Positions 1 through 64,000 of a stretch of DNA of 64,000 nt are shown here, piece after piece; within the stretch, counting starts at the first letter, position 1; every line of letters starts with the position of its first letter. The DNA comes from Thermoplasmatales archaeon SW_10_69_26. Its GTDB lineage: Archaea > Thermoplasmatota > SW-10-69-26. Location: contig PXUB01000022.1 of the NCBI GenBank assembly GCA_003009755.1, positions 16,963-80,962 of the forward strand. The letters are read 5' to 3'. A program made the translations under genes and the position numbers. A model generated the notes under the pieces. It was not told where the DNA came from. It was given only the letters and a program-made list of their open reading frames with translations, and ran no database searches.

Positions 1-1
1 C

Positions 2-1144
2 CGCACCCACGGTGCCCACCCGCTGGCTCGGTTCCTCGACCGCCTGGCCGACCTCGTGCAGCGCCACGATGGCCAGGAGGAGCAAAAGCTGGAGCCCGAG
101 GCCCTGCTGGATCCGATCGACGAGCTGCTGGAGAAGGCCTTCCGCCTGGCCCAACCGGACCTCCACGAACTGCTCGACGAGCTGCACGACGTCGCCGAGG
201 TCGTCCGCAAGGAGGAGGCCGTTAGCGCCTGCGGCGAGGTCACCGAGTTCCTCGAGCGCTGGCCCGGCAAGCGCGACCTCGACGAGGATGCCGTCCTCCG
301 CATGTGGGAGCCCGAGGCGACCGCGTTCACGTTCAAGGTGCTCGACGCCGGCCGCCTGGCGGGCCCGATCCTCAGCCAGGTGCAAGGCGCCGTGCTCATG
401 AGCGGGACGCTGTACCCGATGGGCATGTACGCCGGCATCCTCGGCGTCCCCAACGACCGCGCCCGGCTGGAGCGCTACCAGAACCCGTTCCCCGAGGAGA
501 ACCGCAAGGTCGCCATCGATCCCGGCGTCTCTTCGAAGGCGACCGAGCGCGGGCCCCAGATGTACCGGCGGATCGCGTCCACGATCCAGGACGTGGCCAA
601 GGCCACGCCCGGCAACGTGGCCGCGTTCTTCCCCTCGTACAAGATGATGAGCAACGTCGAGACGAAGCTGGGCCGCTCGAGCCGGCGCCGCCTCGTCGAG
701 CAGCGCTCCTTCGACAAGGAGGAGCGCGAGAGCCTGGTCAACCGGCTCGAACGCGCCGACGGCAACGCGCTCATGCTCGGCGTCCAGGGCGGCTCGCTGT
801 CCGAAGGGTACGATTTCGAGGCCGACGGCGAGAACCTGCTCAAGAGCGTGCTCGTCGTCGGCGTGCCCTACGCCCCACCCACGACCGAGGTCGAGTCGCT
901 CCAGTCGTTCTTCGACGAGCGCTTCGGCGACGGCAAAGGCTGGCAGTACGGGTACCTCGCGCCGGCGATCCAGCGCACGCTGCAAGCCGCCGGTCGCGCC
1001 GTGCGCGCCGCCCACCACGAGGCGTTCGTCGGCCTGCTCGACCGCCGATTCAGCCAACGCCAGATCCAATCGTGGCTGCCGCCGGACGTGAACCCCCACG
1101 TCGAGCAGGATCTGCCCGCCGCCGCCGAGCGGTTCTTCAGCTGA
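2..1144 (+). CDS. xpd: XPD/Rad3/DinG-family ATP-dependent DNA helicase, C-terminal part (5' end outside window)
   Basis: Helicase motifs 'VLMSGTLYP', 'AAFFPSY', 'GGSLSEGYDF', 'VVGVPY', 'QAAGRAVR', 'LLDRRF'; frame open from window start. Confidence 0.9.
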   Translation, partial: RTHGAHPLARFLDRLADLVQRHDGQEEQKLEPEALLDPIDELLEKAFRLAQPDLHELLDELHDVAEVVRKEEAVSACGEVTEFLERWPGKRDLDEDAVLRMWEPEATAFTFKVLDAGRLAGPILSQVQGAVLMSGTLYPMGMYAGILGVPNDRARLERYQNPFPEENRKVAIDPGVSSKATERGPQMYRRIASTIQDVAKATPGNVAAFFPSYKMMSNVETKLGRSSRRRLVEQRSFDKEERESLVNRLERADGNALMLGVQGGSLSEGYDFEADGENLLKSVLVVGVPYAPPTTEVESLQSFFDERFGDGKGWQYGYLAPAIQRTLQAAGRAVRAAHHEAFVGLLDRRFSQRQIQSWLPPDVNPHVEQDLPAAAERFFS

Positions 1145-1346
1145 CGATCAGCTGGGCCCACCCAGCTCGCCGGTGCCCAGTTCCTCCTCGGGCGCGTCCT
1201 CGTGCTCCGCGCTGGCCACGCCCGAAGCCCTCGGGACCCTGGACCGATCCGTGCCGGCGTCGGCGCTGCGAGGGCTCGGCCCCTGACGGGTTCCACCGGG
1301 GGGAGACATGTCGACCCCCTGGAGATATGTTTAAGAGCCTCCAGGG

Positions 1347-2450
1347 GTGGGCCGGGGCGTGGTGGCCGCAGCGCGCCCGCTGGCGTTCGCCCTCCTCGTC
1401 GTCCTGACCCCCGTCGCCGGATGCATGGGGGACACCGGCGAGCCCGAGGGCGTCATCGTCACCAGCCAGCCCCTGGTCGACGCCTTCCACGAGCTCGATC
1501 GGGCCGACCAGCTCGCCGGCGTCCCCGATTGGGCGATCGTCGACGAGCCGCCCGCCGCCGACCGGGTCGGACGCCCGTTCGTGATCGAGGCCGAGGAGGT
1601 CGTCCGACGGGAACCGGCCCTCGTCCTCGACCAACCCCATCCCCTCGTCACGGGGCCCTCGCGCGAGGCGATGGCGACCGGCGTCCAGCAGGCCGGCATC
1701 GGCTACGAGAAGCTTCCGAGCGAGCCCGCGCTGGGCACCGTCGAGGCCACGCTGGCGGCCGCCGGCGAGGCTACCGGCACCGATCACACCGACGCCTGGC
1801 AGCAGATCCGATCGGACCTGGCTGACCTGAACGAGACGCTGGCCGACCAGCCGCGTCCCAGCGCGCTGTTCCTGTTCCCCGCCGGCCTCGTCGCGGGCAC
1901 CGACACCGACGTCGACCTCATCCTCGAGCTGGCCGGCATGGAGAACGCCGCCCGCGAGGCCGGGCTCACCGGCTACGCGCAGATCACCGACGAGGCCGTG
2001 CAACGCACCGACGTCGACCTCGTCATCGCGACGGCAACGATGCACACCACGCCCGAGGAGATCGCCGGCCGCCCGATGTTCGCGGACACCGCGATCGAGG
2101 ACAGCCCCGAGCGCGTGCTCGTCGTCGACCCCAGCCGAACCACGCGCCTGGGCCCCCACGTGGCCGAGGCCGCCTCCCAGCTGGCCGCCTGGAGCCACGA
2201 GGAGATGCCCGGGCCGCGCGTGAGCCCGACGCTGGACCCCTACGAGGTCCACGCCTGCGAGCCGGTCGACGTCGACGTCGACGCACCGAACGCGACCGTC
2301 ACCCTCCTGGGCGAGACCCACGACCCCGGCACGGTCACCGTGCCCGACGTCGCGGAGGGCCACTACCGCCTGACGGTCGAAGCCCGCGACGACACGGGCA
2401 CGGCCACCACGACGACGATGCTCACCGTGGAGGGATCGGATTGCGCCTGA
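1347..2450 (+). CDS. ABC transporter substrate-binding lipoprotein, BtuF/FecB (cobalamin/Fe-siderophore/heme) family
   Basis: Lipobox-like 'VAGC'; 'EEVVRREPALVL'; 'LELAGMENAA'; 'RLGPHVAEAA'; TATA-like TTTAAG at ~1330; start uncertain (1347 or 1359). Confidence 0.75.
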   Translation: MGRGVVAAARPLAFALLVVLTPVAGCMGDTGEPEGVIVTSQPLVDAFHELDRADQLAGVPDWAIVDEPPAADRVGRPFVIEAEEVVRREPALVLDQPHPLVTGPSREAMATGVQQAGIGYEKLPSEPALGTVEATLAAAGEATGTDHTDAWQQIRSDLADLNETLADQPRPSALFLFPAGLVAGTDTDVDLILELAGMENAAREAGLTGYAQITDEAVQRTDVDLVIATATMHTTPEEIAGRPMFADTAIEDSPERVLVVDPSRTTRLGPHVAEAASQLAAWSHEEMPGPRVSPTLDPYEVHACEPVDVDVDAPNATVTLLGETHDPGTVTVPDVAEGHYRLTVEARDDTGTATTTTMLTVEGSDCA

Positions 2451-4078
2451 CGCCGCTCGTGCTCGCCTGCCTGCTCGTCTCCCCGCCCGCCCTCGGCCAG
2501 GCCTGGTCGCAGGAGAACGCCGACCCGGCCAACACCGGCCGCCTGGACAGGGCCGGCCCCACGAGCCTGGAGGACGCCCAGTTCACGCCCGTCGACGACC
2601 AGGTGCTCACCCAGGTCACCGAGGGCCCGGCCGGGCTCGCCCTGGCCGGCTCGCTGGGTGGGACCGTCTACGCCGTCGACGCCAGCGGCGAGGTCGTCTG
2701 GCAGGCCGACGTCGCCGACGAGATCCGCACCGCGCCTCTCTGGACCGGCGAGGTCGTCGTCGTGGTCCCCCGCGGCGACCGGGTTCACGCCTTCACCCCC
2801 GAGGGCGAGGAGGCCTGGACGGTCCCGATCGCCAACGACCGCGGCGCCACGCTCGTCCGCATGGCCAGCCCCGTCGAGCACCCCAGCGGCGACGTCATCG
2901 TGGGCACGATGGACGGGACCGTCTACCGCCTCACGCCGCAGGGCTCGACCGTCTGGACGACGACCATCGGCGAGGACGACGCCGTCGAGGCCACTCCCGC
3001 CATCACGCCCGACGGCGACGTGATCGCCGCCGCCTTCGAACCCGGGCGAGAGGGGCGAGGCTTCCTCGCTCGCCTCGACGCCGACACGGGCGAGCGCACC
3101 TGGCAGCTCGACATCGGGTCCCAGGTCGTCGGCGCCCCCGCCGTCGTGGCCGACACCGTGCTCGTGCCCCTGCGCGACGGCAACGCCGTGCAGGCTCGCA
3201 GCCTCTCCGACGGCTCGCTGATCTGGGAGACGGCCTTCGACTCCCGCGTCCCCGCCTCACCCTCACTGCACGAGGGGCTGGCGATCGTGGGCGACATCCG
3301 CGGCACGGTGCGCGCCCTGGAGGTCTCCGGCGGCAAGATCGCCTGGGAGTTCAACCCCCTCAGCGACGATCCCGACGTCGAGCTGGGCGGCAGCGGCCGC
3401 TACACGATCGCCGACAGCCTCGCCGTCGACGACGAGGGCGTCGCCTGGGTTCCCTACTGGGTGTTCGAGGCCGGCTGTTGCCCCCCCTCCGACTCGGTGC
3501 GCAGCCCCATCTACCGCCTCGACGCCGACGACGGCGAGATCCTCGACCGGCGCTCGGACGCCAAGGCCAACCACGGACCCGCCCTCCACGCCACCGGCGT
3601 CTGGACCGGCAGCGACGAGCAGGGCGTCCGCTCGTTCCCGCTGGATCCCAGCCTCCAGCTCGACGCCCGCACCGACGCGGGCCAAGCCCGGTTGATCGTC
3701 AACACCGACGCGACCGGCGACTGGCGGGTCGCGACCGGGGACCGCTCGCTGGACGAGGGCCAAGGCCGCCCGCCGACGGTCTCCGGCTACGATCTCGACC
3801 CCGGCCAACACAACCTGACCGTCACCGTCGACGACCTCGCCAGCCAGGCCACCGTCGAGATCGAGGCCGACGACGGCGACGACGATCCCGCCCGCCCCGA
3901 GGACCAAGACCCCTCGGCGCCCACGGACGATGCCGAGCCGGAGCCCGAGCCCTCAGGCGAGGACGAGGAGCCCAACACCTCCGAGGGCGGCGCCGAGGAC
4001 CCCCAACCGGCCCCGCTGGCCGCCTGGGCCGCCTGGCTCGCCATCGGGCTCGCCGCCGGGGTGCGACAACGTGCGTAG
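2441..4078 (+). CDS. Secreted PQQ-like beta-propeller repeat protein with acidic linker and C-terminal membrane anchor
   Basis: Signal peptide; repeated units like 'GTVYAVDASGEVVW', 'ARLDADTGERTW'; C-terminal hydrophobic stretch followed by Arg residues. Confidence 0.8.
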   Translation: MRLTPLVLACLLVSPPALGQAWSQENADPANTGRLDRAGPTSLEDAQFTPVDDQVLTQVTEGPAGLALAGSLGGTVYAVDASGEVVWQADVADEIRTAPLWTGEVVVVVPRGDRVHAFTPEGEEAWTVPIANDRGATLVRMASPVEHPSGDVIVGTMDGTVYRLTPQGSTVWTTTIGEDDAVEATPAITPDGDVIAAAFEPGREGRGFLARLDADTGERTWQLDIGSQVVGAPAVVADTVLVPLRDGNAVQARSLSDGSLIWETAFDSRVPASPSLHEGLAIVGDIRGTVRALEVSGGKIAWEFNPLSDDPDVELGGSGRYTIADSLAVDDEGVAWVPYWVFEAGCCPPSDSVRSPIYRLDADDGEILDRRSDAKANHGPALHATGVWTGSDEQGVRSFPLDPSLQLDARTDAGQARLIVNTDATGDWRVATGDRSLDEGQGRPPTVSGYDLDPGQHNLTVTVDDLASQATVEIEADDGDDDPARPEDQDPSAPTDDAEPEPEPSGEDEEPNTSEGGAEDPQPAPLAAWAAWLAIGLAAGVRQRA

Positions 4079-4967
4079 GCGCTGGCTGGCCGGCCTCGTC
4101 GGCCTCGCCATCGTGACCGTCGGCACGCTCGTCGCCCGCGTCGTCGTCTTCCCTCGGCCCCTCTCGATCGAGGTCGCGGGCACGATCGTGAACCTACGAG
4201 CCCGCATCGCCGTCGCCGGGCTCGTGATGGGTGCCGGGTTCGGGCTCGCCGCCGTCGGCGCCCAAGCCCGCGCCCGCGAGATCCGCATCGACGCGACCCT
4301 CGCCGGTCCCGCCTGGGGCGCCCTGCCCGGCCTGTTGCTCCCCGTGCCGGTCGCCGGGCAAGCGATCGCGTGCCTGGTCGGCGCCGGCCTCGTCGCCTGG
4401 CTGACGCGCCGCTCGGCGGGCCTGTCGGCCACGCTGACCCGCGGCGTCGCCGTCGCGGGCGCCGTCGTCGGCCTCGCCGCGCTGGGCCTGTTCGTCGGGC
4501 CCGGGCTCACCCCGACGACCGCGACCGCGTTCCTGCACGCCTCCCTGGGCGGCGCCCTCACCCAAGCGACCTGGCTCCGCACCGCGATCGGGGGAGCGCT
4601 CGTGCTCGGCGCGCTCGGCCTCGCCTGGGCGCGCTGGCGCCAACTGGCGCTGGCCCGCGCCGGCCTGGACGAGGAGGCCTCCGCGGCCGCACTCGTCACC
4701 GTGCTGGCCTCCGCCGGCGCCGTGCTCGTCGCCGGCGTCGTGGCCGGGCTGGGCCTCATCGCGACCGCGATCGCCCGCCCCATCGTCGGCGAGGATCCCC
4801 GCTTGGCGGCCCCAGGCGGCCTGGCCGCCGGCGCCGGCGTGGGGTTGGCCCTCGACGGGATCGGGCAAGCCCTCGCCTGGCCGGGCGAGCTGCCCGTCGG
4901 CGTGTTGACCTTGATCGTCGCGAGCCTGCTGCTGGCTCGGGAGGTGGTGCCCGCTGATCCGCGTTGA
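4071..4967 (+). CDS. FecCD/BtuC-family ABC permease (divergent)
   Basis: Very hydrophobic; C-terminal 'WPGELPVGVLT' motif; GTG at 4071 overlaps upstream stop. Confidence 0.75.
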   Translation: MRRRWLAGLVGLAIVTVGTLVARVVVFPRPLSIEVAGTIVNLRARIAVAGLVMGAGFGLAAVGAQARAREIRIDATLAGPAWGALPGLLLPVPVAGQAIACLVGAGLVAWLTRRSAGLSATLTRGVAVAGAVVGLAALGLFVGPGLTPTTATAFLHASLGGALTQATWLRTAIGGALVLGALGLAWARWRQLALARAGLDEEASAAALVTVLASAGAVLVAGVVAGLGLIATAIARPIVGEDPRLAAPGGLAAGAGVGLALDGIGQALAWPGELPVGVLTLIVASLLLAREVVPADPR

Positions 4968-5616
4968 GGAGCTGGGCGTCCGCCGCGGCCACGAACCCGT
5001 CCTGTTCGCCAGCGAGCTGACCGTCGGCGACGAGGTCGTGGCCCTCATGGGCCCCAACGGCGCCGGCAAGACCACGCTTTTGCAGACGCTGGCCGGTCAA
5101 CTGAACCACAGCGGCACCCTCGAGCAGGGTCCGACGGCGTTCCTGGGAGCTCGCCCGCCCGAGCCCGTCGACATGCAGGCCGTCGAGCTCGTGCGCGCCC
5201 ACGGCGCCGAGGACCCGCAGGCGTGGCTGGATCGCGTCGGGTACGAGGGCCCCGAGCTCGTCTCCCGCGGCAGCGCCGGCGAGCGCGCGCTCGTGGGTCT
5301 GGCCGGCGCCCTCAGCCGCGCGCGCGACCTGCTCCTCGACGAACCCTTCGGCCCGCTGGACCCACCCCACACCGCCCGCGTGTGGCCAAGGCTGGCCGAC
5401 CACGCCGAGGACCACGCCGTCCTGCTGGCGACCCACGACCCGACCGTCGCCGCCCGCGCCGACCGCGTCGTGCTCCTCGCCGGCACGATCGTGGCCCAAG
5501 GCCCGCCCCGCGAGGTGCTGGCCGAGGAGCCCTTGTCCGACTGCTATGGCGCCCCGGTCGACGTCGCCTGGACCGATCTGGGGCCCGTCGTGCGGGGCCG
5601 AGAGCGCTCCCATTGA
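4954..5616 (+). CDS. ABC transporter ATP-binding protein (FecE/BtuD type)
   Basis: Walker A 'GPNGAGKTT', Walker B 'LLLDEP', H-loop 'ATHDP'; homology appears to extend to CTG at 4954 behind a GGAGGTG RBS. Confidence 0.85.
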   Translation: MIRVEELGVRRGHEPVLFASELTVGDEVVALMGPNGAGKTTLLQTLAGQLNHSGTLEQGPTAFLGARPPEPVDMQAVELVRAHGAEDPQAWLDRVGYEGPELVSRGSAGERALVGLAGALSRARDLLLDEPFGPLDPPHTARVWPRLADHAEDHAVLLATHDPTVAARADRVVLLAGTIVAQGPPREVLAEEPLSDCYGAPVDVAWTDLGPVVRGRERSH

Positions 5617-5955
5617 CGAACCCGACCACAGAGGCACAGAGGCTCAGAGAACACACAGAGGATGGAAGGTAGCGGTGGGAAGGGGGAAGACGAGAGGAGG
5701 GAGGGAAAAGACAAGATCGAGGAGAGGGCATGAGGGGCCGGTGGGGTCACCGGTCACCGGGATCACCCCAGGTCGACACCACGCCCACCGCATCGAAGGA
5801 GGCGGGGAGGGATCCGCCGGTCGGCGGGCTCGGCCCCAGCCCTCCTGTTGCCTGCGCCTTCACGGCGCCGATCGTCGGTCGTCTGCTCCGAGCGGCCCGA
5901 TCGGCCCCTTCTCCTCTGCGTGTTCGCTGCCAACCGCGATCGTGCCGTCTCCGGT

Positions 5956-7983
5956 TCAGTCGAGGCGGGGCTCGAAGGGATCCACGTCCCACCAGACGTG
6001 CGTGGCGTGCGTGGCCGACCCCAGCGGGACCGGGCTGGCGGGCACGGCGGCGTCCCCGCCGCCGAGCTGGTCGTCCGCGACCGTGACGATCGCGGCCGCC
6101 GCCAGGCCGTCGCCCTCCAGCGGCTCGCCGGCGATCTGCCAGCTGCTCGTGAAGCCGCCCGTCGGCTCCCCGCACTGCGGCTGGAAGGCGTCCTCGATCG
6201 CGACGACGGGTCGGTCACCGGCGGCTCGGTCGATCGCATCCTGGACCACCGGGTCGGCCTGGTCGAGACCCTCGGAGAGCATCACGACGGCCGTCGGCTC
6301 GGCCACGACCCGCGTCTCGCCGGTCTGCGGGTTGGACAGCACACCGTCGGTGAGGCGCAGCGTGATGGCCAACCCGGTCGGGTCGGCGTAGCCGGCCCCG
6401 GTCGCGAGGTCGCCGATCGTGGTCCCCGACCGGAACGAGCAGCCCTCGCCCGCGGCGTGGTGGTCCCACAGGATCGGGTAGGCGCCGTGGTCCTCGATCG
6501 AGAAGACCTCCGAGCCGGGCGCCTGCTCGTAGTCGCCGTCGTCCTCGACGTCGGTGAACAGGCCCACGTGCCCGGTGACGCGCATGCTGGGGCGCGGCTG
6601 GTGGTCGGGCTCGGGCTCGGCGCCGGCAGGCGTGCCGAACCCGGCCGCGGTCCGGGTGACGTGCGCGTCGATCACGTTCACCCACGGGTCGGCCTCCTCC
6701 TCCCCGGTGGCCAGCGTCTGGCAGTCGGTCAGCGTGCGGTTCTCGGAGACCTCGTGGCTGGATTCGAGGATGCCCATCCACTCGTCGGCGTTGGGCTCGG
6801 GCTCGTGCGAGGTGACGGCGGGGCTGGCGGTCACGTTCTCGCCGGCCGGCGTGTCGGCCACGTCCGGCGCGCGTCCATCGCGCAGCGGACCCAGGCCGGG
6901 CACGTTCTCGGAGGCCTCGTCCCAGACGAAGGGCACGCCTTGGGCCGGCGTGTCGTCGCTGGGCGGCTCGTAGATGTCGAGATCGTGGGCGAGGAACGCA
7001 GTGGAGCTCGTATCGAAGCCCGGTTCGGCGGCGCCGCACTTGTCCGGCGGGCTCGGCGCGACGACGCCGTGCCAGACGGCGAAGTGGTGGGCGCTGTTCC
7101 AGGCGTCGGACAGATAGCAGGCGGCGTGCCACATCGGGCACATCGTCGTGCCGCGCCAGGCCGGCTGCGCCTGACCGCAGACGTAGGTCTCGGCCTCGCA
7201 GGGCTCGTTCTCGTCCTCGCCGGTGCCCATCCAGTCCAGCTCGACCTCGCAGCGGCCGGCGTCGGGCGCGTGCGTGCCGAGGTGGGCCTCGGGCGTGAAC
7301 GCGCACACCTTGGCGGTAGCCGTCGGGTCGAGGCCGCCGCCGTTCTTCTCGTCGGTGACGATCGTCGACAGGCGGTCCTCGTCGACCGGGTCGCCCTCGT
7401 CATTGGTGACGAAGGCGACGAAGCTCGTGTCGGTGACCGGCAGCAGCCAGCCTTGGCCGGCCGCGTCGTAGGCCTGCATCGGCGAGACCGCGTACAGGTT
7501 GCCGCCGTAGGCCTGCGTGCCGCCGTCGTCGACCTCCCCGGGAGTTGGCGTCAGGCCGACGCTGGCGCCGGCCTCGTGCACGGCGTCGTAGGTGCCCGGG
7601 CTGTTGCACCAGGGCTCGCACGCCGTCGTCCCGTACAGGCCGACGTAGGTGGCGAACTGCAGGTCGACGGTGATGGCCTCGTCGGCGCCCGCCGCCTGGT
7701 CGGGCGGACTCGTCGTATTCATCTCGGTGCCCTGGTTGTACACGAGCTCGCCGCAGAACCCGTCGGCGGTGAGCGTTCGGGCGCCCTCGGGCTCGGCGCA
7801 GCCGGTGTCCGTCCCGCGGTCCCAAAGCTCCTCGTCGGTGTCGGCCGGCGGCTCGGCCTTCGAGAGACCGGCGGTGTCCTCGGCGCCGGCGCTGAGGTGG
7901 AAGGCCACGCCGGTGGGGGCGAGCAGCGCAGCGACGATCGCAGCCAGCAGCGCGAACCGGATCGGGGATCGGTCTCGGGGCAT
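5956..7983 (-). CDS. Secreted acidic Cys-rich protein of unknown function
   Basis: Signal peptide, 14 Cys, host-like codon usage; translationally coupled (TGATG) to the FTR1 fusion gene. Confidence 0.75.
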   Translation of the reverse strand: MPRDRSPIRFALLAAIVAALLAPTGVAFHLSAGAEDTAGLSKAEPPADTDEELWDRGTDTGCAEPEGARTLTADGFCGELVYNQGTEMNTTSPPDQAAGADEAITVDLQFATYVGLYGTTACEPWCNSPGTYDAVHEAGASVGLTPTPGEVDDGGTQAYGGNLYAVSPMQAYDAAGQGWLLPVTDTSFVAFVTNDEGDPVDEDRLSTIVTDEKNGGGLDPTATAKVCAFTPEAHLGTHAPDAGRCEVELDWMGTGEDENEPCEAETYVCGQAQPAWRGTTMCPMWHAACYLSDAWNSAHHFAVWHGVVAPSPPDKCGAAEPGFDTSSTAFLAHDLDIYEPPSDDTPAQGVPFVWDEASENVPGLGPLRDGRAPDVADTPAGENVTASPAVTSHEPEPNADEWMGILESSHEVSENRTLTDCQTLATGEEEADPWVNVIDAHVTRTAAGFGTPAGAEPEPDHQPRPSMRVTGHVGLFTDVEDDGDYEQAPGSEVFSIEDHGAYPILWDHHAAGEGCSFRSGTTIGDLATGAGYADPTGLAITLRLTDGVLSNPQTGETRVVAEPTAVVMLSEGLDQADPVVQDAIDRAAGDRPVVAIEDAFQPQCGEPTGGFTSSWQIAGEPLEGDGLAAAAIVTVADDQLGGGDAAVPASPVPLGSATHATHVWWDVDPFEPRLD

Positions 7984-10262
7984 CAGGTGTCAGTCTCCGT
8001 CTCGAAGAGGGGGTCCATGGCGTCGACGATCGTGTCGACTTGGGCCTGAGCGCGCGTCTCGTGACCGAACGCGCTCGAGGTGATCGTGATCTCCACGTTC
8101 TGCCGGGTGAGGTGGGTCTGGTAGTCGGCGTCGTAGTGGGGGGCCTGGCGGGGATCGAGGTCGTAGCTGAGCCGGTGGTTGACCAGGTTGTCGAACCCGT
8201 CGCCGGGCAGCTCGTAAGGCACGTCGAGCAACAGCTCGTGGCCCTGCTTGCTGGCGTTCTCGACCGCCTCGGTCGGCGAGTAGATGCCGTCGTCGGGGTC
8301 GTCGGCGCCGGCACCGTACACCTGGTGGATCGAGGTGTTCGGCGCCAGCGAGCGGTTGTCGAGCGCGGCCTCGACGTTGGCGAACATCGCCATCGTCTGG
8401 TTCACGTAGGGATCCTTGCGGTCCCGGCACTGGCTGTCCAGATCGGGGTCGGCACCGTGATGGGTGAGGGACAGCCAGACGTCCTCGCTCTGCGGGTAGG
8501 CGGTCAGCTTGTCGGCGATCGCGTCGGCCATGCCCTGGGCGAAGGTGTCCGTCAGGCCGCTGGGGCCGGCCTCGAGCACGCGGCCCTCGTAGCCGTGCTC
8601 GTCGAGGGCCTCGTGGAAGGCCTTCTCCTTCATGCACTCGTTCATGATGTCGCTGTGCAGGTGGCTGGTGTAGGCGTCGACGATCACGTCGACGTCGGCC
8701 TCGACCAGCTGCTCGGCGCTGGCGGAGACGCTCTCGTCCCTCGGATCGACCATCGGGCGGATGTGGTGGGCGCGCTCGACGACGAGCTCGCCGTCGAAGC
8801 GCTCGTCCAGCGTCTGCTCGATGCGGTCGAGCACCTCGGTCTTGGCCTCGTGCATCTGGCTGGCGTTCTCCATCTGCCGGTAGTCCTTCCACGCGCCCAG
8901 ACCGGCCGCCTCGAGGATGTCGGGCTCGCCCAGCCCGGGGCCGCCGGGCATCACGTACATGCCGTCCACGGCGGGCACCTGCTGACGGTCGGGGACCGGG
9001 CTGCCGACGTAGGTGGCCGGCCCGGCGTGGTGCTCGAGCCAGGCGTCCATGTAGTCCGGCATCGGGCGCGGCTCGTTCGCGTGGGGACGGTCCTCGTCGA
9101 CGAGCACCGTGCCCTGGTCGATCGCGAGCAGCTCTTCGAACCCGAGCTGGATCAGCAGGTTGCGGGTGAACTCGGCGAACTCCACGTACGTCGTCGCGTT
9201 GTACTCGAGGGGCTCGCCGTGGGAGCGAAGCATGACGCCCACGGTCGCGTCGTCGGGCAGCTCCTCGCCGGTCGGCGCCTCGTCGCCGTGGGCGGAGGGA
9301 CCGTGGTCGTGGCCGGTCGCCGCCGTGCCCAGGCCCTCGACGGGGTCCTGGGCGGCCATGCCGACCGTCGAGAAGGCGAGCACGAGCGCGAGCGCGACGG
9401 CGCCGACGCGGCCGGGCCGCAGCTGGCGGCCCTGCGTCGTCGCCGTGGTGAAGAAGCCCTGCTGGTAGAGGAAGGCGCCGCCGGCGATCGCGAGGTACCC
9501 AAGGTAGGCCAGCGCCTGGTACAGGGTGGGCGCGGCCGTGTAGCCGACGGCGGCGTGAAGGATGCGGCCGAGGACGGAGTCGGGCGCCAACAGCCACGAG
9601 GTGTCCCACAGGGCCGCCTGCGGGGCCAAGAAGCCGAGCTCGGTGAGCGCTTCGACGGCGTGCGTGAGCAGCATCGCCGCGACGACGAGCAGGAAGGCGC
9701 CCGTGACCTGGAAGAACCGCTGCAGGTTCACGTGCCGGCTGGCGCGCAGCACGAGGTACACGAGGCCGGCGCTGACGGCGAAGCCGACCGCGCCGCTCCA
9801 CAGGAGGTCGAGCATGGCGTGCTCGGTCGCCAGCGTCGCGTAGAACAGCACGGTCTCGAGGCCCTCGCGGACGACGCTCAGGAACGTGATGGCCACGATC
9901 GTGGCGACCGATCCCGCCGTCAAGGCCTCGCGGACCTGCTCTTTGGCCTCCGAGAGGACCTGGGTGGTGTGGCTCCACATCCAGAAGACCATGTAGGTCA
10001 GCGTGCCGACAGCCAACAGGATGGCCACCAGCTCGAACCAGGCGCCGTAGCCGCCCTCCTCGAAGGCCGTGAACAGGTGCTCGTAGATCAGCCAGCCCGC
10101 GCCCACGCTGGCGATCACGGCCGCGCCGAACCCGGCCCAGACGTGCTTGCGGACGTCGGGCCGACCCAGCCGTGACACCAGGCCGAGCAGGATGCCGGTG
10201 ATCAACAGCGCCTCGAGTCCCTCGCGGAGCGCGATGAGCGCGGCCTCGGTGACGAACGCCAT
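7983..10262 (-). CDS. FTR1/EfeU iron permease fused to a C-terminal class II (ferro)chelatase-like domain
   Basis: Two RExxE motifs ('LREGLEA', 'VREGLET'); extra TM and His-rich linker; then 'VGVMLRSHGEP', 'WLSLTHHGA', 'DVPYELPGDGFDNL', resembling HemH/CbiX/CbiK-type signatures. Confidence 0.8.
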   Translation of the reverse strand: MAFVTEAALIALREGLEALLITGILLGLVSRLGRPDVRKHVWAGFGAAVIASVGAGWLIYEHLFTAFEEGGYGAWFELVAILLAVGTLTYMVFWMWSHTTQVLSEAKEQVREALTAGSVATIVAITFLSVVREGLETVLFYATLATEHAMLDLLWSGAVGFAVSAGLVYLVLRASRHVNLQRFFQVTGAFLLVVAAMLLTHAVEALTELGFLAPQAALWDTSWLLAPDSVLGRILHAAVGYTAAPTLYQALAYLGYLAIAGGAFLYQQGFFTTATTQGRQLRPGRVGAVALALVLAFSTVGMAAQDPVEGLGTAATGHDHGPSAHGDEAPTGEELPDDATVGVMLRSHGEPLEYNATTYVEFAEFTRNLLIQLGFEELLAIDQGTVLVDEDRPHANEPRPMPDYMDAWLEHHAGPATYVGSPVPDRQQVPAVDGMYVMPGGPGLGEPDILEAAGLGAWKDYRQMENASQMHEAKTEVLDRIEQTLDERFDGELVVERAHHIRPMVDPRDESVSASAEQLVEADVDVIVDAYTSHLHSDIMNECMKEKAFHEALDEHGYEGRVLEAGPSGLTDTFAQGMADAIADKLTAYPQSEDVWLSLTHHGADPDLDSQCRDRKDPYVNQTMAMFANVEAALDNRSLAPNTSIHQVYGAGADDPDDGIYSPTEAVENASKQGHELLLDVPYELPGDGFDNLVNHRLSYDLDPRQAPHYDADYQTHLTRQNVEITITSSAFGHETRAQAQVDTIVDAMDPLFETETDT

Positions 10263-10294
10263 GTGGGGGTCCTCCCGGGATCCATGCTCCCGGC

Positions 10295-10308
10295 TTAGGC
10301 TGACCTAA
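10295..10308. promoter_or_regulatory. DtxR/IdeR-like iron-box palindrome
   Basis: TTAGGCTGACCTAA (TTAGG-N4-CCTAA) about 33 bp upstream of the FTR1 start. Confidence 0.7.
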
Positions 10309-10508
10309 ACCACGGGCCGATATAGTCTTTGTGGACGAACGCGGTCCTATTTGGGTCGCCCTCGCTAGGGTGACCCTCACGCCCGTCGATCGCCGCCAGT
10401 GCCTCATCGCACTGCCGACGCATCCCCCCGCCTCGGCAAATATGTAACCTCTTAGCGTCGACATGTGTATCCCAGGGGTCTTGGTCGAGTGGCTCCCTGG
10501 GCATAGCG

Positions 10509-11291
10509 ATGGGCGAGACCGTCCGCACGGAGCGTCGGGGGCCGGTGCTGGAGATCGTGCTCTCACGGCCGGACAAGCGCAACGCGATCGACGGCGAGAT
10601 GGCCGCCGAGCTCTTCGAGGCCTGGGCCCGCCTCGGTGACGACGACGTCCGCGCGGGGGTGCTCGCCGCCGACGGTCCCGCCTTCTGCGCTGGCGCCGAC
10701 CTCGAGGCCCTCGAGACGCTGGGTCCCGGGGACGGCTTCCAGTTGGGGGACCCCGAGCGCGAGGCGTTCGTCTCCGGCGAGGAGGGCTATTTAGGCCCGA
10801 CCCGCCAACCGTTCCCGCCCGTCCCCGTGATCGCGGCCGTCCAGGGTCCAGCCCTGGCCGGCGGTCTCGAACTGACCTGCCTTTGCGATCTCCGCGTCGC
10901 GGGCGAGGAGGCGACCTTCGGCGCCACCAACCGCGAGTGGGGGGTCCCGCTCGTCGACGGCGGCAGTCAGCGACTCCCGCGCATCGTCGGCCTCGGTCGC
11001 GCGCTCGAGCTGGTGCTCACCGGCCGGGTGCTCCGGGCCGAACATGCCGCCCAGATCGGCCTCGTCAACGATCTCGTGCCCGAGGGCGGCGAGCGCACCC
11101 GGGCCGGCAAGATCGCCGACCGGATCACCCAGCTGCCCCAAGACGCGCTGCGAGCCGACCGCCGGTCGGTCTACGAGGGCATGGACCGTCCGATGGCCGA
11201 CGGGTTGGAGATCGAGGCACGCAACGGGCAAGAGGTCGTCGAGGCCGAGGGCTTCGAGGCCGGCCCGCGCCGGTTCGCGCTGGACGAGTAG
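10509..11291 (+). CDS. Enoyl-CoA hydratase/crotonase family protein
   Basis: 'RPDKRNA', 'AFCAGADL', 'GPALAGGLEL', 'DGGSQRLPRIVG'. Confidence 0.93.
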   Translation: MGETVRTERRGPVLEIVLSRPDKRNAIDGEMAAELFEAWARLGDDDVRAGVLAADGPAFCAGADLEALETLGPGDGFQLGDPEREAFVSGEEGYLGPTRQPFPPVPVIAAVQGPALAGGLELTCLCDLRVAGEEATFGATNREWGVPLVDGGSQRLPRIVGLGRALELVLTGRVLRAEHAAQIGLVNDLVPEGGERTRAGKIADRITQLPQDALRADRRSVYEGMDRPMADGLEIEARNGQEVVEAEGFEAGPRRFALDE

Positions 11292-11295
11292 ATCC

Positions 11296-11667
11296 TCAGA
11301 TCGACTGCGCCCCCCAGCGTCCGATCAGGGCGCCGGCGAGGCAGGCGACGAGCGTGAGCGCGAGGTACCCGATCGCCCAGCCGAGGCTCCCGTCGCTGCC
11401 GAGGGCGACCGTCTCGTAGCTGAACGTGCTCATCGTCGTGAACGAGCCCAAGAACCCCACGCCCACGGCGGCGGTAGCGGCCGGCGTCACCCACTCCGTG
11501 CCGGGCTCGGTACCCAACAGCAGGCCGAGCAGGAAGCTGCCGAGCACGTTCACCGTCAACGTCCCCCAGGGCAGATCCCCGCGGGTGAGGAGCTCGCTGA
11601 TCCACCAGCGGGCGAGACCGCCGCCCGCCGAACCGGTCGCAACCCAGGCTGCCACGTGCCAATCCAT
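11296..11667 (-). CDS. crcB: Fluoride channel Fluc/CrcB
   Basis: 'PWGTLTVNVLGSF' and 'GFLGSFTTMSTFSYE' signatures; ATG at 11667. Confidence 0.93.
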   Translation of the reverse strand: MDWHVAAWVATGSAGGGLARWWISELLTRGDLPWGTLTVNVLGSFLLGLLLGTEPGTEWVTPAATAAVGVGFLGSFTTMSTFSYETVALGSDGSLGWAIGYLALTLVACLAGALIGRWGAQSI

Positions 11668-11691
11668 CGTCGTCTGCCTCGTGCCCTGCGG

Positions 11692-11736
11692 GGTCGGGCC
11701 TCGGCCGGGCCGGCGGTTCCCTCGGCCCCATCGCCC
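11692..11736 (-). promoter_or_regulatory. Possible degenerate fluoride (crcB) riboswitch
   Basis: Minus strand reads GGGCGATGGGGCC-GAGGG-AACCGCC-GGCCC-GGCCGAGGCCCGAC just upstream of crcB; the P1 3' strand deviates from consensus. Confidence 0.4.
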
Positions 11737-11848
11737 GACTCGTCGAGGCCGAGCAACGGCCTCAACGTTGCGGTCTCCGACGAGCTGCCCCGGTGGGTGA
11801 CCGAGGCCGACACGCCCTGTCCCTGCTTCGTCGGAGGTGGCGGTCCGG

Positions 11849-12265
11849 TCAGCCGTCCTCGGCCAGGGCCTCGTGTTCGGCGAGCAGCGCGCGGACCCGC
11901 CCTCGGATCTCGTCGCGCGTCTCGCGGTACTCGTCCAGCGAGTCCGGGTGGTCGAGGCTCCAGTCCGCCACGTCGTAGGGCTCGAACACCGGCATGGCGG
12001 CTTGCCCGCAGCCCATCGTGGCGATCGCGTCGGCGGCCTCGAGGTCCTCCTCGTCCACGGGTGTGCTCGCGTGGTCGGAGAGGTCGAGGCCGATCTCATC
12101 CATGACGGTCAGGGCCTTCTCGCGGACCCGACCCAGCGGGTCGGTGCCGCCGCTGAGGCACTCGACGTGGTCGGCGCCCACCTCCTCGCAGAACGCCTGC
12201 GCCATCTGGCTGCGCGCGCTGTTGCCGACGCACGCGAAGTACAGGCGGACGGGTTCGGGGCTCAT
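11849..12265 (-). CDS. arsC: Arsenate reductase, LMW-PTP family
   Basis: P-loop 'CVGNSARSQMA'; 'TMGCG'; 'DWSLDHP'; operon context. Confidence 0.85.
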   Translation of the reverse strand: MSPEPVRLYFACVGNSARSQMAQAFCEEVGADHVECLSGGTDPLGRVREKALTVMDEIGLDLSDHASTPVDEEDLEAADAIATMGCGQAAMPVFEPYDVADWSLDHPDSLDEYRETRDEIRGRVRALLAEHEALAEDG

Positions 12266-13002
12266 CCGGCCACCTCCGGCTCGGTGTCGGCGGCGGTCTC
12301 GCTCGGTCGGGCCCGCGGCGTCCGCACGTCCTCGTAGTCGACCGTCCGCACAAGCTCGTAGCCGAACATCGCCGCGATCGATCCCACGACGGGGGCCGCG
12401 AGGTAGATCCACACCATCGACCAAGTGCCGGAGACGACGGCCGGTCCGAGGGTGCGGGCCGGGTTCATGCTGCCACCGGTCAGCGGACCCGCGAAGAGGG
12501 CGCCGATCGTGACGGCCAAGCCGATCGCCAGCCCGCCGGCGGCCTCGGGCACGCGGTCGTCGGTGGCGACGGCCGCGATGACGAACGCCAGCAGCGCGGT
12601 TGCCAGCGTCTCGGCCAGCACGGCGCCGGTCACCGAGAGCTCGGCGGCCGGCACGGTGGCGCCCAGCTGCCCCACCGGCCCCACCATGACGAGGAGCGTG
12701 CCGGCCGCGGCGGTGGCCCCCGCGAGCTGGGCCCCGATGTAGGTGGGCACCCGCCGCCAGGGGAAGTGCCCGATGGCGGCGAACCCGAGCGTGATGGCCG
12801 GGTTGAAGTGGGCGCCGCTGACGTGACCGAGCGCGTAAACCATCACGGCGATCGTCAACCCGAAGGTCCAGGCGACGCCGACGTGGGAGACGCTCGCGCC
12901 CGCCACGAAGCCATCCGCCACGATCGCCCCGCAACCGGCGAGCACGAGCGCGAACACGCCGATCGCCTCGGCCAGCTCGGCCCGCGGGTGCCGGCCGCCC
13001 AT
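12262..13002 (-). CDS. MIP-family aquaporin/aquaglyceroporin (probable arsenite channel)
   Basis: Two NPA boxes: 'SGAHFNPA', 'GGSMNPAR'. Confidence 0.92.
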   Translation of the reverse strand: MGGRHPRAELAEAIGVFALVLAGCGAIVADGFVAGASVSHVGVAWTFGLTIAVMVYALGHVSGAHFNPAITLGFAAIGHFPWRRVPTYIGAQLAGATAAAGTLLVMVGPVGQLGATVPAAELSVTGAVLAETLATALLAFVIAAVATDDRVPEAAGGLAIGLAVTIGALFAGPLTGGSMNPARTLGPAVVSGTWSMVWIYLAAPVVGSIAAMFGYELVRTVDYEDVRTPRARPSETAADTEPEVAG

Positions 13003-13313
13003 CAGCAACAGCCCTCCGCGCGGCAGGCCTCGGGGTCGCTGGCTTCGATGTGGTCGACCAGCCAGGCCCCCTCCTCGAGGAGATCGGCCAGCCGAGGGTG
13101 GGCCAAGCGGTACAGCCGCCGCTTGCCCTCGCGGTCGGCGACGGCCAGCCCGCAGTCCCGCAGCTCGGCCAGGTGGTGGCTGAGGTTGCTCTGCTCCTGG
13201 TCGGTGGCGTCCGCCAGCTGGGACACCGAGGCCGGGCCCTCCCGGGCCAGGTGGTGGAGCACCGCCAGCCGGGTCCCGTCGGCGAGGCACCGATAGAATG
13301 AGGCCTCGTTCAT
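13002..13313 (-). CDS. arsR: ArsR/SmtB transcriptional regulator
   Basis: 'LADGTRLAVL', 'QSNLSHHLAELRDCGL', C-terminal 'C....GCC'. Confidence 0.9.
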   Translation of the reverse strand: MNEASFYRCLADGTRLAVLHHLAREGPASVSQLADATDQEQSNLSHHLAELRDCGLAVADREGKRRLYRLAHPRLADLLEEGAWLVDHIEASDPEACRAEGCC

Positions 13314-13342
13314 ATCAACGGGTATTCATTCGTCTGGTATGA
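13310..13342. promoter_or_regulatory. Putative ArsR operator (imperfect inverted repeat)
   Basis: TCATATCAACG ... CGTCTGGTATGA overlapping the arsR start. Confidence 0.35.
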
Positions 13343-13382
13343 GTGTACCGGCGGGGGATCGCTCCCCGCCGGACCGGTCGGC

Positions 13383-14534
13383 CTACAGCTCGCCCAGCAG
13401 GCCCAAAAAGCGCGGGTGGTCGCGCAGGTTGGCCATCTCGTCGTCCTCGCGCAGCCGGTCGCGCAGCTCGGGGACGCGGGGGGCCAGGCGCTCGAGGGCG
13501 TCGAGGGCCTGGCTACAGCGGCCCAGGCGGGCCAGCACGCTGGCGTGGGCGTAGGCGGCCATCGGATCGTCCTCGAGCTTGCGAGCCTGGCGCAGCTTTC
13601 GCTCGGCATCGCCGAGCCGGCCCTGCTCGTCGAGGCAAAGGCCCAGGCAAAAGCGGGCCACCTGCAGGCCCGGCGCCAGCTCGATCGCGGTCTCGAACCA
13701 GCCGATCGCCGCCTCGATCTCGCCCTCGTCGAGGGCCTGCTGGCCGGCCGTGATCACGCCCACGATCCCGCCCTCGGTCGCCGCCGCGTCCATCGTCGCC
13801 CCCCGATCACCGTCGCCGGCATCGGTGCAGGTCGTCGGCTCGGGCTCCTCGAGCTCGTCGACGGGCTCGGCCGTTTCCGGCTCGGGGTCGGGGGCCTCGG
13901 GTCGTCGCCGGGTCCGGTGGGGCTGGTGGTGGACGGCCAGCGCGAGCACGCCGATCGCACCGATCAACGCCCCCGGCACGAGGCCGGTCACGGAGGTCGG
14001 CGCGGTGGCGTCGTTGGCGGTCGCCTCGTTCGCCGAGCCGCCGGAGGACGGGTCGACGTCGTCGCCCGCCAGCGGCCGGTCCACCTCGTCCTCGGGCGCC
14101 GGCTGCTGCTCGACGGTGGCCTGGACGGCCAGGCGGGCGGCCGGCTCCTCCCGGTCGTGCGTCAGGTCCTCGACGCTCTCGTCCGCGGTCCTCGTCTCCG
14201 TGGCGTCGGAACCGCCGGCGGTGTCGTCCCTCGTCCCGGAGCTAGCGACGTCCTCGGCCGTCGACGGTTCCGGTTCGCCCGTGTCGGATCCCTCGGCCGT
14301 GGCGGCCTCGCTGCTCGTGTCCGCCGCCGATTGGGTGGGATCGTCGCCGCTTTCCCCCTCCTCGGTGGCCGCCTGCGAGCTGGCGGCGTGGGCCGGGGAC
14401 CCGCGCTCGGGTCCCGGATCGGGCGGACCGTTGCCCGCCGCGTGCTCGGGCGGACCCCCCTCGGCGAGGGCGGTCGTGGCGGCGGCTCCGAACACGAGCA
14501 CGAGGGACGCGACGACGAGGCAGCTTGTCCGCAT
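13383..14534 (-). CDS. Membrane-anchored TPR protein
   Basis: Signal peptide, acidic low-complexity region, one TM, C-terminal TPR helices ending 'LRDHPRF'. Confidence 0.75.
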   Translation of the reverse strand: MRTSCLVVASLVLVFGAAATTALAEGGPPEHAAGNGPPDPGPERGSPAHAASSQAATEEGESGDDPTQSAADTSSEAATAEGSDTGEPEPSTAEDVASSGTRDDTAGGSDATETRTADESVEDLTHDREEPAARLAVQATVEQQPAPEDEVDRPLAGDDVDPSSGGSANEATANDATAPTSVTGLVPGALIGAIGVLALAVHHQPHRTRRRPEAPDPEPETAEPVDELEEPEPTTCTDAGDGDRGATMDAAATEGGIVGVITAGQQALDEGEIEAAIGWFETAIELAPGLQVARFCLGLCLDEQGRLGDAERKLRQARKLEDDPMAAYAHASVLARLGRCSQALDALERLAPRVPELRDRLREDDEMANLRDHPRFLGLLGEL

Positions 14535-14737
14535 AGCGGCGACGCAGACGGTGGGAAGCGGTGGGAGGGGCCCGGCGTTGGGGTCTCGGTCCTCTCCCGC
14601 GAGCGGCCAAGGCCCAACGTGGACCTTCCCGAAGGTTGAACCGACGGTCGGCTTCGCCGGCTGGTCCTCCCGACCCCGTCGACCGGCCGAGGCCGAGGGC
14701 TTGATGAACCCGCCAGGCGTGGTCGACCGCGCCGGGC

Positions 14738-16282
14738 ATGTCGGCCGACAGCGATCGCCCCGACCCCCGACCCGCGTCGAGGTGGGCCCAGCTGCGGGCC
14801 CGCCTGGCCGGGCTTTGGGCCGGCGTCCGCCGCCGGTTCAGCGTCGACCTGCGCGCCCTCGCCGTGATGCGCATGGTGCTGGGAGCGGTGATCGTCGGCG
14901 ATCTGATCCACCGCGCCCAGCACCTGCGGTTCTTCTACACCGACGAGGGCGTCTACCCGCTGGCGGCCTTCACCTCGACGTACGTCAAGTTCAACGACCT
15001 CTCCCTGCACGCCCTCTCCGGCGAAGCCTGGGTCCAAGCGTCCTTGTTCGTGCTCGCCGGCGCCCTCGCGGTCGCCTTCGCCCTCGGGTACCGCACCCGG
15101 TGGACCGGTCTGGCGTCCTTCGTGTTGCTGGTCTCGCTGCAGGCGCGGAACCCGCACGTGCTCAACGCCGGCGACCGCCTGCTGCGCATCCTGTTGCTCG
15201 TCGCGCTCGTCACCCCGCTGGGCGAGCGATGGTCGCTGGATGCCCTCCGCCGCGAGGACACGCGCCAGACGGTCGCGAGCCCGGCGACCGCGGCCCTGCT
15301 CGTGCAGCCGATCGTCGTCTTCACGGCCAACGCGATCCTCAAGCACCCCGGCGACCACTGGTACGCCGGCGACGGGCTGCAGATCGCGCTGGCCAACGAC
15401 GCCGTGACGCTCCCCCTCGGCAAGCTCCTCGCCCGACAAGAGCTGGTGACGACCGCGCTCACCTACGGCTGGGTCGGCCTGCTCGCCGGCTCCTCCCTGC
15501 TCCTTCTGGCCACGACCGGCCGCCTGCGCGCCGCGGCCGCCCTGGCCTACGTGGGTGCGTTCGTCGGCATGATGGCCACGATGGCGGTCGGCCTGTTCCC
15601 CCTCGTGCTCGTGGCTGCGCTGGTCCCCTTCCTCACGACGCCGGTCTGGGAGGCAGTGACCGCGAGGGTTCCCCCACGCTGGCGGGACCGGTGGCCCCCG
15701 CCGGCGCTCGTCGACCCATCGAGCAGGCCCTGGCTGAGGGACCGGCTGGCGGCTCGCCTCCCGGTGGGCGACCGAGGCCATGTACAAGGGGGCCTGGCCC
15801 GCGTCGGTCGACGCCTCTGCGCAGCCGCCGGCCTCGCCTTGTTGGCCTGGATGCTCGTGTTCAGCGGCGCCCACGTCACCGACACCGACCTGCCGGACGC
15901 GATCGACGACCCCAACCTCGACGTCCAACGATGGGGCGTGTTCGCGCCCGACCCCGCCACCGCCTACAGCTGGTACGAGACCGAAGCCCAGCTCGCCGAC
16001 GGACGCTCGGTCGACGCCCACGACGGCGGTCCCCTCGGCTTCGAGCGGCCCGCGCACGCCGGGGAGGCCTTCGAGACGTTCCGCCACCGCAAGTACATGG
16101 GCCACGTCAAGGACAGCGAGGTGCTCCCCGGCCCCTACGTGGACTGGGCCTGCCAGCACGCCCAGCAGGTCGTCGACGGCGACGTTGAGCGTGTGCGCCT
16201 GCACCGGTCCTACCAGCCCAGCCCGCTGGATGGGACCTACGAGGACCCGACTCGGAGCGTCGTCGCCGAGCGGGCGTGCTAA
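14738..16282 (+). CDS. HTTM-domain membrane protein
   Basis: 'VDLRALAVMR', 'FYTDEGVYP', 'RNPHVLNAGD', 'QRWGVFAPDP'. Confidence 0.85.
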   Translation: MSADSDRPDPRPASRWAQLRARLAGLWAGVRRRFSVDLRALAVMRMVLGAVIVGDLIHRAQHLRFFYTDEGVYPLAAFTSTYVKFNDLSLHALSGEAWVQASLFVLAGALAVAFALGYRTRWTGLASFVLLVSLQARNPHVLNAGDRLLRILLLVALVTPLGERWSLDALRREDTRQTVASPATAALLVQPIVVFTANAILKHPGDHWYAGDGLQIALANDAVTLPLGKLLARQELVTTALTYGWVGLLAGSSLLLLATTGRLRAAAALAYVGAFVGMMATMAVGLFPLVLVAALVPFLTTPVWEAVTARVPPRWRDRWPPPALVDPSSRPWLRDRLAARLPVGDRGHVQGGLARVGRRLCAAAGLALLAWMLVFSGAHVTDTDLPDAIDDPNLDVQRWGVFAPDPATAYSWYETEAQLADGRSVDAHDGGPLGFERPAHAGEAFETFRHRKYMGHVKDSEVLPGPYVDWACQHAQQVVDGDVERVRLHRSYQPSPLDGTYEDPTRSVVAERAC

Positions 16283-16863
16283 GTAGGACGATATTCCTCC
16301 CAGTGTTCCTCAAACTCTGCCTTCGCCTTGCGGAGCTGTTGAACGTCCCCGACCGGTTTCGTCACTGCCGCTCCCACGAGGGCCGCCGAGAGGACAACGG
16401 CATTTTCCGGGATAGCAACCTGGGAAAAGAGGATTCCGAGGGCGAAGGAGAGGATTCCCAGCCCGAGCATCCATCTCCTCAATGAGACATTCTTTTCCCT
16501 TATTGTCTCCTCCAGAGACGTTATCTCCTCCCTCGCCTGAAACTCCTCAACGAAATCACCAAGCCTTTGCGGCTCGTGGTCAATCTCGATGAGGTTAACA
16601 ATCATCTCTTCTTGCCCGGCGTCTTCGAGGTCGGCTCCGTCCTCGATCTCGTTCGTGATCTTGTCGCCCCAGTCGTTGATGGTCTGACTGACATAATGGC
16701 CAAGCTGTTCGCTGACGTTGCTCCATCGCCAGTTACGGAGCGTTTCGCTACGATCACCTATCTCATTATGGTGGTTATCCACTCTGTTTTGAAAGTAAAG
16801 GAAGGAAGCGAAGCAGGCTGCCGTGAGGGTGAAAAAGAGCTGGCTTGGCAATTCTACAGACAA
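16279..16863 (-). CDS. Hypothetical membrane protein (low-GC insert)
   Basis: About 3 hydrophobic segments; AT-richer codon usage than flanks. Confidence 0.65.
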   Translation of the reverse strand: MSVELPSQLFFTLTAACFASFLYFQNRVDNHHNEIGDRSETLRNWRWSNVSEQLGHYVSQTINDWGDKITNEIEDGADLEDAGQEEMIVNLIEIDHEPQRLGDFVEEFQAREEITSLEETIREKNVSLRRWMLGLGILSFALGILFSQVAIPENAVVLSAALVGAAVTKPVGDVQQLRKAKAEFEEHWEEYRPT

Positions 16864-16872
16864 GGGAAGTCC

Positions 16873-17361
16873 TCAGGCGAGATAATCGTCCGCGATTTCC
16901 GAGTTAGTGGCCATTGACGGGTACTCATTATAAACAAAACTGAGTAAACTATGAAGAGATTGGGATATATGGCGATATTTCAGCCAGGTCACCATTTCCC
17001 TAACCTCGGAAGCGGTGTCTCGCCATAGCTGTCTAGCTATATCCGTGCCTCTGTTGGTAAGCTGTATTTTCTCTACGGACTGTTCGGGTTCTTCGCCTTC
17101 AACGATGACCAACAGGCCTTTCTCAGAGAGGTCTAAGACAGTCTGCCAAAGTTCATCCGCGTAAGGGCCGTATTTGTGGGGTCGGAAATCGAAGCCGGTC
17201 TCTCTTCCAAATTCTTCCTTTAGGTGCCGGTCTAGCAGGAAGACTGCCTTCATGAGTCGGGTCCGCCCGTAAATCCAAGTGTCGTGATCTCTCGAAGGGT
17301 TGTTGGGGGCGTAGATTAGGCGTAAGACCCATTTTTCTTCCTTCGAGAGGTTCTCTGGCAT
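16873..17361 (-). CDS. DUF4065/SocA/YwgA-like winged-helix protein (putative antitoxin)
   Basis: 'GRTRLMKAVFLL', 'FDFRPHKYGPY', 'FVYNEYP' pattern; low GC. Confidence 0.65.
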   Translation of the reverse strand: MPENLSKEEKWVLRLIYAPNNPSRDHDTWIYGRTRLMKAVFLLDRHLKEEFGRETGFDFRPHKYGPYADELWQTVLDLSEKGLLVIVEGEEPEQSVEKIQLTNRGTDIARQLWRDTASEVREMVTWLKYRHISQSLHSLLSFVYNEYPSMATNSEIADDYLA

Positions 17362-17465
17362 CTCTTTTCACCACTTCGCAGGCGGGAATGACACAACTCT
17401 ATTTACCTGCTTGAGCATTTAAATTCGACGACATGGGGTGGAAGTACTGACGGCGCCATTTTAGA

Positions 17466-19112
17466 TTAGACCTCGACGACGGCCTCGCCCCGCGCCGCCT
17501 CGGCGAAGCCTTTGCCCTCGAAGAGGACGACGTCCTTCTGCACGTCGTGGAACGCGCGCGGCTTCTCGGTGTGGATCGGCACGATCCGGTCGGCCGCCAT
17601 CGAGCGGTAGAACTCGGCCAGGTCGGGGCCGGCCGCGTGCCCGCTCACGTGGGTGAGGCCCGTCAACGCGCCCGGCGGACCGCCCGGCGTCTCGGGCAGA
17701 TTGTGGTCGAGCCCGAAGCGATCCAGCCAGTTGCGCTGGCGGTCGATGTTGAGCGCCATCTCCTCGTTGAACGGCTCCGTGAGACACCGGATCCAGCGCG
17801 ACCCCGGCGGCGGATCGACATCGATCAGGTCCTGGATCGACCAGTACGACAAGTGCAAGAGGTAGTCCTGCGGGTTCTCGCGGATGTCCGTGGCGCGCAC
17901 TCCCCCCTGCAGGTGAGCCAACGGATCCCTCAGCGTCACCTGGTCGTTGGCCTTCCAGGCGGGCTTGATCGTGTCCCGATCCCACTTCGTCTTGTAGCCG
18001 GCCTCGTGCTTGCGGCGGGTGTAGTCGCTGGGGTTGTAGCGCATCGTGCCCCGGCGCAGCAGGTAGGGCTCGACGTGATCGTAGCGCTCGGGTGAGCGCG
18101 AGGGCACGTCCTGGCGGTGGTCGAGCTGCTTGAGCAGGTAGGCCAACCGCGGGTCGACGACGAGCGTGCGGTCGGTCTTGGCGGCGACCTGCTGCATCGT
18201 GTCGAAGCGCGTGGTGTCCTTCCAGCCGAACTCGACGACGCCGAGCCCGGGGCAGTTCTCCAGCAGTTCGGCCACGTCGCGCTCGACGCCGGCCTCGTCC
18301 TCGGCGGCCGCGTCCGTGATCCGCGTGCCCTCGGCGAGCAACAGGTCCGGCTCCAGGCCCTCGGCGTACTCGCGCAGGCGCTGGGTTCGGGTCGTCAAGC
18401 GTCCGTGGAACCGGAGATCGCCGGTGTAGAAGATGTCGGCGCCGCTCGGCGTGCGGACGTGGAAGGCGACGGCGCCCGGCACGCTGTGGTCGACCGGGAC
18501 GGCCGTCACGTCGAAGGGCCCGATCGTGAACGCGGTGCCGACCGGGCACGTCTCGATCGTGCGCTCGCGCCGCTGGGTCTTGACGTCGTCGTCGCCGGGG
18601 AAGTAGGCGCCCGAGCCCAGCTGTTCGATCGAGCGCTCGCGCACCTCGACGATCTCCTCGCCGATGCCGCCCGAGCCCAGGTGGTCGATCGATTCGAGCA
18701 TGCGTTGCGTCGTCGCTGTGCAGTGCACCGGGATGTCCGGGTCCAGGAACGCCATGTCGCCGAAGTGGTCCAGGTGGGCGTGCGTGAGCAACGCGCCGTG
18801 CACGAAGGGCTCGCCGGTGCGCTCCTCGTAGGCCTTGGCGCTCTCCGGCGGCTCGCTGTCGAGCTCCTCCCACGCCAGATCGACCAGATCCTGCCGGTAG
18901 AGCCCGTCGACGTCCGGCAACAGGTCGAGATCGATCAGGTCGGTGAGGATCGTCGTCGTACGCGGCTGCAGGTAGGAGTCGAAGTACGTCTTGCGCGCGC
19001 CGAAGCTCATCCCGAAGTCCAACAGGACCCGGTCGTCGCCGTCCTCGACGAGGAACTTGTTCCCGCCAATCTCGTTGAGGCCGCCGAGCAGGTGGACGCG
19101 GACGGAGGACAC
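17466..19112 (-). CDS. MBL-fold beta-CASP nuclease, RNase J-like
   Basis: 'GGLNEIGGN', 'THAHLDH', 'DHSVPG', 'YTGDLRFHG', 'HVSGHA', 'PIHTE'. Confidence 0.85.
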
Positions 19113-19403
19113 GGTCGACCAACGCCTCGCTCGGGATTAAGGATGCGGGCCCCGTCCCGGGTGCGAGCCCGAGAGCCGCCCCTCGCGGCGGCAACGGCGC
19201 GCACCCGTGGCCCCTCCCAGGTACCCCACAGGCTTCCGAGGACGCCCTCGGGCGGGGCCTCCGTTCGAGGGGGCCTCGGCCCGTGCACGGACCTCCCGGC
19301 CCCCGACCGTGATCGAAGCACGCTCTCCACGCCGGTGCACGGGCCCTCCGCTGGTCTCCGTCTCCCCCTACCGATTATAACGAGAGGCGACGGTGCCCCG
19401 CTG

Positions 19404-19985
19404 ATGATCCTGTCCGACGGGGACATCCGCGAGCGCTTGGCGGAGGGGGACCTGGTCGTCGATCCGCTCGACGACCCGGAGCTGCAGATCCAGCCCTCGA
19501 GCATCGACCTCCGGCTGGGCCACGAGTTCGTCACGTACCAGACGACCCACGTCCCCTACATCGACCCCGAGGACGCCAACACCCAGAACGAGTACACGAA
19601 CCGCGTCGAGATCGAAGAGGGCGAACGCTTCATCCTGCACCCCGGCGAGTTCGCGCTCGCCTCCACGCTGGAACGCATCGAGCTCCCGCCCGACCTCGTC
19701 GCGTTCGTCGAGGGACGCTCGAGCCTCGGCCGTCTGGCCATCGTCGTGCACGCCACCGCCGGCCTCTGCGATCCCGGGTTCGAGGGCAAGATCACGCTCG
19801 AGCTGTCGAACCTCGGCAAGGTGCCCGTCGCCCTACACCCCCGGATGCGGATCTCGCAGATCGTCGTCCACGAGATGAAAAGCGAGGCCGAGGTCCCCTA
19901 CGGCGCCGACCGCGGCTCCAAGTACCAGGGCCAAGACCGGCCCGAGCTCACCCGCATCGACCAAGACTTCGCCGACGGGGAGTAA
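19404..19985 (+). CDS. dcd: dCTP deaminase
   Basis: 'MILSDGDI', 'QPSSIDLRL', 'EGRSSLGRL', '[11 protein letters not shown]', 'SKYQGQ'. Confidence 0.95.
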
Positions 19986-20413
19986 CGGTCGACGCAGGAC
20001 CGGTGGGCGCCGAGCACCCAAGCTACAGAGGCCCACAGGCCCAGAGGATCGACCTGGGCAGCGATACCCTCTGGAGGGGCCGGCGGACGAGGGGAAGACG
20101 ACGGACGATCTCGACCGGGCGAGCGGGCGACATGGTTCGACGATGGGTGCCTCGACACCCGACGATGAAAGGGGTCCCCACATGGGCTTCGTGGGCCGGT
20201 TCTCTCGACCCTCGCCCCCGGACGCCATAGCTACATCGTCGCCATCCTGGTCCACTCAGCGCTCTGGGCGGCCTCCGAGCCTCAGCCGGATGCCCGGCTC
20301 TGTGGCTCTGTGTCTCCGCGTCTCTGTGTGCCCAGCTCCCACCGCGCTCGCGGAGCCCCGCCGTTGGCCCGTTCCCCTCGGGATTGAAGAAGGACCCCCA
20401 CCGTGGCCTGGAC

Positions 20414-21787
20414 ATGTTCGACGGCGGGAGAGCGGCCGGGCTCGGCATCGTGCTCGTGGCTGCCGCGTTCGCGGGCTGCGCCGGCACCGGCCCCTCGGAC
20501 GCCGAGCACGCCCGGTCGATCGCCCGCGAGGCCGCCGACGGCCTCACCACGCCCGACGCCGCGAAGGCCGCCGGCTACGAACCCGATCCCTTCTGCGCCC
20601 CCGACGAAGGCGTGCACTGGATCGACCACGACCGCGTCGACGGCGAGCTCGATCCCACCGATCCCGAGGCGTTGGTCTTCCTGCCGACGACCGACGACAT
20701 CGAGAGCACCGCGCCCGGCGACCAGCGGTTCCTGGGCGTCGAGTACATCCAGGCCGTCGAGGATGCCGACGCCGAGGCGCCCAGCCTGATGGGCGTCCCG
20801 ATGAAGGGTCCGATGCCGGGCCACACGCCCGAGATGCCCCGCCACGCCGAGCTGCACGTCTACCAGGCCGACGAGGCCGACGCCTCCGACACCTTCGCAT
20901 CCAGCGTCGCCGGGATCGACTGCCCCGCCTCCACCACGCCCCCGGGCGTCCAGGACGAGGGCAACGGCGACACCCAGCGAGCGCAAACGGAGCCGGCCTC
21001 CTGCAGCGAGACGCTCGACGGCCAGCGCACCCACGACCACGCCCGCATCGAGCTGTACCTGGACAGCGAGCGCCCCTTCGACCTCTCCCCCGAACGCTAC
21101 CAGCTGGCCGACCGTAGCATCCACTTCGAGGCCGGCGACCGCGACGCCGGCGGAGCGATCGTGCACCTGCACGAGGGCGGCGCCACGATGGGCTGCATGC
21201 TCGAGGCCCTGGGCTGGAACGTCGACCACGATCGGCTGATCCTCGACGACGGCACCACGTACCAGACGACCGACGACACGCCCTTCGAGGTGTTCGTCGA
21301 CGGCTCACGCAGCCCCGACGGCTTCGACACCCGCCTCGAGCACGGACGAACCTACGTGCTCCGCTACAACAGCACCGCCGCGGTCTCACCCTGCCCGGAC
21401 GTCGGCGGGACCGCCGTGCACGAGCACGCCGAGCTCGACGTCCGGCTCAACAGCTCCGAGCCGTGGGACTTCTCCCCGTCCCGCTACCAGGACCAGTCCA
21501 GCGCGGTCCGCCTCGAGGACGGCTCGGCGGACGCCGACGGCGCCCGCATCCACGTCCACGAGGACCGCCCCTCGCTGGGCTGTTTGTTCGCCACGCTCGG
21601 CTGGGAGACCCACGAGCAGCGGATCGAGACCGACACCGGCGACATCTACGAGGCCGCCAACGGCACCGAGATCGAGGTCCTCGCCGACGGCGAGCCTCTG
21701 CAGGAGGGCTTCGATGCCCCGATCCAGCAGGCCAGGACCTACGAGATCCGCTACAACGCGACCCCGGCCAATGCCTCGGCCGAGTGA
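20414..21787 (+). CDS. Lipoprotein with tandem His-rich repeat domains
   Basis: Lipobox 'FAGC'; two copies of 'H.HA....L.....D.SP.RYQ...HxHE...GC....LGW'. Confidence 0.75.
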   Translation: MFDGGRAAGLGIVLVAAAFAGCAGTGPSDAEHARSIAREAADGLTTPDAAKAAGYEPDPFCAPDEGVHWIDHDRVDGELDPTDPEALVFLPTTDDIESTAPGDQRFLGVEYIQAVEDADAEAPSLMGVPMKGPMPGHTPEMPRHAELHVYQADEADASDTFASSVAGIDCPASTTPPGVQDEGNGDTQRAQTEPASCSETLDGQRTHDHARIELYLDSERPFDLSPERYQLADRSIHFEAGDRDAGGAIVHLHEGGATMGCMLEALGWNVDHDRLILDDGTTYQTTDDTPFEVFVDGSRSPDGFDTRLEHGRTYVLRYNSTAAVSPCPDVGGTAVHEHAELDVRLNSSEPWDFSPSRYQDQSSAVRLEDGSADADGARIHVHEDRPSLGCLFATLGWETHEQRIETDTGDIYEAANGTEIEVLADGEPLQEGFDAPIQQARTYEIRYNATPANASAE

Positions 21788-21887
21788 CGCTGGGCCCGGC
21801 CGGTCTCGAGAGTCTCTGCAGGGAGACGGAGATATCCGGGCCAGCATCTATGCCCGATCGCCGGGTCCAGTTTCCCCGGAGACCGCG

Positions 21888-22217
21888 ATGGAAGCGTTGC
21901 AGACGTGGGAGGAACGAGCCCTCTCGCAGGGCGCCCACCAAGAGGTGCGGATCCGCCCGATCCCCGAGGCCCACCTCGTCGACCTCGGCTACCGGCGCTC
22001 CCTTGGCACCCCCAAGGGCCAGCGCGCCGACTACCGCAAGCCGCTGGACGACGGCCGCGGCCTCCACGTCCGCGAGTACGAGGACCACATGCGCGTGCAC
22101 TGGGACCGGACCGCCCCCTCGGTGGACCTCGTGGGCCACCTCGTCGACGACGCGCGCGGCGTGACGCTGACCGGCGGCCTGACGCTTGTGGCCCTCCTCG
22201 TCTGGCCGCTGCTTTGA
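21888..22217 (+). CDS. Hypothetical protein with C-terminal TM
   Basis: Host-like codons; 'GLHVREYEDHMRVHWD..P...GHL' pattern. Confidence 0.6.
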   Translation: MEALQTWEERALSQGAHQEVRIRPIPEAHLVDLGYRRSLGTPKGQRADYRKPLDDGRGLHVREYEDHMRVHWDRTAPSVDLVGHLVDDARGVTLTGGLTLVALLVWPLL

Positions 22218-22291
22218 CTCGCGCGGCCGGCCGGGACCTCGGCCATTCTTGTCCCTCAACCGTGAAACCGCCACCGAGGGCTCGGCCGACC

Positions 22292-22711
22292 ATGGCTGCC
22301 CGCGAGCTCCGCCACGTCACACGGGAGACCCGCGAGGTCCTCGACCGATACCTGAGGGCGGCGATGGCCGCCGAAGACGCGCTCGACCTCTGCCTGGATG
22401 AGGATGGACCCGAGGGTGCCCAGGCCGCCGCGGTCTGCCGGGACGTCGCCGCCCTCGCCACGACGACGGCCCGACTGATGGCTCGAGGCTCGCCTCACCT
22501 CACCGGCGTGGCGGCAGCCTGCGCCGACGCGTGTTGGGTGGCCAACGACGCCCTCTCTCGGATCGACGCCGAGGAGCTGGACTGGTACGACGAGGTGTTC
22601 GGGCGGTGCGCCCACGCCTGCGAGACCCTCGCCGGGCAGGGCCCGGCCCGCGTCGACACCTCCGGAGACGTCCCCGACGAGGCCCCGCCCTGGTCGGGCG
22701 CCGGCGGCTAG
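22292..22711 (+). CDS. Four-helix-bundle Cys-containing protein (DUF326/Csp-like, Cys-depleted)
   Basis: 'CRDVAALA', 'ACADAC', 'RCAHAC' spacing. Confidence 0.55.
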   Translation: MAARELRHVTRETREVLDRYLRAAMAAEDALDLCLDEDGPEGAQAAAVCRDVAALATTTARLMARGSPHLTGVAAACADACWVANDALSRIDAEELDWYDEVFGRCAHACETLAGQGPARVDTSGDVPDEAPPWSGAGG

Positions 22712-22792
22712 GGAGACGATCGATCCCCCGCGGCGGCGGGCGAGGGAAACCCTCACGCCTTTCCCTCACCTCTCCTGTCGAGTCACGCAGCC

Positions 22793-24062
22793 GTGGACGA
22801 GAGCATCGTCGACAGCGACGAGACCCTGCGCCATCCGCTCACGGCGCTGACCCTCGTCGTGGCGTTGACGATCCCGTGGACCGTCGCCCGCCTGACGGGA
22901 GCCGCCGGCAGCCTGCCGACGGTCGCGGTGATCGCGCTCAGCGGCACCGCCGTGCTCGGCGCCGCCTTCGTGCTAACCTGGGCGGCCGAAACCGCCGAGA
23001 AGGACGTCCCGCGCGCCTTCGCGCTCGCCGTCCTCGCCGTCATCGCGGTGGCGCCCGAGTACGCCGTGGACGCGCTCTACGCCTGGGAAGCCGGCCTCGT
23101 CCCCGGCTCGCCGGCCTCGGAGGCCGCCGCCGACCTCGCCGTCGCCAACATGACCGGCGCCAACCGGATCCTGATCGGTCTCGGCTGGTCCGGCATCGCG
23201 CTGTACGCGATCTACCGCGCCATGAAGAACCCCGACCAGGCCGTCGAGCGCCGCGAGGGCCTGCTTACCGACCAGGTCCGCCTCAACGACCGGATCAGCA
23301 TCGAGCTGATCTTCCTCGCCATCGCGACGGTCTACGCCTTCTTCATCCCGTTCAACGACGGCATCGACGTCTTCGACGCCCTGTTCCTCGTCGGGCTGTA
23401 CGTCACCTACATCGCCGTCATCTTGAAGGGCGACGCCGGCGAGGAGACCCACCTGGGCGTCCCCGGCTACCTGCAAGGGTTAGCCCGGGGTCCACGCATC
23501 GCCTCCGTGCTGGCGCTGTTCGCCTTCTCCGCGTTCGTCATCCTGATCGCCGTCAAGCCCTTCGCCAAGGGCCTGGAGACGTTGGGGCCGATGATCGGGC
23601 TCTCCTCGTTCTTCATGATCCAGTGGGTCGCCCCGCTGGCCAGCGAGAGCCCCGAGTTCATCGCGACCGCCTACCTCGTCCGCAAGGCCCGCACCACCGC
23701 CTCGTTCAACACGCTGATCTCCTCGAAGCTGAACCAGTGGACGCTGCTCATCGGGACGCTGGTCATCGTCTACAGCTTCTCCCTGGGCTACTACGACTCC
23801 CTGTCCTTCAGCGCCCGCCAGGCCGGCGAGATTTGGCTGACGGCCGCCCAGAGCTTCTTCGCCGTCGTCCTCCTCGTCGACCTCACGATCAGCATCCCAC
23901 CCGTACTTCCACACCTACGAGGGCCTGCTCGTCGTCTCGGGCATCTACCTCGTCATCGGGCTGGGCCTGCTCGTGGCCCGCCTGGGCCACCTCCCGGACC
24001 TGTGGGCCAAAGCCCGAGATCACGCCAGCGAGGACCAGAGCTCGCCACCCCACGAAGGCTAA
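22793..24062 (+). pseudogene. Na+/Ca2+ (CaCA) antiporter with internal deletion/frameshift near 23896
   Basis: Alpha repeats 'AVAPEY..ANMTGAN' and 'SESPEF..LISSKLNQWTL'; last TM 'LLVVSGIYLVIGLGLLV' lies in another frame ending TAA 24062. Confidence 0.7.
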
Positions 24063-24117
24063 CCCGGCGAGTTCGACCCCACCTTGATGCCGGCTGAGCC
24101 CCTACGTCGAGGCAACC

Positions 24118-24789
24118 ATGGCCGAACGAACGCCCACGATCCACGTCTTCTTCGACTACGTGTGCCCGTACGCCTACATCGGCAAGCACCGGGCCGATGC
24201 CCTCCAGCGCGAGTACGACGTCGAGATCAACTACCTGCCCTGGGAGATCCATCCGAACGCCATCCCCGAGGGCCGCGAGATCGATCACGAGCCGCCCGAG
24301 GCCAGCCGAGACTACCTGCAGCGGCTCGCCGACGAGGTCGACACCGACATCGAGGGGCCCGACGTCTCGATCAACGCCAACCTGGCGCTACGCGGCGCCC
24401 TGTACGCCCGGGACCAGGGCGACGACGTCTTCCAAGCCTACCACAGCGAGGCCTTCGAGGCCGTCTGGAGCCGCGGCGAGAACCTCGGCGACCGCGACGT
24501 GCTCGCCGACGTGGTCGACGAGGCCGGCCTCGAGGTGGAGACCTTCTTCGAGCAGATCGACCACCACAGCTACCAGTGGCGGCTCGACCGCATCGACGAT
24601 GTCGCCCAGAACGACGTCGGCGTCACGCGCGTACCCACGTTCGTCTTCGGCGACCAGCGCATCGTCGGCAACGACCCCTTCGAGCCCTCCCTCAAGCGCC
24701 CCCTCGAGGCCCACCTCGAGCGCCGCAAGACGCTCGGCGAGGGGACCTCGACCCTCGAGGCCGATCTCGGCATCGGCCGTCTCGGCTAA
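24118..24789 (+). CDS. DsbA/FrnE-family thioredoxin-fold protein
   Basis: 'FDYVCPYAY', 'GVTRVPTF'. Confidence 0.85.
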   Translation: MAERTPTIHVFFDYVCPYAYIGKHRADALQREYDVEINYLPWEIHPNAIPEGREIDHEPPEASRDYLQRLADEVDTDIEGPDVSINANLALRGALYARDQGDDVFQAYHSEAFEAVWSRGENLGDRDVLADVVDEAGLEVETFFEQIDHHSYQWRLDRIDDVAQNDVGVTRVPTFVFGDQRIVGNDPFEPSLKRPLEAHLERRKTLGEGTSTLEADLGIGRLG

Positions 24790-25123
24790 GCGGCGCCGAG
24801 GTTGCCGACGGGCGGTCCGTGAGAGGTGAAGGGAACCGCGGGGCCCCACCAGGGACCCCGCGGGTGGTGGTGTCGTCGCCATCACGGGTGCCCGAGCCGA
24901 CGGCAGGCTGGCGGTCTCGCCAGCAGGCCGCTCCGCTCGAACCCCGCGCCAGCGCCGCCACCCCCGACCGTGGAGCCCGGCGCCCGCTGCGTGTGCGACG
25001 ACACCATCCCCAACTTCGTGCCCGGTCGGTATCAAGCATTGTGGTGGCGCGCGTGGAACCAGCCCCGAGCGCGCAGCTCGAGCCACGCGGAAGCCTTTAG
25101 GTCACCGTCGCCTTGCTGGACGC

Positions 25124-26392
25124 GTGACGGGGACCAGCGTCATCATCGGCGCCCAGTACGGCGACGAGGGCAAGGGCAAGATCACCGACGTCCTGGCCGC
25201 GGACGCGGACGTCGTCGCCCGGTTCCAGGGCGGCAACAACGCCGGCCACACCGTCGTCGTCGGGAACACCGAGCACAGCCTGCACCTGGTGCCCTCCGGC
25301 ATCCTCCGCGAGGACGTGACCGCCGTCCTCGGCAACGGGACCGTGATCGACCCGGTGGCGCTCGTCGAGGAGATCGAGGGCCTGCAAGCAGACGACGCGC
25401 TCAGCGGCGAGCTCGTCGTCGCCGACAACGCCCACGTCGTCTTCCCCCACCACCGCGAGCTCGACGCCGCCCACGAGGAGGGCGAGGACGCGATCGGGAC
25501 CACCAAGCGCGGCATCGGGCCCACCTACGCCTCCAAGATGTCCCGCTTCAACGCCCGCATCGGCGACCTCGTCCGCTCCGGGCCCGACGGCGGGACGATG
25601 GAGCGCGCCCTGCGCGGCCTCGAACGCCGCTGCAAGGCCGAGGGCGTCGAGGCGCCCAGTCGCGACGAGATCCGCGAGTGGTTCGACAGCTGGCGCGACA
25701 CGCTGGCGCCCCACATCGACAACGCCAGCGCCCGCCTGCTGGATGCCGCCGAGGGCGATCAGACCCTCGTCCTCGAGGGCGCCCAGGGCTCCCTGCTCGA
25801 CATCGACCACGGCACCTACCCCTTCGTCACCTCCAGCTCGACGACCGCCGGCGGCGCCGCCACCGGCACCGGGCTGCCCCCGACCGCCATCGACGAGGTC
25901 GTCGGCATCGCCAAGGCCTACGTCTCCCGCGTCGGCGACGGCCCGTTCCCGACCGAGCTCGACGACGAGGTGGCCGACCACTTGGTCGAGGTCGGCAACG
26001 AGTACGGCACCACGACCGGGCGCCGACGCCGCGTCGGCTGGCTGGACCTCGTGTCCCTGCGATGGACGGCCCGCGTCAACGGGTTCACCAGCCTCGCGTT
26101 GACGAACGTCGACGTGCTCGAGGGCCTCGACGAGGTCAAGGTCTGCACCGCCTACGAGCTCGACGGCGAACGCCGCACGCGCCCGCCGCCGTCCGCCAGC
26201 CAACTGGCCGAGGCCCAGCCCGTGCTCGAGGCGATCGAGGGCACCTTTGCCGACGCCGGCGAGGCCGACGCCTTCCGCGAGCTGCCGCCGGGCGCGCAGA
26301 ACCTCGTCGAGCGCGTCGAGGAAGCCATCGACGTGCCCGTCGACATCGTCTCCAACGGTCCCCACCGCCGGGACACGATCGACCGTACGTGA
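25124..26392 (+). CDS. purA: Adenylosuccinate synthetase
   Basis: 'GDEGKGK', 'GGNNAGHT', 'GTTKRGIGP', 'GTYPFVTSS', 'GTTTGRRRRVGW'. Confidence 0.97.
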   Translation: MTGTSVIIGAQYGDEGKGKITDVLAADADVVARFQGGNNAGHTVVVGNTEHSLHLVPSGILREDVTAVLGNGTVIDPVALVEEIEGLQADDALSGELVVADNAHVVFPHHRELDAAHEEGEDAIGTTKRGIGPTYASKMSRFNARIGDLVRSGPDGGTMERALRGLERRCKAEGVEAPSRDEIREWFDSWRDTLAPHIDNASARLLDAAEGDQTLVLEGAQGSLLDIDHGTYPFVTSSSTTAGGAATGTGLPPTAIDEVVGIAKAYVSRVGDGPFPTELDDEVADHLVEVGNEYGTTTGRRRRVGWLDLVSLRWTARVNGFTSLALTNVDVLEGLDEVKVCTAYELDGERRTRPPPSASQLAEAQPVLEAIEGTFADAGEADAFRELPPGAQNLVERVEEAIDVPVDIVSNGPHRRDTIDRT

Positions 26393-26414
26393 GCGAGCCG
26401 CGCGCGGGGAGCCC

Positions 26415-26700
26415 CCGCGCTTGGATGAGGCTGTGTCACGGTCGTGACAGGCCACCCTTGATGAGGGGCTAGATATAGCGGGGGGTCAGCGGGAGACGTC
26501 AGGCGCCGCACGTCCGCTCAGCCCCCCACCCTTTCCCCCCGCGGCACCGATCGGCTTTCCCCCGCCGAAGCCCTGGCGTCTTCCCCTTCTCCCTCTCGTC
26601 GACCAGGGTCGGTGCCGGCACCTCAGCATCTAGGAGACGCGGAGGGGTTGAGGGTCTGTCCATCCGCCGGGAAGCGTGGGATTCATGCCGACACGGGGTG
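26415..26700 (-). ncRNA. Candidate structured ncRNA divergent from gar1
   Basis: Nested long stems, no credible ORF, minus-strand TTTAAG TATA at ~26725-26730. Confidence 0.4.
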
Positions 26701-26786
26701 AACCTTTTGTACAGCGGCAAAATGCTTAAATACAACCTGTTTCTTATGTTAAAGATACCCCGAACCGTCCCCGGGCGAGCCCTCTC

Positions 26787-27050
26787 ATGTCCACACACAC
26801 CACCCGTGACCTGCCCCCTGTCGGCACCGTGCTACGCCCTGCCCCCGACGGCGACCTGCTCGTCGAATCCGACGGCGAGCCGGTCGAACCGGGCACGCGG
26901 TGCGAGACCGACAGCGGCCGGATCGCAGGAACCGTGGAGGACGTGATCGGGCCCGTCGACCAACCCTTCCTCGTGGTCTCCCTCCCGGGAGATGCCGAGG
27001 GAGCCTCTGATCTCGAAGAGCTCGCCGGTACGCGGCTCTACCCAAGGTGA
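26787..27050 (+). CDS. gar1: H/ACA RNP subunit Gar1/Naf1
   Basis: '[14 protein letters not shown]' motif; conserved gar1-tfb adjacency. Confidence 0.8.
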
Positions 27051-27054
27051 TACC

Positions 27055-28002
27055 ATGAGCCAAGAAGAGCAACCCGCTGACATGGACGACGTCGAGGAGA
27101 TCAACGAGTGCCCGGAATGCGGATCCGAGCACCTCACCCAGGACTACGAGCGAGGTGAGCTGATCTGCGAGACGTGTGGCCTCGTCCTCGACGAGACGTA
27201 CATCGACCAAGGGCCCGAGTGGCGGGCCTTCGACGCCGAGCAGCGGGAGAAACGCGCACGCGTCGGTGCGCCGATGACGTACACGATCCACGACAAGGGC
27301 CTGTCGACCGAGATCGGCTGGCGTAACAAGGACTCCTACGGGAAGAACATCCCCACGAAGTCCCGCGCCCAGCTGTACCGGCTGCGTAAGTGGCAACGCC
27401 GCATCCGCGTCTCCAACGCCACCGAGCGCAACCTCGCCTTCGCTCTGTCCGAGCTGGACCGCATGGCCTCGCGGATGGGGCTCCCGCGCAACGTGCGCGA
27501 GACCGCCGCGATGATCTACCGCCGCGCCGTCCAGAAGAACCTGATCCGCGGCCGCTCGATCGAGGGCGTCGCCGCCGCGAGCCTGTACGCTGCCTGCCGG
27601 CAGTGCAACGTGCCGCGCACCCTCGACGAGATCGCCGAGGCCTCGCGCGTCTCGCGCAAGGAGATCGGCCGCACCTACCGGTTCATCGCCCGCGAGCTCA
27701 AGCTCAAGCTGTTGCCCACGAGCCCGACGGACTACATCCCGCGGTTCTGCAGCGAGCTCAAGCTCTCTGGCGAGATCCAGGCCAAGGCGGTCGAGATCCT
27801 CAAGCAGGCGGCCGACAAGGAGCTCACCAGCGGCCGAGGCCCCACCGGCGTCGCCGCCGCGGCCCTCTACATCGCCTCGATCCTGTGCGGTGAGCGCCGC
27901 ACGCAGCGCGAGGTCGCCGACGTCGCCGGCGTGACCGAAGTGACGATTCGGAACCGCTACAAGGAATTGGCTGAGAAGCTGGACATTGACATCATCCTGT
28001 AG
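27055..28002 (+). CDS. tfb: Transcription initiation factor IIB
   Basis: Zn ribbon 'CPECG..C..CG', 'GPEWRAF', two cyclin repeats, '[13 protein letters not shown]'. Confidence 0.98.
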
Positions 28003-28168
28003 AGGGATCACAGCTTCGAAGCCTCGGCGGTAGCGGTTCCGAAGAGTACGGGTCCGTCAGGACCCGTACGAATCTGGAGACGACCAGGGTCAGCCGTGTC
28101 AAGGTCGTCTCCAGAGTAACCGCTACAAGGAATTGGCTGAGAAGCTGGACATCGACATCATCCTGTAA
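27952..28168 (+). repeat. 51-bp direct repeat of the tfb 3' end (27952-28002 and 28118-28168)
   Basis: Identical except ATT/ATC and TAG/TAA; spacer holds two inverted repeats. Confidence 0.92.
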
Positions 28169-28200
28169 GCGCGACGACGACCGCACGCGCTTGCAGGAGA

Positions 28201-28241
28201 GTACGAACGGCGCGACGTCCACGAGCGCGCGCCGTTCGTAC
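28201..28241. terminator. Inverted repeat/possible terminator
   Basis: GTACGAACGGCGCG ... CGCGCCGTTCGTAC, 14-bp stem. Confidence 0.45.
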
Positions 28242-28575
28242 GAATCGCCAGCGTCGTTAGCCCGGGAGCTACCGTGCGGGCTCGACGCTGGCGAGAGCCC
28301 GAACCGGCACCGGAGGCACGGTTCGGGCGAATCGCGGGCATCGCTAGCTCGGTCGATACCGTGCGAGATCGATGCTCGCGCCTTGGTTCTCCTCGTCACC
28401 GGGCCCGCATCGTCGGCCAACGACGGTTCTCGCAGTGGTCGGCACCCCTGGCCTGGCGGGCAGTCCCCACCGGGCGGAGTGAGGTCGGGGCCGAGGACGC
28501 GTCATCGGTCGGCGATCGGCACCTCCACGTTCCCGGCGGAGAGAGCTTAACGGTGAGCCCGCCGGCACGGGAACC

Positions 28576-28881
28576 GTGGACATCGCCATCCTCTCGCTTC
28601 ACGTGGAGATGTGGATCGCCGTAACGGGCAGCATCACGCTGGCGGTGTTCAGTGGCATCTTCGCCGCGCTCGGTTACGGCGTCCACGAGATCCGTAAGGT
28701 CAGGAACCTCATCCACGAACGGAAGATCGAGCACGAGTCGCTGCGTCGAGAGATCGAAGGCGAGCTGGCCATCCGAGATCTGGAAGAGCCACCGGGCGAG
28801 CCGAACGTTGAAGATGGAGGAGCAACAACCGTAGGGGGAGATGGTCCCCCGCCCGAGGGGGACGACAGCGAGGGTCCCTGA
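28576..28881 (+). CDS. Small membrane protein
   Basis: One N-terminal TM and an acidic tail; coupled to the next ORF. Confidence 0.5.
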   Translation: MDIAILSLHVEMWIAVTGSITLAVFSGIFAALGYGVHEIRKVRNLIHERKIEHESLRREIEGELAIRDLEEPPGEPNVEDGGATTVGGDGPPPEGDDSEGP

Positions 28882-29084
28882 TGGCGTACCGGTTGCAACG
28901 AGAGGAGTTGGACCGGGTCCGCGAGCTCCTCGACCAACTGCGTCGGCGGGAGGGTTTCGGGGAACGTGAGCGACAGGAGCTGCGGTCGCTCCTTTCCAAA
29001 CGAGATGCTCGCGTCGAGTCCATGCGTCTCCACACGCTCGTCCGCTTCGCGAAGAAGCTCCTCGATCAGCGCGAAGCAAGATAG
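28881..29084 (+). CDS. Small basic helical protein
   Basis: TGATG coupling with the upstream ORF. Confidence 0.45.
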   Translation: MAYRLQREELDRVRELLDQLRRREGFGERERQELRSLLSKRDARVESMRLHTLVRFAKKLLDQREAR

Positions 29085-29167
29085 AAGCGGACCGTCAGCT
29101 CCATCCCAGGCCGCCAGCGGGCCACCGCCTGGCCTGCCAGCCCGCAGGCCGTCCATCCGCGTCCTGG

Positions 29168-29473
29168 TCATCTTCCGGTCTTGATCCCCGCCACGCCTTG
29201 ACGTCCGTGAAAGTCGGCTCCTCGGTGCAAAGCGGGTAGAGCGTGTCGACGAAGGCCTCGACGTGGTCGCTGGTGCGGGGGGCCTCCTTGGCGGCTTCGT
29301 TCTCGAACGCCATCACGTGGGTGAACCGGGTCGGCGTCTGCTGATCCTGGTAGGAGGTGTAGGTGAGGGGTCCCCGGCTCCTCCTCGACCGCGTCGACGA
29401 ACGTGCGGATGGCAGCCACCGCCTCGTCGATCGCCTCCCCCCGGACCTCGAAGCGGGCGATCTTCCGGATCAC
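29168..29473 (-). pseudogene. ABM (antibiotic biosynthesis monooxygenase) family pseudogene
   Basis: 'EEEPGT|LTYTSYQ...RFTHVMAFENEAAKEA.RTSDHV' split over frames. Confidence 0.65.
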
Positions 29474-29607
29474 ACCGCCGGGGATGGCAGAGCCGGTGGG
29501 AGAAGCTTGCCCCCGACGCAGACATGCGCCTCTTCGCGAGGCCCGCGAGCGGAGAGCCGGAGACGTCGAACGCTGGCCCTTTCCCGGGGTCGATGCAATG
29601 TCGGCGC

Positions 29608-30560
29608 GTGGACGGCCAGGCCTCCCGCTCCGTCGCCATCGTCGGCGCCAACCGTCCCCTTCGCTCGACAGAACACCGCCTACCACGACCTGTCGAACCA
29701 GGAGATGCCGACCGACACCCTGCAAGGCCTCGTCGACCGCTGCGGGCTCGAGGGCGAGCGCCTGGGGGAGGTCGCCGGCGGCACCGTGATGAAGCACGCC
29801 CGCGATTTCAACCTCGTCCGCGAGTCCGTGCTCGGGACGACCCTGGACCCGCACACCCCGGCCTACGACGTCCAGCAGGCTTGCGGGACAGGGCTCGAGA
29901 CGGCGGTCCTCGTGGCCAACAAGATCGAGCTCGGACAGATCGAGGTAGCCGTCGCCTGCGGCACGGACACGACCAGCGACATGCTGGTCAGCGTCAGCGA
30001 GGACAGCAGCGGGCCCTGATGGACCTCGCCGACGCGAAGGGTCCACGACAGCAGCTGAAGGCGCTCGCGGGCGTGTTGAACCCGGCCCACCGCCTCCCGG
30101 AGATCCCCGAGAACGCCGAGCCACGCACCGGCATGTCGATGGGCGAGCACGCCCAGCGCACCGCCGACGGCTACGGCATCACGCAAGAGGAGATGGGCGA
30201 GCTCGCCGTCGCCAGCCACCACAACCTGGCCGAGGGCTACGACGAGGGCTTCTTCGACGATCTGGTGATGCCCTACGAGGGCCCGGCACGCTCACGGCCG
30301 CCAACTCCTCGCCGCTCACCGACGGCGCCAGCTCGGTGCTGCTCGCCAGCCAGGCCTGGGCCGAGGAGCACGACCGGCCGGTGTGGGCCTGCCTCGTCGA
30401 CGCCGAGACCGGCGCCAGCGACTACGTCGACGGCGAGGGGGGCCTGCTGATGGCGCCCGCGCTCGACGCCGTGCCCCGGCTGCTCGAGCGCAACGACCTC
30501 ACGCTGGAGAGCTTCACCCTCGTCGAGGTCCACGAGGCCTTCGCCAGCGTCGTCCTCTGT
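29608..30560 (+). pseudogene. Acetyl-CoA acyltransferase (thiolase) pseudogene
   Basis: 'QQACGTGLE', 'MSMGEHA', 'ANSSPLTDGAS', 'EVHEAFAS' in different frames, with deletions and a truncated C-terminus. Confidence 0.85.
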
Positions 30561-30665
30561 CCCCGCGATCCTCGAAGCCAAGGGCCAGGCCCGCCGCTCC
30601 GCCGCGCCCGCCGCGGCCCGCTCGCGACCCCCACATTCTTCTCCCCGACCCTCCTCGCCTCGCTG

Positions 30666-31202
30666 ATGAGCTCGGCCCGCATCGAGCTGCGCTCGGCCCG
30701 CCCCGAGGAGACCGAGGCGATCGCCTCGCTCGTCAACGACGCCTACGGCCGCACGCCGACCGAGAGCGGCTGGACCAGCGAGGACGACATCCTCGAGGGC
30801 CCGCGCGTCCAGGCGGCGGACCTCGAGGCGATGATCGACGAGGACGACGCTCGGCTGCTCGTCGCCGAGAGCGACGACGGCGAGGAGCTCGTCGGCTGCG
30901 TCCACCTGCAGCGGATCGACGGGGGCGCCGTCGAGCTGGGGCTGTTCTGCGTGCGCCCCCACCGCCAGAACGGCGGCCTCGGCCAGCAGATGCTCGCCGC
31001 CGCCGAGGAGGCGGCCATCCGCGAGTTCGGCGCCGAGCGCATCGTGCTGAAGGTCATCACCGAGCGGACCGAGCTGCTCGACTGGTACGACCGCCGCGGC
31101 TACGAGCGCACCGGCGAGACGAAGACGTTCGAGCCCGAGGCGCCCCAGCGGTCGCTGGTCGGCGAGCTGGCGTTCGAGGTGTTGGAGAAGCGCGTGGCCT
31201 GA
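30666..31202 (+). CDS. GNAT N-acetyltransferase
   Basis: 'VRPHRQNGGLG' acetyl-CoA motif; 'WYDRRGY'. Confidence 0.9.
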   Translation: MSSARIELRSARPEETEAIASLVNDAYGRTPTESGWTSEDDILEGPRVQAADLEAMIDEDDARLLVAESDDGEELVGCVHLQRIDGGAVELGLFCVRPHRQNGGLGQQMLAAAEEAAIREFGAERIVLKVITERTELLDWYDRRGYERTGETKTFEPEAPQRSLVGELAFEVLEKRVA

Positions 31203-31396
31203 CGACGGCAGCCGGAACGATCGCAGGGCATCGAAGAGAAGCTGAGGGAGAGCGAGATCCAGAGAGTCCGGCGCCGGGACGCCCGCCCGGGGGATAGAGC
31301 GCGGGCCCCGTGCGCCGTCGCCCCTGGTACGCGGTGGCATGGGTGGGATGGAGGAAAGGGTTGCGTTGTCACGGGCGGGAGAGGCTCGTAGCCCAC

Positions 31397-31747
31397 CTAT
31401 CCGCGGGCCAGGTCCTCCCCGAAATACCGCTCCCAGTGCTCCTCACACCCCTGGTTGAAGCTTTGCCCGCACTCTGGACACGCGTGCTCGCTCCCGACGT
31501 ATTCCTCGATGCTCATCGTCGCATGACACGCGCCGCACAGCACGGCGTGCTCGTCGACCTCGCCTGACCCCCAGGTCTCCGTGGCGTGGTCGGTCGACTC
31601 GTCGTGGCAGGCGCGGCACGGGTACCAGTCGCCGCAGCAGGCGAACTTGAACGCGACGACGTCGCGCTCGCTGGCGTAGTGCTCGCAGCGCGTCTCGTCG
31701 TCGATCGTCGCGCCCTGCACCTCGATGTCGTCGCCGCGTTCGCTCAT
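31397..31747 (-). CDS. CHY zinc-finger protein
   Basis: 'RCEHY', 'FACC...YPC..CH', 'LCGAC', 'CPEC...FN.GC..H'. Confidence 0.9.
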   Translation of the reverse strand: MSERGDDIEVQGATIDDETRCEHYASERDVVAFKFACCGDWYPCRACHDESTDHATETWGSGEVDEHAVLCGACHATMSIEEYVGSEHACPECGQSFNQGCEEHWERYFGEDLARG

Positions 31748-31790
31748 CGTCGCTCCTGCTCGGCGCGTTTGCGGTGCCCGCTTTCCTGCG

Positions 31791-33185
31791 TTAGTCGCTC
31801 GCCGGTCGGATGTTCTGGTTGACCGAGAAGCGGTTGTCGGGGTCCCAGTTGGCCTTGACCTGGCGCAGGCGCTCGTAGGTCTGCTTGCCGTAGGCGGCCT
31901 CGATGCGGTCCTGGTCGTCGCGGGCGAGGTAGTTGACGTAGACGCCCTCGCGCACGTGCTCGGCGACGTCCTCGAACAGCTCGCGCACCCAGGCGATGTT
32001 GGCCTCGTCCTCGGCCGGGTCCTCCCAGCGGCCGTTGATCTTGAAGATGTGCTCGGCCCAGCGGCCGCTGAAGGCGCTGGCGTGCTCGTCGACCTCGGCC
32101 ATGGCTCCGCCGGCGTGCTCGAGCTTGACGTCCATGATCGTCGAGGGCATCTCGTGGACGCGCTCGACCATCGCCTCGAGCACCTCGTCCGGCAGCTCGT
32201 CGAGGTAGCAGGACTTCCAGTAGTCCCGGTAGCCGGCTTGCCAGGCGTCGTCGCTGCTGGACTGCCACTCCGTGAACGGGCGCTCTCGCACGTCCTCGTG
32301 GATCGGGTCGCCGAAGCTGGTGAGCGGCTCCAGCACCTTGCGGCCGCGGTCGGGGTCGCCGGCGTAGCAGGCGGCCAGGGCCACGACCGGCTCGCCGCGG
32401 TGCTCGGCGGGGATCTCGCTCGTTTCGGGCGCGGTCTTGACGATGGCGGCCGTGACGACCTCGGTGGGGGCCCGGGCCGTCCACTCCTCGTAGAAGTCGA
32501 GGACCTCGCCGGCGTCCCGAGCCGGGTGCAGGTTGGCGCCGGCGTAGACGGTGGGCCCGAGCTCGACCGTGTCGTACGTGAACCGGGTCACGATCCCGAA
32601 GTTGCCGCCACCCCCTTGCAGCGCCCAGAACAGGTCCGCGTTCTCGTCCTCGCTGGCGCGCACCAGCTCGCCCTCAGCCGTGACGACGTGGGCCTCGGCG
32701 AGGTGATCGCAGGTGAGCCCGTGCTCGCGCATCAGCCAGCCGACGCCGCCGCCGAGCGTGAGCCCGGCCATGCCGGTCATCGAGACGACGCCGCTGGGGA
32801 CGGCGAGGCTGAAGGCCTGGGTCTCGTGGTCGACGTCGCCCAGCGTGGCGCCGGGCCCGACGTGGACGCGCTCGGTCTCGGGGTCCAGGCGCACCTCGTC
32901 CAGCGCCCCCAGGTCGATCACGATGCCGTCGTCGGTGGTGCCGTCGCCGGCGACGCTGTGCCCGCCGCCGCGCACGGCGACCGGTCGTTGGTGCTCGCGG
33001 GCGAACTCGACCGCCGCGATCACGTCGGCGGTGCCGGTGGCCTCGACCACGAGGTCGGGGCGTTGGTCGATCATGCCGTTCCAGACGCTGCGCGCCTGGT
33101 CGTAGTCGGGGTCCGTCGGTCGGACCAGGCGGCCGCGCAGATCGTCGGCGAGCTCGTCCACGGCGGGGGCTGGGGGGTCGGCCAT
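31791..33185 (-). CDS. FAD-binding oxidoreductase (BBE family)
   Basis: 'RGGGHS', 'LTLGGG', 'GGGGNFGIV', C-terminal 'YVNY...WDPDNRF'. Confidence 0.92.
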   Translation of the reverse strand: MADPPAPAVDELADDLRGRLVRPTDPDYDQARSVWNGMIDQRPDLVVEATGTADVIAAVEFAREHQRPVAVRGGGHSVAGDGTTDDGIVIDLGALDEVRLDPETERVHVGPGATLGDVDHETQAFSLAVPSGVVSMTGMAGLTLGGGVGWLMREHGLTCDHLAEAHVVTAEGELVRASEDENADLFWALQGGGGNFGIVTRFTYDTVELGPTVYAGANLHPARDAGEVLDFYEEWTARAPTEVVTAAIVKTAPETSEIPAEHRGEPVVALAACYAGDPDRGRKVLEPLTSFGDPIHEDVRERPFTEWQSSSDDAWQAGYRDYWKSCYLDELPDEVLEAMVERVHEMPSTIMDVKLEHAGGAMAEVDEHASAFSGRWAEHIFKINGRWEDPAEDEANIAWVRELFEDVAEHVREGVYVNYLARDDQDRIEAAYGKQTYERLRQVKANWDPDNRFSVNQNIRPASD

Positions 33186-33234
33186 CAGCCGAGCCAAGCG
33201 GGATGGGGTCCTTGGCGTTAGGGTTCAACGGATG

Positions 33235-33370
33235 GAAAGCGACCGCGGGCCGGGGGAGCTACCCCCGGCCGCGGGCTTGCCTCCCCGCAGGGCACCGCGG
33301 TGGACGCGATCTCGCGCCCGACGGCACCTGCGAGCGTCAACAGCGTCCCATAGCGACCTTGTCAGGCCGC
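33235..33370 (-). ncRNA. Candidate ncRNA copy A
   Basis: TATA (TTTTTAAG, 33393-33400); 5' hairpin GCGGCCU-GACA-AGGUCGC; terminal GC hairpin plus pyrimidine run. Confidence 0.55.
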
Positions 33371-33730
33371 ATCCCCACCGTCCGCGAGTGTCCTTAAAAA
33401 CCTCATCGTGAGGGTGGCTTCGCGACCTGTGTCACGCGTGGGTGGTGAAGGCCGCTCTCGCTCGGCGTGACGGCCAAGCGAGCGCTTGCAACGCCTCCGC
33501 GTCCGGTGGACGAGGGTGGGGCGATCGAGGGTGTCGGACGGGAGAAGATGAAGGGCCACCGGCCGGGGCCTCGAGCCCGGCCGGCGGCGCGTGCCTTGCC
33601 TCCTCGCCGTCAGCCGCGATGGACACCCGATGGCGTCCGACGGCACCGGCGAGACGAACAGCGTCCCATAGCGACCTTCTCAGGCCGCATCCCCACCGTC
33701 CGCGAGTGTCCTTAAAAATCTCATCGTGAG
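33339..33730. repeat. 74-bp near-identical direct repeat (33339-33412 and 33657-33730)
   Basis: Two mismatches, 318-bp period; looser similarity extends on both sides. Confidence 0.92.
33550..33688 (-). ncRNA. Candidate ncRNA copy B (paralog of A)
   Basis: TATA 33711-33718; 5' hairpin GCGGCCU-GAGA-AGGUCGC; same architecture as copy A. Confidence 0.55.
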
Positions 33731-34277
33731 AGCGGCTTCACGTCGCTGTCACGGGGCGTCGTGACACGGCGCCGGGGAATCGCTCGCACCTCCACGCTGC
33801 GGGGCGAGGCCCTAACCGGCAGAGACCGCCTTAAGCGGTTCCCCTGCCGCGTTGGGGTCCGAGAGGTCGTCGGAGTGCCAGCATGTGCAGGACCTCTCCC
33901 CTCCCCGGTACGCGCTCGTCGCCGTTCCACTGTTCTCAACCCGAGGCAGCGCTCGGACTGGCACTCCGGCGGCGGCCGAGCGTTTACCCCTCCCGCGGAC
34001 GCGGATCCTGGCCGGGCCCTGGAAAGGCTCTTGGATGGGATGCCTCCGCGGGAGGATCCCCTTCACTCGATCCAGATCCCCACATCGAAAAGCAGCCCAC
34101 CGTGCCGGCGAGCCCCTGCGTGGGCGGGGGCGATGACCCGGCCTCATGTTCATCCCCTGCTGCTCCCGCGATCACTCCGCGGGACCTCCATCCATCTCCG
34201 CCCGCCGGCTTGCCTCGCAGGTACCCACCTGTCCCTCTTGAGCGAGGGTGCATCCTGCCGGCGGGCGCATCCACTCT

Positions 34278-34460
34278 ATGGGTGTACACACCTTCGTCAT
34301 CGAGACCGATAGCACGATCGCGGACACCGACGCCCTCGAAGACCTCGTCAAGCTCCTCGAGGACCACGACGACGTCGGCGCGATCAAGGACGCCGGCGAC
34401 TTCCACGACACCGTCGCCGGTCACCTGCTCGGACGCGACGGACCGCCCGAGCTCTCCTGA
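34278..34460 (+). CDS. Small acidic hypothetical protein
   Basis: Halophile-like codon usage; followed by a GC hairpin. Confidence 0.55.
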   Translation: MGVHTFVIETDSTIADTDALEDLVKLLEDHDDVGAIKDAGDFHDTVAGHLLGRDGPPELS

Positions 34461-34790
34461 CGGTCCCGGTCCTAGCCCCGGCCCGACCGGGCCGGGAGCC
34501 TTCCCCTCCTGCTCACACAAGCGGGATCGCGTAGCCGTGCCCGCGGATTGGACGCCGCGGCAGGCCACGCGCAACCGGTCCCGCATCGGCCGCTTCCACC
34601 CTCGATCGTCTTACTCAGTCTACGGGAACCTCGACGGTGGTCTCTCTCAGATCGCAATCCACGGGAGCGGCCCCTCCCCCCTCTCACACGTCACGACCCG
34701 GGTGCCCCCTGACCTTCTCCAACAGCCTCCCAAGCCTCCACACTCAGGGGCGCCCGGGTCCGACCCTCACCCCTCAGAGGGAGGCTCGCC

Positions 34791-35195
34791 ATGACGAAAC
34801 CCGGCCCCGACCCCGGGCACGGCGGACGCCCACGCCTACCCTGCGAGATTTGCCACCGCCCGAGAGACAGCGACCGCCCGGCGCGAGCCCTCCGGATGAA
34901 CCGTCACGGTCACGAGATCCGCGCCTGCGAGCGCTGCCTCGAGGCCGCTGAGACCACGCGAGACCGCCGCCGGGCCGACCCCAGCGGTCTCGGCCCTGAC
35001 TCCTCACGAGAGGAGATCATCGCCGACCTGCGAGCCAGAACCCCCATCACGATCGCCAGCGGCGACGCCGAGACGATTACCGTTCACGAGGCCGATCACG
35101 ACGCCGTCACCGAGACCGACGACGGCGTCCTCGTCGATCCCAGTCCTTCCCATCACGACAGGAACGGACAGGAGGTGAACGGCGGAGCGCCGTAA
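34791..35195 (+). CDS. Viral hypothetical protein with CxxC pair
   Basis: GGAGG RBS; 'CEIC' and 'CERC'. Confidence 0.6.
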   Translation: MTKPGPDPGHGGRPRLPCEICHRPRDSDRPARALRMNRHGHEIRACERCLEAAETTRDRRRADPSGLGPDSSREEIIADLRARTPITIASGDAETITVHEADHDAVTETDDGVLVDPSPSHHDRNGQEVNGGAP

Positions 35196-35438
35196 CGCCC
35201 AACGAACGCGTCACACCCATCCGTAGGGTGTGAAGAAGAACGAGGGAGGGAGCGGGCACCGGTCCCCTACCCGGGACCGGAGCAGAGAAGGCCCGCCCCA
35301 TGCCCCCTGCCATCCGGGGCGTAGATGAGCGTATGCAGCCCGAAGGTAAAGAAGTTGCGATGCGCGCGCACGCGCGCAGAAAGCGCTCGGCCCTCGTTAC
35401 GCGTTCGTTACGCGTAACGTGCCACAACGCCGCATACG

Positions 35439-35861
35439 ATGTTCGTCGACGATCGAGACAACACACCGAACCAGGAGACGAAAGCCGCGCGCGCCTACGA
35501 GACCGACCTCGAGAACATGGCGGAGGAGATGCCGAACATGACGACCTCTGACCGGATCCGCGCCGCCTGGCGAGCCTACCAGAAGCAGGAGGCCGACCAC
35601 CCGTACGCGGGCGCGGTGAAGAACCTCGAGGACCGGATGCGCCAGCAGGGCTACACCGAGGAGGCCGACGTGTTCGACCTCCTGTTCGCTCTCTTCCAGC
35701 AATGGGCGCGGAACCCGGGGCGGCGCGAGCACGCGGTCGGCATCGTGACGGAGGCCATCATCGACGCGATCGAGCACGAGAGCGAGACCAGCTGCGACGA
35801 CGCTGGGGAGGGTTCGTCCCTCAGCATCCGGCCGAACCCTGCGGCGGAGGTGGACTCGTGA
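35439..35861 (+). CDS. Viral hypothetical protein
   Basis: Acidic ORF, first of the coupled early cluster. Confidence 0.65.
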   Translation: MFVDDRDNTPNQETKAARAYETDLENMAEEMPNMTTSDRIRAAWRAYQKQEADHPYAGAVKNLEDRMRQQGYTEEADVFDLLFALFQQWARNPGRREHAVGIVTEAIIDAIEHESETSCDDAGEGSSLSIRPNPAAEVDS

Positions 35862-36082
35862 CCTCGTGCGTCGCGTGCGAGGACGGCGACGGGACCGAGG
35901 TCCCGGCCGAGCTCGGGTTCCTCGAGGTCCCGTTCCTGTGCGCGGACTGCCGGCAGGCAGCCCAAACGCCACCCATGGATGGGTCCACGTTCACGCTTCC
36001 TCGGGAACGCGAGGCGTTCCTCGAGCATCGCGAGAACGTTCTGGGCGTCCAAGACGAGACGGACGCGGAGGTGGCCGCCTGA
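35858..36082 (+). CDS. Small Zn-ribbon protein
   Basis: GTGA overlap, RBS, 'CVAC'/'CADC'. Confidence 0.6.
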   Translation: MTSCVACEDGDGTEVPAELGFLEVPFLCADCRQAAQTPPMDGSTFTLPREREAFLEHRENVLGVQDETDAEVAA

Positions 36083-36360
36083 TGCCCGTCTGGCGGCGCC
36101 GCATCAGTCCCGGTGAAAGCCCAAGCCGCAAGCTGCCCGGTCCCGAGGAGAGCCTCGAGAATCAGGACATCCCGCGGCACCGGACGTGCAGCACGACCGA
36201 CTGCTACGAGATCCCCGTCATCCCGACGGAGGACGGCTACCGATACAAGCGCGAGGGCGAGACCCGGTACTGCGAGGGTTGCGAGACGGCAGCCGACCAG
36301 GCCGAACGCGACCACGATCGCGCCCAGCACCTCGAGATGACGCAGGGGGACTCATTGTGA
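36082..36360 (+). CDS. Small Cys-containing viral protein
   Basis: TGATG coupling; 'CSTTDC'/'CEGC'. Confidence 0.55.
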   Translation: MPVWRRRISPGESPSRKLPGPEESLENQDIPRHRTCSTTDCYEIPVIPTEDGYRYKREGETRYCEGCETAADQAERDHDRAQHLEMTQGDSL

Positions 36361-36629
36361 GCCTGGTTCCGCCGCAGGATCAGCGCTCGCTCGCCGAGCT
36401 CCGGGAGACCTGCGGGAATAGGCTGGACAAGCAGAAGATCGCCGTGCTCGTCCTCGACGAGCATGACGATCCCGTGCCGGCCCGCGTCATCGCCGACCAG
36501 GTCCACAGGTACGGTGGCATCAGCTCCTGCGAGGCCGCGACCGCGCTCCGCACGCACCCCAGCGTCGAGCACGAGACCTGCCCAGACCGGGGCGTCCACG
36601 TCTACTGGACCACGGAGGGGGAGACGTGA
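36357..36629 (+). CDS. Viral hypothetical protein (possible wHTH)
   Basis: GTGA coupling on both sides. Confidence 0.55.
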   Translation: MSLVPPQDQRSLAELRETCGNRLDKQKIAVLVLDEHDDPVPARVIADQVHRYGGISSCEAATALRTHPSVEHETCPDRGVHVYWTTEGET

Positions 36630-37198
36630 CTCTCCTCGGCATCGACCCCAGCCTGCGGAACACCGGCGTCGTCAGCCTCGACCCGTCGATGGGCACGATC
36701 ACCCGCGTCGAGGTTATCCGCACAAGCAAGCAGGCCGACCGGAAGAACCTGCGCGTCGGCGAGGACGATCTCCGCCGAGCCCGACGCATCGCTCGCGAGC
36801 TCGAGCAGCTCGTCGACCAGGAGCAGCCCGTCGCCGTGTTCGGCGAGCTTCCCGGCGGCTCCCGATCGAACCGCGCGTCCAAGGGCTTCGGCATCGTGCT
36901 CGGCGCGATCGGCGCCGTCACCGAGCTGCGCGACCTCCCCACCGGATGGGAGACCCAGTTCGCGCTGAAGAAAGCCTGCACCGGCGACGGGCAGGCGACC
37001 AAGACCGCGGTCGCCGACCACGTCCAGGACCACTACGCCTGGGAGGACGAGCTCCCGGACGCGAAGACCCGCCGGCAGCACGTGTTCGACGCGGCCGCGG
37101 CCCTGTACGCGAACCGCGAGTGCGACCTCTACCGCATGGCCGTCCAGCAGTCCACCCCTCACGCTTCAGCCGCTCAGCAGGAAGGTGAACACACGTGA
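36626..37198 (+). CDS. RuvC-like Holliday junction resolvase
   Basis: 'LLGIDPSLRNTG', 'VFGE', 'LKKACTGDGQATK', 'HVFDAAA'. Confidence 0.85.
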   Translation: MTLLGIDPSLRNTGVVSLDPSMGTITRVEVIRTSKQADRKNLRVGEDDLRRARRIARELEQLVDQEQPVAVFGELPGGSRSNRASKGFGIVLGAIGAVTELRDLPTGWETQFALKKACTGDGQATKTAVADHVQDHYAWEDELPDAKTRRQHVFDAAAALYANRECDLYRMAVQQSTPHASAAQQEGEHT

Positions 37199-39105
37199 CC
37201 GAACAGACCGACCAGCGCGGCCTCGGCGCCTACGCGCCCGAGCTCGCGCCCGACCTACCCGACGCGACCACCGTCCGGATCAGCCTCAACGAGCTGCATC
37301 CGGGCGACGAGAACCCGAGAGAACAACTCGACGACATCGAACCCCTCGCCCAAAGCATCGCGAGCGAGGGCCTCCAGAACCCCATCGCCGTCCGCCCGAA
37401 CGGCGACGGGTTCGAGATCGTTCACGGCCACCGCCGCTACGCTGCCCTCGACCAGTTAGGCGTTGAGGACGCGCCTTGTCTCGTGCGCGAGGACCTGGAC
37501 GATGAGGGCACCGCGCTGGCGCGCACGATCGAGAACCACCAGCGCGCCGACCTCACCCCCTACGAGGAAGCCCACAGCTTCCAGGTCGCGCTCGACACCG
37601 GCCTCACCCAGGCCGAGCTCGCCGAGCGCGCCGGCGTCAGCCCGGACACGATCCGCCGACGCCTCAAGCTGCTCGACGTCCCCGAGGACGTCGCCGAGAA
37701 GGTCGGCACAACGACCGGGTACTCGATGGAAATCGCCGACCTCGTCCGCGACCTGATCCTGGCGAAGGACGACGTCGACGACGGGTTCCAGGACCACGTC
37801 GACACGATGATCGAGCACACGATCGAGAAACTGCCCGCCGTCAACCACAACGGCCACACCCAACGCGTCGACAGCTGGGCGCGCAACGTCTCCCACAAAT
37901 GGGCCCAAGCCGGCCTGGTGGTCGGTCACTCCTTCAAACGCGACGTCGGGCTCAGCCACCAAGAGAAAGCGTGGTTCAACGAGACCGACCACCCGCGTGT
38001 CCAGGAGCTCCACGAGGAGCTCGACGAGCTCGAGTCCATCTCTTGGATGGACCACCAGGGCGAGGAGTACCAGGAGGTCATCGACCTCGACGGTTACGCC
38101 CGCATCATGGGGGAGGCCGCTGGCCTCTACGAGGACGCCCACGAGGACGATGACGACGACGGGAAGACTCTAAGACAGCGCCGCAACCGACTGAAGCGAA
38201 AGCAGCGAAGCGCCGTCAAGAGCGCCACGAAGCAACGCGTCCGCGACACCGTGAGCGAGAAACTCGCCGGGCGTGTAACCACGTTCGACCAAGCCCGAGA
38301 CAGCCTCGCCCGCATCCGCCTTCGCTCCGCGTCCTGGTGGAACCCGGACAAGCGCGACATCGCCACGATCGCCGAGACCGTCGACGTCGATGTCGCCCGC
38401 CTCGAAGACGTGTTCGGGGGTCGAGCTGGGAACGAGGAGGCGATGGACGAGCTCGTCGACGGCCTGCTCGAGAGCGATGATACGGGCGCCGCCTTGGCCC
38501 GGTTCTGGCTGAGCGTCGAGATTCTCCGCCAGGAGCCCGCGGACCCGACTACGCCCGAGGTCAACACCTGGTCCGAGATCGCGAAGGAGTGGCTCGGTGG
38601 AACGCCTGCCCAGCTGGCACAGTGGAGCCGTCAAAGCCTCGAGGCCAACGGCGAGCTACCGCCGTCGTCGCCGACGGTCCGCCTCGCCCGCGAGTCCACG
38701 CCGAACGAGGACGGCGAGATGGAGCACCTCGCGCAAGCCGTCTCGAAGGGGTCCCGTGCCTTGTGCGGGCACCGGTTCGAGGACGTCGAGACGGCGGACG
38801 AGACCCAGGCCGGCCAGTGCGAGGCGTGCTGGGACATGGCCGACGAGTACGACCTGACCATCCTCACCGGCGAACGCGCCACCAAGGAAGACCTCGAGGC
38901 TGTGCTCGACACGCTCGGGGAGTACGTGGACCCGGGCATCCCTCTCGATCGGACCCTGCCCGACCTCGCGCCGAGCGATCTGCGGGACCTGGCCGACGAC
39001 CTGGGCGTCCCCGACGACGTCGACGACGAGGACATCATCGTCGCCGTGAAGGAACAAATCCCCGCGGAGGCCGACATCGGGGAGGAAGGTGGCGACGATG
39101 GCTGA
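37195..39105 (+). CDS. ParB/Spo0J-family protein with long C-terminal extension
   Basis: 'GLQNPIAVR', 'IVHGHRRYAA', 'IENHQRADL', HTH 'TQAELAERAGVS'. Confidence 0.88.
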   Translation: MTEQTDQRGLGAYAPELAPDLPDATTVRISLNELHPGDENPREQLDDIEPLAQSIASEGLQNPIAVRPNGDGFEIVHGHRRYAALDQLGVEDAPCLVREDLDDEGTALARTIENHQRADLTPYEEAHSFQVALDTGLTQAELAERAGVSPDTIRRRLKLLDVPEDVAEKVGTTTGYSMEIADLVRDLILAKDDVDDGFQDHVDTMIEHTIEKLPAVNHNGHTQRVDSWARNVSHKWAQAGLVVGHSFKRDVGLSHQEKAWFNETDHPRVQELHEELDELESISWMDHQGEEYQEVIDLDGYARIMGEAAGLYEDAHEDDDDDGKTLRQRRNRLKRKQRSAVKSATKQRVRDTVSEKLAGRVTTFDQARDSLARIRLRSASWWNPDKRDIATIAETVDVDVARLEDVFGGRAGNEEAMDELVDGLLESDDTGAALARFWLSVEILRQEPADPTTPEVNTWSEIAKEWLGGTPAQLAQWSRQSLEANGELPPSSPTVRLARESTPNEDGEMEHLAQAVSKGSRALCGHRFEDVETADETQAGQCEACWDMADEYDLTILTGERATKEDLEAVLDTLGEYVDPGIPLDRTLPDLAPSDLRDLADDLGVPDDVDDEDIIVAVKEQIPAEADIGEEGGDDG

Positions 39106-39871
39106 GACGGTCAAAACGGTCAAGACGGTGCACTCTGAGCGCGAGCCGGTGGCCTCGTGCAAGATTTCGAGCGCGAACCTCCAGTACCTCCTCGACTGGG
39201 TGTCAACCATCAACGGGGAGGTGAAGCTTGAGCTCGACGGTGGCACGCTGTCGTATCGGGAGATCGGCGCGGCGCACGTCTGCATGGTCACCGGCAGTGC
39301 GCCCGTGCTTGAGCAGGAGGGCGAGGCCGAGATCGGGGTCGACGTCGACCTCGTCACGGACCTGCTCAAGCCGGTGCCGATCGCGGCGCCCGACCCGTTC
39401 CGGCTCGAGGTGTACGAGGCGGGCCCGCTCGTTCTCGAACACGCTCGCTATGAGTACGAGCTCCAGGTCCTCGACACGAGCGGCATGACGGATCCGAAGG
39501 ACCCGGACCTCGAGCTCCCCTGCCGGTTCACGATCACGGCGCGGGACTGGAGCAACTTCCTCCGCCGCGCGGACAAGGCCAGCTCCTACATCAAGCTCGC
39601 CGGGCACCCGGACGGCGTCACAGGGACTGCCGAGGGCGACCAGGTGTCCCTCACGCACAAGCTCGACTGTGACGAGCACGAGTTCGACAGCGGGCACGAG
39701 GACCAGGTCGCCAGCCTGTTCAGCCTGGACTACCTGGACAGTTTCCGAAAGGCGCAAAGCTTCCAGGGAGACGTCCGCTTCCGGCTGGGGAACGACTACC
39801 CGATCGACTGGGAAGCTCGCCCCGGCGAGTGCGTGCTGACGGGTCAACTGGCGCCGCGCATCGAGGACTAA
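39098..39871 (+). CDS. Viral PCNA sliding clamp (divergent)
   Basis: 'AHVCMV', 'SLFSLDYL', 'LGNDYPI', C-terminal 'LAPRIE'. Confidence 0.85.
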   Translation: MAETVKTVKTVHSEREPVASCKISSANLQYLLDWVSTINGEVKLELDGGTLSYREIGAAHVCMVTGSAPVLEQEGEAEIGVDVDLVTDLLKPVPIAAPDPFRLEVYEAGPLVLEHARYEYELQVLDTSGMTDPKDPDLELPCRFTITARDWSNFLRRADKASSYIKLAGHPDGVTGTAEGDQVSLTHKLDCDEHEFDSGHEDQVASLFSLDYLDSFRKAQSFQGDVRFRLGNDYPIDWEARPGECVLTGQLAPRIED

Positions 39872-39917
39872 CCATGTCGGACGTCACCGACGAGGACGAG
39901 GACGGGGGTGAGGCGTG

Positions 39918-40406
39918 ATGGTGGGTGGCCTGTCGAATAGCTTCCAGGAGCACGTCAGCGTCGGCGAGGCCGCGTTCGGGCTATTCCAAGAGCACCTGCC
40001 CGTCGACGAGTGGGCCAAGGAGGCCGCCGACCGCCCCGCCAAGCGCGAAGCCGAGGGCGAGGACCACGAGCCGGACGAGCTGTACGAGGTCGCAGAAGAC
40101 CATCGGCACGTGTTCATCGAGGCGTGGAGCGAGGTCCGCGCACTCCTCGAGGAGGAGGGCTACGAGACGAAGGAGTTCCACGAGCAGGTGATGGGCCACT
40201 CGTCAGGTGCGACGTGCGCGTGGTGCCACCCCGACCTCGACGGCACCTGGCAGATCGTCGGCCCCGACGGCGACCCCTGGTTCGGCGAAGGCAGCCCGAA
40301 CCCGGTGTTCCAGGCGTTCTTCGACCAGGCGCGCGAGCAGCTGCCGCAGCCGGTGTTCGAGGCCGCGTTCCCGATGAGCGACTACGAGACGGACGGTGAG
40401 GCGTGA
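39918..40406 (+). CDS. Viral hypothetical protein
   Basis: Coupled acidic ORF with an 'H...CAWC' motif. Confidence 0.6.
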   Translation: MVGGLSNSFQEHVSVGEAAFGLFQEHLPVDEWAKEAADRPAKREAEGEDHEPDELYEVAEDHRHVFIEAWSEVRALLEEEGYETKEFHEQVMGHSSGATCAWCHPDLDGTWQIVGPDGDPWFGEGSPNPVFQAFFDQAREQLPQPVFEAAFPMSDYETDGEA

Positions 40407-40762
40407 TGGCCAGCCGACCGAAGACACTTGAGGAACTCCTCGACCTCCTCCACGAGAGGGCCGGCGCGGACGGGCTCGACGTCCGCATCGAAGCATCAAC
40501 GGAACACGACGAGTTGAGCGAAGTCACGCCCGTCGAGGTCACCGTCTCCCTTCCCGCTGGTGGGAGGACTGTGGCTGAGGAGTCCAATCCCTGCCGGGAG
40601 ATGGATCTCAGCACGGCGCTCTACCGCGTCGTCCGTCGCGTCCTCAGAGAGCGCGAGCGGGGACACTACGAGGACTGGCAGCCCGACGGAGACGACGTCC
40701 AATCCGTCGAGATGGGAGCCCTGCTTGAAGAGGACGAGGACGGAGGCGAGGCGGATGGGTAG
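40406..40762 (+). CDS. Viral hypothetical protein
   Basis: Coupled acidic ORF. Confidence 0.55.
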   Translation: MASRPKTLEELLDLLHERAGADGLDVRIEASTEHDELSEVTPVEVTVSLPAGGRTVAEESNPCREMDLSTALYRVVRRVLRERERGHYEDWQPDGDDVQSVEMGALLEEDEDGGEADG

Positions 40763-40877
40763 GACCATCCGCATGGCCTGCCGCTGCCCGACCGGGAGCA
40801 GCGCCATGCTCCAGGACCACATGGACCGAGAGGGCGAATGGCAGGTCCGGCTCTGCCGCTACGGAGGTGACGCCTGA
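40755..40877 (+). CDS. Tiny Cys-containing viral protein (40 aa)
   Basis: RBS upstream; fills the gap between coupled ORFs. Confidence 0.4.
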   Translation: MGRTIRMACRCPTGSSAMLQDHMDREGEWQVRLCRYGGDA

Positions 40878-41071
40878 TGGATCTTACCGGCGCCGAGACC
40901 GACGGGGACCGGCCGGGCGTCTGCGATACCGACGGTTGCGGGCGCCCGGCAGCGTTCGGGAGATGTCGACCCTGTCAGCGCGCCTGGAGACGCGGCAAGG
41001 AGTACGCGACCGACCGCATCGAGGCGCGGATCCGAGAGAAACTGCTCGGCGGGGTGGTCGACCGTGCCTGA
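40877..41071 (+). CDS. Small Zn-finger viral protein
   Basis: 'CDTDGC..C..C'; GGAGGTG RBS. Confidence 0.55.
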   Translation: MDLTGAETDGDRPGVCDTDGCGRPAAFGRCRPCQRAWRRGKEYATDRIEARIREKLLGGVVDRA

Positions 41072-42065
41072 CGGCGAGCCGCGCCCATCTCAGGCCCCGC
41101 CGCGCGTCCAGCCGGCGCCCGAGGGCGACTACGAGACGACCGAGGACGACGCGCCCGGGAAGCACGTGTGCCCGTTCTGTCCCGAGGACAGCCAGTACAG
41201 CAGCTACGCGAAGGCGAAGATCGTGCAGCACGCGACGACGTGGTGCGAGCACGCGTCCGACGAAGTGACGCGCGCCGATGTCGAGGCGATCCTCGACCCC
41301 GACGACGAGACCACGGTCGACCAGATCCTCGCCGAGTACGACCCTGACCACGAGCCCTCGCCGGACGCCGTCGACGAGGACACTTCCCACGAAGACGACG
41401 AGCCCGCCGAAGAGTCCATCCTGGCGAAGGGTCAAAACGAGCCGCCGCACCCCGTCGACGAGGATCCCGACCAGGACGACGGCGAGGCGGACGATCTCGA
41501 CCGGGCCGACCTGCCCGCCCTCCCCAAGGACCTCGAGCAGCACGTCAAAGAGCAGTCCTACCAGGGCGACACGGTGCGCGCCATGCTGCACCTCGCAGAC
41601 CGGGGAGAGCCCGTCTCCACGAGCGATCTCGATGACGTGCTCGGCCAAGTCTGGGACCTCGACGACCCCAGCCAGCGCCGGTCCGACGCGGTCAAACTCG
41701 TGAACAAGAAGGGCTGCCTCGAGGATGAGGGCTGGGGAGAGTGGAGCCTTGCCCGGCGACACCAGCGCCGGCGGCGACGTCGACGATCCGGATCCCGGGG
41801 ACCCCCCTCCTCCGAGCCCTCCTCCCCAACCGAGGACACCAAGCCCGACCCGGAACCCGTGAGGGAGACGACCACCACCAACGAGGACTCCCCCGACAAG
41901 GACGAGCGGGCGGTCAGGCTCGAGCTCGACTCCGAGGAGGCCGAGCTCGCCGAGCAGGCGCTACGCGAGATGCTTGCCGGCATGAACCAGACGCCGTCCG
42001 GGCAGCGCACCGTCCTGAAGCTCTGGCACCGCTTAGACGAGCAGCGACAGGAGGCCGAGCCATGA
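41064..42065 (+). CDS. Zn-finger plus winged-helix viral protein
   Basis: 'CPFC...H....CEH', acidic linker, wHTH-like segment. Confidence 0.55.
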   Translation: MPDGEPRPSQAPPRVQPAPEGDYETTEDDAPGKHVCPFCPEDSQYSSYAKAKIVQHATTWCEHASDEVTRADVEAILDPDDETTVDQILAEYDPDHEPSPDAVDEDTSHEDDEPAEESILAKGQNEPPHPVDEDPDQDDGEADDLDRADLPALPKDLEQHVKEQSYQGDTVRAMLHLADRGEPVSTSDLDDVLGQVWDLDDPSQRRSDAVKLVNKKGCLEDEGWGEWSLARRHQRRRRRRRSGSRGPPSSEPSSPTEDTKPDPEPVRETTTTNEDSPDKDERAVRLELDSEEAELAEQALREMLAGMNQTPSGQRTVLKLWHRLDEQRQEAEP

Positions 42066-42376
42066 CCCCCGACACCGTCACCCACGAAGATCTCCTCATC
42101 GAGGACAACGCGGACTGGTCGGAACCGCGCACGGTCACTCAGGAGGACTGCGCGGCATGCGGCACCACGCACGAGATCCGATACTACCCCATCGAGGACG
42201 CTCCCGTCCCCGTCGGTGAAAAGACGATCAACGGGCGTACCGGAGAGTGCTACCTCTTGGCCGCGGGACCGTGCCCGGAGGCCGACCGGCTCGTCCACGT
42301 CTACGCGACCCGGGATGGGTGGGACTGCCCGCCCGAGTGCAGCATCGACCACGTGCAAGACGGTCCAGACCCATGA
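42062..42376 (+). CDS. Cys-rich viral hypothetical protein
   Basis: ATGA overlap; 'CAAC', 'WDCPPECSIDH'. Confidence 0.55.
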   Translation: MTPDTVTHEDLLIEDNADWSEPRTVTQEDCAACGTTHEIRYYPIEDAPVPVGEKTINGRTGECYLLAAGPCPEADRLVHVYATRDGWDCPPECSIDHVQDGPDP

Positions 42377-42389
42377 GACGGTGACACCC

Positions 42390-42845
42390 ATGAGCCAGGA
42401 CGCAGACCTCCCGCCCGACGACCGCCGCTGCACGGCCACGAACAACCGCGGCGAACGCTGCCGCAAGTACGCCATCAAGGGCGGGAACGTCTGCGAGGTC
42501 CACGGTGGTAGCGCCCCCCAGGTCAAGAAGAAGGCCGGGGAGCGGATGAGAGAGGCCGCCGCCCCCGCAATCCACGACCTCGACACCACACGGCAGGAAA
42601 TCCGCGACATCCTGGCAGACCTCCTCGACGGTCTCGACGCCGCCGACCTACTCGAGAGCGAGGACGTCGACGACGAGGACCTCCTCCACCTGGCGATGAG
42701 CCTCAGCGGCCACCACGAAGACCTCACCGCTGACATCCTCGACCGCGCCGGATACCCGAAGGCCGAACGCCGCGAGATCGCCAGCGACGAAGCCAACCCG
42801 CTCACCCTCCTGATCGACAGCCTCCGCGACGATGAACCAGCTTAA
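42390..42845 (+). CDS. terS: Terminase small subunit (HGGxS-type Zn domain)
   Basis: 'RCTATNNRGERCRKYAIKGGNVCEVHGGS'; directly upstream of TerL. Confidence 0.7.
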   Translation: MSQDADLPPDDRRCTATNNRGERCRKYAIKGGNVCEVHGGSAPQVKKKAGERMREAAAPAIHDLDTTRQEIRDILADLLDGLDAADLLESEDVDDEDLLHLAMSLSGHHEDLTADILDRAGYPKAERREIASDEANPLTLLIDSLRDDEPA

Positions 42846-44286
42846 GACCGCAGCCGAGCACCTCCAACGCCTCCGACACGAGCGCGACGTTCGCGCCCTG
42901 TGCCAGCACCTCCTCGGCTTCGACCCCAGCCCCCGCCAACAGGAGATCATCGAGGCCATCGCCTACGAGGACCACGACCGCCTCGCCATCACGGCCCCGA
43001 CCCGATACGGGAAGACGCTCGCCGTCGCCGCCGGCCTGTGCCTGCTCATCCTCCTCAACGACGAGCCGATCGGGATCGGCGTCATCAGCGCCACCAAGGG
43101 CCAGGCGAAGAAGATGCGCGACTACGTAGCCGAGTTCGTCGTCGCCTGCCCGTTGCTCGAGGAGCTGCTCGAGCTCGATGTCGGCCAGAAGGACGTCGAG
43201 CGCCTCACCAAGGAGGTCAGCCGCGAGAAGCTAACCTTCCAGGACGGCAAGACCTTCGAGATCCACTCGGCGCACGGTAAGGCCAACCGCGTCATGGGCG
43301 AGGGCGAAGAGGTGCTCGTCATCGAAGAGTGCGCCCTCATCGACGACGACACCTACCGCGAGAAGGTGCGCCGCATGGCCGAGGGCGCCCTCTACGAAAT
43401 CAGCAACCCCTGGAGCAAACACTCGGAGTTTTTCAACAGCTGGCAGAGCGACCGCTACCACAACATCCAGGTCCTCCTCGAGGACGCCCTCAAGGAATAC
43501 GAGACGAACGAGGACTGGGGCGTTGACCCGGACCTCGTCGAGGAGCAACGCGAGCGCCTCGACGAGATCACGTTCACCGTCCAATACGAATCCCGATTCC
43601 CCGACGACGTTGAGGATACCCTCGTCAAGTGGAGCTGGATCGTCGACGCCGTCGAGGCCAGCCCGCCGGACCCCGACGATCACCCTGTGGACCAGGTCCA
43701 GTACGGCATGGACGTCGCCAACGAGGGCACGGACTCGACCGTCCTCATCCGCGTCGAGTGGCGCAACAGCGTCGCGACCGTGACGCACGTCTGGTCGTGG
43801 CAGCGCGCCGACACGCAGGAGAACGCTGACCGCGCGGAGAAACGGATCCGCGAAACCGACGGCCTCGAGGACTGGGACCTCGGCGTCGACGCCGTCGGCG
43901 AAGGCAAGGGAACCTACGACGAGATGGCCGACCGGTTCCCCGACCAAGTCCACGACTTCAAAGGCTCCCGGAAGCCGTCGAAGAAGGAGCGCCGGGAACG
44001 CGAGAGCCTCGACGCGGACGAGTACCGGTTCAAGAGCATCAAGCACGAGGCGCACTGGCACACGCGCGACCTGTTCGAGGACGGCGCCATCCGGATCCCC
44101 GACCACGCCGACCTGAGGCAGGACTGCTCGCGGTCACGCTACGAGATTAAGCGCGGCAAGGTCCACGTCCACTTCGAGGACGAGGACAACGACAGCCCCG
44201 ACCACTTCGACGCCCTCACAATCAGCCTGTTCCCCACCGACCGCTTCGCGAGCGGGATCCAGGTCGAGCCCGCCTGGACCGCCTGA
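42832..44286 (+). CDS. terL: Terminase large subunit
   Basis: Walker A 'APTRYGKT', Walker B 'LVIEE', 'ISNP', nuclease 'GMDVA..G.D', 'SPDHFDAL'. Confidence 0.93.
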   Translation: MNQLKTAAEHLQRLRHERDVRALCQHLLGFDPSPRQQEIIEAIAYEDHDRLAITAPTRYGKTLAVAAGLCLLILLNDEPIGIGVISATKGQAKKMRDYVAEFVVACPLLEELLELDVGQKDVERLTKEVSREKLTFQDGKTFEIHSAHGKANRVMGEGEEVLVIEECALIDDDTYREKVRRMAEGALYEISNPWSKHSEFFNSWQSDRYHNIQVLLEDALKEYETNEDWGVDPDLVEEQRERLDEITFTVQYESRFPDDVEDTLVKWSWIVDAVEASPPDPDDHPVDQVQYGMDVANEGTDSTVLIRVEWRNSVATVTHVWSWQRADTQENADRAEKRIRETDGLEDWDLGVDAVGEGKGTYDEMADRFPDQVHDFKGSRKPSKKERRERESLDADEYRFKSIKHEAHWHTRDLFEDGAIRIPDHADLRQDCSRSRYEIKRGKVHVHFEDEDNDSPDHFDALTISLFPTDRFASGIQVEPAWTA

Positions 44287-44303
44287 CTTACAACTCCCAC
44301 TCC

Positions 44304-44663
44304 ATGTCTATGAACAGCGTGCTCTACCGGGCCCGCGTCTGGCTCGCCCGCCTAGCAGCCCGTCTCCTCTTCCTTCACCCGAACGAGGTCGCGCTCACGC
44401 CCTACGAGGTCGTCCCGGACCTCGAGGACGAGCCCGACCAGGTCCACGTCTGGGTGTGCCCCGACGCCACTGACGAGCAAGAGGTGGACCTGCTCGAGGC
44501 CGTAGAGCGCGCGCACCGTGCCCACTTCGGGCGTGAGTCACGAGCGTTGAACATCGTGACGAACGAGGCCGCTGAGGTCAGCGAGCTGCGGCGGGAGGAG
44601 GTCGAAGCCTACGTGGACCCCTGGACCAAACGCACCCCTCAGCAACGGAGGAACGGACGATGA
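44304..44663 (+). CDS. Viral hypothetical protein
   Basis: ORF between terL and portal. Confidence 0.6.
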   Translation: MSMNSVLYRARVWLARLAARLLFLHPNEVALTPYEVVPDLEDEPDQVHVWVCPDATDEQEVDLLEAVERAHRAHFGRESRALNIVTNEAAEVSELRREEVEAYVDPWTKRTPQQRRNGR

Positions 44664-44851
44664 CGACCTCAGCATCGACATCGACGAACTCGCGCCCCAA
44701 CCCCCGCTGCCCGATGCACGGCGACGACGAAGAGCCCATCATGGGGATTCGCGTGGATGCCGACCTGACCGAGGACGAGCTCAACCAGCTCCGCGAAGAG
44801 CACCGCCAGATGAACGACGACGTCGACGTCACGCTCCAGGAGGATCGCTGA
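44660..44851 (+). CDS. Small viral protein ('CPMH' motif)
   Basis: Coupled on both sides. Confidence 0.5.
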   Translation: MTTSASTSTNSRPNPRCPMHGDDEEPIMGIRVDADLTEDELNQLREEHRQMNDDVDVTLQEDR

Positions 44852-47460
44852 TGCCCACGACCACGCTGAAGAAGCAGGCCCAAATGGCCGCGGCGAACGC
44901 AGACCCCGAAGCCCCGAAGGCTCTCCGCAACACGCACCTCTGGGACACACAAGGATACGGCAGCCCGCGCTACCAGGACCTCGTCACCGCGCGAACGCTC
45001 GAGCAAACCCACACCTTGCAGATCCCGATCGGGACGATCAAGGAGCAGATCGCGACCACGCCCATCACGGTCCGCCCCACCGTGGACGACCCGACGGACG
45101 CGCACTGGGACGCCGCCGAGCAGGTGCTGGAGTGGCTGCAGGGCAACTTCAATCCGAACCGCGAGAGCTTCAGCCACTTCCTGAAGCAGATCACGAACGA
45201 CATCCTGAGCATCGACGCTGGCGTCATCGAGCTCATCCCCGACAGCGAGGGCCTCCTCTGGGGGATGAAGGCCCGCGACGGCGCCGCGTTCACAAAGGAC
45301 CCTGACGAGCACGGGTTCCTCCCGGAGCCCGGCAGCGACGACACCGCCTACTGGCAGTTCGGCGCCGGCATGGGCCACCTCGCTATCGACCGGGACAAGA
45401 CCTTCCGCGAGGCTCTGCTTGAGCAGCAGCAGGTGTTCAGCCAGGCCGGGATGCAGAAACCGGTCGCGTTCACGCGCGACGAGATCTGCTGGATCGAGAC
45501 GAACCCGCGCTCCTGGCACGACTACGGTCTCGGGCGCGTCCAAATCGTGCAGCGCGTCGTCGAGATCATCGCGAACCAGGACGTCGAGAACAAGCGCTTC
45601 TTCACGAGCGGTGAACTCGCCGACCTCATCATGTCGCTACCCGGCTTCAGCGACAACGACCTGGAGAACTTTAAGGAGTTCTGGACGGACGAAGTCGTCG
45701 GGCAAGAGCACGTCGCGCCCATGGTGAACCACGAGGTCGACGTGAACCGCCTGCGCCCACCCCTGCAGGACCTGCAGTTCCTCGAGAGCCAGGAGTGGTA
45801 TCACAAGCTCGTGTGGTTCGCGTTCGGCGTCCCCGTCGGCGAGGTCGGCGAAAGCGCCGAGGTCAACCGCGCCACCGCCGAGTCCCACCGAGGCACGATG
45901 TGGGAGAAGACGACGCGCCCACTCATGCACTCGATCGAGCAGGAGATCAACGACACCGTCCTCATCTTCCACCCGGCCTGGCACGAGGTCGACGGCGAGC
46001 TTGAGTTCGCGTTCGACCCCGACTTCACGCCCAAGGACGCCGAGCGCCGGCGCCGCCAGACCGAGGACCTAGCGAACGGCTTGGCCACGATCAACGAGGT
46101 CCGCCAAGAACGCGGCGAGGAAGAGGTCCCCTGGGGCGACCTCCCCGACCCCTTGCTTCAGGCCGTCGCACGGAACCATCCCGAATGGGCGCTCGAGCAC
46201 TGGGCCGACGTCGACGACCCGCCCGAGAGCGATCCCGGCATGGGGTTGCTCGGCGCCAACCCCAATGGCGGCGGCCCCCACGACCCCGACAACGATGATG
46301 GCGCCGCCGCCACCCAATCCCGGCCCCGGTCGCAAGCGCCGACCATGCAGGCGCTTGCGACGGAGCGCGACGCGCTGCGCGACACGGACGAGGGCGAGGG
46401 CGACGAGATCCCCCGCCAGGCACGGCGAGTCATCAGCCTCGCCAGCCAGCTGGGCACGATCATCGAGCGCGAGCTCACACTCGTCCTTGAGGACTTGCAG
46501 GACGAGTGGCCCAACCAGGACGAGGCCCAGCCTGACCGGAAGGCGTTCGCCCCCGACCTCGAGACGCTGGTCGGAACCATTCGGTTCGCGCCCGCTATGA
46601 AGGCCGCGGCCGTCGCCGCTGGCGAGGACGCACTCCAGGAGAGCGTCGACACGCACGCGGAGAACCTCGAGGAGGAGATCAACGACCTCGTCGAGGACGA
46701 GCCTGAGCTTGAGCTCGACCTGGACGTGGAGGACACGGCCGCACTCAAGCGCCTCGAGGAGAACGCCGGCTGGCGCATGGAGGAAGTCGAGGACACCGTC
46801 AAGGAGCGCATCAATCGGACCTTGTCGCGCGTCGCCGAGGGGGATGGCACCGTGGGCGACATGACCGAGGCGTTGCGCGAGGAGATCGACGCGATCACAA
46901 GCGAGCACGCCCGCACGGTGGCCCGGACCGAGGTCATGGACGCCAGCCGCGAAGGCTCACAGGCCTTGGCAGAGAGCACGAGCGTCGTCAATCGGAAGGA
47001 GTGGATGGCGACCAGCGACGCCCGCACGCGTCCCTGGCACGACGCCATGGACGAGGAGACCGTGCCCGTCGACGGGTCGTTCACCGTGCCGGACGGTTGG
47101 GAGGGCAAGCCCCACTACCAGCCCTCGGACTACCCGCGCGAGGCGTTCAAGGTCGGCGACGACCAGCCCTACCGGTGCCGGTGCGAGCAGCTGCCCGTCG
47201 TCGCCGAGGACCGGTTCCCCGACATGGAGAGCCTGGCCCGGTGCCCGGATGTCAAGCGGGCCCACGCTCCTGATTACGCGACGGTGGAGACGGAGAAGCA
47301 GCGCGTGGTCCTGTTCTGCCACGCGGAACCGGGCGAGGGGTTGACCGAGCTGCTCGATCGCGTGAAGAACGAGGAGCGGCTGAGCAGCCGCAAAGCGCTG
47401 GACCGTCTCGGGATCGGGAGCCTCGACACCTTGTACGGCTGGGGATGGAAGGACCTCTGA
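44851..47460 (+). CDS. Portal protein fused to MuF (SPP1 gp7-like) domain and C-terminal HTH
   Basis: Portal 'DLQFLE..FGVP', 'TINEVRQERG'; MuF 'ARTVARTE', 'KEWMATSDARTRPWH', 'YRCRC'; terminal HTH-like 'SSRKALDRLGIGSLDTLYGW'. Confidence 0.88.
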   Translation: MPTTTLKKQAQMAAANADPEAPKALRNTHLWDTQGYGSPRYQDLVTARTLEQTHTLQIPIGTIKEQIATTPITVRPTVDDPTDAHWDAAEQVLEWLQGNFNPNRESFSHFLKQITNDILSIDAGVIELIPDSEGLLWGMKARDGAAFTKDPDEHGFLPEPGSDDTAYWQFGAGMGHLAIDRDKTFREALLEQQQVFSQAGMQKPVAFTRDEICWIETNPRSWHDYGLGRVQIVQRVVEIIANQDVENKRFFTSGELADLIMSLPGFSDNDLENFKEFWTDEVVGQEHVAPMVNHEVDVNRLRPPLQDLQFLESQEWYHKLVWFAFGVPVGEVGESAEVNRATAESHRGTMWEKTTRPLMHSIEQEINDTVLIFHPAWHEVDGELEFAFDPDFTPKDAERRRRQTEDLANGLATINEVRQERGEEEVPWGDLPDPLLQAVARNHPEWALEHWADVDDPPESDPGMGLLGANPNGGGPHDPDNDDGAAATQSRPRSQAPTMQALATERDALRDTDEGEGDEIPRQARRVISLASQLGTIIERELTLVLEDLQDEWPNQDEAQPDRKAFAPDLETLVGTIRFAPAMKAAAVAAGEDALQESVDTHAENLEEEINDLVEDEPELELDLDVEDTAALKRLEENAGWRMEEVEDTVKERINRTLSRVAEGDGTVGDMTEALREEIDAITSEHARTVARTEVMDASREGSQALAESTSVVNRKEWMATSDARTRPWHDAMDEETVPVDGSFTVPDGWEGKPHYQPSDYPREAFKVGDDQPYRCRCEQLPVVAEDRFPDMESLARCPDVKRAHAPDYATVETEKQRVVLFCHAEPGEGLTELLDRVKNEERLSSRKALDRLGIGSLDTLYGWGWKDL

Positions 47461-47465
47461 GGCGC

Positions 47466-47483
47466 GGTGTAACGCGCCGTAAC
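47466..47483 (+). promoter_or_regulatory. 18-bp viral motif GGTGTAACGCGCCGTAAC, copy 1
   Basis: Identical copy at 55839-55856; upstream of the protease/capsid genes. Confidence 0.6.
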
Positions 47484-47512
47484 TACACGCCCGCGCCCCT
47501 CATTCGGGCTTG

Positions 47513-48646
47513 ATGCCGGCGCGGCCCGCGCAGAAACGCGTCAAGCGCGTCCGACCCAACTCGAAGGACGTCACGCTCGACGAGGGAGACGACGGCCAGC
47601 GCCGCCTCACCGTCCCCATCAGCAGCACGGAGGAAGACCGGGACGGCGACCTCGTCACGCTCACCGCGCTCGAGAGCATGCGGGACCAGATTGAGGCCGA
47701 CCGCGTCCCCCTGTTCCTCGACCACGGCCTCGACGACACCGGGGCCATGAGATACCGCGTCGAGGACATGATCGGCGCCTGGGAAGAGGCGCGCATCGAG
47801 ACCGACCCTGGCACCGGCGAGTCCACGCTCATCGCGACCGCCGTCCTCGAGGAAGACAACCCCGACGCGGACATGCTCTGGACCAAGCTCGAGAACGGGC
47901 TCCCCGTCGGGTTCTCGATCGGGTACTTCGTGCTCGAGAGCGAGCAGCGCGACCCGGAGGAGACGCGCGTCGAGCAGCCGTTCGACCCGCTCGTCATCGA
48001 CGACGTTGACCTCGTCGAGACGAGCCCCGTCGGCATCCCCTCGAACCCCGCAAGCGTTGCCGGCGTCGACGTCGAAGACGCCCTCCGCACGGCTGCAGCC
48101 GGAACCAGTCACTCTCCCAGAGAGCTCAAACAAGCGCTGGCGGGCGCGCTCACGACCGTGCTCACCCAGGACAACGTGGAGGACAACATGACCACCGACC
48201 CTGACGACGCCGACGAGCCCAGCGACGAGACCGAGACCGGCGACGGCCCCGACGCCGACGAGGGAGAAGGGGAACCGGCCACGGGCGACGTCGACCTGGA
48301 CGAGCTCGCCGACGCGATCGCCGAGCGGGTAGCGCCCGATCTCGTCGACGCCGTCGAGAGCGCCTTCCCCACCGACGAGGACGACGAGGACGAGGACGAC
48401 GATGAGGAGACCGAGTCCTCGGACCCGGAGGGCGAGGAGCCCGAAGAGGGCGAAGGCGAGGGTGAGCGCGATGCTCCCCGCGGTGATCCACGAGAGAAGG
48501 AGAGCCCCGGCCCTCGGGGCATGAAGACGCACCCCGACCGTGACCCCGAACAGGACGAGGGGAGCGGGGAAGGGTCTCAGACTGACAGTTCTGGGGGCAG
48601 CCCGGTGGGCGGTCCCCGCATCCCTGCCATCGACGGAGGTAGCTAG
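47513..48646 (+). CDS. HK97-family prohead protease with acidic scaffold-like tail
   Basis: 'EDRDGD', 'LFLDH', 'GFSIGY', 'LVETSPVGIPSNP'. Confidence 0.9.
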   Translation: MPARPAQKRVKRVRPNSKDVTLDEGDDGQRRLTVPISSTEEDRDGDLVTLTALESMRDQIEADRVPLFLDHGLDDTGAMRYRVEDMIGAWEEARIETDPGTGESTLIATAVLEEDNPDADMLWTKLENGLPVGFSIGYFVLESEQRDPEETRVEQPFDPLVIDDVDLVETSPVGIPSNPASVAGVDVEDALRTAAAGTSHSPRELKQALAGALTTVLTQDNVEDNMTTDPDDADEPSDETETGDGPDADEGEGEPATGDVDLDELADAIAERVAPDLVDAVESAFPTDEDDEDEDDDEETESSDPEGEEPEEGEGEGERDAPRGDPREKESPGPRGMKTHPDRDPEQDEGSGEGSQTDSSGGSPVGGPRIPAIDGGS

Positions 48647-48648
48647 TC

Positions 48649-49929
48649 ATGCAAGCGAAGAAGGCCCTCGGCCTCGACTCGAAGTCCGACGCGTTCCAAA
48701 GCCTCTGGCGCAACTGGGGCTTCGACACGCGAGAGCAGAAGGGCACCGGAGAAACCGTCACGCAGAGCCTGCAGTCCTGGCACCGGCAGATGGCCGAGGC
48801 TGGGCGCTTCCAGGCCAGGGTCGCCGAAGAGATCGAAGGCCCCGACGGCGAGACGCGCCGCGGACTCAAGGGCATGGCCCGTCACGTCCTCGCCCTGCAA
48901 CAGGAGGCGATGGAGAACGACGGCCAGCTGCCGGAGACCGACCAGGCCGGGGCCTGGAACCAGTCGATGCTGGACGCGCACACTCCGCTGGTGTTCGACC
49001 CGGAGATCTACCAGCTCATCACCGATGAGACGCCCATCCTCACCGAGGTCCCCACGATCGGGCAGATGGGCTTCACCGCGAAGACCAACCGGATCGACCA
49101 GCGCGATGAGCCGATCGGCTGGGTGAACGAGAGCACAGCGCTGCGCCTCGTCGACGAGACGCACAGCGACGACTCGCTCGACGACATCCAGCAGGACATG
49201 CTGATCCACGCGGACCTCGTCGAGATCAGCGACTTCGCTGCCCGCGCCACGGAGCACTACGAGGGCCTCACGCCCCTGCGCGAGACCGCGCTCGGCACGC
49301 GCCTGGTCGAGGATCGCCGCCACATGGAGCGCTCGGTGCTCTACGCCGACCCCAACGCGTCGGCGGACACGGACCACTCGGACGTGCGCGGCAGCATCTT
49401 CAGCCCGGACGCCACGCCGAGCCTCTCCACGTTCGCCGAGACTGCTGGCAACGATATCGACAAGAGCACGGTGTCGGCGGACATCGGCGAGGACATCAAG
49501 AGCGAGATCGCCGCGCTCGAGCAGTCGCAGGAGAACGTCGATCGCAGCGACATGGTGATCTCGGTCAGTGAGACCATGTTCGACGTGCTCGAGAACGAGC
49601 ACGAAGGCCAGCGCCGGTACACGAGCGAGGACAACGAGGCCGTCGTTGGCTTCGACGGGATCCGCATCGGTGGCGTGCCCGTCGTGCCCGCCGATCAAGT
49701 CCGCACGCACAGCTACGGGGCGGGCACCAACGAGATCACGCGCGGCGACCCCGGCGACGTGTTCGTCCTCAACAAGCGCGCCGTGCAGTTCCGGTCGCTC
49801 GCCCCGCTCATGACGGTCCCGCTGGGCCGCCGCGGGCTCGGCGAGGAGGTCGCCCTCGGCGAGTATGGGGCGCTCGTCGACCGGAGTAACGGTCGCCACA
49901 CGCTCTGGCTGAAGGCCTACGACATCTGA
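48649..49929 (+). CDS. Major capsid protein (HK97 fold)
   Basis: Position after protease, size, 'P.V.DPEI', C-terminal 'LAPL..VPLGR.G..EE...GEYGALV'. Confidence 0.85.
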   Translation: MQAKKALGLDSKSDAFQSLWRNWGFDTREQKGTGETVTQSLQSWHRQMAEAGRFQARVAEEIEGPDGETRRGLKGMARHVLALQQEAMENDGQLPETDQAGAWNQSMLDAHTPLVFDPEIYQLITDETPILTEVPTIGQMGFTAKTNRIDQRDEPIGWVNESTALRLVDETHSDDSLDDIQQDMLIHADLVEISDFAARATEHYEGLTPLRETALGTRLVEDRRHMERSVLYADPNASADTDHSDVRGSIFSPDATPSLSTFAETAGNDIDKSTVSADIGEDIKSEIAALEQSQENVDRSDMVISVSETMFDVLENEHEGQRRYTSEDNEAVVGFDGIRIGGVPVVPADQVRTHSYGAGTNEITRGDPGDVFVLNKRAVQFRSLAPLMTVPLGRRGLGEEVALGEYGALVDRSNGRHTLWLKAYDI

Positions 49930-49944
49930 GCGAGGTGACAAGAG

Positions 49945-50301
49945 ATGCCCACGTGGGAGCACCGGGACGGCGAGGACGCACCCAGCCGCGTCACGACCGC
50001 GCGCCGCGACAACCGCCCCGTCGACGAGGAGGGCCGTTTCCACGCGCCCGCCGACCCCGAGACGCGGGAACGCCTCGAAGCGGCCGGCCACACGCTCCTC
50101 AAGGAGAGCGACCTCAAGGAGGAGCAGGAGGGGGACACCGACGACGAGGAGGGCGTGGACGACCTGGAGAAGCTGGACTACAGCGACCTGCAGGATCGCG
50201 CGCGAGGCCTCCGCGAGGAGGGCGTGCTCCCCGAGGGCTTCTCTCTCCAGCAGTCCAAGGAGGATCTCATCGCGGGGATCCGCGATGCCCAGGAGGAGTG
50301 A
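49945..50301 (+). CDS. Viral protein with Rho-N/HeH-like C-terminus
   Basis: 'LEKLDYSDLQDRA...KEDLIAGI'. Confidence 0.55.
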   Translation: MPTWEHRDGEDAPSRVTTARRDNRPVDEEGRFHAPADPETRERLEAAGHTLLKESDLKEEQEGDTDDEEGVDDLEKLDYSDLQDRARGLREEGVLPEGFSLQQSKEDLIAGIRDAQEE

Positions 50302-50304
50302 CGC

Positions 50305-50661
50305 GTGACCGTTGAGCAGGACAAGCGAAAGTACAAGCGCCTCGTCGAACTCGCCGAGGGCCAGGCAGGAGAGGTCGCCCGGAAGCGCACACATGGCCAC
50401 TTCCACGGGAGCATCACGGCCCTGTTCGCGAACGCGGGCTCCAACGCCAGCGCAACGATCGAGGTCTACGGCTCCAACGACCCGAACCGCAGCCAAGGCG
50501 AGGGCGAGCTGCTCGAGAGCGCCACCGTCTTGGCCGCGGGCGAGACCTCCCTGTCGTGGGCGGACAAGAGCTACCGAGACGTCTACGTGGACCTCGAGAG
50601 CATCGAGGATCTCCAGCTCGACGAGCTTGCGATCCACGTCAGTGGCCAGGACAAGGGGTGA
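50305..50661 (+). CDS. Putative virion beta-strand protein
   Basis: RBS, head-module position, beta-rich. Confidence 0.55.
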   Translation: MTVEQDKRKYKRLVELAEGQAGEVARKRTHGHFHGSITALFANAGSNASATIEVYGSNDPNRSQGEGELLESATVLAAGETSLSWADKSYRDVYVDLESIEDLQLDELAIHVSGQDKG

Positions 50662-50759
50662 CGAACGTGGGCCGACGCGTCCACATGCGGAACGGTCGTC
50701 CCTGCAACTGCGGCGACCCTGACAACTGCACGAAGGAGGACCACGATGACGGGGGATGA
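50658..50759 (+). CDS. Tiny His/Cys peptide (33 aa)
   Basis: GTGA coupling; 'H.....PCNCGDPDNC'. Confidence 0.4.
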   Translation: MTNVGRRVHMRNGRPCNCGDPDNCTKEDHDDGG

Positions 50760-50991
50760 CGAGGAGGAGGAGGAGGAGGCGGCCCAGGAAACGAAGACCT
50801 CGATCGTGATCATGGTCGCCCTCCTGGGCATCATCGTGATCGAACTCTACGCGATCCACCATGGCCTCAACGGGGTCGGTCTGGCGACAGCGCTCATGGC
50901 GCTGGCGTTCGTCGCCGGCGCGTTCCTGGGGCGACTCCGGCAAGCCGTCAACATCATCCAGGCCTGGAAAGGCCGTCACAAGGGAGGCTGA
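50746..50991 (+). CDS. Small two-TM membrane protein (holin-like)
   Basis: Acidic N-terminus, 2 TMs, basic C-terminus. Confidence 0.55.
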   Translation: MTGDDEEEEEEAAQETKTSIVIMVALLGIIVIELYAIHHGLNGVGLATALMALAFVAGAFLGRLRQAVNIIQAWKGRHKGG

Positions 50992-50997
50992 CCCGGC

Positions 50998-51567
50998 GTG
51001 CCGATTGGCACCAAGAGCAACATCCGCACCCGCCAGGGCCTGTCCACGGAGGACACCGACCAGGCCTGGGAGGACCTCGTCGACAACCTGCTGGCCCAGG
51101 TCACAGGATTCGTCGAGACTGAGACCGGGCGTGACTTCGATCACCATCAGAACGCCGTCCTTGAACTCGATGGCAACGGGCGCAGCACGCTGCGCCTCGG
51201 CGTCTATCCTGTGATCGCGGTGCACCGCGTCGAGATCGACGGCATCACGCAGGACGAAGATGAGTACCGCGTCACCGACGCTGGGATCCTCGAGAAGCGA
51301 TCGAGCGTCTGGCCGCAGGGATGGGAGAACATCCTGGTCGAGCTCGACCACGGGTTCGAGAAACCGCCCGGCGACGTCGAGCTGATCGTCGAGAACGTCG
51401 TCATCCGTATCCTGCGGAATGCTGGCGAGGATCAGTCGGTCAAGAGCATCAGCATGGACGGGTTCAGCATCACGCGCGGGGAGTTCGAGGAGGAACTCAC
51501 CGAGCAGGACCGCAAGGCGCTCAAGAAGTGGAAGAAGCCCCGGCAGGCCACCGCCGGAGGTGCCTGA
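50998..51567 (+). CDS. Head-tail adaptor (gp6/gp15-like)
   Basis: 'FVETETGRDF', 'WPQGWENI.V...HG', 'KSISMDGFSIT'. Confidence 0.8.
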   Translation: MPIGTKSNIRTRQGLSTEDTDQAWEDLVDNLLAQVTGFVETETGRDFDHHQNAVLELDGNGRSTLRLGVYPVIAVHRVEIDGITQDEDEYRVTDAGILEKRSSVWPQGWENILVELDHGFEKPPGDVELIVENVVIRILRNAGEDQSVKSISMDGFSITRGEFEEELTEQDRKALKKWKKPRQATAGGA

Positions 51568-51569
51568 CG

Positions 51570-51965
51570 GTGGCGACGCCCGACCAGCTGGTCGAAAACC
51601 ACGGCCAGGAGGTCACGATCGAGCGCCTCGTCGACCCAGTCAAGGACACGGACTGGGACGACCTCCTCGACGAGGACGAGAGCGGGTACGAGCAGGAGAC
51701 CGTGGACGCGATTGTGAGCCGCCCCAGCGACGAAGAGCACACGGTGGACCTGGGCCAGGGCACCATCGCTCGCCGCCGCCTGACCGTCTCCAGCGCGACG
51801 GGCGTGAGCGAACAGCGCAACGGGCGCCCCGACCGCGTCGAGATCAACGGCGACGTGTACGAGGTCGTCGAGGTCCGCGATGACGAGCACCCGCTCGCCT
51901 CGGTACAGAAGAAAACGGTCGTGTGCGAGCTGCTGCAAAGCGTCAGCCTGAAGTCGACAGCATAA
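51570..51965 (+). CDS. Head closure protein
   Basis: Position; 'DRVEINGDVYEV'. Confidence 0.7.
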   Translation: MATPDQLVENHGQEVTIERLVDPVKDTDWDDLLDEDESGYEQETVDAIVSRPSDEEHTVDLGQGTIARRRLTVSSATGVSEQRNGRPDRVEINGDVYEVVEVRDDEHPLASVQKKTVVCELLQSVSLKSTA

Positions 51966-51981
51966 GGAGGCATCGAGCCGA

Positions 51982-53751
51982 ATGGGCCACGAAGAACAGC
52001 TCCGGGAATGGATTAGCGACGAAACACGCGTCAGCCGCGTCGATCCCGACGACGCTCAGGACGCGCTGGCCATCCTCGTGCAGGGCGAAGCCCAGCCCAC
52101 GGTCGCCGCCACCGTTCAGGACCTTGTGGGTCTCGGTCCCGAGCACGAGGCCGACGCGGTGGTGTACCAGGACGGGACCGAAGCCGTGGGCCTCGACGAG
52201 GATGGGGCCGAACAGTACCGGAACACCGACGTCGGAACCGTGCTCAACACGCTGATCGGGCAGTTCGGGAGCGAGGGAGGCGACGTGCTGGTCCGGAGCG
52301 GCGTTTACACGATCGACTCCACCGTGACCATCCCCGCGAACGTCGCCGTGCAGGGCACCGCCTACGGTCCCACCGTGCTCGAGGTCGGCACCGACGTCGA
52401 CCTGTTCACGATGAACGGCGACGACGGCGTGCTCCGGGACCTCACGTTCCGCGACCCAAACAACCTGCACCAGCCCAGCGGGAACGTCGCCATCCGCATC
52501 GACACGAGCGGTGGGGAACGACGAAACCTGCTCGTCGAGGACATCGTGTTCAACGGGATGGCGCGCTGCATCGATTTCACGCCGAACACGTCCCCGTTGG
52601 CGCGGTCCACGTTCAAGAACTTGAACGTGAACGAGTGCCGCGACACGGGGGTCCGGTTCGCGAACTGTTGGGACTGCATCTGGGAGAGCATCTTCGTCCG
52701 CAACCAGTTCCAGCACAACAACGGCAACCCCGGGTTCATTATCACGACCGGGTACGACGGCCCCGTCAGCGGCGGGAAAGTCATGCATTGTACGTGCCTT
52801 GGCCGCAACGGTGGTATCAGTCCGAGCAAGTCCACGATACCGGCCGAGGACAACATGCGCGGATTCGTTTTCGAAGGCATCGACAGTTTGTTCGCGGAGA
52901 GCGTGATCGCGGATGCGTGCAGCGACTACGGGTACTGGCTCAAGTCGTGGCCGGGTGTGAGCGATAGAGGTAGCGCGGACGGGGGGCATCACTTGATGAC
53001 GAACTGTTGGGTGGCGTCCACGGTCAACGACACCGTGAACGGGCACTTTGATGGGCACGGGTTTGTGTTGGAGGGGCAAGAGTTTCACAAACTCACGGGC
53101 TGCAAAGCGTTCAACAACGCCACGCACGGGTTCTACATCCGTTCCGGACCAATCGGGCGGGCCCGGAAGAACGAGTTCCAGGCGTGTCAAGCGTATGCGA
53201 ACGATCGCGACTGGCACTTCAACAATCGCAGCACGGAGGGTGCCGGGTTCTGTGACGAGGACGGGGACTCAAACGCGTTCCAGGCGTGCGTGTCGATCGG
53301 TGCGTGGAAAGCGTTCGTGACGACGGGCACGGTCGGTGACACGAACCTGCAAGGCTGCAAAGCGCTCGACTCTCGATCCGGGACGGAAGTCGATTTGGAA
53401 GTAAACACGAAAGTCGCGAACCTCGTCAAGTCGGGCGAGGGGAGAATCGTGACGGACCCTCTCCGCATCCGAGCGCAGGACGACGCGAACGAGGGGGCAG
53501 AAGTCTTCTGGGAGGGCGCGGGGCAGTACGAGGATTGGTTCCAGGACGTGTACCAGGACCGGATGCGATGGTACATTCCCGGCAAGGGAGAAGCTCTCCG
53601 CATCGAAGAAGACCCGTACAAGGCGACGTTGTTCGGGGATCTCAACATTGAGTCCCCTGACCCGCGGATGAGTTTCACGGACCAGGACAGCGGCTCTACG
53701 GCCGCTATCGTGTGGGATGAACGGTTGAACAGTTTCGTGGTGGAAAAATGA
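51982..53751 (+). CDS. Right-handed beta-helix (pectate-lyase-like) spike/depolymerase
   Basis: 'GGDVLVRSGVY.I', 'VAVQG', repeated Asn/Cys ladders. Confidence 0.7.
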   Translation: MGHEEQLREWISDETRVSRVDPDDAQDALAILVQGEAQPTVAATVQDLVGLGPEHEADAVVYQDGTEAVGLDEDGAEQYRNTDVGTVLNTLIGQFGSEGGDVLVRSGVYTIDSTVTIPANVAVQGTAYGPTVLEVGTDVDLFTMNGDDGVLRDLTFRDPNNLHQPSGNVAIRIDTSGGERRNLLVEDIVFNGMARCIDFTPNTSPLARSTFKNLNVNECRDTGVRFANCWDCIWESIFVRNQFQHNNGNPGFIITTGYDGPVSGGKVMHCTCLGRNGGISPSKSTIPAEDNMRGFVFEGIDSLFAESVIADACSDYGYWLKSWPGVSDRGSADGGHHLMTNCWVASTVNDTVNGHFDGHGFVLEGQEFHKLTGCKAFNNATHGFYIRSGPIGRARKNEFQACQAYANDRDWHFNNRSTEGAGFCDEDGDSNAFQACVSIGAWKAFVTTGTVGDTNLQGCKALDSRSGTEVDLEVNTKVANLVKSGEGRIVTDPLRIRAQDDANEGAEVFWEGAGQYEDWFQDVYQDRMRWYIPGKGEALRIEEDPYKATLFGDLNIESPDPRMSFTDQDSGSTAAIVWDERLNSFVVEK

Positions 53752-55211
53752 GTACGCCTTACGAACTTGCGGACGCGCAAACGTTGCGGGAAAGTCTCGG
53801 GAAGCACGAGACCCGGTACGGGTCCGGGGATTTCGAGTACAATATCCTGTTCCAGGAGGACGGGTACACGCCTCACCAAGTGAACAATCAGGAGGCCTTG
53901 GACGATTGGGCGGACTCGACCAGCGTGGGAGAGGACACTCGGCAGGGGGATGAGATCCTGTTCATGTGTGACCCCCACACGGCCGAGGCCGCGTTCATTT
54001 ACAACCTCCGAACCGGGCAAATCGAGTGGGAGTTCGAGATTACCGGATCGGGCGGCGCGCACCCGAACCCTCACCAAGGCTTCATCCTCCCTGAAGACAT
54101 CTCGAACCTGGGGAGCAAGGGAGACGTTTGCTGCACCGACAAGGACAAGAACATTATCGTCGTGGACCGCCAAGACCAATCCGTAAAACTCTCCGAACAG
54201 GTGCAAGACTGGAACCCCGGCCTCCTCCACGCCGTGCACCTCGCCGTGGACAATAACCTCATCACGACGGATTACCAGAAAGGTCGCATAGACAAGATTG
54301 ACACAAACGACTTCACGAGCATCTGGACGAACGACGGCCCCAAGGTCCTAAGCCCGGGAAAGATAAGCACGATCAAATCTCGTAACGTTCGACACAACAC
54401 GGACTTCGGCGGCGAATACCTTATCGGTATGAACCGCGAAAAGTTTGAAGGACGCATCCTAGAAATCAGGGACTCAGACGGAACCAACACATGGAGTTCA
54501 GGCGGAAGTAACAGTTTCACCAAGCTTCAGACACATGCTTTGGTGCAGAAAACGCATCGCGCGATCCGCGTCCACCGCTCCGAGCTGAAGGGCCCCATCA
54601 CCGTCACACACAGCGAGAGCGAGGGAACCATCATGGCCATCAATTGGCGAAGTCAACCCGTGTGGCAGGTTGGCGGAAACTCTCTCCTGGACGATGGCAC
54701 CACGTCAGGACTTCGCTACCACAGTAACCCCGAAGGGTTGGGCGAAGTCACAGAAGTCTTTGAAAGTGTTCGTGGACGCATCGGGTTCTCCAGTTGGTAC
54801 GGGGAGAACAGTGCATTGGTGGGAGAGATTTTGCGCCTCCCGCAGAAACAAACACTGCACTGGGGTGACCCGACCGGTCGGCAGTCCAAGAACAGTTTCG
54901 AGCTCCTCAACCCCGTCAACGTGAGTGGTTGGGATGGGGCATCGTTCTTGATCAACAACCGTGGAGGGAACGATATGGACTGGGAACTGTTGGAATGGTT
55001 CTCACCGGTTCTTGACGTTGCTGACATGGGTATCGGGGGCAGCCTGACCGAGGACGCGAAAGTCGTGGAGGACAGCGGAACCCTCTCACCTGGAAACAAG
55101 GTGAGGGTTGAAACGACGGGCAAGAGCGTGTGGGCGGCGCTGCAGGTCAAGGCCACGACCACGGATGACTTCACGACGTTCGACGTTTTCGTGACCAAGT
55201 GGAGGGGTTAG
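53748..55211 (+). CDS. Beta-propeller protein, arylsulfotransferase-like
   Basis: 'GQIEWEF', 'NPHQG', 'LHAVH', 'ILEIRDSDGTNTW', 'QPVWQVG'; AT-richer than flanks. Confidence 0.55.
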   Translation: MSTPYELADAQTLRESLGKHETRYGSGDFEYNILFQEDGYTPHQVNNQEALDDWADSTSVGEDTRQGDEILFMCDPHTAEAAFIYNLRTGQIEWEFEITGSGGAHPNPHQGFILPEDISNLGSKGDVCCTDKDKNIIVVDRQDQSVKLSEQVQDWNPGLLHAVHLAVDNNLITTDYQKGRIDKIDTNDFTSIWTNDGPKVLSPGKISTIKSRNVRHNTDFGGEYLIGMNREKFEGRILEIRDSDGTNTWSSGGSNSFTKLQTHALVQKTHRAIRVHRSELKGPITVTHSESEGTIMAINWRSQPVWQVGGNSLLDDGTTSGLRYHSNPEGLGEVTEVFESVRGRIGFSSWYGENSALVGEILRLPQKQTLHWGDPTGRQSKNSFELLNPVNVSGWDGASFLINNRGGNDMDWELLEWFSPVLDVADMGIGGSLTEDAKVVEDSGTLSPGNKVRVETTGKSVWAALQVKATTTDDFTTFDVFVTKWRG

Positions 55212-55269
55212 AAGAGGTGGGACCCTCAAGAGCGTCGAGCTCACCTGAGAGGCGCAGGAGCGTGAGAGC

Positions 55270-55845
55270 GTGACGGAGCCGTTCGATGTCGACGCGGAGC
55301 CCTACGACGGCATCCCCATCGACGAGATTGGACAAGAGGAAGCCGAGCGAGCCAGCATCTCGAGCCTCCGCCGCTGGAAGGAGAACCTTGATCGAGGCGT
55401 CGGCGAGAGCGGCCGCCATCGGGGCTCCTACGTCAACACGGGCGGAGCTCGCGGCTCGATTACGCAAGAACAGGAGAGCAAGTACGCGTACCGCACCGGC
55501 AGCACGCACGTCGCCGTCGCGGTCGCCGAGCGGGGCCGGGATCCCTCGCCGGGCAACCCTCCCCCGTTCGACGACATTATGGAGTGGGCGCACGAGACGG
55601 GACTCGTCGTCTCGAAGACGTTCTGGCCCAAGGGAGCCGGCAGCTTCCTCGCGTTCCTCGGCCAGCTCGACGACGACCAAACCCGCGAGGACGTCCTGTT
55701 CGTTTGGCACACGATGTGGGACATCGCGGAGAATGGCCTCCCCGCCTTCCAACCCGGGCGCATGGCGCACATCGATACCTCGAACGAGTACGAGGAACGC
55801 GCCGACGCCCGAATCGAGGGCGCGATCGAAGACGAGCAGGTGTAA
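55270..55845 (+). CDS. HK97 gp10-like neck/tail-completion protein
   Basis: 'VNTG..RGSI', 'VAERGRDP...PPPFDDIMEW', 'IAENG'. Confidence 0.7.
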   Translation: MTEPFDVDAEPYDGIPIDEIGQEEAERASISSLRRWKENLDRGVGESGRHRGSYVNTGGARGSITQEQESKYAYRTGSTHVAVAVAERGRDPSPGNPPPFDDIMEWAHETGLVVSKTFWPKGAGSFLAFLGQLDDDQTREDVLFVWHTMWDIAENGLPAFQPGRMAHIDTSNEYEERADARIEGAIEDEQV

Positions 55846-55856
55846 CGCGCCGTAAC
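55839..55856 (+). promoter_or_regulatory. 18-bp viral motif, copy 2
   Basis: Identical to 47466-47483; precedes the tail genes. Confidence 0.6.
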
Positions 55857-55946
55857 CAAGCCCCATCCCCACGCTGGGAGAGATAAGCCGCCGGCGGGCG
55901 TCCAAACGAGGACACCTGCCTCCAACGGCCGAACGAGGCCACCTGC

Positions 55947-56417
55947 ATGGCGCAAGCCGTACCCCACGACGAGCTGTCCGCCCAAATCGTCCGCGATCTG
56001 CTCAGGGATGAGCTGCGCGCAGCCGTCGCAGACGGCACGATCGACGACCCGCGCGCCGCCAGTCGCGACGACGAGATGGTGCTCACCAGCTTCCCCGACG
56101 AGTCCATCGTGTACCCCCTCGTCATCGTCGACGAGGCCAACGACGCCAGCGACGCCATCCACATGCAGCGCGTCGCCCACCAGCACGACTACGACGTGCA
56201 GATCTCAATCGCCGGCGACAACAAGACGCACGTCAAGATCCTCCGCGACCAGGTGCGCGGCTGGGTGCTCAGCAACGCCGTCGACCTCGCCGGTCAGGGG
56301 TTCATGGATCTCTCGATCGCCAGCAGCACACCCGCTGCGTTCGAGGACCGCGACCGCGCCCTGCAGTGGCAGTTCACCATCGCCAGCAATGTCATCACCG
56401 GAGAGAATCCCGCATGA
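55947..56417 (+). CDS. Tail terminator-like protein
   Basis: Position; 'FP....YP.VIV', 'VQISI'. Confidence 0.65.
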   Translation: MAQAVPHDELSAQIVRDLLRDELRAAVADGTIDDPRAASRDDEMVLTSFPDESIVYPLVIVDEANDASDAIHMQRVAHQHDYDVQISIAGDNKTHVKILRDQVRGWVLSNAVDLAGQGFMDLSIASSTPAAFEDRDRALQWQFTIASNVITGENPA

Positions 56418-56590
56418 CGACCAAGCCTGCGGACCCGGTCACCGTCGAGCTCGCCGAAGACGTTCAGCGCCTCGTCACGCCAAGCTTCCAGCTCGTGGGC
56501 GACGAGACCATCACGATCACGCGCCGTGAGTACGAGTCCTACCAGTCCAAGCTGCGACACGCCCAGGGTGTGAACGAACCTGATGAGTGA
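56414..56590 (+). CDS. Small viral protein
   Basis: ATGA coupling (MTTKPADP...). Confidence 0.5.
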   Translation: MTTKPADPVTVELAEDVQRLVTPSFQLVGDETITITRREYESYQSKLRHAQGVNEPDE

Positions 56591-57548
56591 CGACTACCTG
56601 CATGTCGTCGACGACCACGTCGGCGCCGCTGTCGAGACGACCAAGTACAACGAGGAGAGCCTCAACCAGGGCGACTACCTCGGCTACCTCGTTGAGGAGA
56701 TCGAGTGGCCGAATCCCAACCCGCAGGGCCCCCTCCCGCACAAGGGAACCAAGCGAGGCCCCTATGCTCACGCTCCGGAGGCCAAGTCCTACGAGTGGGA
56801 TATCGAGGTCGTTCCCATCGACTCAACGATTCCGCTCGAAATCGCGCTCGGCACCCGCACCGAGAGCACCGTCGACACGGACGGGGATAGCGCCGACGAG
56901 TACCAGGAGGTCGTCTTCACGGAAGCCGCCAAGCTCTCCACGGCCACGATCCGGCGCGTGCAAACGGATCTGAGCCTCGCACAGAGCTACATCGGGACCA
57001 AGACTGGGCTCAACATCAGCTGGGCGCTGAACGAGCCGCTCAGCATCACATTCAACTGCGTGGCCGCCCGGATGAACTACGACACCAATCCCCCCAGCCC
57101 TCCGGACTTGGACCCACCTGTCAAGGCGCCGTTCATGGGGTGGATGCTCGGGTCGGCCACGATCGACGGCCAGGAGTTCGCCACGATCGAGGGCGGCGAC
57201 GTCAGCGTCGACCACGGCCTCGAGAGCGTGCCCGGCGGTGACGGCGGACGCGAAGGCCACTACGTGAGCGAGGAGACCGGCGCCGAGCTCTTCGACGCCA
57301 GCCTCTCGATGACCGTTACTGACACCTACCTCTTCGAAAAGGTAGCCACGGACGGTGCCCTCTTCGACGTCGAGGCACCCCTGCACCGCGACCGTACGAA
57401 CGACCCCGTCCACGACGCCTTCATCCTCACGCTCGGCGACAACAAGGCCTTGGACGCGCCCGTCAGCAGCCCCGACGAAGGCCGCGTCGTCGACGACGTC
57501 GAGCTCAGCCCGAAGAGCATCCAGATCGAGATCCGCGACCCCCTGTGA
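56583..57548 (+). CDS. Major tail tube protein
   Basis: Position before chaperone and TMP; beta-rich 321 aa. Confidence 0.75.
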   Translation: MSDDYLHVVDDHVGAAVETTKYNEESLNQGDYLGYLVEEIEWPNPNPQGPLPHKGTKRGPYAHAPEAKSYEWDIEVVPIDSTIPLEIALGTRTESTVDTDGDSADEYQEVVFTEAAKLSTATIRRVQTDLSLAQSYIGTKTGLNISWALNEPLSITFNCVAARMNYDTNPPSPPDLDPPVKAPFMGWMLGSATIDGQEFATIEGGDVSVDHGLESVPGGDGGREGHYVSEETGAELFDASLSMTVTDTYLFEKVATDGALFDVEAPLHRDRTNDPVHDAFILTLGDNKALDAPVSSPDEGRVVDDVELSPKSIQIEIRDPL

Positions 57549-57559
57549 GGTGACCCAGC

Positions 57560-58039
57560 ATGCAGGAACCCGACGAGAACGACGAGATCAACGAGGAGCC
57601 CGACGAGTGGGCCGACGTCAAGAGCCTCCCCTGGGACGAGGGGCTCCGCAAGGGCCGCGAGATGCGGGAAAGCACCAAGACCTACATCCTCAAGGTGCTC
57701 GACGAGGACGGCGACGTCGAAGGCATCATGCTGTTCGAATACGGCATGCTCAGCCCCGGCGAGCGCGACCAGGTCCAGAAGGCCAGCGTCAAGACGAACA
57801 CCAAGCGGCGCGAGTCCCAGCAGGAGGTTAACCAGGAGAAGCTCGTCACCGAGCTCCTCATCAAGGGAATCCGCCAGGGGCCGGAGGGGTTCACGCCGAC
57901 GCGGCAAAGCGTCGCAGAGTTCTACTCGACGTTCCCCGAGGCAGCTGAGGATCTCGCCAACTGCATCGACGAGTTCAGCGAGATGGAGCCCGAGGTGAGG
58001 AAGAAGTTTCGTCCGGGCCGGGCGCGGGAAGAAGGTTAG
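57560..58039 (+). CDS. Tail assembly chaperone (short form)
   Basis: Between tube and TMP; ends '...RKKFRP' over TTT-CGT. Confidence 0.75.
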   Translation: MQEPDENDEINEEPDEWADVKSLPWDEGLRKGREMRESTKTYILKVLDEDGDVEGIMLFEYGMLSPGERDQVQKASVKTNTKRRESQQEVNQEKLVTELLIKGIRQGPEGFTPTRQSVAEFYSTFPEAAEDLANCIDEFSEMEPEVRKKFRPGRAREEG

Positions 58040-58250
58040 GTTCGATGAAGCCTGGCAAGAGCGGGTCCTGGCCGAGCACTCGTGGTGGACCCAGATCGGC
58101 GGCCCCTCATTCAATCCGCGCCGCATGCTCCCCGTCCGCGAGTACCAGGCCCATCTCGCCCTCCTCGAAGGCCGACAGAAGGAACAGGAACGGCAGGACA
58201 AGAAGGCCAAGAAACAGGCCAGGAAAGCACAGCGCGGAGGTCGATGCTGA
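58008..58250 (+). CDS. +1 frameshift extension of the tail chaperone (G-T analogue)
   Basis: Open +1 frame FVRAGRGKK...RGGRC* running exactly up to the TMP start. Confidence 0.7.
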   Translation, partial: FVRAGRGKKVRFDEAWQERVLAEHSWWTQIGGPSFNPRRMLPVREYQAHLALLEGRQKEQERQDKKAKKQARKAQRGGRC

Positions 58251-59714
58251 GTGGCCGTGAGCGAGGTCGCGCTCCGCTACGCCGCGAAGGGTGCCGACAA
58301 GGCCAAGCGCAAGGACCAGCAGGTCGCTCAGCAAACCCAGAAGACTGCGCGCATGGCCAAGCGCGAGGCGCCGGCCATCCGCTCCTGGATGCGCGAGCAC
58401 CGGGCCGCGATCGCCGCGATCGGGACCGCTACCGCCGGCGCGATGGCTGCCATCATCAACGCTACGCCCTCCCTCCAGGCCAGCCTGGGTGGCATCCGTC
58501 TCGCGTTCTCGCTCGTCGCCATGCAGATCGGGAGCGAACTCACTCCCGCGTTCCTCGAGGCCGAGGAGGGCGCACTCGACCTCGCTCAAGGCTTCCTCAA
58601 GCTCGACGAGAAGCATGACGGGCTCCCGGCGAAGATGCTCGGCCTCGGTCTCGCCATCGCCACGGTCGGGGCCGCGGCCGCGCTCGCTGGCCCGAAGCTG
58701 GCGGTCGCAGGTGCCGCGCTGGCTCCGTTCGTCATCCTCGCCGGGATCGCGATCGGTGTCCTCGGCGGGCTGGAGGGCAACCTGGGCCTGGTCGCTGCAG
58801 GCTTCCTCACAACGGCCGCAGGCGTCGCGATGCTGGCCGGCCAGCTCGCTCTGGCCCTCCCCCTGGCGCTCGGGGTCGCCGCCGTAGGCTCCACGCTGCT
58901 CACCATCTGGGGGGTGATGGAGGGGAAGCTCTGGGCGGTCGTCGCCGGCGTGGGCGGCCTCATCGCGAGCGTCGCCGGCCTGCTCGCCTTCTTCGGGAAG
59001 CTCGTCGCCGTCATCAAGGTCATCGGCGCTGGGATCGCGATCCTCGCCAGCGCCCTCGGCATCAGTTTCGGCAGCGCTGTCGTCCTGGTCGTCGGCCTCA
59101 TCGTCGGCCTCATCGCCACCCTCTGGGCCCTGTTCACGAACTGGGATGCCGTCACGAGCGAGGTCGCCAGCGCCGGCGACTGGCTGGCCCGACAAGCTGG
59201 CCGGTTCTGGGGTTGGTTCACTGGCCACATCCCGAGCCGGGCTGAGATTTCGAACGCCGCCAGCGGCATGGTCTCGTGGTTCTCGTCGCTGCCAGGCCGT
59301 GCCCGGCAGTGGGGCGAGGACATGATCGACGAGTTTGTGAGCGGCATCCAGAGCGCGGGTGACCGAGTTGGGGACGCCGTCGGTGGCGTGAAGGACCGCA
59401 TCGTCGGCATGATCGGGTTCGACCTCCGTCGCAACGACCGTATGGCGGAACGCTGGGGGCGCGACTTCATCGACCACTTCACCCAGGGCATCGACAGCCG
59501 GATGTCCTCGCTGGACGCGAGCCTCGGCCACTTCGGTCAGGGGGCGCTGCCGACGCCTCGCGGCGGTGGCGGCGGTGGCGCGATCACGGTCGTGCTCGAG
59601 CAAGGTGCCGTCCAGCTTCGCGGGCAGCCTCGCCGGAGCGACCTCGACGAGCGCGACCTGGCTGAGGAGATCGGGAAAGCGTTCGCCGACCGGTTCGGAG
59701 GGCGGAGCTCGTGA
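58251..59714 (+). CDS. Tape measure protein
   Basis: Ala/Gly-rich, hydrophobic central part, Trp-periodic 'NWDAV..DW..FW'. Confidence 0.8.
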   Translation: MAVSEVALRYAAKGADKAKRKDQQVAQQTQKTARMAKREAPAIRSWMREHRAAIAAIGTATAGAMAAIINATPSLQASLGGIRLAFSLVAMQIGSELTPAFLEAEEGALDLAQGFLKLDEKHDGLPAKMLGLGLAIATVGAAAALAGPKLAVAGAALAPFVILAGIAIGVLGGLEGNLGLVAAGFLTTAAGVAMLAGQLALALPLALGVAAVGSTLLTIWGVMEGKLWAVVAGVGGLIASVAGLLAFFGKLVAVIKVIGAGIAILASALGISFGSAVVLVVGLIVGLIATLWALFTNWDAVTSEVASAGDWLARQAGRFWGWFTGHIPSRAEISNAASGMVSWFSSLPGRARQWGEDMIDEFVSGIQSAGDRVGDAVGGVKDRIVGMIGFDLRRNDRMAERWGRDFIDHFTQGIDSRMSSLDASLGHFGQGALPTPRGGGGGGAITVVLEQGAVQLRGQPRRSDLDERDLAEEIGKAFADRFGGRSS

Positions 59715-60271
59715 GTGTCATTTACAGCGACTTCGCGCTCTACACGTTCGACGCGGCCGCCGGAGGGAAAGGAGACACGGTCGCCTACCTGCTTCCCAAC
59801 GCTGAGCTCAACCACCGGCACAAAAACCAGGTAGAGGCCCGCGTCATCAAGGACGAGCAGGGTGGTCCCCGCGCCCGCGACCAGGGCGTCATCCGGAACG
59901 AGGTGAACATCAGCGGCACGTTCCTTCCAACCAACGCCAGCGACCTCCCGGACGAGCACAAGCAGGGTTTGCGGGACCTGTTCGGCCAGGCCGAGGTCAG
60001 CGACCAGGACCAGGTCAACCGGCTCGCCTACTACCTCACGAAGGTGGGCGCCCCGTTCATCCTCGAGGACCTCGACGAAGGCATCACCTACGACGTCGGA
60101 TGGCACAACCGTGCCGAGGCGTGGGGGGCCGAGGACGAGAACGCCTACGAGAACGGCCGTTACCCCATGCTATGGATCCGCGACGTCGACACGATTGACG
60201 CCAGCCGACGCCTCGGCGAGGAGTACACGATCAAAGCCCATACCGGGTTCCAGAGCATCGAGGAGGCCTAA
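59711..60271 (+). CDS. Distal tail (Dit-like) protein 1
   Basis: After TMP; paralog of the next gene. Confidence 0.6.
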   Translation: MSVIYSDFALYTFDAAAGGKGDTVAYLLPNAELNHRHKNQVEARVIKDEQGGPRARDQGVIRNEVNISGTFLPTNASDLPDEHKQGLRDLFGQAEVSDQDQVNRLAYYLTKVGAPFILEDLDEGITYDVGWHNRAEAWGAEDENAYENGRYPMLWIRDVDTIDASRRLGEEYTIKAHTGFQSIEEA

Positions 60272-60272
60272 C

Positions 60273-60764
60273 GTGTCCCGGCACGAGACGACCGTCCTCA
60301 CACACCACGTGACCGGGGACACGGTCGCCTACCTCGCTCCCGGGTTCGACGTCCAGCGCACACTCAAAGTCCAGCTTGATGGTGACGAGCCTGCCAGCCT
60401 CGTCCACCCATTCATGCGGCTCTTCGAGCAGCGGAAGGTCGTGCCCGAGGTTCGTGTGCGCGGCCGGTTCCGCAGCAGCGACGACCTCCCTCCCGATCAC
60501 GCGACCGATCTTGAGCAGCTGTTCGGCAAGAGCGTCGTCACAGAGTGGGACCAGATCAACCGGCTCACGCACTACCAGTACGTCCACAGAGGCCCCTACA
60601 ATCTCGACCACCGCGAGGACACGTATCGCCACACCGAGGAGGCTGACGTCGACATCCGGAACGGTGAGTACCCCACGGTGTTCTTGAAGGATTTCCGTCC
60701 CGACGACGAGGCGGGCCACGCGATCGAGTTCGTGCTCACGTTCTTCGTCGCGAGGCCTGTGTAG
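60273..60764 (+). CDS. Distal tail (Dit-like) protein 2
   Basis: Shares 'GDTVAYL.P', 'DLP..H...L..LFG', 'DQ.NRL', 'NG.YP' with the previous gene. Confidence 0.6.
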   Translation: MSRHETTVLTHHVTGDTVAYLAPGFDVQRTLKVQLDGDEPASLVHPFMRLFEQRKVVPEVRVRGRFRSSDDLPPDHATDLEQLFGKSVVTEWDQINRLTHYQYVHRGPYNLDHREDTYRHTEEADVDIRNGEYPTVFLKDFRPDDEAGHAIEFVLTFFVARPV

Positions 60765-60765
60765 C

Positions 60766-62100
60766 ATGGCGGTCCCGGGCTGGCAGCTGCGCAACGTCAC
60801 CGAGGGATTCATCGAGGACGCGCTGCTCAACGTTCACGTCAAAGACACCTTCGAACGCTTCAGTCGCGAGGCCACAGTCTGGATCGCCGACCCCGACGGC
60901 AGCAAGCGCAACAGCTACCTGGACTTCACTGAGTGCATGCTCCGCGTTGGTCCCCCTCGCAGGCACGCCCACACGCTGGCATCCGATCCCGACAACGGCG
61001 AGACCCACACATTGCTCACCGACGGCGGGCACACGCTTCTCAGCAGTCCGACAGCCGAGAACCGGTTCGGCGGGTTTGTGAGGAACCCCCATGAGGAGGC
61101 CGGCGTCCTCCGGCTGGACCTGCTCAGCCACGACACCTGGCTCCGGAAGCGCGACATCTTCTACACCGCCAACCAGCAGGGCATCGAGGACACGTTGCAG
61201 GACCTCGTCACCCGGTTCACGCCGCTCGTTTGGAACCCCAATCTCGTCGACGTGCAGAACGATCGCACCATCGACCGTTCCTGGAAGGGTGAGCGCCTGG
61301 TCACGGTCATCGAAGAGCTCGCCACGAAGAGCGACGGGGAGGAGTTCGGCGCCACCGACGACCGCGAGTTCTTCTTCCGCCCGCGGGAGGCCCAGGACAG
61401 TCCCGTCAGCTTCACGCCCGACCGCTGGGATGACTACGACATCGACGGGGACGCCGGGCGCGAGGTTACCCGCGTCACGATTTACTACGGCCAGAGCGGT
61501 GAGAACGCCGTCACCGTCCAAAACCGCGAGCGCCAGCTCGAGCTGCAGGAACGCCTGGGCGCCGACAGGCCCGTAATCCAGGAGAAAACCAAGAGCTTCC
61601 CCGAAATCGAGACCGAGGAGGCCGCCGAGGAGAAAGGGCACAGCATCCTCGACCGGCGCGACGCGATCAAGGTCCTCGAGCTCGAGACGTGGGATGCTCA
61701 CGGTGTCCGCCCGGGCGACGTCGCACCCGTCGTGATTCCTGAGAAGAACGTCGACGACGAGTTCCGCGTCGCCGAGATCGTGTACCGCTGGATCGAGGAC
61801 GACACGCTCGTCACGCTCGCCCGGAACGCGGAAGGCGTCGTCGACCTGCTCGTCGAGCTCAGCGAAGACCTCACCCGCATCGACCTCCGCGCCGGCAGCG
61901 ACGAGGCGACGATCACAGAGATGCTGGAGTTCGAGGTCTACCAGGAGAACAGCGTCAAGGTCGAGGTCCTCGAACGGTCAATCCCCGACGACCAGTTCCA
62001 GTGGGGAGAGCACAAGGGCGGCTGGGGCGATCCCGCCGGTGGCCCCGGAGGCAGGTGGGGAGACAACATGGGCGCGTGGACTCAGCACACAGAGGTGTAG
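60766..62100 (+). CDS. Baseplate hub/tail tip protein
   Basis: Position; 'EFFFRPR', 'VRPGDV..V', 'FRVAEI'. Confidence 0.7.
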   Translation: MAVPGWQLRNVTEGFIEDALLNVHVKDTFERFSREATVWIADPDGSKRNSYLDFTECMLRVGPPRRHAHTLASDPDNGETHTLLTDGGHTLLSSPTAENRFGGFVRNPHEEAGVLRLDLLSHDTWLRKRDIFYTANQQGIEDTLQDLVTRFTPLVWNPNLVDVQNDRTIDRSWKGERLVTVIEELATKSDGEEFGATDDREFFFRPREAQDSPVSFTPDRWDDYDIDGDAGREVTRVTIYYGQSGENAVTVQNRERQLELQERLGADRPVIQEKTKSFPEIETEEAAEEKGHSILDRRDAIKVLELETWDAHGVRPGDVAPVVIPEKNVDDEFRVAEIVYRWIEDDTLVTLARNAEGVVDLLVELSEDLTRIDLRAGSDEATITEMLEFEVYQENSVKVEVLERSIPDDQFQWGEHKGGWGDPAGGPGGRWGDNMGAWTQHTEV

Positions 62101-62104
62101 AACT

Positions 62105-62464
62105 GTGGCCAGTTACCGAACCAACGACGGACTCGAAACCCTCTCCGAGGGCGACGCGAAAAGGACCGAGCAGCTCGCCATCGGTACCGGCGACGCTGAC
62201 GCCAGCGTGGACGATACCAGCCTCGAGAACGAAGTGCTCCGCAAGGCCGCGGAGAGCGAGGTGCAGGGAGACGGCGAGGTGCTGCACACGATGCGCGTCC
62301 TCAGCGGCGAGGCCAACGGGGCCACGCTTCGCGAGGCTGGCCTCATCGACAACCAGGACCGCCTGTCGACCACGCACCGGTACGCCGGACTCGAGAAGAC
62401 GACGGACAAAGAGATCGAGTTCCGGGTGACCAGCCAGCACGACCAGGCCGAGGAGGGCGTCTAA
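62105..62464 (+). CDS. Tail fibre-collar/baseplate-like protein
   Basis: 'LAIGTG......DTSLENE', 'EANG.TLREAGL'. Confidence 0.65.
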   Translation: MASYRTNDGLETLSEGDAKRTEQLAIGTGDADASVDDTSLENEVLRKAAESEVQGDGEVLHTMRVLSGEANGATLREAGLIDNQDRLSTTHRYAGLEKTTDKEIEFRVTSQHDQAEEGV

Positions 62465-62465
62465 G

Positions 62466-63923
62466 ATGCGCACGCAAACCGACCACGACTTCTCGTGGGC
62501 GAACGAGATGAATGCCGTCGCCGATGCTGGCAAGCAACGGTTCGTCATCGAGGGCTGTCAGGCCTCGAAGGGCACGGGCGACCTCGAGGTTGACATCGCC
62601 AGCGGGCAGATCCACATCGACGGGTCCACAATCGACGTGGACGCGCAAACCGTCACTGTCTCCGGCAACCCCGACATCAAGCGCTACGACACAATCACCA
62701 TCAACGCGGACGGGACCGCGAACGTGATCGAAGGGACAGAGGAGGCAACCGCGCCTGCTCGGCCAGAGGGCGAGGTGTTCGTCGCGATCGTCGAGGTCCG
62801 GCAGGGGGCCACGCAGGTCGAGGCTGTCTACGACGGGCGGGCGTTCCTCGAGGTGTACGTCACCGAGAACCGGACACTCAAGGGTGGCGCCGGCATCCTC
62901 CCAATCGGCGACCTCAGCGAGGACCGGACCGTGGCCGCGGCTATCGGAGACGGCATCCGGGCCGACAGTGATGACGCGCTCGCCGTCAAGCCCCATACAG
63001 ACATCGCCGTCGGGAGTAGTGGCGTCGCTGTCGACCCGCCAGGAAGCGACCGTGAGATTCTATTCAACGACGCGGGCAGCCTCGGCGCAGACGCTGACCT
63101 ACGTTACGGCTATACTGGCGCCTCGCTTGACAAGGAGCTGAAGATCCAGGCTCCCGCTGGCTCGTCACCCCATCTGACGGCCAGCGGCGTCGGCGACGCC
63201 GGCGCAATCCTTGACCTCATCGTCGGCAACGACGACAACGGCAACCCCGACGGGAACGCCGTCATCAACCTCGAAGGCAAACAGGGCGAGGGGTTCACTC
63301 TGTTCGGCAATCTCAACAGGGAACCGATGGAGTACGAGTGGCTTGACGGCCTCGGCAACTTCCCGCTCCGATGGGTCCGAGACACAAGCGCGCCCCGGCT
63401 CCCAGACGTGACGAGCGAGACCGCCAGCAGCGACGTGCAGCTCAACTCGGACAACCAGTTCGTGATCCCCAGCTCGTCGAAGCGCTACAAGACCGACATC
63501 CAAGCCCCCGACGAGGCTCCGGAGGACGTGCTTGACCTTGAGCCAAAGTGGTACCGGAACGACGAGGGTGAGCTGCGGTTCGGGTTCATCGCCGAAGACG
63601 TCGCTGAGGTCCTGCCCGAGGTCGTCGGGTGGCGGCCCACGCATCGGGAGGTCAAGCGGATCAAGGACGACCACGAGTTCATCCCCGCCGAGGACTCCGA
63701 GACGGACCAACCTGAGTTCAGGACTGACCGCCGCGTCGTCCGAGAACGGGAGTTCGACGAGGAACGGCTCGGCGCCGTCGACGACGAGTACCTCGAGCAG
63801 TACGAGGAGGATGGCCAGGTCCCGGACACGGTGAACGAGAAAGAGCTTGTGCCGCGCCTGGTGGCGATTGTGAAGGAGCAGGAGGAGCGCATCCAGGCCC
63901 TGGAGGAGAGGCTGCCTTCGTGA
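62466..63923 (+). CDS. Tail fibre with C-terminal peptidase S74 intramolecular chaperone
   Basis: 'SSKRYKTDI', 'FGFIAEDVAEVLPEVV', terminal coiled coil 'IVKEQEERIQALE'. Confidence 0.85.
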   Translation: MRTQTDHDFSWANEMNAVADAGKQRFVIEGCQASKGTGDLEVDIASGQIHIDGSTIDVDAQTVTVSGNPDIKRYDTITINADGTANVIEGTEEATAPARPEGEVFVAIVEVRQGATQVEAVYDGRAFLEVYVTENRTLKGGAGILPIGDLSEDRTVAAAIGDGIRADSDDALAVKPHTDIAVGSSGVAVDPPGSDREILFNDAGSLGADADLRYGYTGASLDKELKIQAPAGSSPHLTASGVGDAGAILDLIVGNDDNGNPDGNAVINLEGKQGEGFTLFGNLNREPMEYEWLDGLGNFPLRWVRDTSAPRLPDVTSETASSDVQLNSDNQFVIPSSSKRYKTDIQAPDEAPEDVLDLEPKWYRNDEGELRFGFIAEDVAEVLPEVVGWRPTHREVKRIKDDHEFIPAEDSETDQPEFRTDRRVVREREFDEERLGAVDDEYLEQYEEDGQVPDTVNEKELVPRLVAIVKEQEERIQALEERLPS

Positions 63924-63924
63924 T

Positions 63925-64000
63925 TTACTCGTCGATGTTCCGTTCCGGATCGGCGTAGAAGGCGTCGAACGAGAGGTCATATCCCCGCCAAAGGACGATC
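63925..64000 (-). CDS. 3' end of a convergent gene (partial)
   Basis: Minus frame reads ...IVLWRGYDLSFDAFYADPERNIDE*. Confidence 0.4.
   Translation of the reverse strand, partial: IVLWRGYDLSFDAFYADPERNIDE

Follow-up and report, generated by a model that had tools for sequence, protein, structure and literature searches.

Adjacent paralogous small RNAs are known from bacteria, and OmrA/OmrB of Escherichia coli and PrrF1/PrrF2 of Pseudomonas are examples of this arrangement. Genes for stable RNAs, namely tRNA and tmRNA genes, are reportedly used as integration sites by proviruses and genomic islands. For archaea, attachment sites outside tRNA genes are also on record in the accessible portion of a 2021 review, which describes archaeal serine recombinases as known from transposons and never fully studied (PMC8371274). 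Archaeal tailed proviruses have been located by means of their integrase, direct repeats and tRNA genes, as given in the available part of a second source (PMC11705971). In halite metatranscriptomes, 613 intergenic sRNAs with archaeal promoter elements were described; the available text names Halobacteria, Nanohaloarchaea and Cyanobacteria, and the word Thermoplasma is absent from the main text (PMC7002113). Almost nothing is known about the regulatory RNAs of Thermoplasmatota-type halophiles, which are metagenome-only organisms.

Here, a tandem of repeated units is analysed in a 64,000-nt stretch of DNA (the window) from Thermoplasmatales archaeon SW_10_69_26 (genome G000). The window corresponds to contig C22:16963-80962 and runs to the contig end; the genome comprises 2.8 Mb in 49 contigs with a G+C content of about 70%. 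Genes for TFIIB and a PCNA-like protein identify the window as archaeal, and its sequence is present in halite metagenome runs. The G+C content drops to 0.59 at 16001-18000, outside the provirus described below, and to 0.60-0.62 at 52001-56000, versus about 0.70 elsewhere. We consider it likely that the tandem represents two paralogous, lineage-specific small non-coding RNA genes on the minus strand, whose products would act as regulators in trans, and that a provirus occupies the promoter of the distal copy.

Architecture of the tandem units

A repeat search identified one family with two copies, 33339-33424 and 33657-33742, which are 86 nt long, share 94% identity and lie 318 nt apart. A preliminary description of this DNA had given the same period and a shorter length of 74 bp; when the sequence was re-read, every minus-strand element that it had listed was found in its place. 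On the minus strand, each unit opens with an upstream block and a TATA box; the 5' hairpin (P1) comes next and is followed by a single-stranded linker, the nested stem P2/P3 and a GC hairpin (P4) that carries a pyrimidine tail (Table 1). The P1 hairpin, GCGGCCU/loop/AGGUCGC, starts 22 nt after TTTTTAAG in both copies and differs between them only in its loop, which reads GACA or GAGA. The element GGAGGCAAG is confined to the two copies of this genome when these are compared with the homologous units. A frame opened at the AUG of the linker extends over 4 codons in one unit and 19 in the other, and in sister genomes it is broken by a 1-nt indel or by loss of the AUG. No reading frame is thus common to the units or to the sister genomes, as had been proposed from the two copies, and a small-peptide gene was rejected on this ground.

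The tandem is not peculiar to this assembly, since a 333-nt contig of another halite study (run X3) bridges unit 1, the spacer and unit 2, spanning 33354-33686 with 16 differences and 4 gaps. Within the spacer, a GC hairpin module matches G000:C43:43668-43701 (E 0.002), and this relative lies directly 3' of an acyl-CoA-dehydrogenase-like gene.

Table 1. Features of the tandem units, their neighbours and the adjoining provirus. Positions are those of the window unless a contig is named.
Feature	Position	Strand	Basis or remark
GNAT gene	30336-31202
FAD-linked (BBE-type) oxidase gene	31791-33185	-	Pfam FAD_binding_4 8.9e-33, BBE 1.7e-12; ATG 33185-33183
Unit 1 predicted RNA, ~140 nt	33232-33372	-	fold energy and covariation; 5' end inferred from TATA spacing, 3' end uncertain
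Unit 1 P4 GC hairpin, then pyrimidine tail	~33243-33275	-
Unit 1 GGAGGCAAG	33276-33284	-
Unit 1 P2/P3 nested stem	33291-33328	-
Unit 1 linker	33337-33352	-
Unit 1 P1 hairpin	33353-33370	-
Unit 1 TATA box TTTTTAAG	33393-33400	-	sequence; TATA-to-hairpin spacing
Unit 1 upstream block (GTGACA, CGAAGCC, palindrome CCTCA-CGA-TGAGG adjoining the TATA box)	33401-33435	-	sequence; kept in 15 aligned promoters of 6 genomes
Spacer between units, with GC hairpin module at ~33455-33500	33425-33539	-	similar to the C43 module
Unit 2 predicted RNA, ~150 nt	33541-33690	-	fold energy, bridging contig
Unit 2 P4, then pyrimidine tail	~33555-33588	-
Unit 2 GGAGGCAAG	33595-33603	-
Unit 2 P2/P3	33613-33647 (outer stem 33603-33653)	-
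Unit 2 linker	33655-33670	-
Unit 2 P1 hairpin	33671-33688	-
Unit 2 TATA box TTTTTAAG, T-run as likely crossover point	33711-33718	-	C7 half-site matches up to TTTT, diverges beyond
Unit 2 upstream block (palindrome TCTCA-CGA-TGAGA)	33719-33753	-	probably virus-derived arm of a hybrid attR
Tailed provirus, to contig end	33754-64000	+	Pfam, PHROG; left border inferred from att alignment
RuvC-like gene	36626-37198	+
ParB gene	37195-39105	+
PCNA-like gene	39089-39871	+
Terminase gene	42832-44286	+
Portal gene	44851-47460	+
Protease gene	47510-48646	+
Capsid gene	48649-49929	+
Tail tube gene	56583-57548	+
Tail-fibre-like gene, Peptidase_S74 domain	62466-63923	+
Serine recombinase, 294 aa	G000:C7:55767-56651 (L012:5768-6652)		Pfam Resolvase + Recombinase; PHROG integrase 4.4e-59

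The promoter region is conserved in a fixed order. In all units the upstream block contains GTKACA, followed by CGAAGCC and TCACG, and the sequence behind the TATA box is conserved up to TGCR, which marks the start of the first hairpin. The pattern GAAG.C..TC is invariant in the 15 promoters that were aligned from 6 genomes. The distance from the TATA box to P1 measures 28-30 nt in 10/10 units, and this fixed spacing bears out the proposal that each unit carries its own TATA box. Boxes of this kind, e.g. CTTAAGG, TTTTATCC and TTTATAC, are also present at comparable distances in front of this genome's tRNA genes. Transcription is predicted to start about 28-30 nt after the beginning of the TATA box, i.e. 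at 33372-33370 for unit 1 and at 33690-33688 for unit 2. In this genome, a regular-expression search finds the upstream block at the two units only, and BLAST and model searches add a half-site on contig C7. The block is probably a transcription-factor site. The palindrome beside the T-run shows a compensating pair change between the copies (CCTCA..TGAGG versus TCTCA..TGAGA) and, since it is found only in this genome, may be part of a recombination site.

Strand-specific folding and covariation

The minus strand of both units is predicted to fold with high stability: unit 1 reaches -86.8 kcal/mol (z -4.10) and unit 2 reaches -89.9 kcal/mol (z -4.31), and for either unit 0/200 shuffled sequences were as good, in a genome where stable folds are cheap because of its 70% G+C. 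Folds of the plus strand are weaker (z -1.76 for unit 1 and -2.51 for unit 2), and the minus strand is the more stable one by 16 kcal/mol.

A comparison between genomes provides evidence for structure beyond energy values. For this purpose, 10 units from 5 related genomes were aligned to a covariance model (R1), which had been built from six units and covers the promoter and the RNA up to P2. Standard pairs occupy 86.9% of the cells, versus 38-55% when the partners are slid by 1-3 columns, in an alignment that was fitted to the R1 model and therefore leans towards structure, and whose units are kin, with those on contigs C33 and C40 of genome G001 being near-identical. Changes on both sides were counted in 12/21 modelled pairs across the 10 units, and 0/500 shuffles reach any of five pairing measures. 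G-U cells number 25 and A-C cells 4 among the 10 units, a ratio that is compatible with pairing on the minus strand alone. In P2/P3, insertions cause a poor alignment of three diverged units (G004_b, G005_C8 and G003_C50). A covariance model with a search for homologues had been suggested in the preliminary description, and the outcome, i.e. two-sided changes together with a strand-specific G-U bias, speaks for the structured RNA that was proposed there.

The fold that emerges from this comparison starts with P1, continues with the unpaired linker and with P2 enclosing P3, and ends in most units with P4 and a pyrimidine tail. The linker is conserved, unpaired and purine-rich, resembles AUGGGAGCYUGU, and this single-stranded segment is the best-conserved part of the RNA. 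Between P2 and P3 lies a conserved asymmetric 1 x 3 internal loop with C on one side and AYC on the other. The GC hairpin with its pyrimidine run, also pointed out before, was recovered in both units at the positions of P4 (Table 1). Two structural details of the initial reading had to be revised. A conserved GNRA loop had been expected from the two copies, and the P1 loops of the homologues turned out to be C-rich or A-rich. Furthermore, the proposed GGACGC...GYGUCC stem gave way to the nested P2/P3 arrangement, in which a closer 5' strand is the partner of the 3' strand; the former stem is an alternative pairing that is available in this genome only. The T-runs after P4 consist of T3 or are absent, which leaves the 3' ends uncertain, and the next T5 on the strand beyond unit 2 is the TATA box of unit 1.

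Distribution and genomic context of the family

Diverged copies of the units were found by BLAST within the same archaeal family, with the parts in the same order and often as tandem pairs. The R1 model matches 6/6 genomes of this family, which constitutes the whole order in the collection used. Full units with an RNA body are present in five of these six genomes (two in G000, two in G001, one in G003, two in G004 and three in G005), and in G002, which is 72% complete, the match is limited to the promoter, upstream of a different RNA. The model has matches in 0/15 other genomes of the class and, with stricter filters, in 0/145 other genomes of the phylum. A promoter pattern with 15 fixed bases gave at least 120 matches among genome contigs; those listed are bacterial, yielded no additional homologue and are taken as chance, given that just 15 bases are fixed. 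When promoter and P1 were combined in one pattern and searched against metagenome contigs, at least 120 matches were obtained, and among the matches listed 0/120 had the linker motif and 1/120 a TATA-like word alone. Judged by these sequence searches, the RNA family is restricted to a single archaeal family and previously undescribed; a full-text literature search, which is a weak negative, found no description of this RNA.

The units of the sister genomes are flanked by housekeeping genes, including those for AICAR transformylase, enoyl-CoA hydratase, fumarase, phosphoglucose isomerase and superoxide dismutase, and tandem pairs occur at two non-viral loci (G005:C18 and G004:C48). The unit at G005:C8 is the positional counterpart of the tandem: the adjoining GNAT protein is 47% identical to the GNAT protein of the window, and TFIIB is encoded next to it, which is also the case in the window. 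In G001, the units on C33 (L153) and C40 (L154) are near-identical as a whole over about 190 nt, from the upstream block to the pyrimidine tail, and have different flanks, which indicates that the complete gene was recently copied by duplication or gene conversion. The recurrence of whole units in sister genomes, with constant spacing and, in this comparison only, covariation, upholds the view of a paralogous structured small-RNA gene family.

GC-hairpin repeat cassettes, i.e. REP-like DNA modules that came to lie behind a promoter by chance, might also give rise to such a pattern, and the transcript would then be a functionless by-product. The spacer indeed holds a GC hairpin module with its relative on C43, P4 resembles a generic GC hairpin and the units are mostly situated between convergent genes. 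However, the entire architecture has the same order of parts in four genera and a fixed TATA spacing, one to three copies per genome are present rather than dozens, and hairpin modules account neither for a single-stranded linker as the best-conserved part nor for the strand-specific G-U bias. We therefore hold this explanation to be quite unlikely.

Under the favoured explanation of two small-RNA genes, P1 and the linker would serve as a base-pairing seed or as a protein-binding site of a trans-acting regulator, and the two copies might act redundantly or additively. Of the traits that define trans-encoded sRNAs, which also include a discrete transcript and a demonstrated target, the units have a promoter, a conserved unpaired linker and non-coding sequence. 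The preliminary description had considered a guide-like RNA with a variable interior. This idea lost ground, as the interior varies in the way that paired stems do and no target matches were found: when the complement of the unit was sought in the same genome with blastn-short, no candidate target emerged, and only the C7 half-site stood out besides the units themselves. For the linker, neither a target nor a partner came to light.

The provirus and its putative attachment site

Provirus genes follow on the plus strand at higher coordinates than the tandem (Table 1), and the left border at 33754, obtained from the att alignment, places the units at the provirus edge, where they had been located before. 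A tblastn search of 50,697 GenBank phage records with its terminase yields no match at E 1e-5. The att core pattern has 0 matches in viral collections, and these accordingly provided no free attP sequence. The integrase encoded on C7 has no relative in IMG/VR, and 14 pattern matches in viral collections include none that was confirmed. In terms of sequence, the provirus is far from described viruses.

The only other match to the repeat in the genome, C7:55504-55555, comprises the upstream block alone. Of this half-site, C7:55527-55555 agrees with the block of unit 1 at 28/29 positions and stops at TTTT (C7:55552-55555), where a unit would go on as the TATA box. It has the right orientation for an attachment site and adjoins the gene of a serine integrase. 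This recombinase covers positions 87-362 of the 651-position PHROG integrase profile. The C-terminal half that is typical of large serine integrases is missing from it, and the protein may be either truncated or an archaeal short form. Behind it, an ERF-type annealing protein and a PD-(D/E)XK exonuclease are encoded on the other strand. Upstream of the T-run, unit 2 differs from unit 1 at 4/24 positions, versus 1/62 downstream, and among the 15 aligned promoters a T for a C in CGAAGCC is seen in unit 2 alone.

These observations make it probable that the provirus inserted itself into the promoter of unit 2, the distal copy, and that the upstream block of unit 2 is probably the virus-derived arm of a hybrid attR. 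In the proposed course of events, the provirus would attach at this promoter by recombining within the TATA-box T-run. Unit 2 would thereby come to combine viral and host parts: its upstream block would be a virus-derived look-alike, and TATA box and RNA would be those of the host. The displaced host block would now be found on C7 beside the serine integrase. The last 99 bases of contigs C22 and C7 are shared and equally oriented (window 63902-64000 and G000:C7:60329-60427), just after the tail-fibre-like gene. They may form an inverted repeat around a segment that is missing from the assembly and could be invertible, in which case C7 would be the far end of the provirus; two related elements would fit the shared bases equally well. 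The proposed join between C7 and the provirus is indirect, being based on these terminal bases. In runs X3 and X4, positions 33776-34945 are simply uncovered by contigs, a gap that does not demonstrate a provirus-free strain, and none joins across the site. The flank of C7 contains a gene for a 479-aa protein without a counterpart beside the G005:C8 unit; within the family it has a single match, a G001 protein with 28% identity whose gene lies about 4 kb away from a weak promoter match. The HTH regulators compared near the C7 flank are only 25% identical, and another pair of neighbours is unrelated.

Serine integrases do not require long homology between attP and attB. A look-alike of about 40 nt thus goes beyond what the integrase needs, which counts against the proposed attachment site. 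If the upstream block doubles as an attachment site, the RNA gene would be an integration target in the manner of tRNA genes. An att site had been named in the preliminary description as an outcome that would speak against RNA genes; a putative site of this kind coincides with the upstream block only, and the RNA gene would not be dissolved by it. The possibility of unit 2 as a viral cargo gene is disfavoured by the tandem pairs at non-viral loci and by the X3 contig that bridges both units.

The repeat could be viewed as a mere recombination scar in which successive integrations duplicated an att target that encodes no RNA. Such a scar would be in keeping with the position at the provirus edge, the recurrence of the upstream block as a half-site beside an integrase and the near-identical copies on two contigs of G001. 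Yet the half-site has only the upstream ~40 nt, without TATA box, P1, linker or stems, and in G001, G003, G004 and G005 the ORFs called up to about 7 kb from the units include no integrase (30/41 ORFs scanned). Tandem pairs at non-viral loci and covarying pairs likewise argue against a scar, which is considered very unlikely.

Comparison with known classes of RNAs and elements

With Rfam 15, no covariance model reached its gathering score, be it in the window or in any of 13 sister loci. At E values up to 10 nothing credible was found; the best matches were THF, which lies on the opposite strand with 20.7 bits versus a gathering score of 36, and scr5239 with 19.3 bits versus 64. ARAGORN predicted 0 tRNA or tmRNA genes in the window and 0 in 13 loci with units or unit-type promoters. 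Both searches agree with the earlier statement that no known RNA family can be assigned, and a tRNA-like reading was discarded as ARAGORN finds no gene. Membership among C/D box sRNAs was judged by a C box (RUGAUGA) near the 5' end and a D box (CUGA) near the 3' end; the C box is present in 0/10 units and CUGA in 3/10 without a common place, which led to rejection of this class. An H/ACA sRNA is recognized by a hairpin whose pseudouridylation pocket is large and two-sided, together with an ACA box on the 3' side of the lower stem. The internal loop measures just 1 x 3 nt and ACA is either absent or lacks a common place in the 10 units, so this class was rejected too. The end of a MITE or IS element was dismissed, as 0/20 inverted pairs in 32000-35000 bracket a unit and each genome contains 1-3 units.

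It is highly improbable that the units are cis-acting leaders, i.e. a tandem riboswitch or attenuator, of the FAD-linked oxidase gene: tandem aptamers are known in bacteria, P4 is terminator-like and unit 1 ends about 45 nt before this co-directional gene, but a co-directional downstream gene, as a riboswitch or cis leader would need, is present at 1/7 loci only, the next called downstream ORF being on the opposite strand at the other 6/7, the downstream genes are unrelated (BNR protein, PIN, peptidase S15 and GNAT), no Rfam riboswitch was found apart from the weak THF match on the wrong strand, and a TATA-like CCCTAACG precedes the oxidase ATG. The oxidase gene, which is the downstream neighbour of unit 1 on the same strand, lies outside the RNA unit. 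Its co-directional position a short distance away makes read-through from unit 1 possible. The TATA-like CCCTAACG is placed about 30-37 nt ahead of the ATG (window 33214-33228), and the oxidase gene may have its own promoter and a leaderless mRNA instead of depending on read-through from unit 1.

A second RNA type and a possible regulon

The promoter was also searched with a sequence-only model (R2, E up to 0.05), which detects 3-6 sites per genome, the strong ones preceding either the unit RNA or a second RNA type. The latter is composed of one to three copies of GGTTCGGCAACAC, a CUC-rich sequence, a stem and a pyrimidine tail, and the 13-mer GGTTCGGCAACAC is present in 6/6 genomes of the family. 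In G000, the second RNA type is located at G000:C30:62330-62560 on the minus strand, behind a diverged upstream block; in sister genomes it is found at loci L025, L028, L029, L018 and L023. Weaker promoter matches precede protein genes at G003:C274:233-295, G002:C86:2297-2336 and G005:C55:8324-8370 (L292, L288 and L301), and two of these three genes encode apparently secreted proteins. The upstream block is consequently not exclusive to RNA genes.

Such a distribution hints at a small regulon whose members share a DNA-binding factor. A further-reaching idea, which we regard as unlikely though not negligible, is that the block defines a lineage-specific regulon headed by two sRNA families and that the attP of the provirus mimics it, so that integration would exchange the host control region of one sRNA gene against a viral version. 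If this were true, the free viral genome would have the site of a host factor beside its integrase gene, and lysogeny or induction would be tied to a host sRNA circuit.

Relation to described systems

The locus offers a concrete candidate RNA family with predicted starts, a covarying fold, an unpaired segment and a common promoter element, and this element is also situated ahead of another RNA family and of a few protein genes. It further provides a case of an archaeal tailed provirus that apparently uses a serine integrase and the promoter of a small-RNA gene as its target.

The two units resemble OmrA/OmrB and PrrF1/PrrF2 in being neighbouring paralogues that each have a promoter and a 3' hairpin of their own, with 5' parts that are nearly identical and middle parts that diverge. 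The described pairs are bacterial, Hfq-dependent and transcribed from regulated sigma-70 promoters, whereas the promoters here are of the archaeal TATA type and the RNAs are predicted. There is no likeness to OmrA/OmrB or PrrF at the level of sequence or model, as no Rfam family reaches the gathering score in the window. With the intergenic sRNAs of halite and haloarchaea, as far as these are characterized in the available text, the predicted RNAs share a size within 50-200 nt, upstream elements of the BRE/TATA type and the same kind of habitat (PMC7002113).

With regard to integration, the site is comparable to tRNA and tmRNA attachment sites in three respects: a small RNA gene would act as attB, a look-alike sequence of the element would keep the gene whole, and a partial copy would mark the other end. 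In contrast to those sites, the target is not a tRNA gene, the proposed crossover falls into the T-run of the promoter instead of the 3' half of the RNA, and the recombinase is of the serine instead of the tyrosine type.

Follow-up and report, generated by a model that had tools for sequence, protein, structure and literature searches.

A probable temperate siphovirus-type provirus, assembled in two pieces, in a non-haloarchaeal halophilic archaeon

General features of the provirus

The gene block at 34.2–63.9 kb of the window (the whole stretch of 64,000 nt that was analyzed, part of contig C22) very probably belongs to a real temperate siphovirus-type archaeal virus (Caudoviricetes), about 36 kb in length, apparently intact and integrated. 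It represents a new lineage, at the genus or family level, of a known kind of virus, in a group of hosts where proviruses are few. Observed directly are the gene content, the kinship with HRTV-28 and an order of genes common to both, the link between two contigs, the direct repeat of 29 nt on either side, and the non-haloarchaeal host.

Searches with Pfam and PHROGs and tblastn against HRTV-28 showed a single block of co-oriented tailed-virus genes on the + strand. Early and DNA genes (34.2–42.1 kb) are followed by a full morphogenesis module (42.2–63.9 kb), and the block encodes RuvC, a ParB-like protein, PCNA, a TerS-like protein, TerL, a portal–MuF fusion, protease, HK97-type major capsid protein (MCP), connectors, tail tube, tape measure, hub, and fibre. 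These two gene sets bear out the near-complete siphovirus-like provirus proposed in the first-pass annotation, which placed its left start at 34200, close to the first credible viral ORF (34248); the candidate left attachment repeat lies at 33397–33425. The proteins are acidic, as had been noted: the median pI across 32 window ORFs is 4.55, and three of these ORFs, with pI values exceeding 10, probably represent wrong reading frames. The reported contiguity with archaeal housekeeping genes is also confirmed, since genes for XPD helicase, purA, TFB, dCTP deaminase, and BBE oxidase (the last ending at 33197) are located to the left of the virus. Pfam, PHROGs, and other family profile searches of the window ORFs revealed no integrase, repressor, polymerase, or MCM, and a tRNA search of the window found none, in agreement with the first-pass annotation. 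That neither integrase nor att is visible, as stated there, is true of the window alone: contig C7 bears a serine recombinase together with a 29-nt repeat that matches.

Host

The host is an uncultured archaeon outside the Halobacteria, as had been supposed. Its 16S sequence is 76.5% identical to that of Halomarina and 75.7% to that of Haladaptatus, and in the 16S tree a fully supported long branch lies between the host and these two haloarchaea. The label Thermoplasmatota, already suggested by the first reading, is a probable assignment from gene content. The gene-content tests fit it: McrA is present in 16 of the 151 genomes of the host's GTDB phylum (15 of the 16 belong to one family with genomes of 1.3–1.9 Mb), gyrA in all five genomes of the phylum examined, and RpoB is unsplit in two phylum-level kin of the host. 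The host, which has a genome of 2.8 Mb, is a salt-in halophile of the halite salt crust and most likely a member of a small class of Thermoplasmatota. Excerpts of PMC13573593 describe proviruses as scarce in Thermoplasmatota, in line with the earlier remark on the host group.

Left end and early genes

The 29-nt candidate attL core (33397–33425, + strand) matches the reverse complement of C7 55527–55555, located beside the recombinase gene, at 28 of 29 positions. At up to five mismatches, the core occurs just three times in the genome (2.8 Mb): here, on C7, and as a diverged second copy at 33715–33743, with which the 57 nt to the left of the core are also shared. Both left-hand copies belong to two 86-nt direct repeats (33339–33424 and 33657–33742, + strand), which are 94% identical and 318 nt apart; each has the core at its end and a TTAAAAA box inside. 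An Rfam search of the region of these repeats gave no family at threshold.

Small early ORFs, all on the + strand, were delineated by a GC3 and pI screen at 34248–34460 (70 aa), 34791–35195 (134 aa, Cys-rich), and 35439–35861 (140 aa), and the interval 35.9–36.6 kb is uncertain; Pfam, PHROGs, and further profiles gave no family match for the small ORFs of 34248–36360. They are followed on the same strand by a RuvC-like Holliday junction resolvase (36626–37198; phrog_159, E 6.9e-24; Pfam RuvC below cut-off) and a 636-aa ParB-like protein (37195–39105; PF02195, 2.7e-13; phrog_6218, 1.1e-41; TIGR00180, 1.1e-32) composed of a ParB N-terminal domain, an HTH, and a long C-terminal part. The virus also encodes its own PCNA-like sliding clamp (39089–39871, +; NF002222, 9e-31), which shares 33.6% identity (tblastn) with the host PCNA on C1. 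Three further + strand ORFs with frames assigned by GC3 (39915–40406, 40403–40762, and 41064–42065) have no significant family in Pfam, PHROGs, or further profiles.

Packaging, head, and tail genes

All genes of the morphogenesis module are on the + strand. The ORF at 42216–42845, which overlaps the TerL start, is a candidate small terminase subunit according to its position, a phrog_3678 match (8e-11), and an HGGxSTG domain scoring 23.7 bits (cut-off 29). For TerL itself (42832–44286; phrog_2, 3.4e-24; PF03237, 1.6e-6), a search of the phage collection gave no match to a halovirus. It is followed by a homologue of HRTV-28 gp08 (44304–44663; tblastn, 32% identity, E 2.5e-7) and a fusion of the portal with a Mu-F-like head morphogenesis domain (44851–47460; PF04860, 2.4e-25; PF04233, 9.6e-8; phrog_2662, 7.7e-67), which aligns with HRTV-28 gp10 at 35% identity across 93% of its length. 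The S78 prohead serine protease/scaffold (47510–48646; PF04586, 4.2e-5) is 39.7% identical to HRTV-28 gp11, and the HK97-type MCP (48649–49929; phrog_25898) aligns with the HRTV-28 MCP at 31.6% identity across 98% of its length. Head completion/connector genes are located at 49945–50301, 50305–50661, and 50746–50991, and a head–tail adaptor at 50998–51567 (phrog_442, 3e-25; 31% identity to the SPP1 gp15-like HRTV-28 gp17).

Two large genes within the structural block, at which the GC content drops to 0.58–0.62, encode a beta-helix protein (51982–53751; PF13229, 2.7e-5, below cut-off) and a beta-propeller-like protein (53748–55211; an Atlas lead to PQQ_2-type propellers, score 0.95, TM 0.61). 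No PDB sequence match was found for either; they may be proteins of the surface or of receptor binding, or else additional genes acquired as cargo.

The tail genes begin with homologues of HRTV-28 gp29 (Mu gpG-like) and gp31 (55270–56417; tblastn E 2e-10 and 3e-17), the tail tube protein (56583–57548; PF18906, 1e-7; 35.7% identity to gp33), a tail assembly chaperone-like gene matching gp34 (57560–58039), and a 487-aa tape measure protein matching gp36 (58251–59714). Two paralogous distal-tail genes (59711–60271 and approximately 60271–60764), 28–31% identical to each other, and the baseplate hub (60766–62100) form a group matching gp37/gp38. The module ends with a tail fibre (62466–63923; PF13884, 5.6e-8; phrog_5668), whose N-terminal part matches gp42 and which has a C-terminal intramolecular chaperone domain (S74).

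Relationships with other viruses

Thirteen of the 32 window ORFs tested have tblastn matches (24–40% identity) in HRTV-28 (Suolaviridae), and their order, gp08 to gp42, is common to both viruses. The shared proteins are gp08, portal–MuF, protease, MCP, SPP1-gp15-like adaptor, Mu-gpG-like protein, gp31, tail tube, gp34, tape measure, gp37, baseplate hub, and the fibre N-terminus. Both viruses are of siphovirus type, with similar genome sizes and acidic proteins. However, the TerL proteins are unrelated at the BLAST level, the two viruses have no early or replication genes in common, and the annotated HRTV-28 record contains no integrase. HRTV-28, the nearest cultured relative, infects Halorubrum, and the provirus host belongs to another phylum. 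In the MCP phylogeny, a check proposed in the first-pass annotation, the provirus MCP groups apart from that of HRTV-28, in another well-supported clade.

The new lineage suggested earlier thus stands in part. There is no close relative: 30 MCP homologues were found with a top identity of 47%, and none among the 5.8 billion proteins searched exceeded it. However, the provirus is not unrelated to known families, because its 13 matches to HRTV-28 are within the range of 20–50% shared by viruses of the same family (Liu et al.). According to the available text of Liu et al., proviruses are known for six families; Suolaviridae does not appear among those it names.

An uncultured virus contig of 36,769 nt (ENA/Logan; P0002, P0032, P0040) encodes the nearest MCP (47%), a recombinase of 301 aa (62%), and Erf (65%). 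This relative is known from these three proteins, whose co-location is deduced from the equal length of 36,769 nt and the same source; the virus is probably a member of the same group, at the genus or family level, and temperate as well. The part of a preprint dealing with DNTV-3-like viruses (bioRxiv 10.1101/2025.02.15.638363) places the MCP and portal of HRTV-28 among nanohaloarchaeal virus homologues, and the clade of the provirus MCP (29 rows) includes L017, a provirus-like locus of a Nanohaloarchaeota MAG. DNTV-3-like viruses, compared here by description only, have Nanohaloarchaeota as hosts; the provirus host, with its 2.8-Mb genome, is not a nanohaloarchaeon.

Right end and linkage of contigs

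Contig C22 ends at window position 64000, so it is an assembly break, rather than the edge of the window, that truncates the element. The final 99 nt of C22 (63902–64000) recur, identical and in the same orientation, as the final 99 nt of C7. An inverted repeat of at least 99 nt inside the element has its outer edge here; the fibre gene reaches 22 nt into this stretch, which also holds the 3′-terminal 24 codons of a minus-strand gene. The search for integrase and attR beyond the window, recommended earlier, led to the missing end on C7, which carries Resolvase+Recombinase, PD-(D/E)XK exonuclease, and ERF genes. The 29-nt sequence forms a direct repeat at both outer ends of the element (28/29 identical). 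The assembly holds 13 converging contig-end pairs like C22/C7, and a shared 99-mer alone marks only a repeat boundary. The host-flank genes of C7 and C22 share one contig in three family-level relatives (G004:C48 and G002:C81, both free of N, and G003:C187, with two 10-N gaps), in the frame window (+), then reverse C7. The zfCHY/DinB order is swapped in G002 and G004 compared to G003 and the proposed model, so the flank synteny is regional rather than exact.

In the proposed model, the window would contain the left 30.5 kb, from the non-coding repeat-bearing left end through the early/DNA, packaging, head, and tail genes to the fibre, and the reverse-complemented end of C7 would be the right 4.8 kb. 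The latter would consist of two small genes, the genes of Erf single-strand annealing protein and PD-(D/E)XK exonuclease, two more small genes, and the convergent 294-aa recombinase gene, followed by host DNA. The gap between the pieces, which the assembler could not resolve and at which the inverted repeat lies, would be about 1.5 kb by comparison with the closest relative and could hold another recombinase. Relatives searched for an empty site with an att-like sequence yielded none. Word depth in run X1 is 9.67 for the host-flank contig and 8.8, 7.64, 6.8, and 6.72 for the virus contigs; the virus is present at about one copy per genome.

Serine recombinase and alternative explanations

The C7 recombinase has an N-terminal resolvase-type catalytic domain, with a YxRxS motif aligning to the SPbeta SprA/YokA integrase, and a PF07508 Recombinase domain. 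Large serine integrases (SPbeta SprA, Bxb1, phiC31) are alike in these features and in the gene position at the prophage edge, the usual place of an integrase being beside the junction repeat; here, the gene is ~130 nt from the right junction repeat. However, the protein is ~200–300 residues shorter, ending ~20 residues past the Recombinase domain, and lacks the zinc-ribbon and coiled-coil part. Moreover, serine integrases normally leave no identical 29-nt repeats, while near-identical direct repeats (28/29), such as those flanking this prophage, are typical of tyrosine-recombinase att sites. The enzyme might instead be an invertase/resolvase acting on the internal inverted repeat and flipping the unassembled segment, with integration carried out by another enzyme, e.g., a tyrosine recombinase whose gene lies in the gap or which acts in trans; the flanking 29-nt repeats would suit this arrangement better. 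The available text of Liu et al. reports direct repeats for archaeal tailed proviruses and reads one recombinase of an archaeal tailed virus as an invertase. We regard this explanation as rather unlikely: although the C7 protein matches phrog_125 'DNA invertase' (4.4e-25), its match to phrog_95 'integrase' (5.9e-59; profile positions 87–362 of 651) is much stronger and, together with PF07508, points to the large-serine-recombinase branch. In addition, profile searches found no tyrosine recombinase among the assembled ORFs of the element, and the same short form is kept in two relatives at 62–63% identity.

It is improbable that the C7 module (recombinase, exonuclease, Erf) is a separate element or remnant sharing one repeat with a truncated or defective window virus. 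This assembly has many converging contig ends, homologues of Erf and exonuclease occur in relatives without this MCP (G001:C6, G002:C49), and neither IMG/VR nor the JGI metagenomes yielded the gap sequence. Nevertheless, the 36,769-nt contig appears to combine MCP, recombinase, and Erf, the 29-nt repeat marks only the outer ends, the host flanks adjoin in relatives, and the assembled pieces sum to 35.3 kb, which fits the 34–38 kb of related genomes (two of them with terminal repeats). The chimeric junction considered in the first-pass annotation, i.e., a free halovirus joined by assembly or binning to an unrelated archaeal contig, with a haloarchaeon as the true host, could be imagined given the Halorubrum host of HRTV-28, the repeats in the junction region, and an independent Logan assembly in which none of the contigs listed bridges window positions 33369–34251. 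It is very unlikely, because two independent junctions on two contigs lead to host genes that are neighbors in three related genomes; C22 is also unbranched through the junction, the run X1 depths are similar (6.7–8.8 for the virus and 9.5–11.3 for the host), and the GC content is 66–68% in the virus against 70% in the host.

Under the two-contig provirus model, integration would be carried out by the serine recombinase at the right junction, with the 29-nt repeat or its vicinity as the site of recombination. RuvC, ParB, and PCNA may work with Erf and the exonuclease in recombination-dependent replication that relies on the host polymerase, and the virus may still be inducible.

Gene Content of the Provirus

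The host genome bin comprises 2.82 Mb in 49 contigs with a GC content of 69%, and its completeness and contamination are 95% and 2%, respectively, by a CheckM-type estimate. The window covers bases 16963–80962 of contig C22 of this bin, and the contig terminates at window position 64000. Because the GC content is near 70%, reading frames were picked by third-position GC. From 34.2 kb to the end of contig C22, nearly all credible genes are located on the plus strand, and comparison with Pfam, PHROGs, and NCBIfam assigned many of them to viral functions. The early and DNA-related genes encode a RuvC-like resolvase, a 636-aa ParB-like protein, and a PCNA-like clamp; the packaging genes encode a probable small terminase (TerS) and the large terminase subunit (TerL). 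The head genes encode an 869-aa fusion of the portal with a Mu-F domain, an S78 prohead protease, and the major capsid protein (MCP); downstream of them, the head–tail adaptor, the tail tube protein, and a fibre carrying an S74 chaperone domain are encoded. None of the hallmark ORFs is disrupted, and the viral proteins are acidic (median pI 4.55). To the left of 33.2 kb, host genes are found, namely those of XPD, an ABC/iron transporter, purA, TFB, dCTP deaminase, GNAT, zf-CHY, and a BBE oxidase. The first-pass annotation, which described a tailed-virus module contiguous with archaeal housekeeping genes, was therefore correct in this respect.

[quoted passage not shown] A tube protein (PF18906), chaperone, tape measure, and hub, homologous to gp33–38 of HRTV-28, are those of a non-contractile tail, and no ORF matched a sheath family in Pfam, PHROGs, or the comparison with HRTV-28.

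Two large genes at 51982–55211 break the head–tail gene order. The first encodes a beta-helix protein (Pfam Beta_helix just under the cut-off), and the second product may be beta-propeller-like, according to an Atlas lead. HRTV-28, in contrast, has many small ORFs in this place. The GC content here falls to 0.58–0.62, and this low value suggests that the two genes are a recent acquisition. At 59711–60764, two adjacent tail genes are paralogous (28–31% identical), the second matching gp37 of HRTV-28; the gene of the distal tail protein is duplicated in tandem here.

The Right End of the Provirus on a Second Contig

A BLAST search of the viral part against the whole genome gave a single match: its last 99 bases are the last 99 bases of contig C7 of the same bin, in the same orientation. 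Exact 99-base overlaps occur at many contig ends of the bin, which indicates an assembly graph with k = 99; thirteen converging contig-end pairs of this sort are present, each being the edge of a repeat. The end of C7 carries a serine recombinase gene with Resolvase and Recombinase domains (55689–56651, plus strand) and, on the minus strand, two small genes, genes of a PD-(D/E)XK exonuclease and an Erf protein, and two further small genes. These functions are the ones expected of a temperate siphovirus and missing from the window.

The 29-mer at window positions 33397–33425 recurs at 55527–55555 of C7, reverse-complemented and identical at 28 of 29 positions, approximately 130 nt upstream of the recombinase gene. 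With up to five mismatches allowed, the genome contains three copies only, the third being a diverged one at window positions 33715–33743. When C7 is reversed and placed after C22, the first two copies become direct repeats that flank the element. The first-pass annotation had noted neither an integrase nor an att or tRNA site at the left end. The window indeed contains no tRNA, nor any Rfam family at threshold, but a recombinase and a matching 29-nt repeat have been located on C7. The practical lesson is that the "missing" integrase and att site sat elsewhere in the bin, on a different contig.

For the MCP (47% identity), recombinase (62%; 301 aa), and Erf (65%), the closest homologue other than the protein itself is in each case encoded on a contig of 36,769 nt, and we infer that all three lie on one contig of an uncultured virus.

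Integration State

Host DNA is present on both sides of the element, to the left of 33.2 kb in the window and below 55.5 kb in C7, and genes of both flanks occur on one contig in three family-level relatives of the host (G002, G003, and G004). Contig C48 of G004, which has no N, contains two C7-flank genes, zf-CHY, DinB, and GNAT, followed by thiolase-like and TFB genes. Contig C81 of G002, also with no N, contains these two C7-flank genes as well, its zf-CHY and DinB being separated by 375 nt, and contig C187 of G003, which has two 10-N gaps, contains zf-CHY, DinB, and three more C7-flank genes. In all three relatives, the strands fit the window in its forward orientation followed by C7 in reverse. 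In G002 and G004, however, zf-CHY and DinB have changed places, which makes the synteny regional and leaves no exact empty site. The BBE oxidase homologues of six relatives (39–44% identical) have no C7-flank genes alongside and yielded no empty site either; no att-like sequence was found in contig C187 of G003.

In X1, a halite metagenome run that contains 95% of the sampled words, the word depth is 9.67 for the host-flank contig and 8.8, 7.64, 6.8, and 6.72 for four virus contigs. These depths correspond to approximately one virus copy per genome and give no indication of replication. None of the contigs listed from runs X1–X4 bridges 33369–34251; in these runs, the left junction gave no trustworthy joints, all sides being only 20–25 nt long, and no attP or attB junction was seen in the run contigs.

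One might suppose that the host–virus junction is an assembly chimera. This is very unlikely, as the two junctions, situated on two contigs, enter host regions that are neighbours in the relatives. We conclude that the tailed provirus is real, temperate, and essentially complete, that its host is a halophile outside the haloarchaea, and that the virus represents a new lineage. The near-complete provirus proposed at first reading is confirmed.

A second study (2022) provided the halite metagenome X2, in which this virus, or a closely similar variant, is represented by short contigs at a depth of 2–4. They correspond to 36770–37264, 38242–38505 (264 nt, no differences), 43950–44324, and 45294–45543. 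Host-like contigs have a depth of 8–15 in this run.

Serine Recombinase and Candidate att Sites

The database form of the recombinase is 294 aa in length. The catalytic domain with the nucleophilic serine is present (PF00239, 1e-24), and its YIRYS motif corresponds in the alignment to YLRRS of the SPbeta integrase SprA/YokA; the protein also matches gamma-delta resolvase and a 500-aa integrase chain, which we take to be Bxb1-like. The Recombinase domain (PF07508) follows, and the protein stops approximately 20 residues beyond it, with no zinc-ribbon domain with an embedded coiled coil after it. Only positions 87–362 of the 651-position phage integrase profile phrog_95 are spanned, which means that the zinc-ribbon and coiled-coil part is absent. 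Thus, the protein shares the catalytic and Recombinase domains with large phage serine integrases, but lacks the zinc ribbon and coiled coil, which, to our knowledge, set directionality in all studied phage serine integrases. Since its relatives are 301 and 251 aa long, the short form is natural. Among five larger IMG/VR records related by MCP, none has a Resolvase domain and one has a tyrosine integrase. A 2021 review mentions archaeal serine recombinases in transposons and describes them as never fully studied. Liu et al. 2021 list only tyrosine recombinases for archaeal tailed viruses; the supplements of both papers may list more.

Because of its gene position and family, the serine recombinase is read here as a putative integrase. 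It may instead work as an invertase, and both the 29-nt repeat and the internal inverted repeat of the element would fit such a role. A site-specific recombinase together with flanking direct repeats (28/29) is what a temperate provirus should have. With the integrase reading, the two 29-nt copies would be candidate att sites. The short serine recombinase with these sites, as well as the internal inverted repeat, deserve follow-up, and such a compact enzyme might become a genetic tool for halophilic archaea.

An 86-nt direct repeat can be noted at 33339–33424 and 33657–33742; its copies are 94% identical and 318 nt apart, and they contain a TTAAAAA box resembling a TATA box, as well as a small hairpin (CTCAtcgTGAG). 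To the left of the core, 57 nt are common to both window copies and are not found in the C7 copy; a simple att duplication does not account for this repeat.

Internal Inverted Repeat and Gap

Contigs C22 and C7 both run inward into the same 99-mer; hence, the element holds this sequence twice, in inverted orientation. The repeat starts 22 nt before the fibre stop codon and carries the last 24 codons of a gene on the opposite strand. The 99-mer has no exact match in IMG/VR or JGI metagenome contigs, and no further copy of the 24-residue gene end was found in the host genome or in any other locus compared. The assembled parts add up to 35.3 kb, compared with 36.8 kb for the uncultured relative, 35.3 kb for HRTV-28, and 34.1 and 37.6 kb for two IMG/VR relatives with terminal repeats. 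Given these sizes of related genomes, the gap is probably about 1.5 kb.

Among the contigs of the host genome, only C39 (54,741 nt) begins with 99 nt that, reverse-complemented, are also its final 99 nt; its ends being inverted and identical, it is a segment between inverted repeats. It is unlikely to be the gap, as it is 54.7 kb long and ends with ordinary host genes (ABC transporter, DUF389, VWA). One of its ends carries genes of a C5 DNA methylase and a PAPS-reductase-like protein.

Proposed Infection Cycle

The virus would integrate site-specifically between the BBE oxidase gene and a gene encoding a 488-aa protein, with the 29-nt sequence at or close to the site of recombination. Early promoters probably lie in the 0.8 kb of non-coding DNA at the left end, which includes the second repeat copy and the TTAAAAA boxes. 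Neither a viral polymerase nor a viral initiator was found in the assembled parts, and the set of PCNA, ParB, RuvC, Erf, and exonuclease suggests that replication depends on recombination and uses host enzymes. Packaging would be carried out by TerS and TerL, and the head would be built with the portal–MuF protein, protease, and MCP. By the usual rule of 0.15 nm per tape measure residue, the 487-aa tape measure protein predicts a tail of approximately 70 nm.

Host of the Provirus

The 16S rRNA of the host is 76.5% identical to that of Halomarina rubra and 75.7% to that of Haladaptatus pallidirubidus; within its own GTDB phylum, the highest identity to any of 15 species representatives is 88%. 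In the 16S tree, a long branch with a support of 100 parts the two haloarchaea from the host phylum. The identities and this separation agree with the earlier view that the host does not belong to Halobacteria. The host class includes 21 species representatives in six families, and the genus is represented by this genome only.

McrA was found in 16 of 151 genomes of the phylum (an even sample), 15 of them belonging to one family with genomes of 1.3–1.9 Mb, a pattern that Methanomassiliicoccales would be expected to show. The gyrA gene is present in all five phylum genomes tested, and in two phylum-level kin, the N-terminal domain of RpoB lies in open frames of 1170 and 1234 aa. Methanogens confined to Methanomassiliicoccales, gyrase, and unsplit RpoB are features of Thermoplasmatota, and not of Halobacteriota or Methanobacteriota; judged by McrA, gyrA, and RpoB gene content, the phylum fits Thermoplasmatota. 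An Atlas search with purA yielded bacterial clusters only. In a PDB search with the proteasome alpha subunit and thermosome, entries which we take to be from Archaeoglobus, Methanocaldococcus, and Thermococcus stood above or beside those presumably from Thermoplasma. An extremely halophilic lineage of Thermoplasmatota, Haloplasmatales, is named in a preprint.

In the host genome itself, the N-terminal domain of RpoB (contig C47, 20137–21318) lies in an open frame of only 555 aa, and in a class relative (G010), in one of 601 aa. The host class may have a split rpoB within a phylum where the gene is otherwise unsplit. In the window, the GC content at 16000–18000 is 0.59 compared with 0.69–0.74 in the genome, and the minus-strand ORFs 16279–16863 and 16873–17361 match no Pfam family. 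This region may be another small foreign insert.

Relation to HRTV-28 and Other Viruses

HRTV-28, the only member of Suolaviridae according to the taxonomy of its record, is the sole match to the MCP in the phage collection (31.6% identity over 98%). It is also the sole record there that covers most of the portal–MuF protein (35% over 93%), while TerL has no halovirus match in this collection. A tblastn search with 32 window ORFs revealed 13 proteins matching HRTV-28, with E-values from 2.5e-7 to 5e-74 and identities of 24–40%, and their order is kept from gp08 to the fibre gp42. Conversely, when 34 CDS of HRTV-28 were compared with the complete host genome, matches were located on C22 only. 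The portal and Mu-F domains (PF04860 and PF04233) lie in one ORF aligned to gp10 of HRTV-28, as in Suolaviridae. Such a fusion gave the genus Pormufvirus its name.

The shared proteins make up 13 of 36 credible ORFs (29 in the window and 7 on C7), or 13 of 71 when seen from HRTV-28. Liu et al. 2021 give 20–50% of proteins common within a family and less than 10% between families; 13/36 lies within the former range, with the reservation that their homology criterion may not be the one applied here (tblastn, E ≤ 2.5e-7). A search of 5.8 billion proteins gave 30 homologues of the MCP (the best 47%, the others at most 43% identical); further homologues were found at 33 loci in IMG/VR (29–42%) and at seven loci in species-representative genomes (31–37%), the latter including those of Haladaptatus pallidirubidus, Halomarina rubra, a Methanoculleus MAG, and a Nanohaloarchaeota MAG. 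On the MCP tree of 66 rows, the window protein pairs with that of the uncultured virus on long branches within a 29-row clade (support 97), which also contains the Nanohaloarchaeota locus. HRTV-28 is placed in a separate 13-row clade (support 96), so a common clade with HRTV-28, as expected for Suolaviridae, was not recovered in this tree, which was built by a quick ML method, has long branches, and covers the MCP rather than proteomes. A 2025 preprint (bioRxiv 10.1101/2025.02.15.638363) independently states that the MCP and portal of HRTV-28 nest among homologues of nanohaloarchaeal viruses. Since the protein sharing falls in the family range, but the MCP tree does not put the virus beside HRTV-28, we regard it as a relative of Suolaviridae that forms a new lineage at the genus or family level.

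The HRTV-28-type structural module thus reaches beyond haloarchaea. As the provirus is physically tied to the host chromosome, it forms a firm virus–host pair for a fourth salt-in archaeal lineage, one that evolved independently. A 2026 survey (PMC13573593) reports only 30 provirus regions among 5041 Thermoplasmatota and 2275 Nanobdellota genomes taken together, and the full-text literature searched yielded no virus of the halophilic Thermoplasmatota branch. A broader reading, which we consider rather doubtful, is that this is the first recognisable tailed-virus lineage of extremely halophilic Thermoplasmatota, that it integrates by a minimal serine recombinase (catalytic and recombinase domains only) at sites with a common core of approximately 29 nt, and that its portal–MuF/MCP/tail module is common to viruses of Halobacteria, Nanohaloarchaeota, and Thermoplasmatota. 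If true, it would provide a new mechanistic variant of serine integration, a rare serine integrase in an archaeal virus, and a case of structural modules exchanged across host phyla within hypersaline habitats, among three unrelated halophilic archaeal phyla.

In the host's class, the MCP family was found in one of 20 other genomes, and weakly (E 1e-4). It is absent from the family-level relatives G001 and G002; these genomes contain homologues of Erf (38–41%) and the exonuclease (34%) at approximately 20.6–25.7 kb of contig C6 of G001 (loci L108 and L109) and at 11.8–13.7 kb of contig C49 of G002 (L110). Near the Erf/exonuclease locus of G001, there is also a TerL-like gene (25% identical). 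L108/L109 and L110 are probably other proviruses in this host family.
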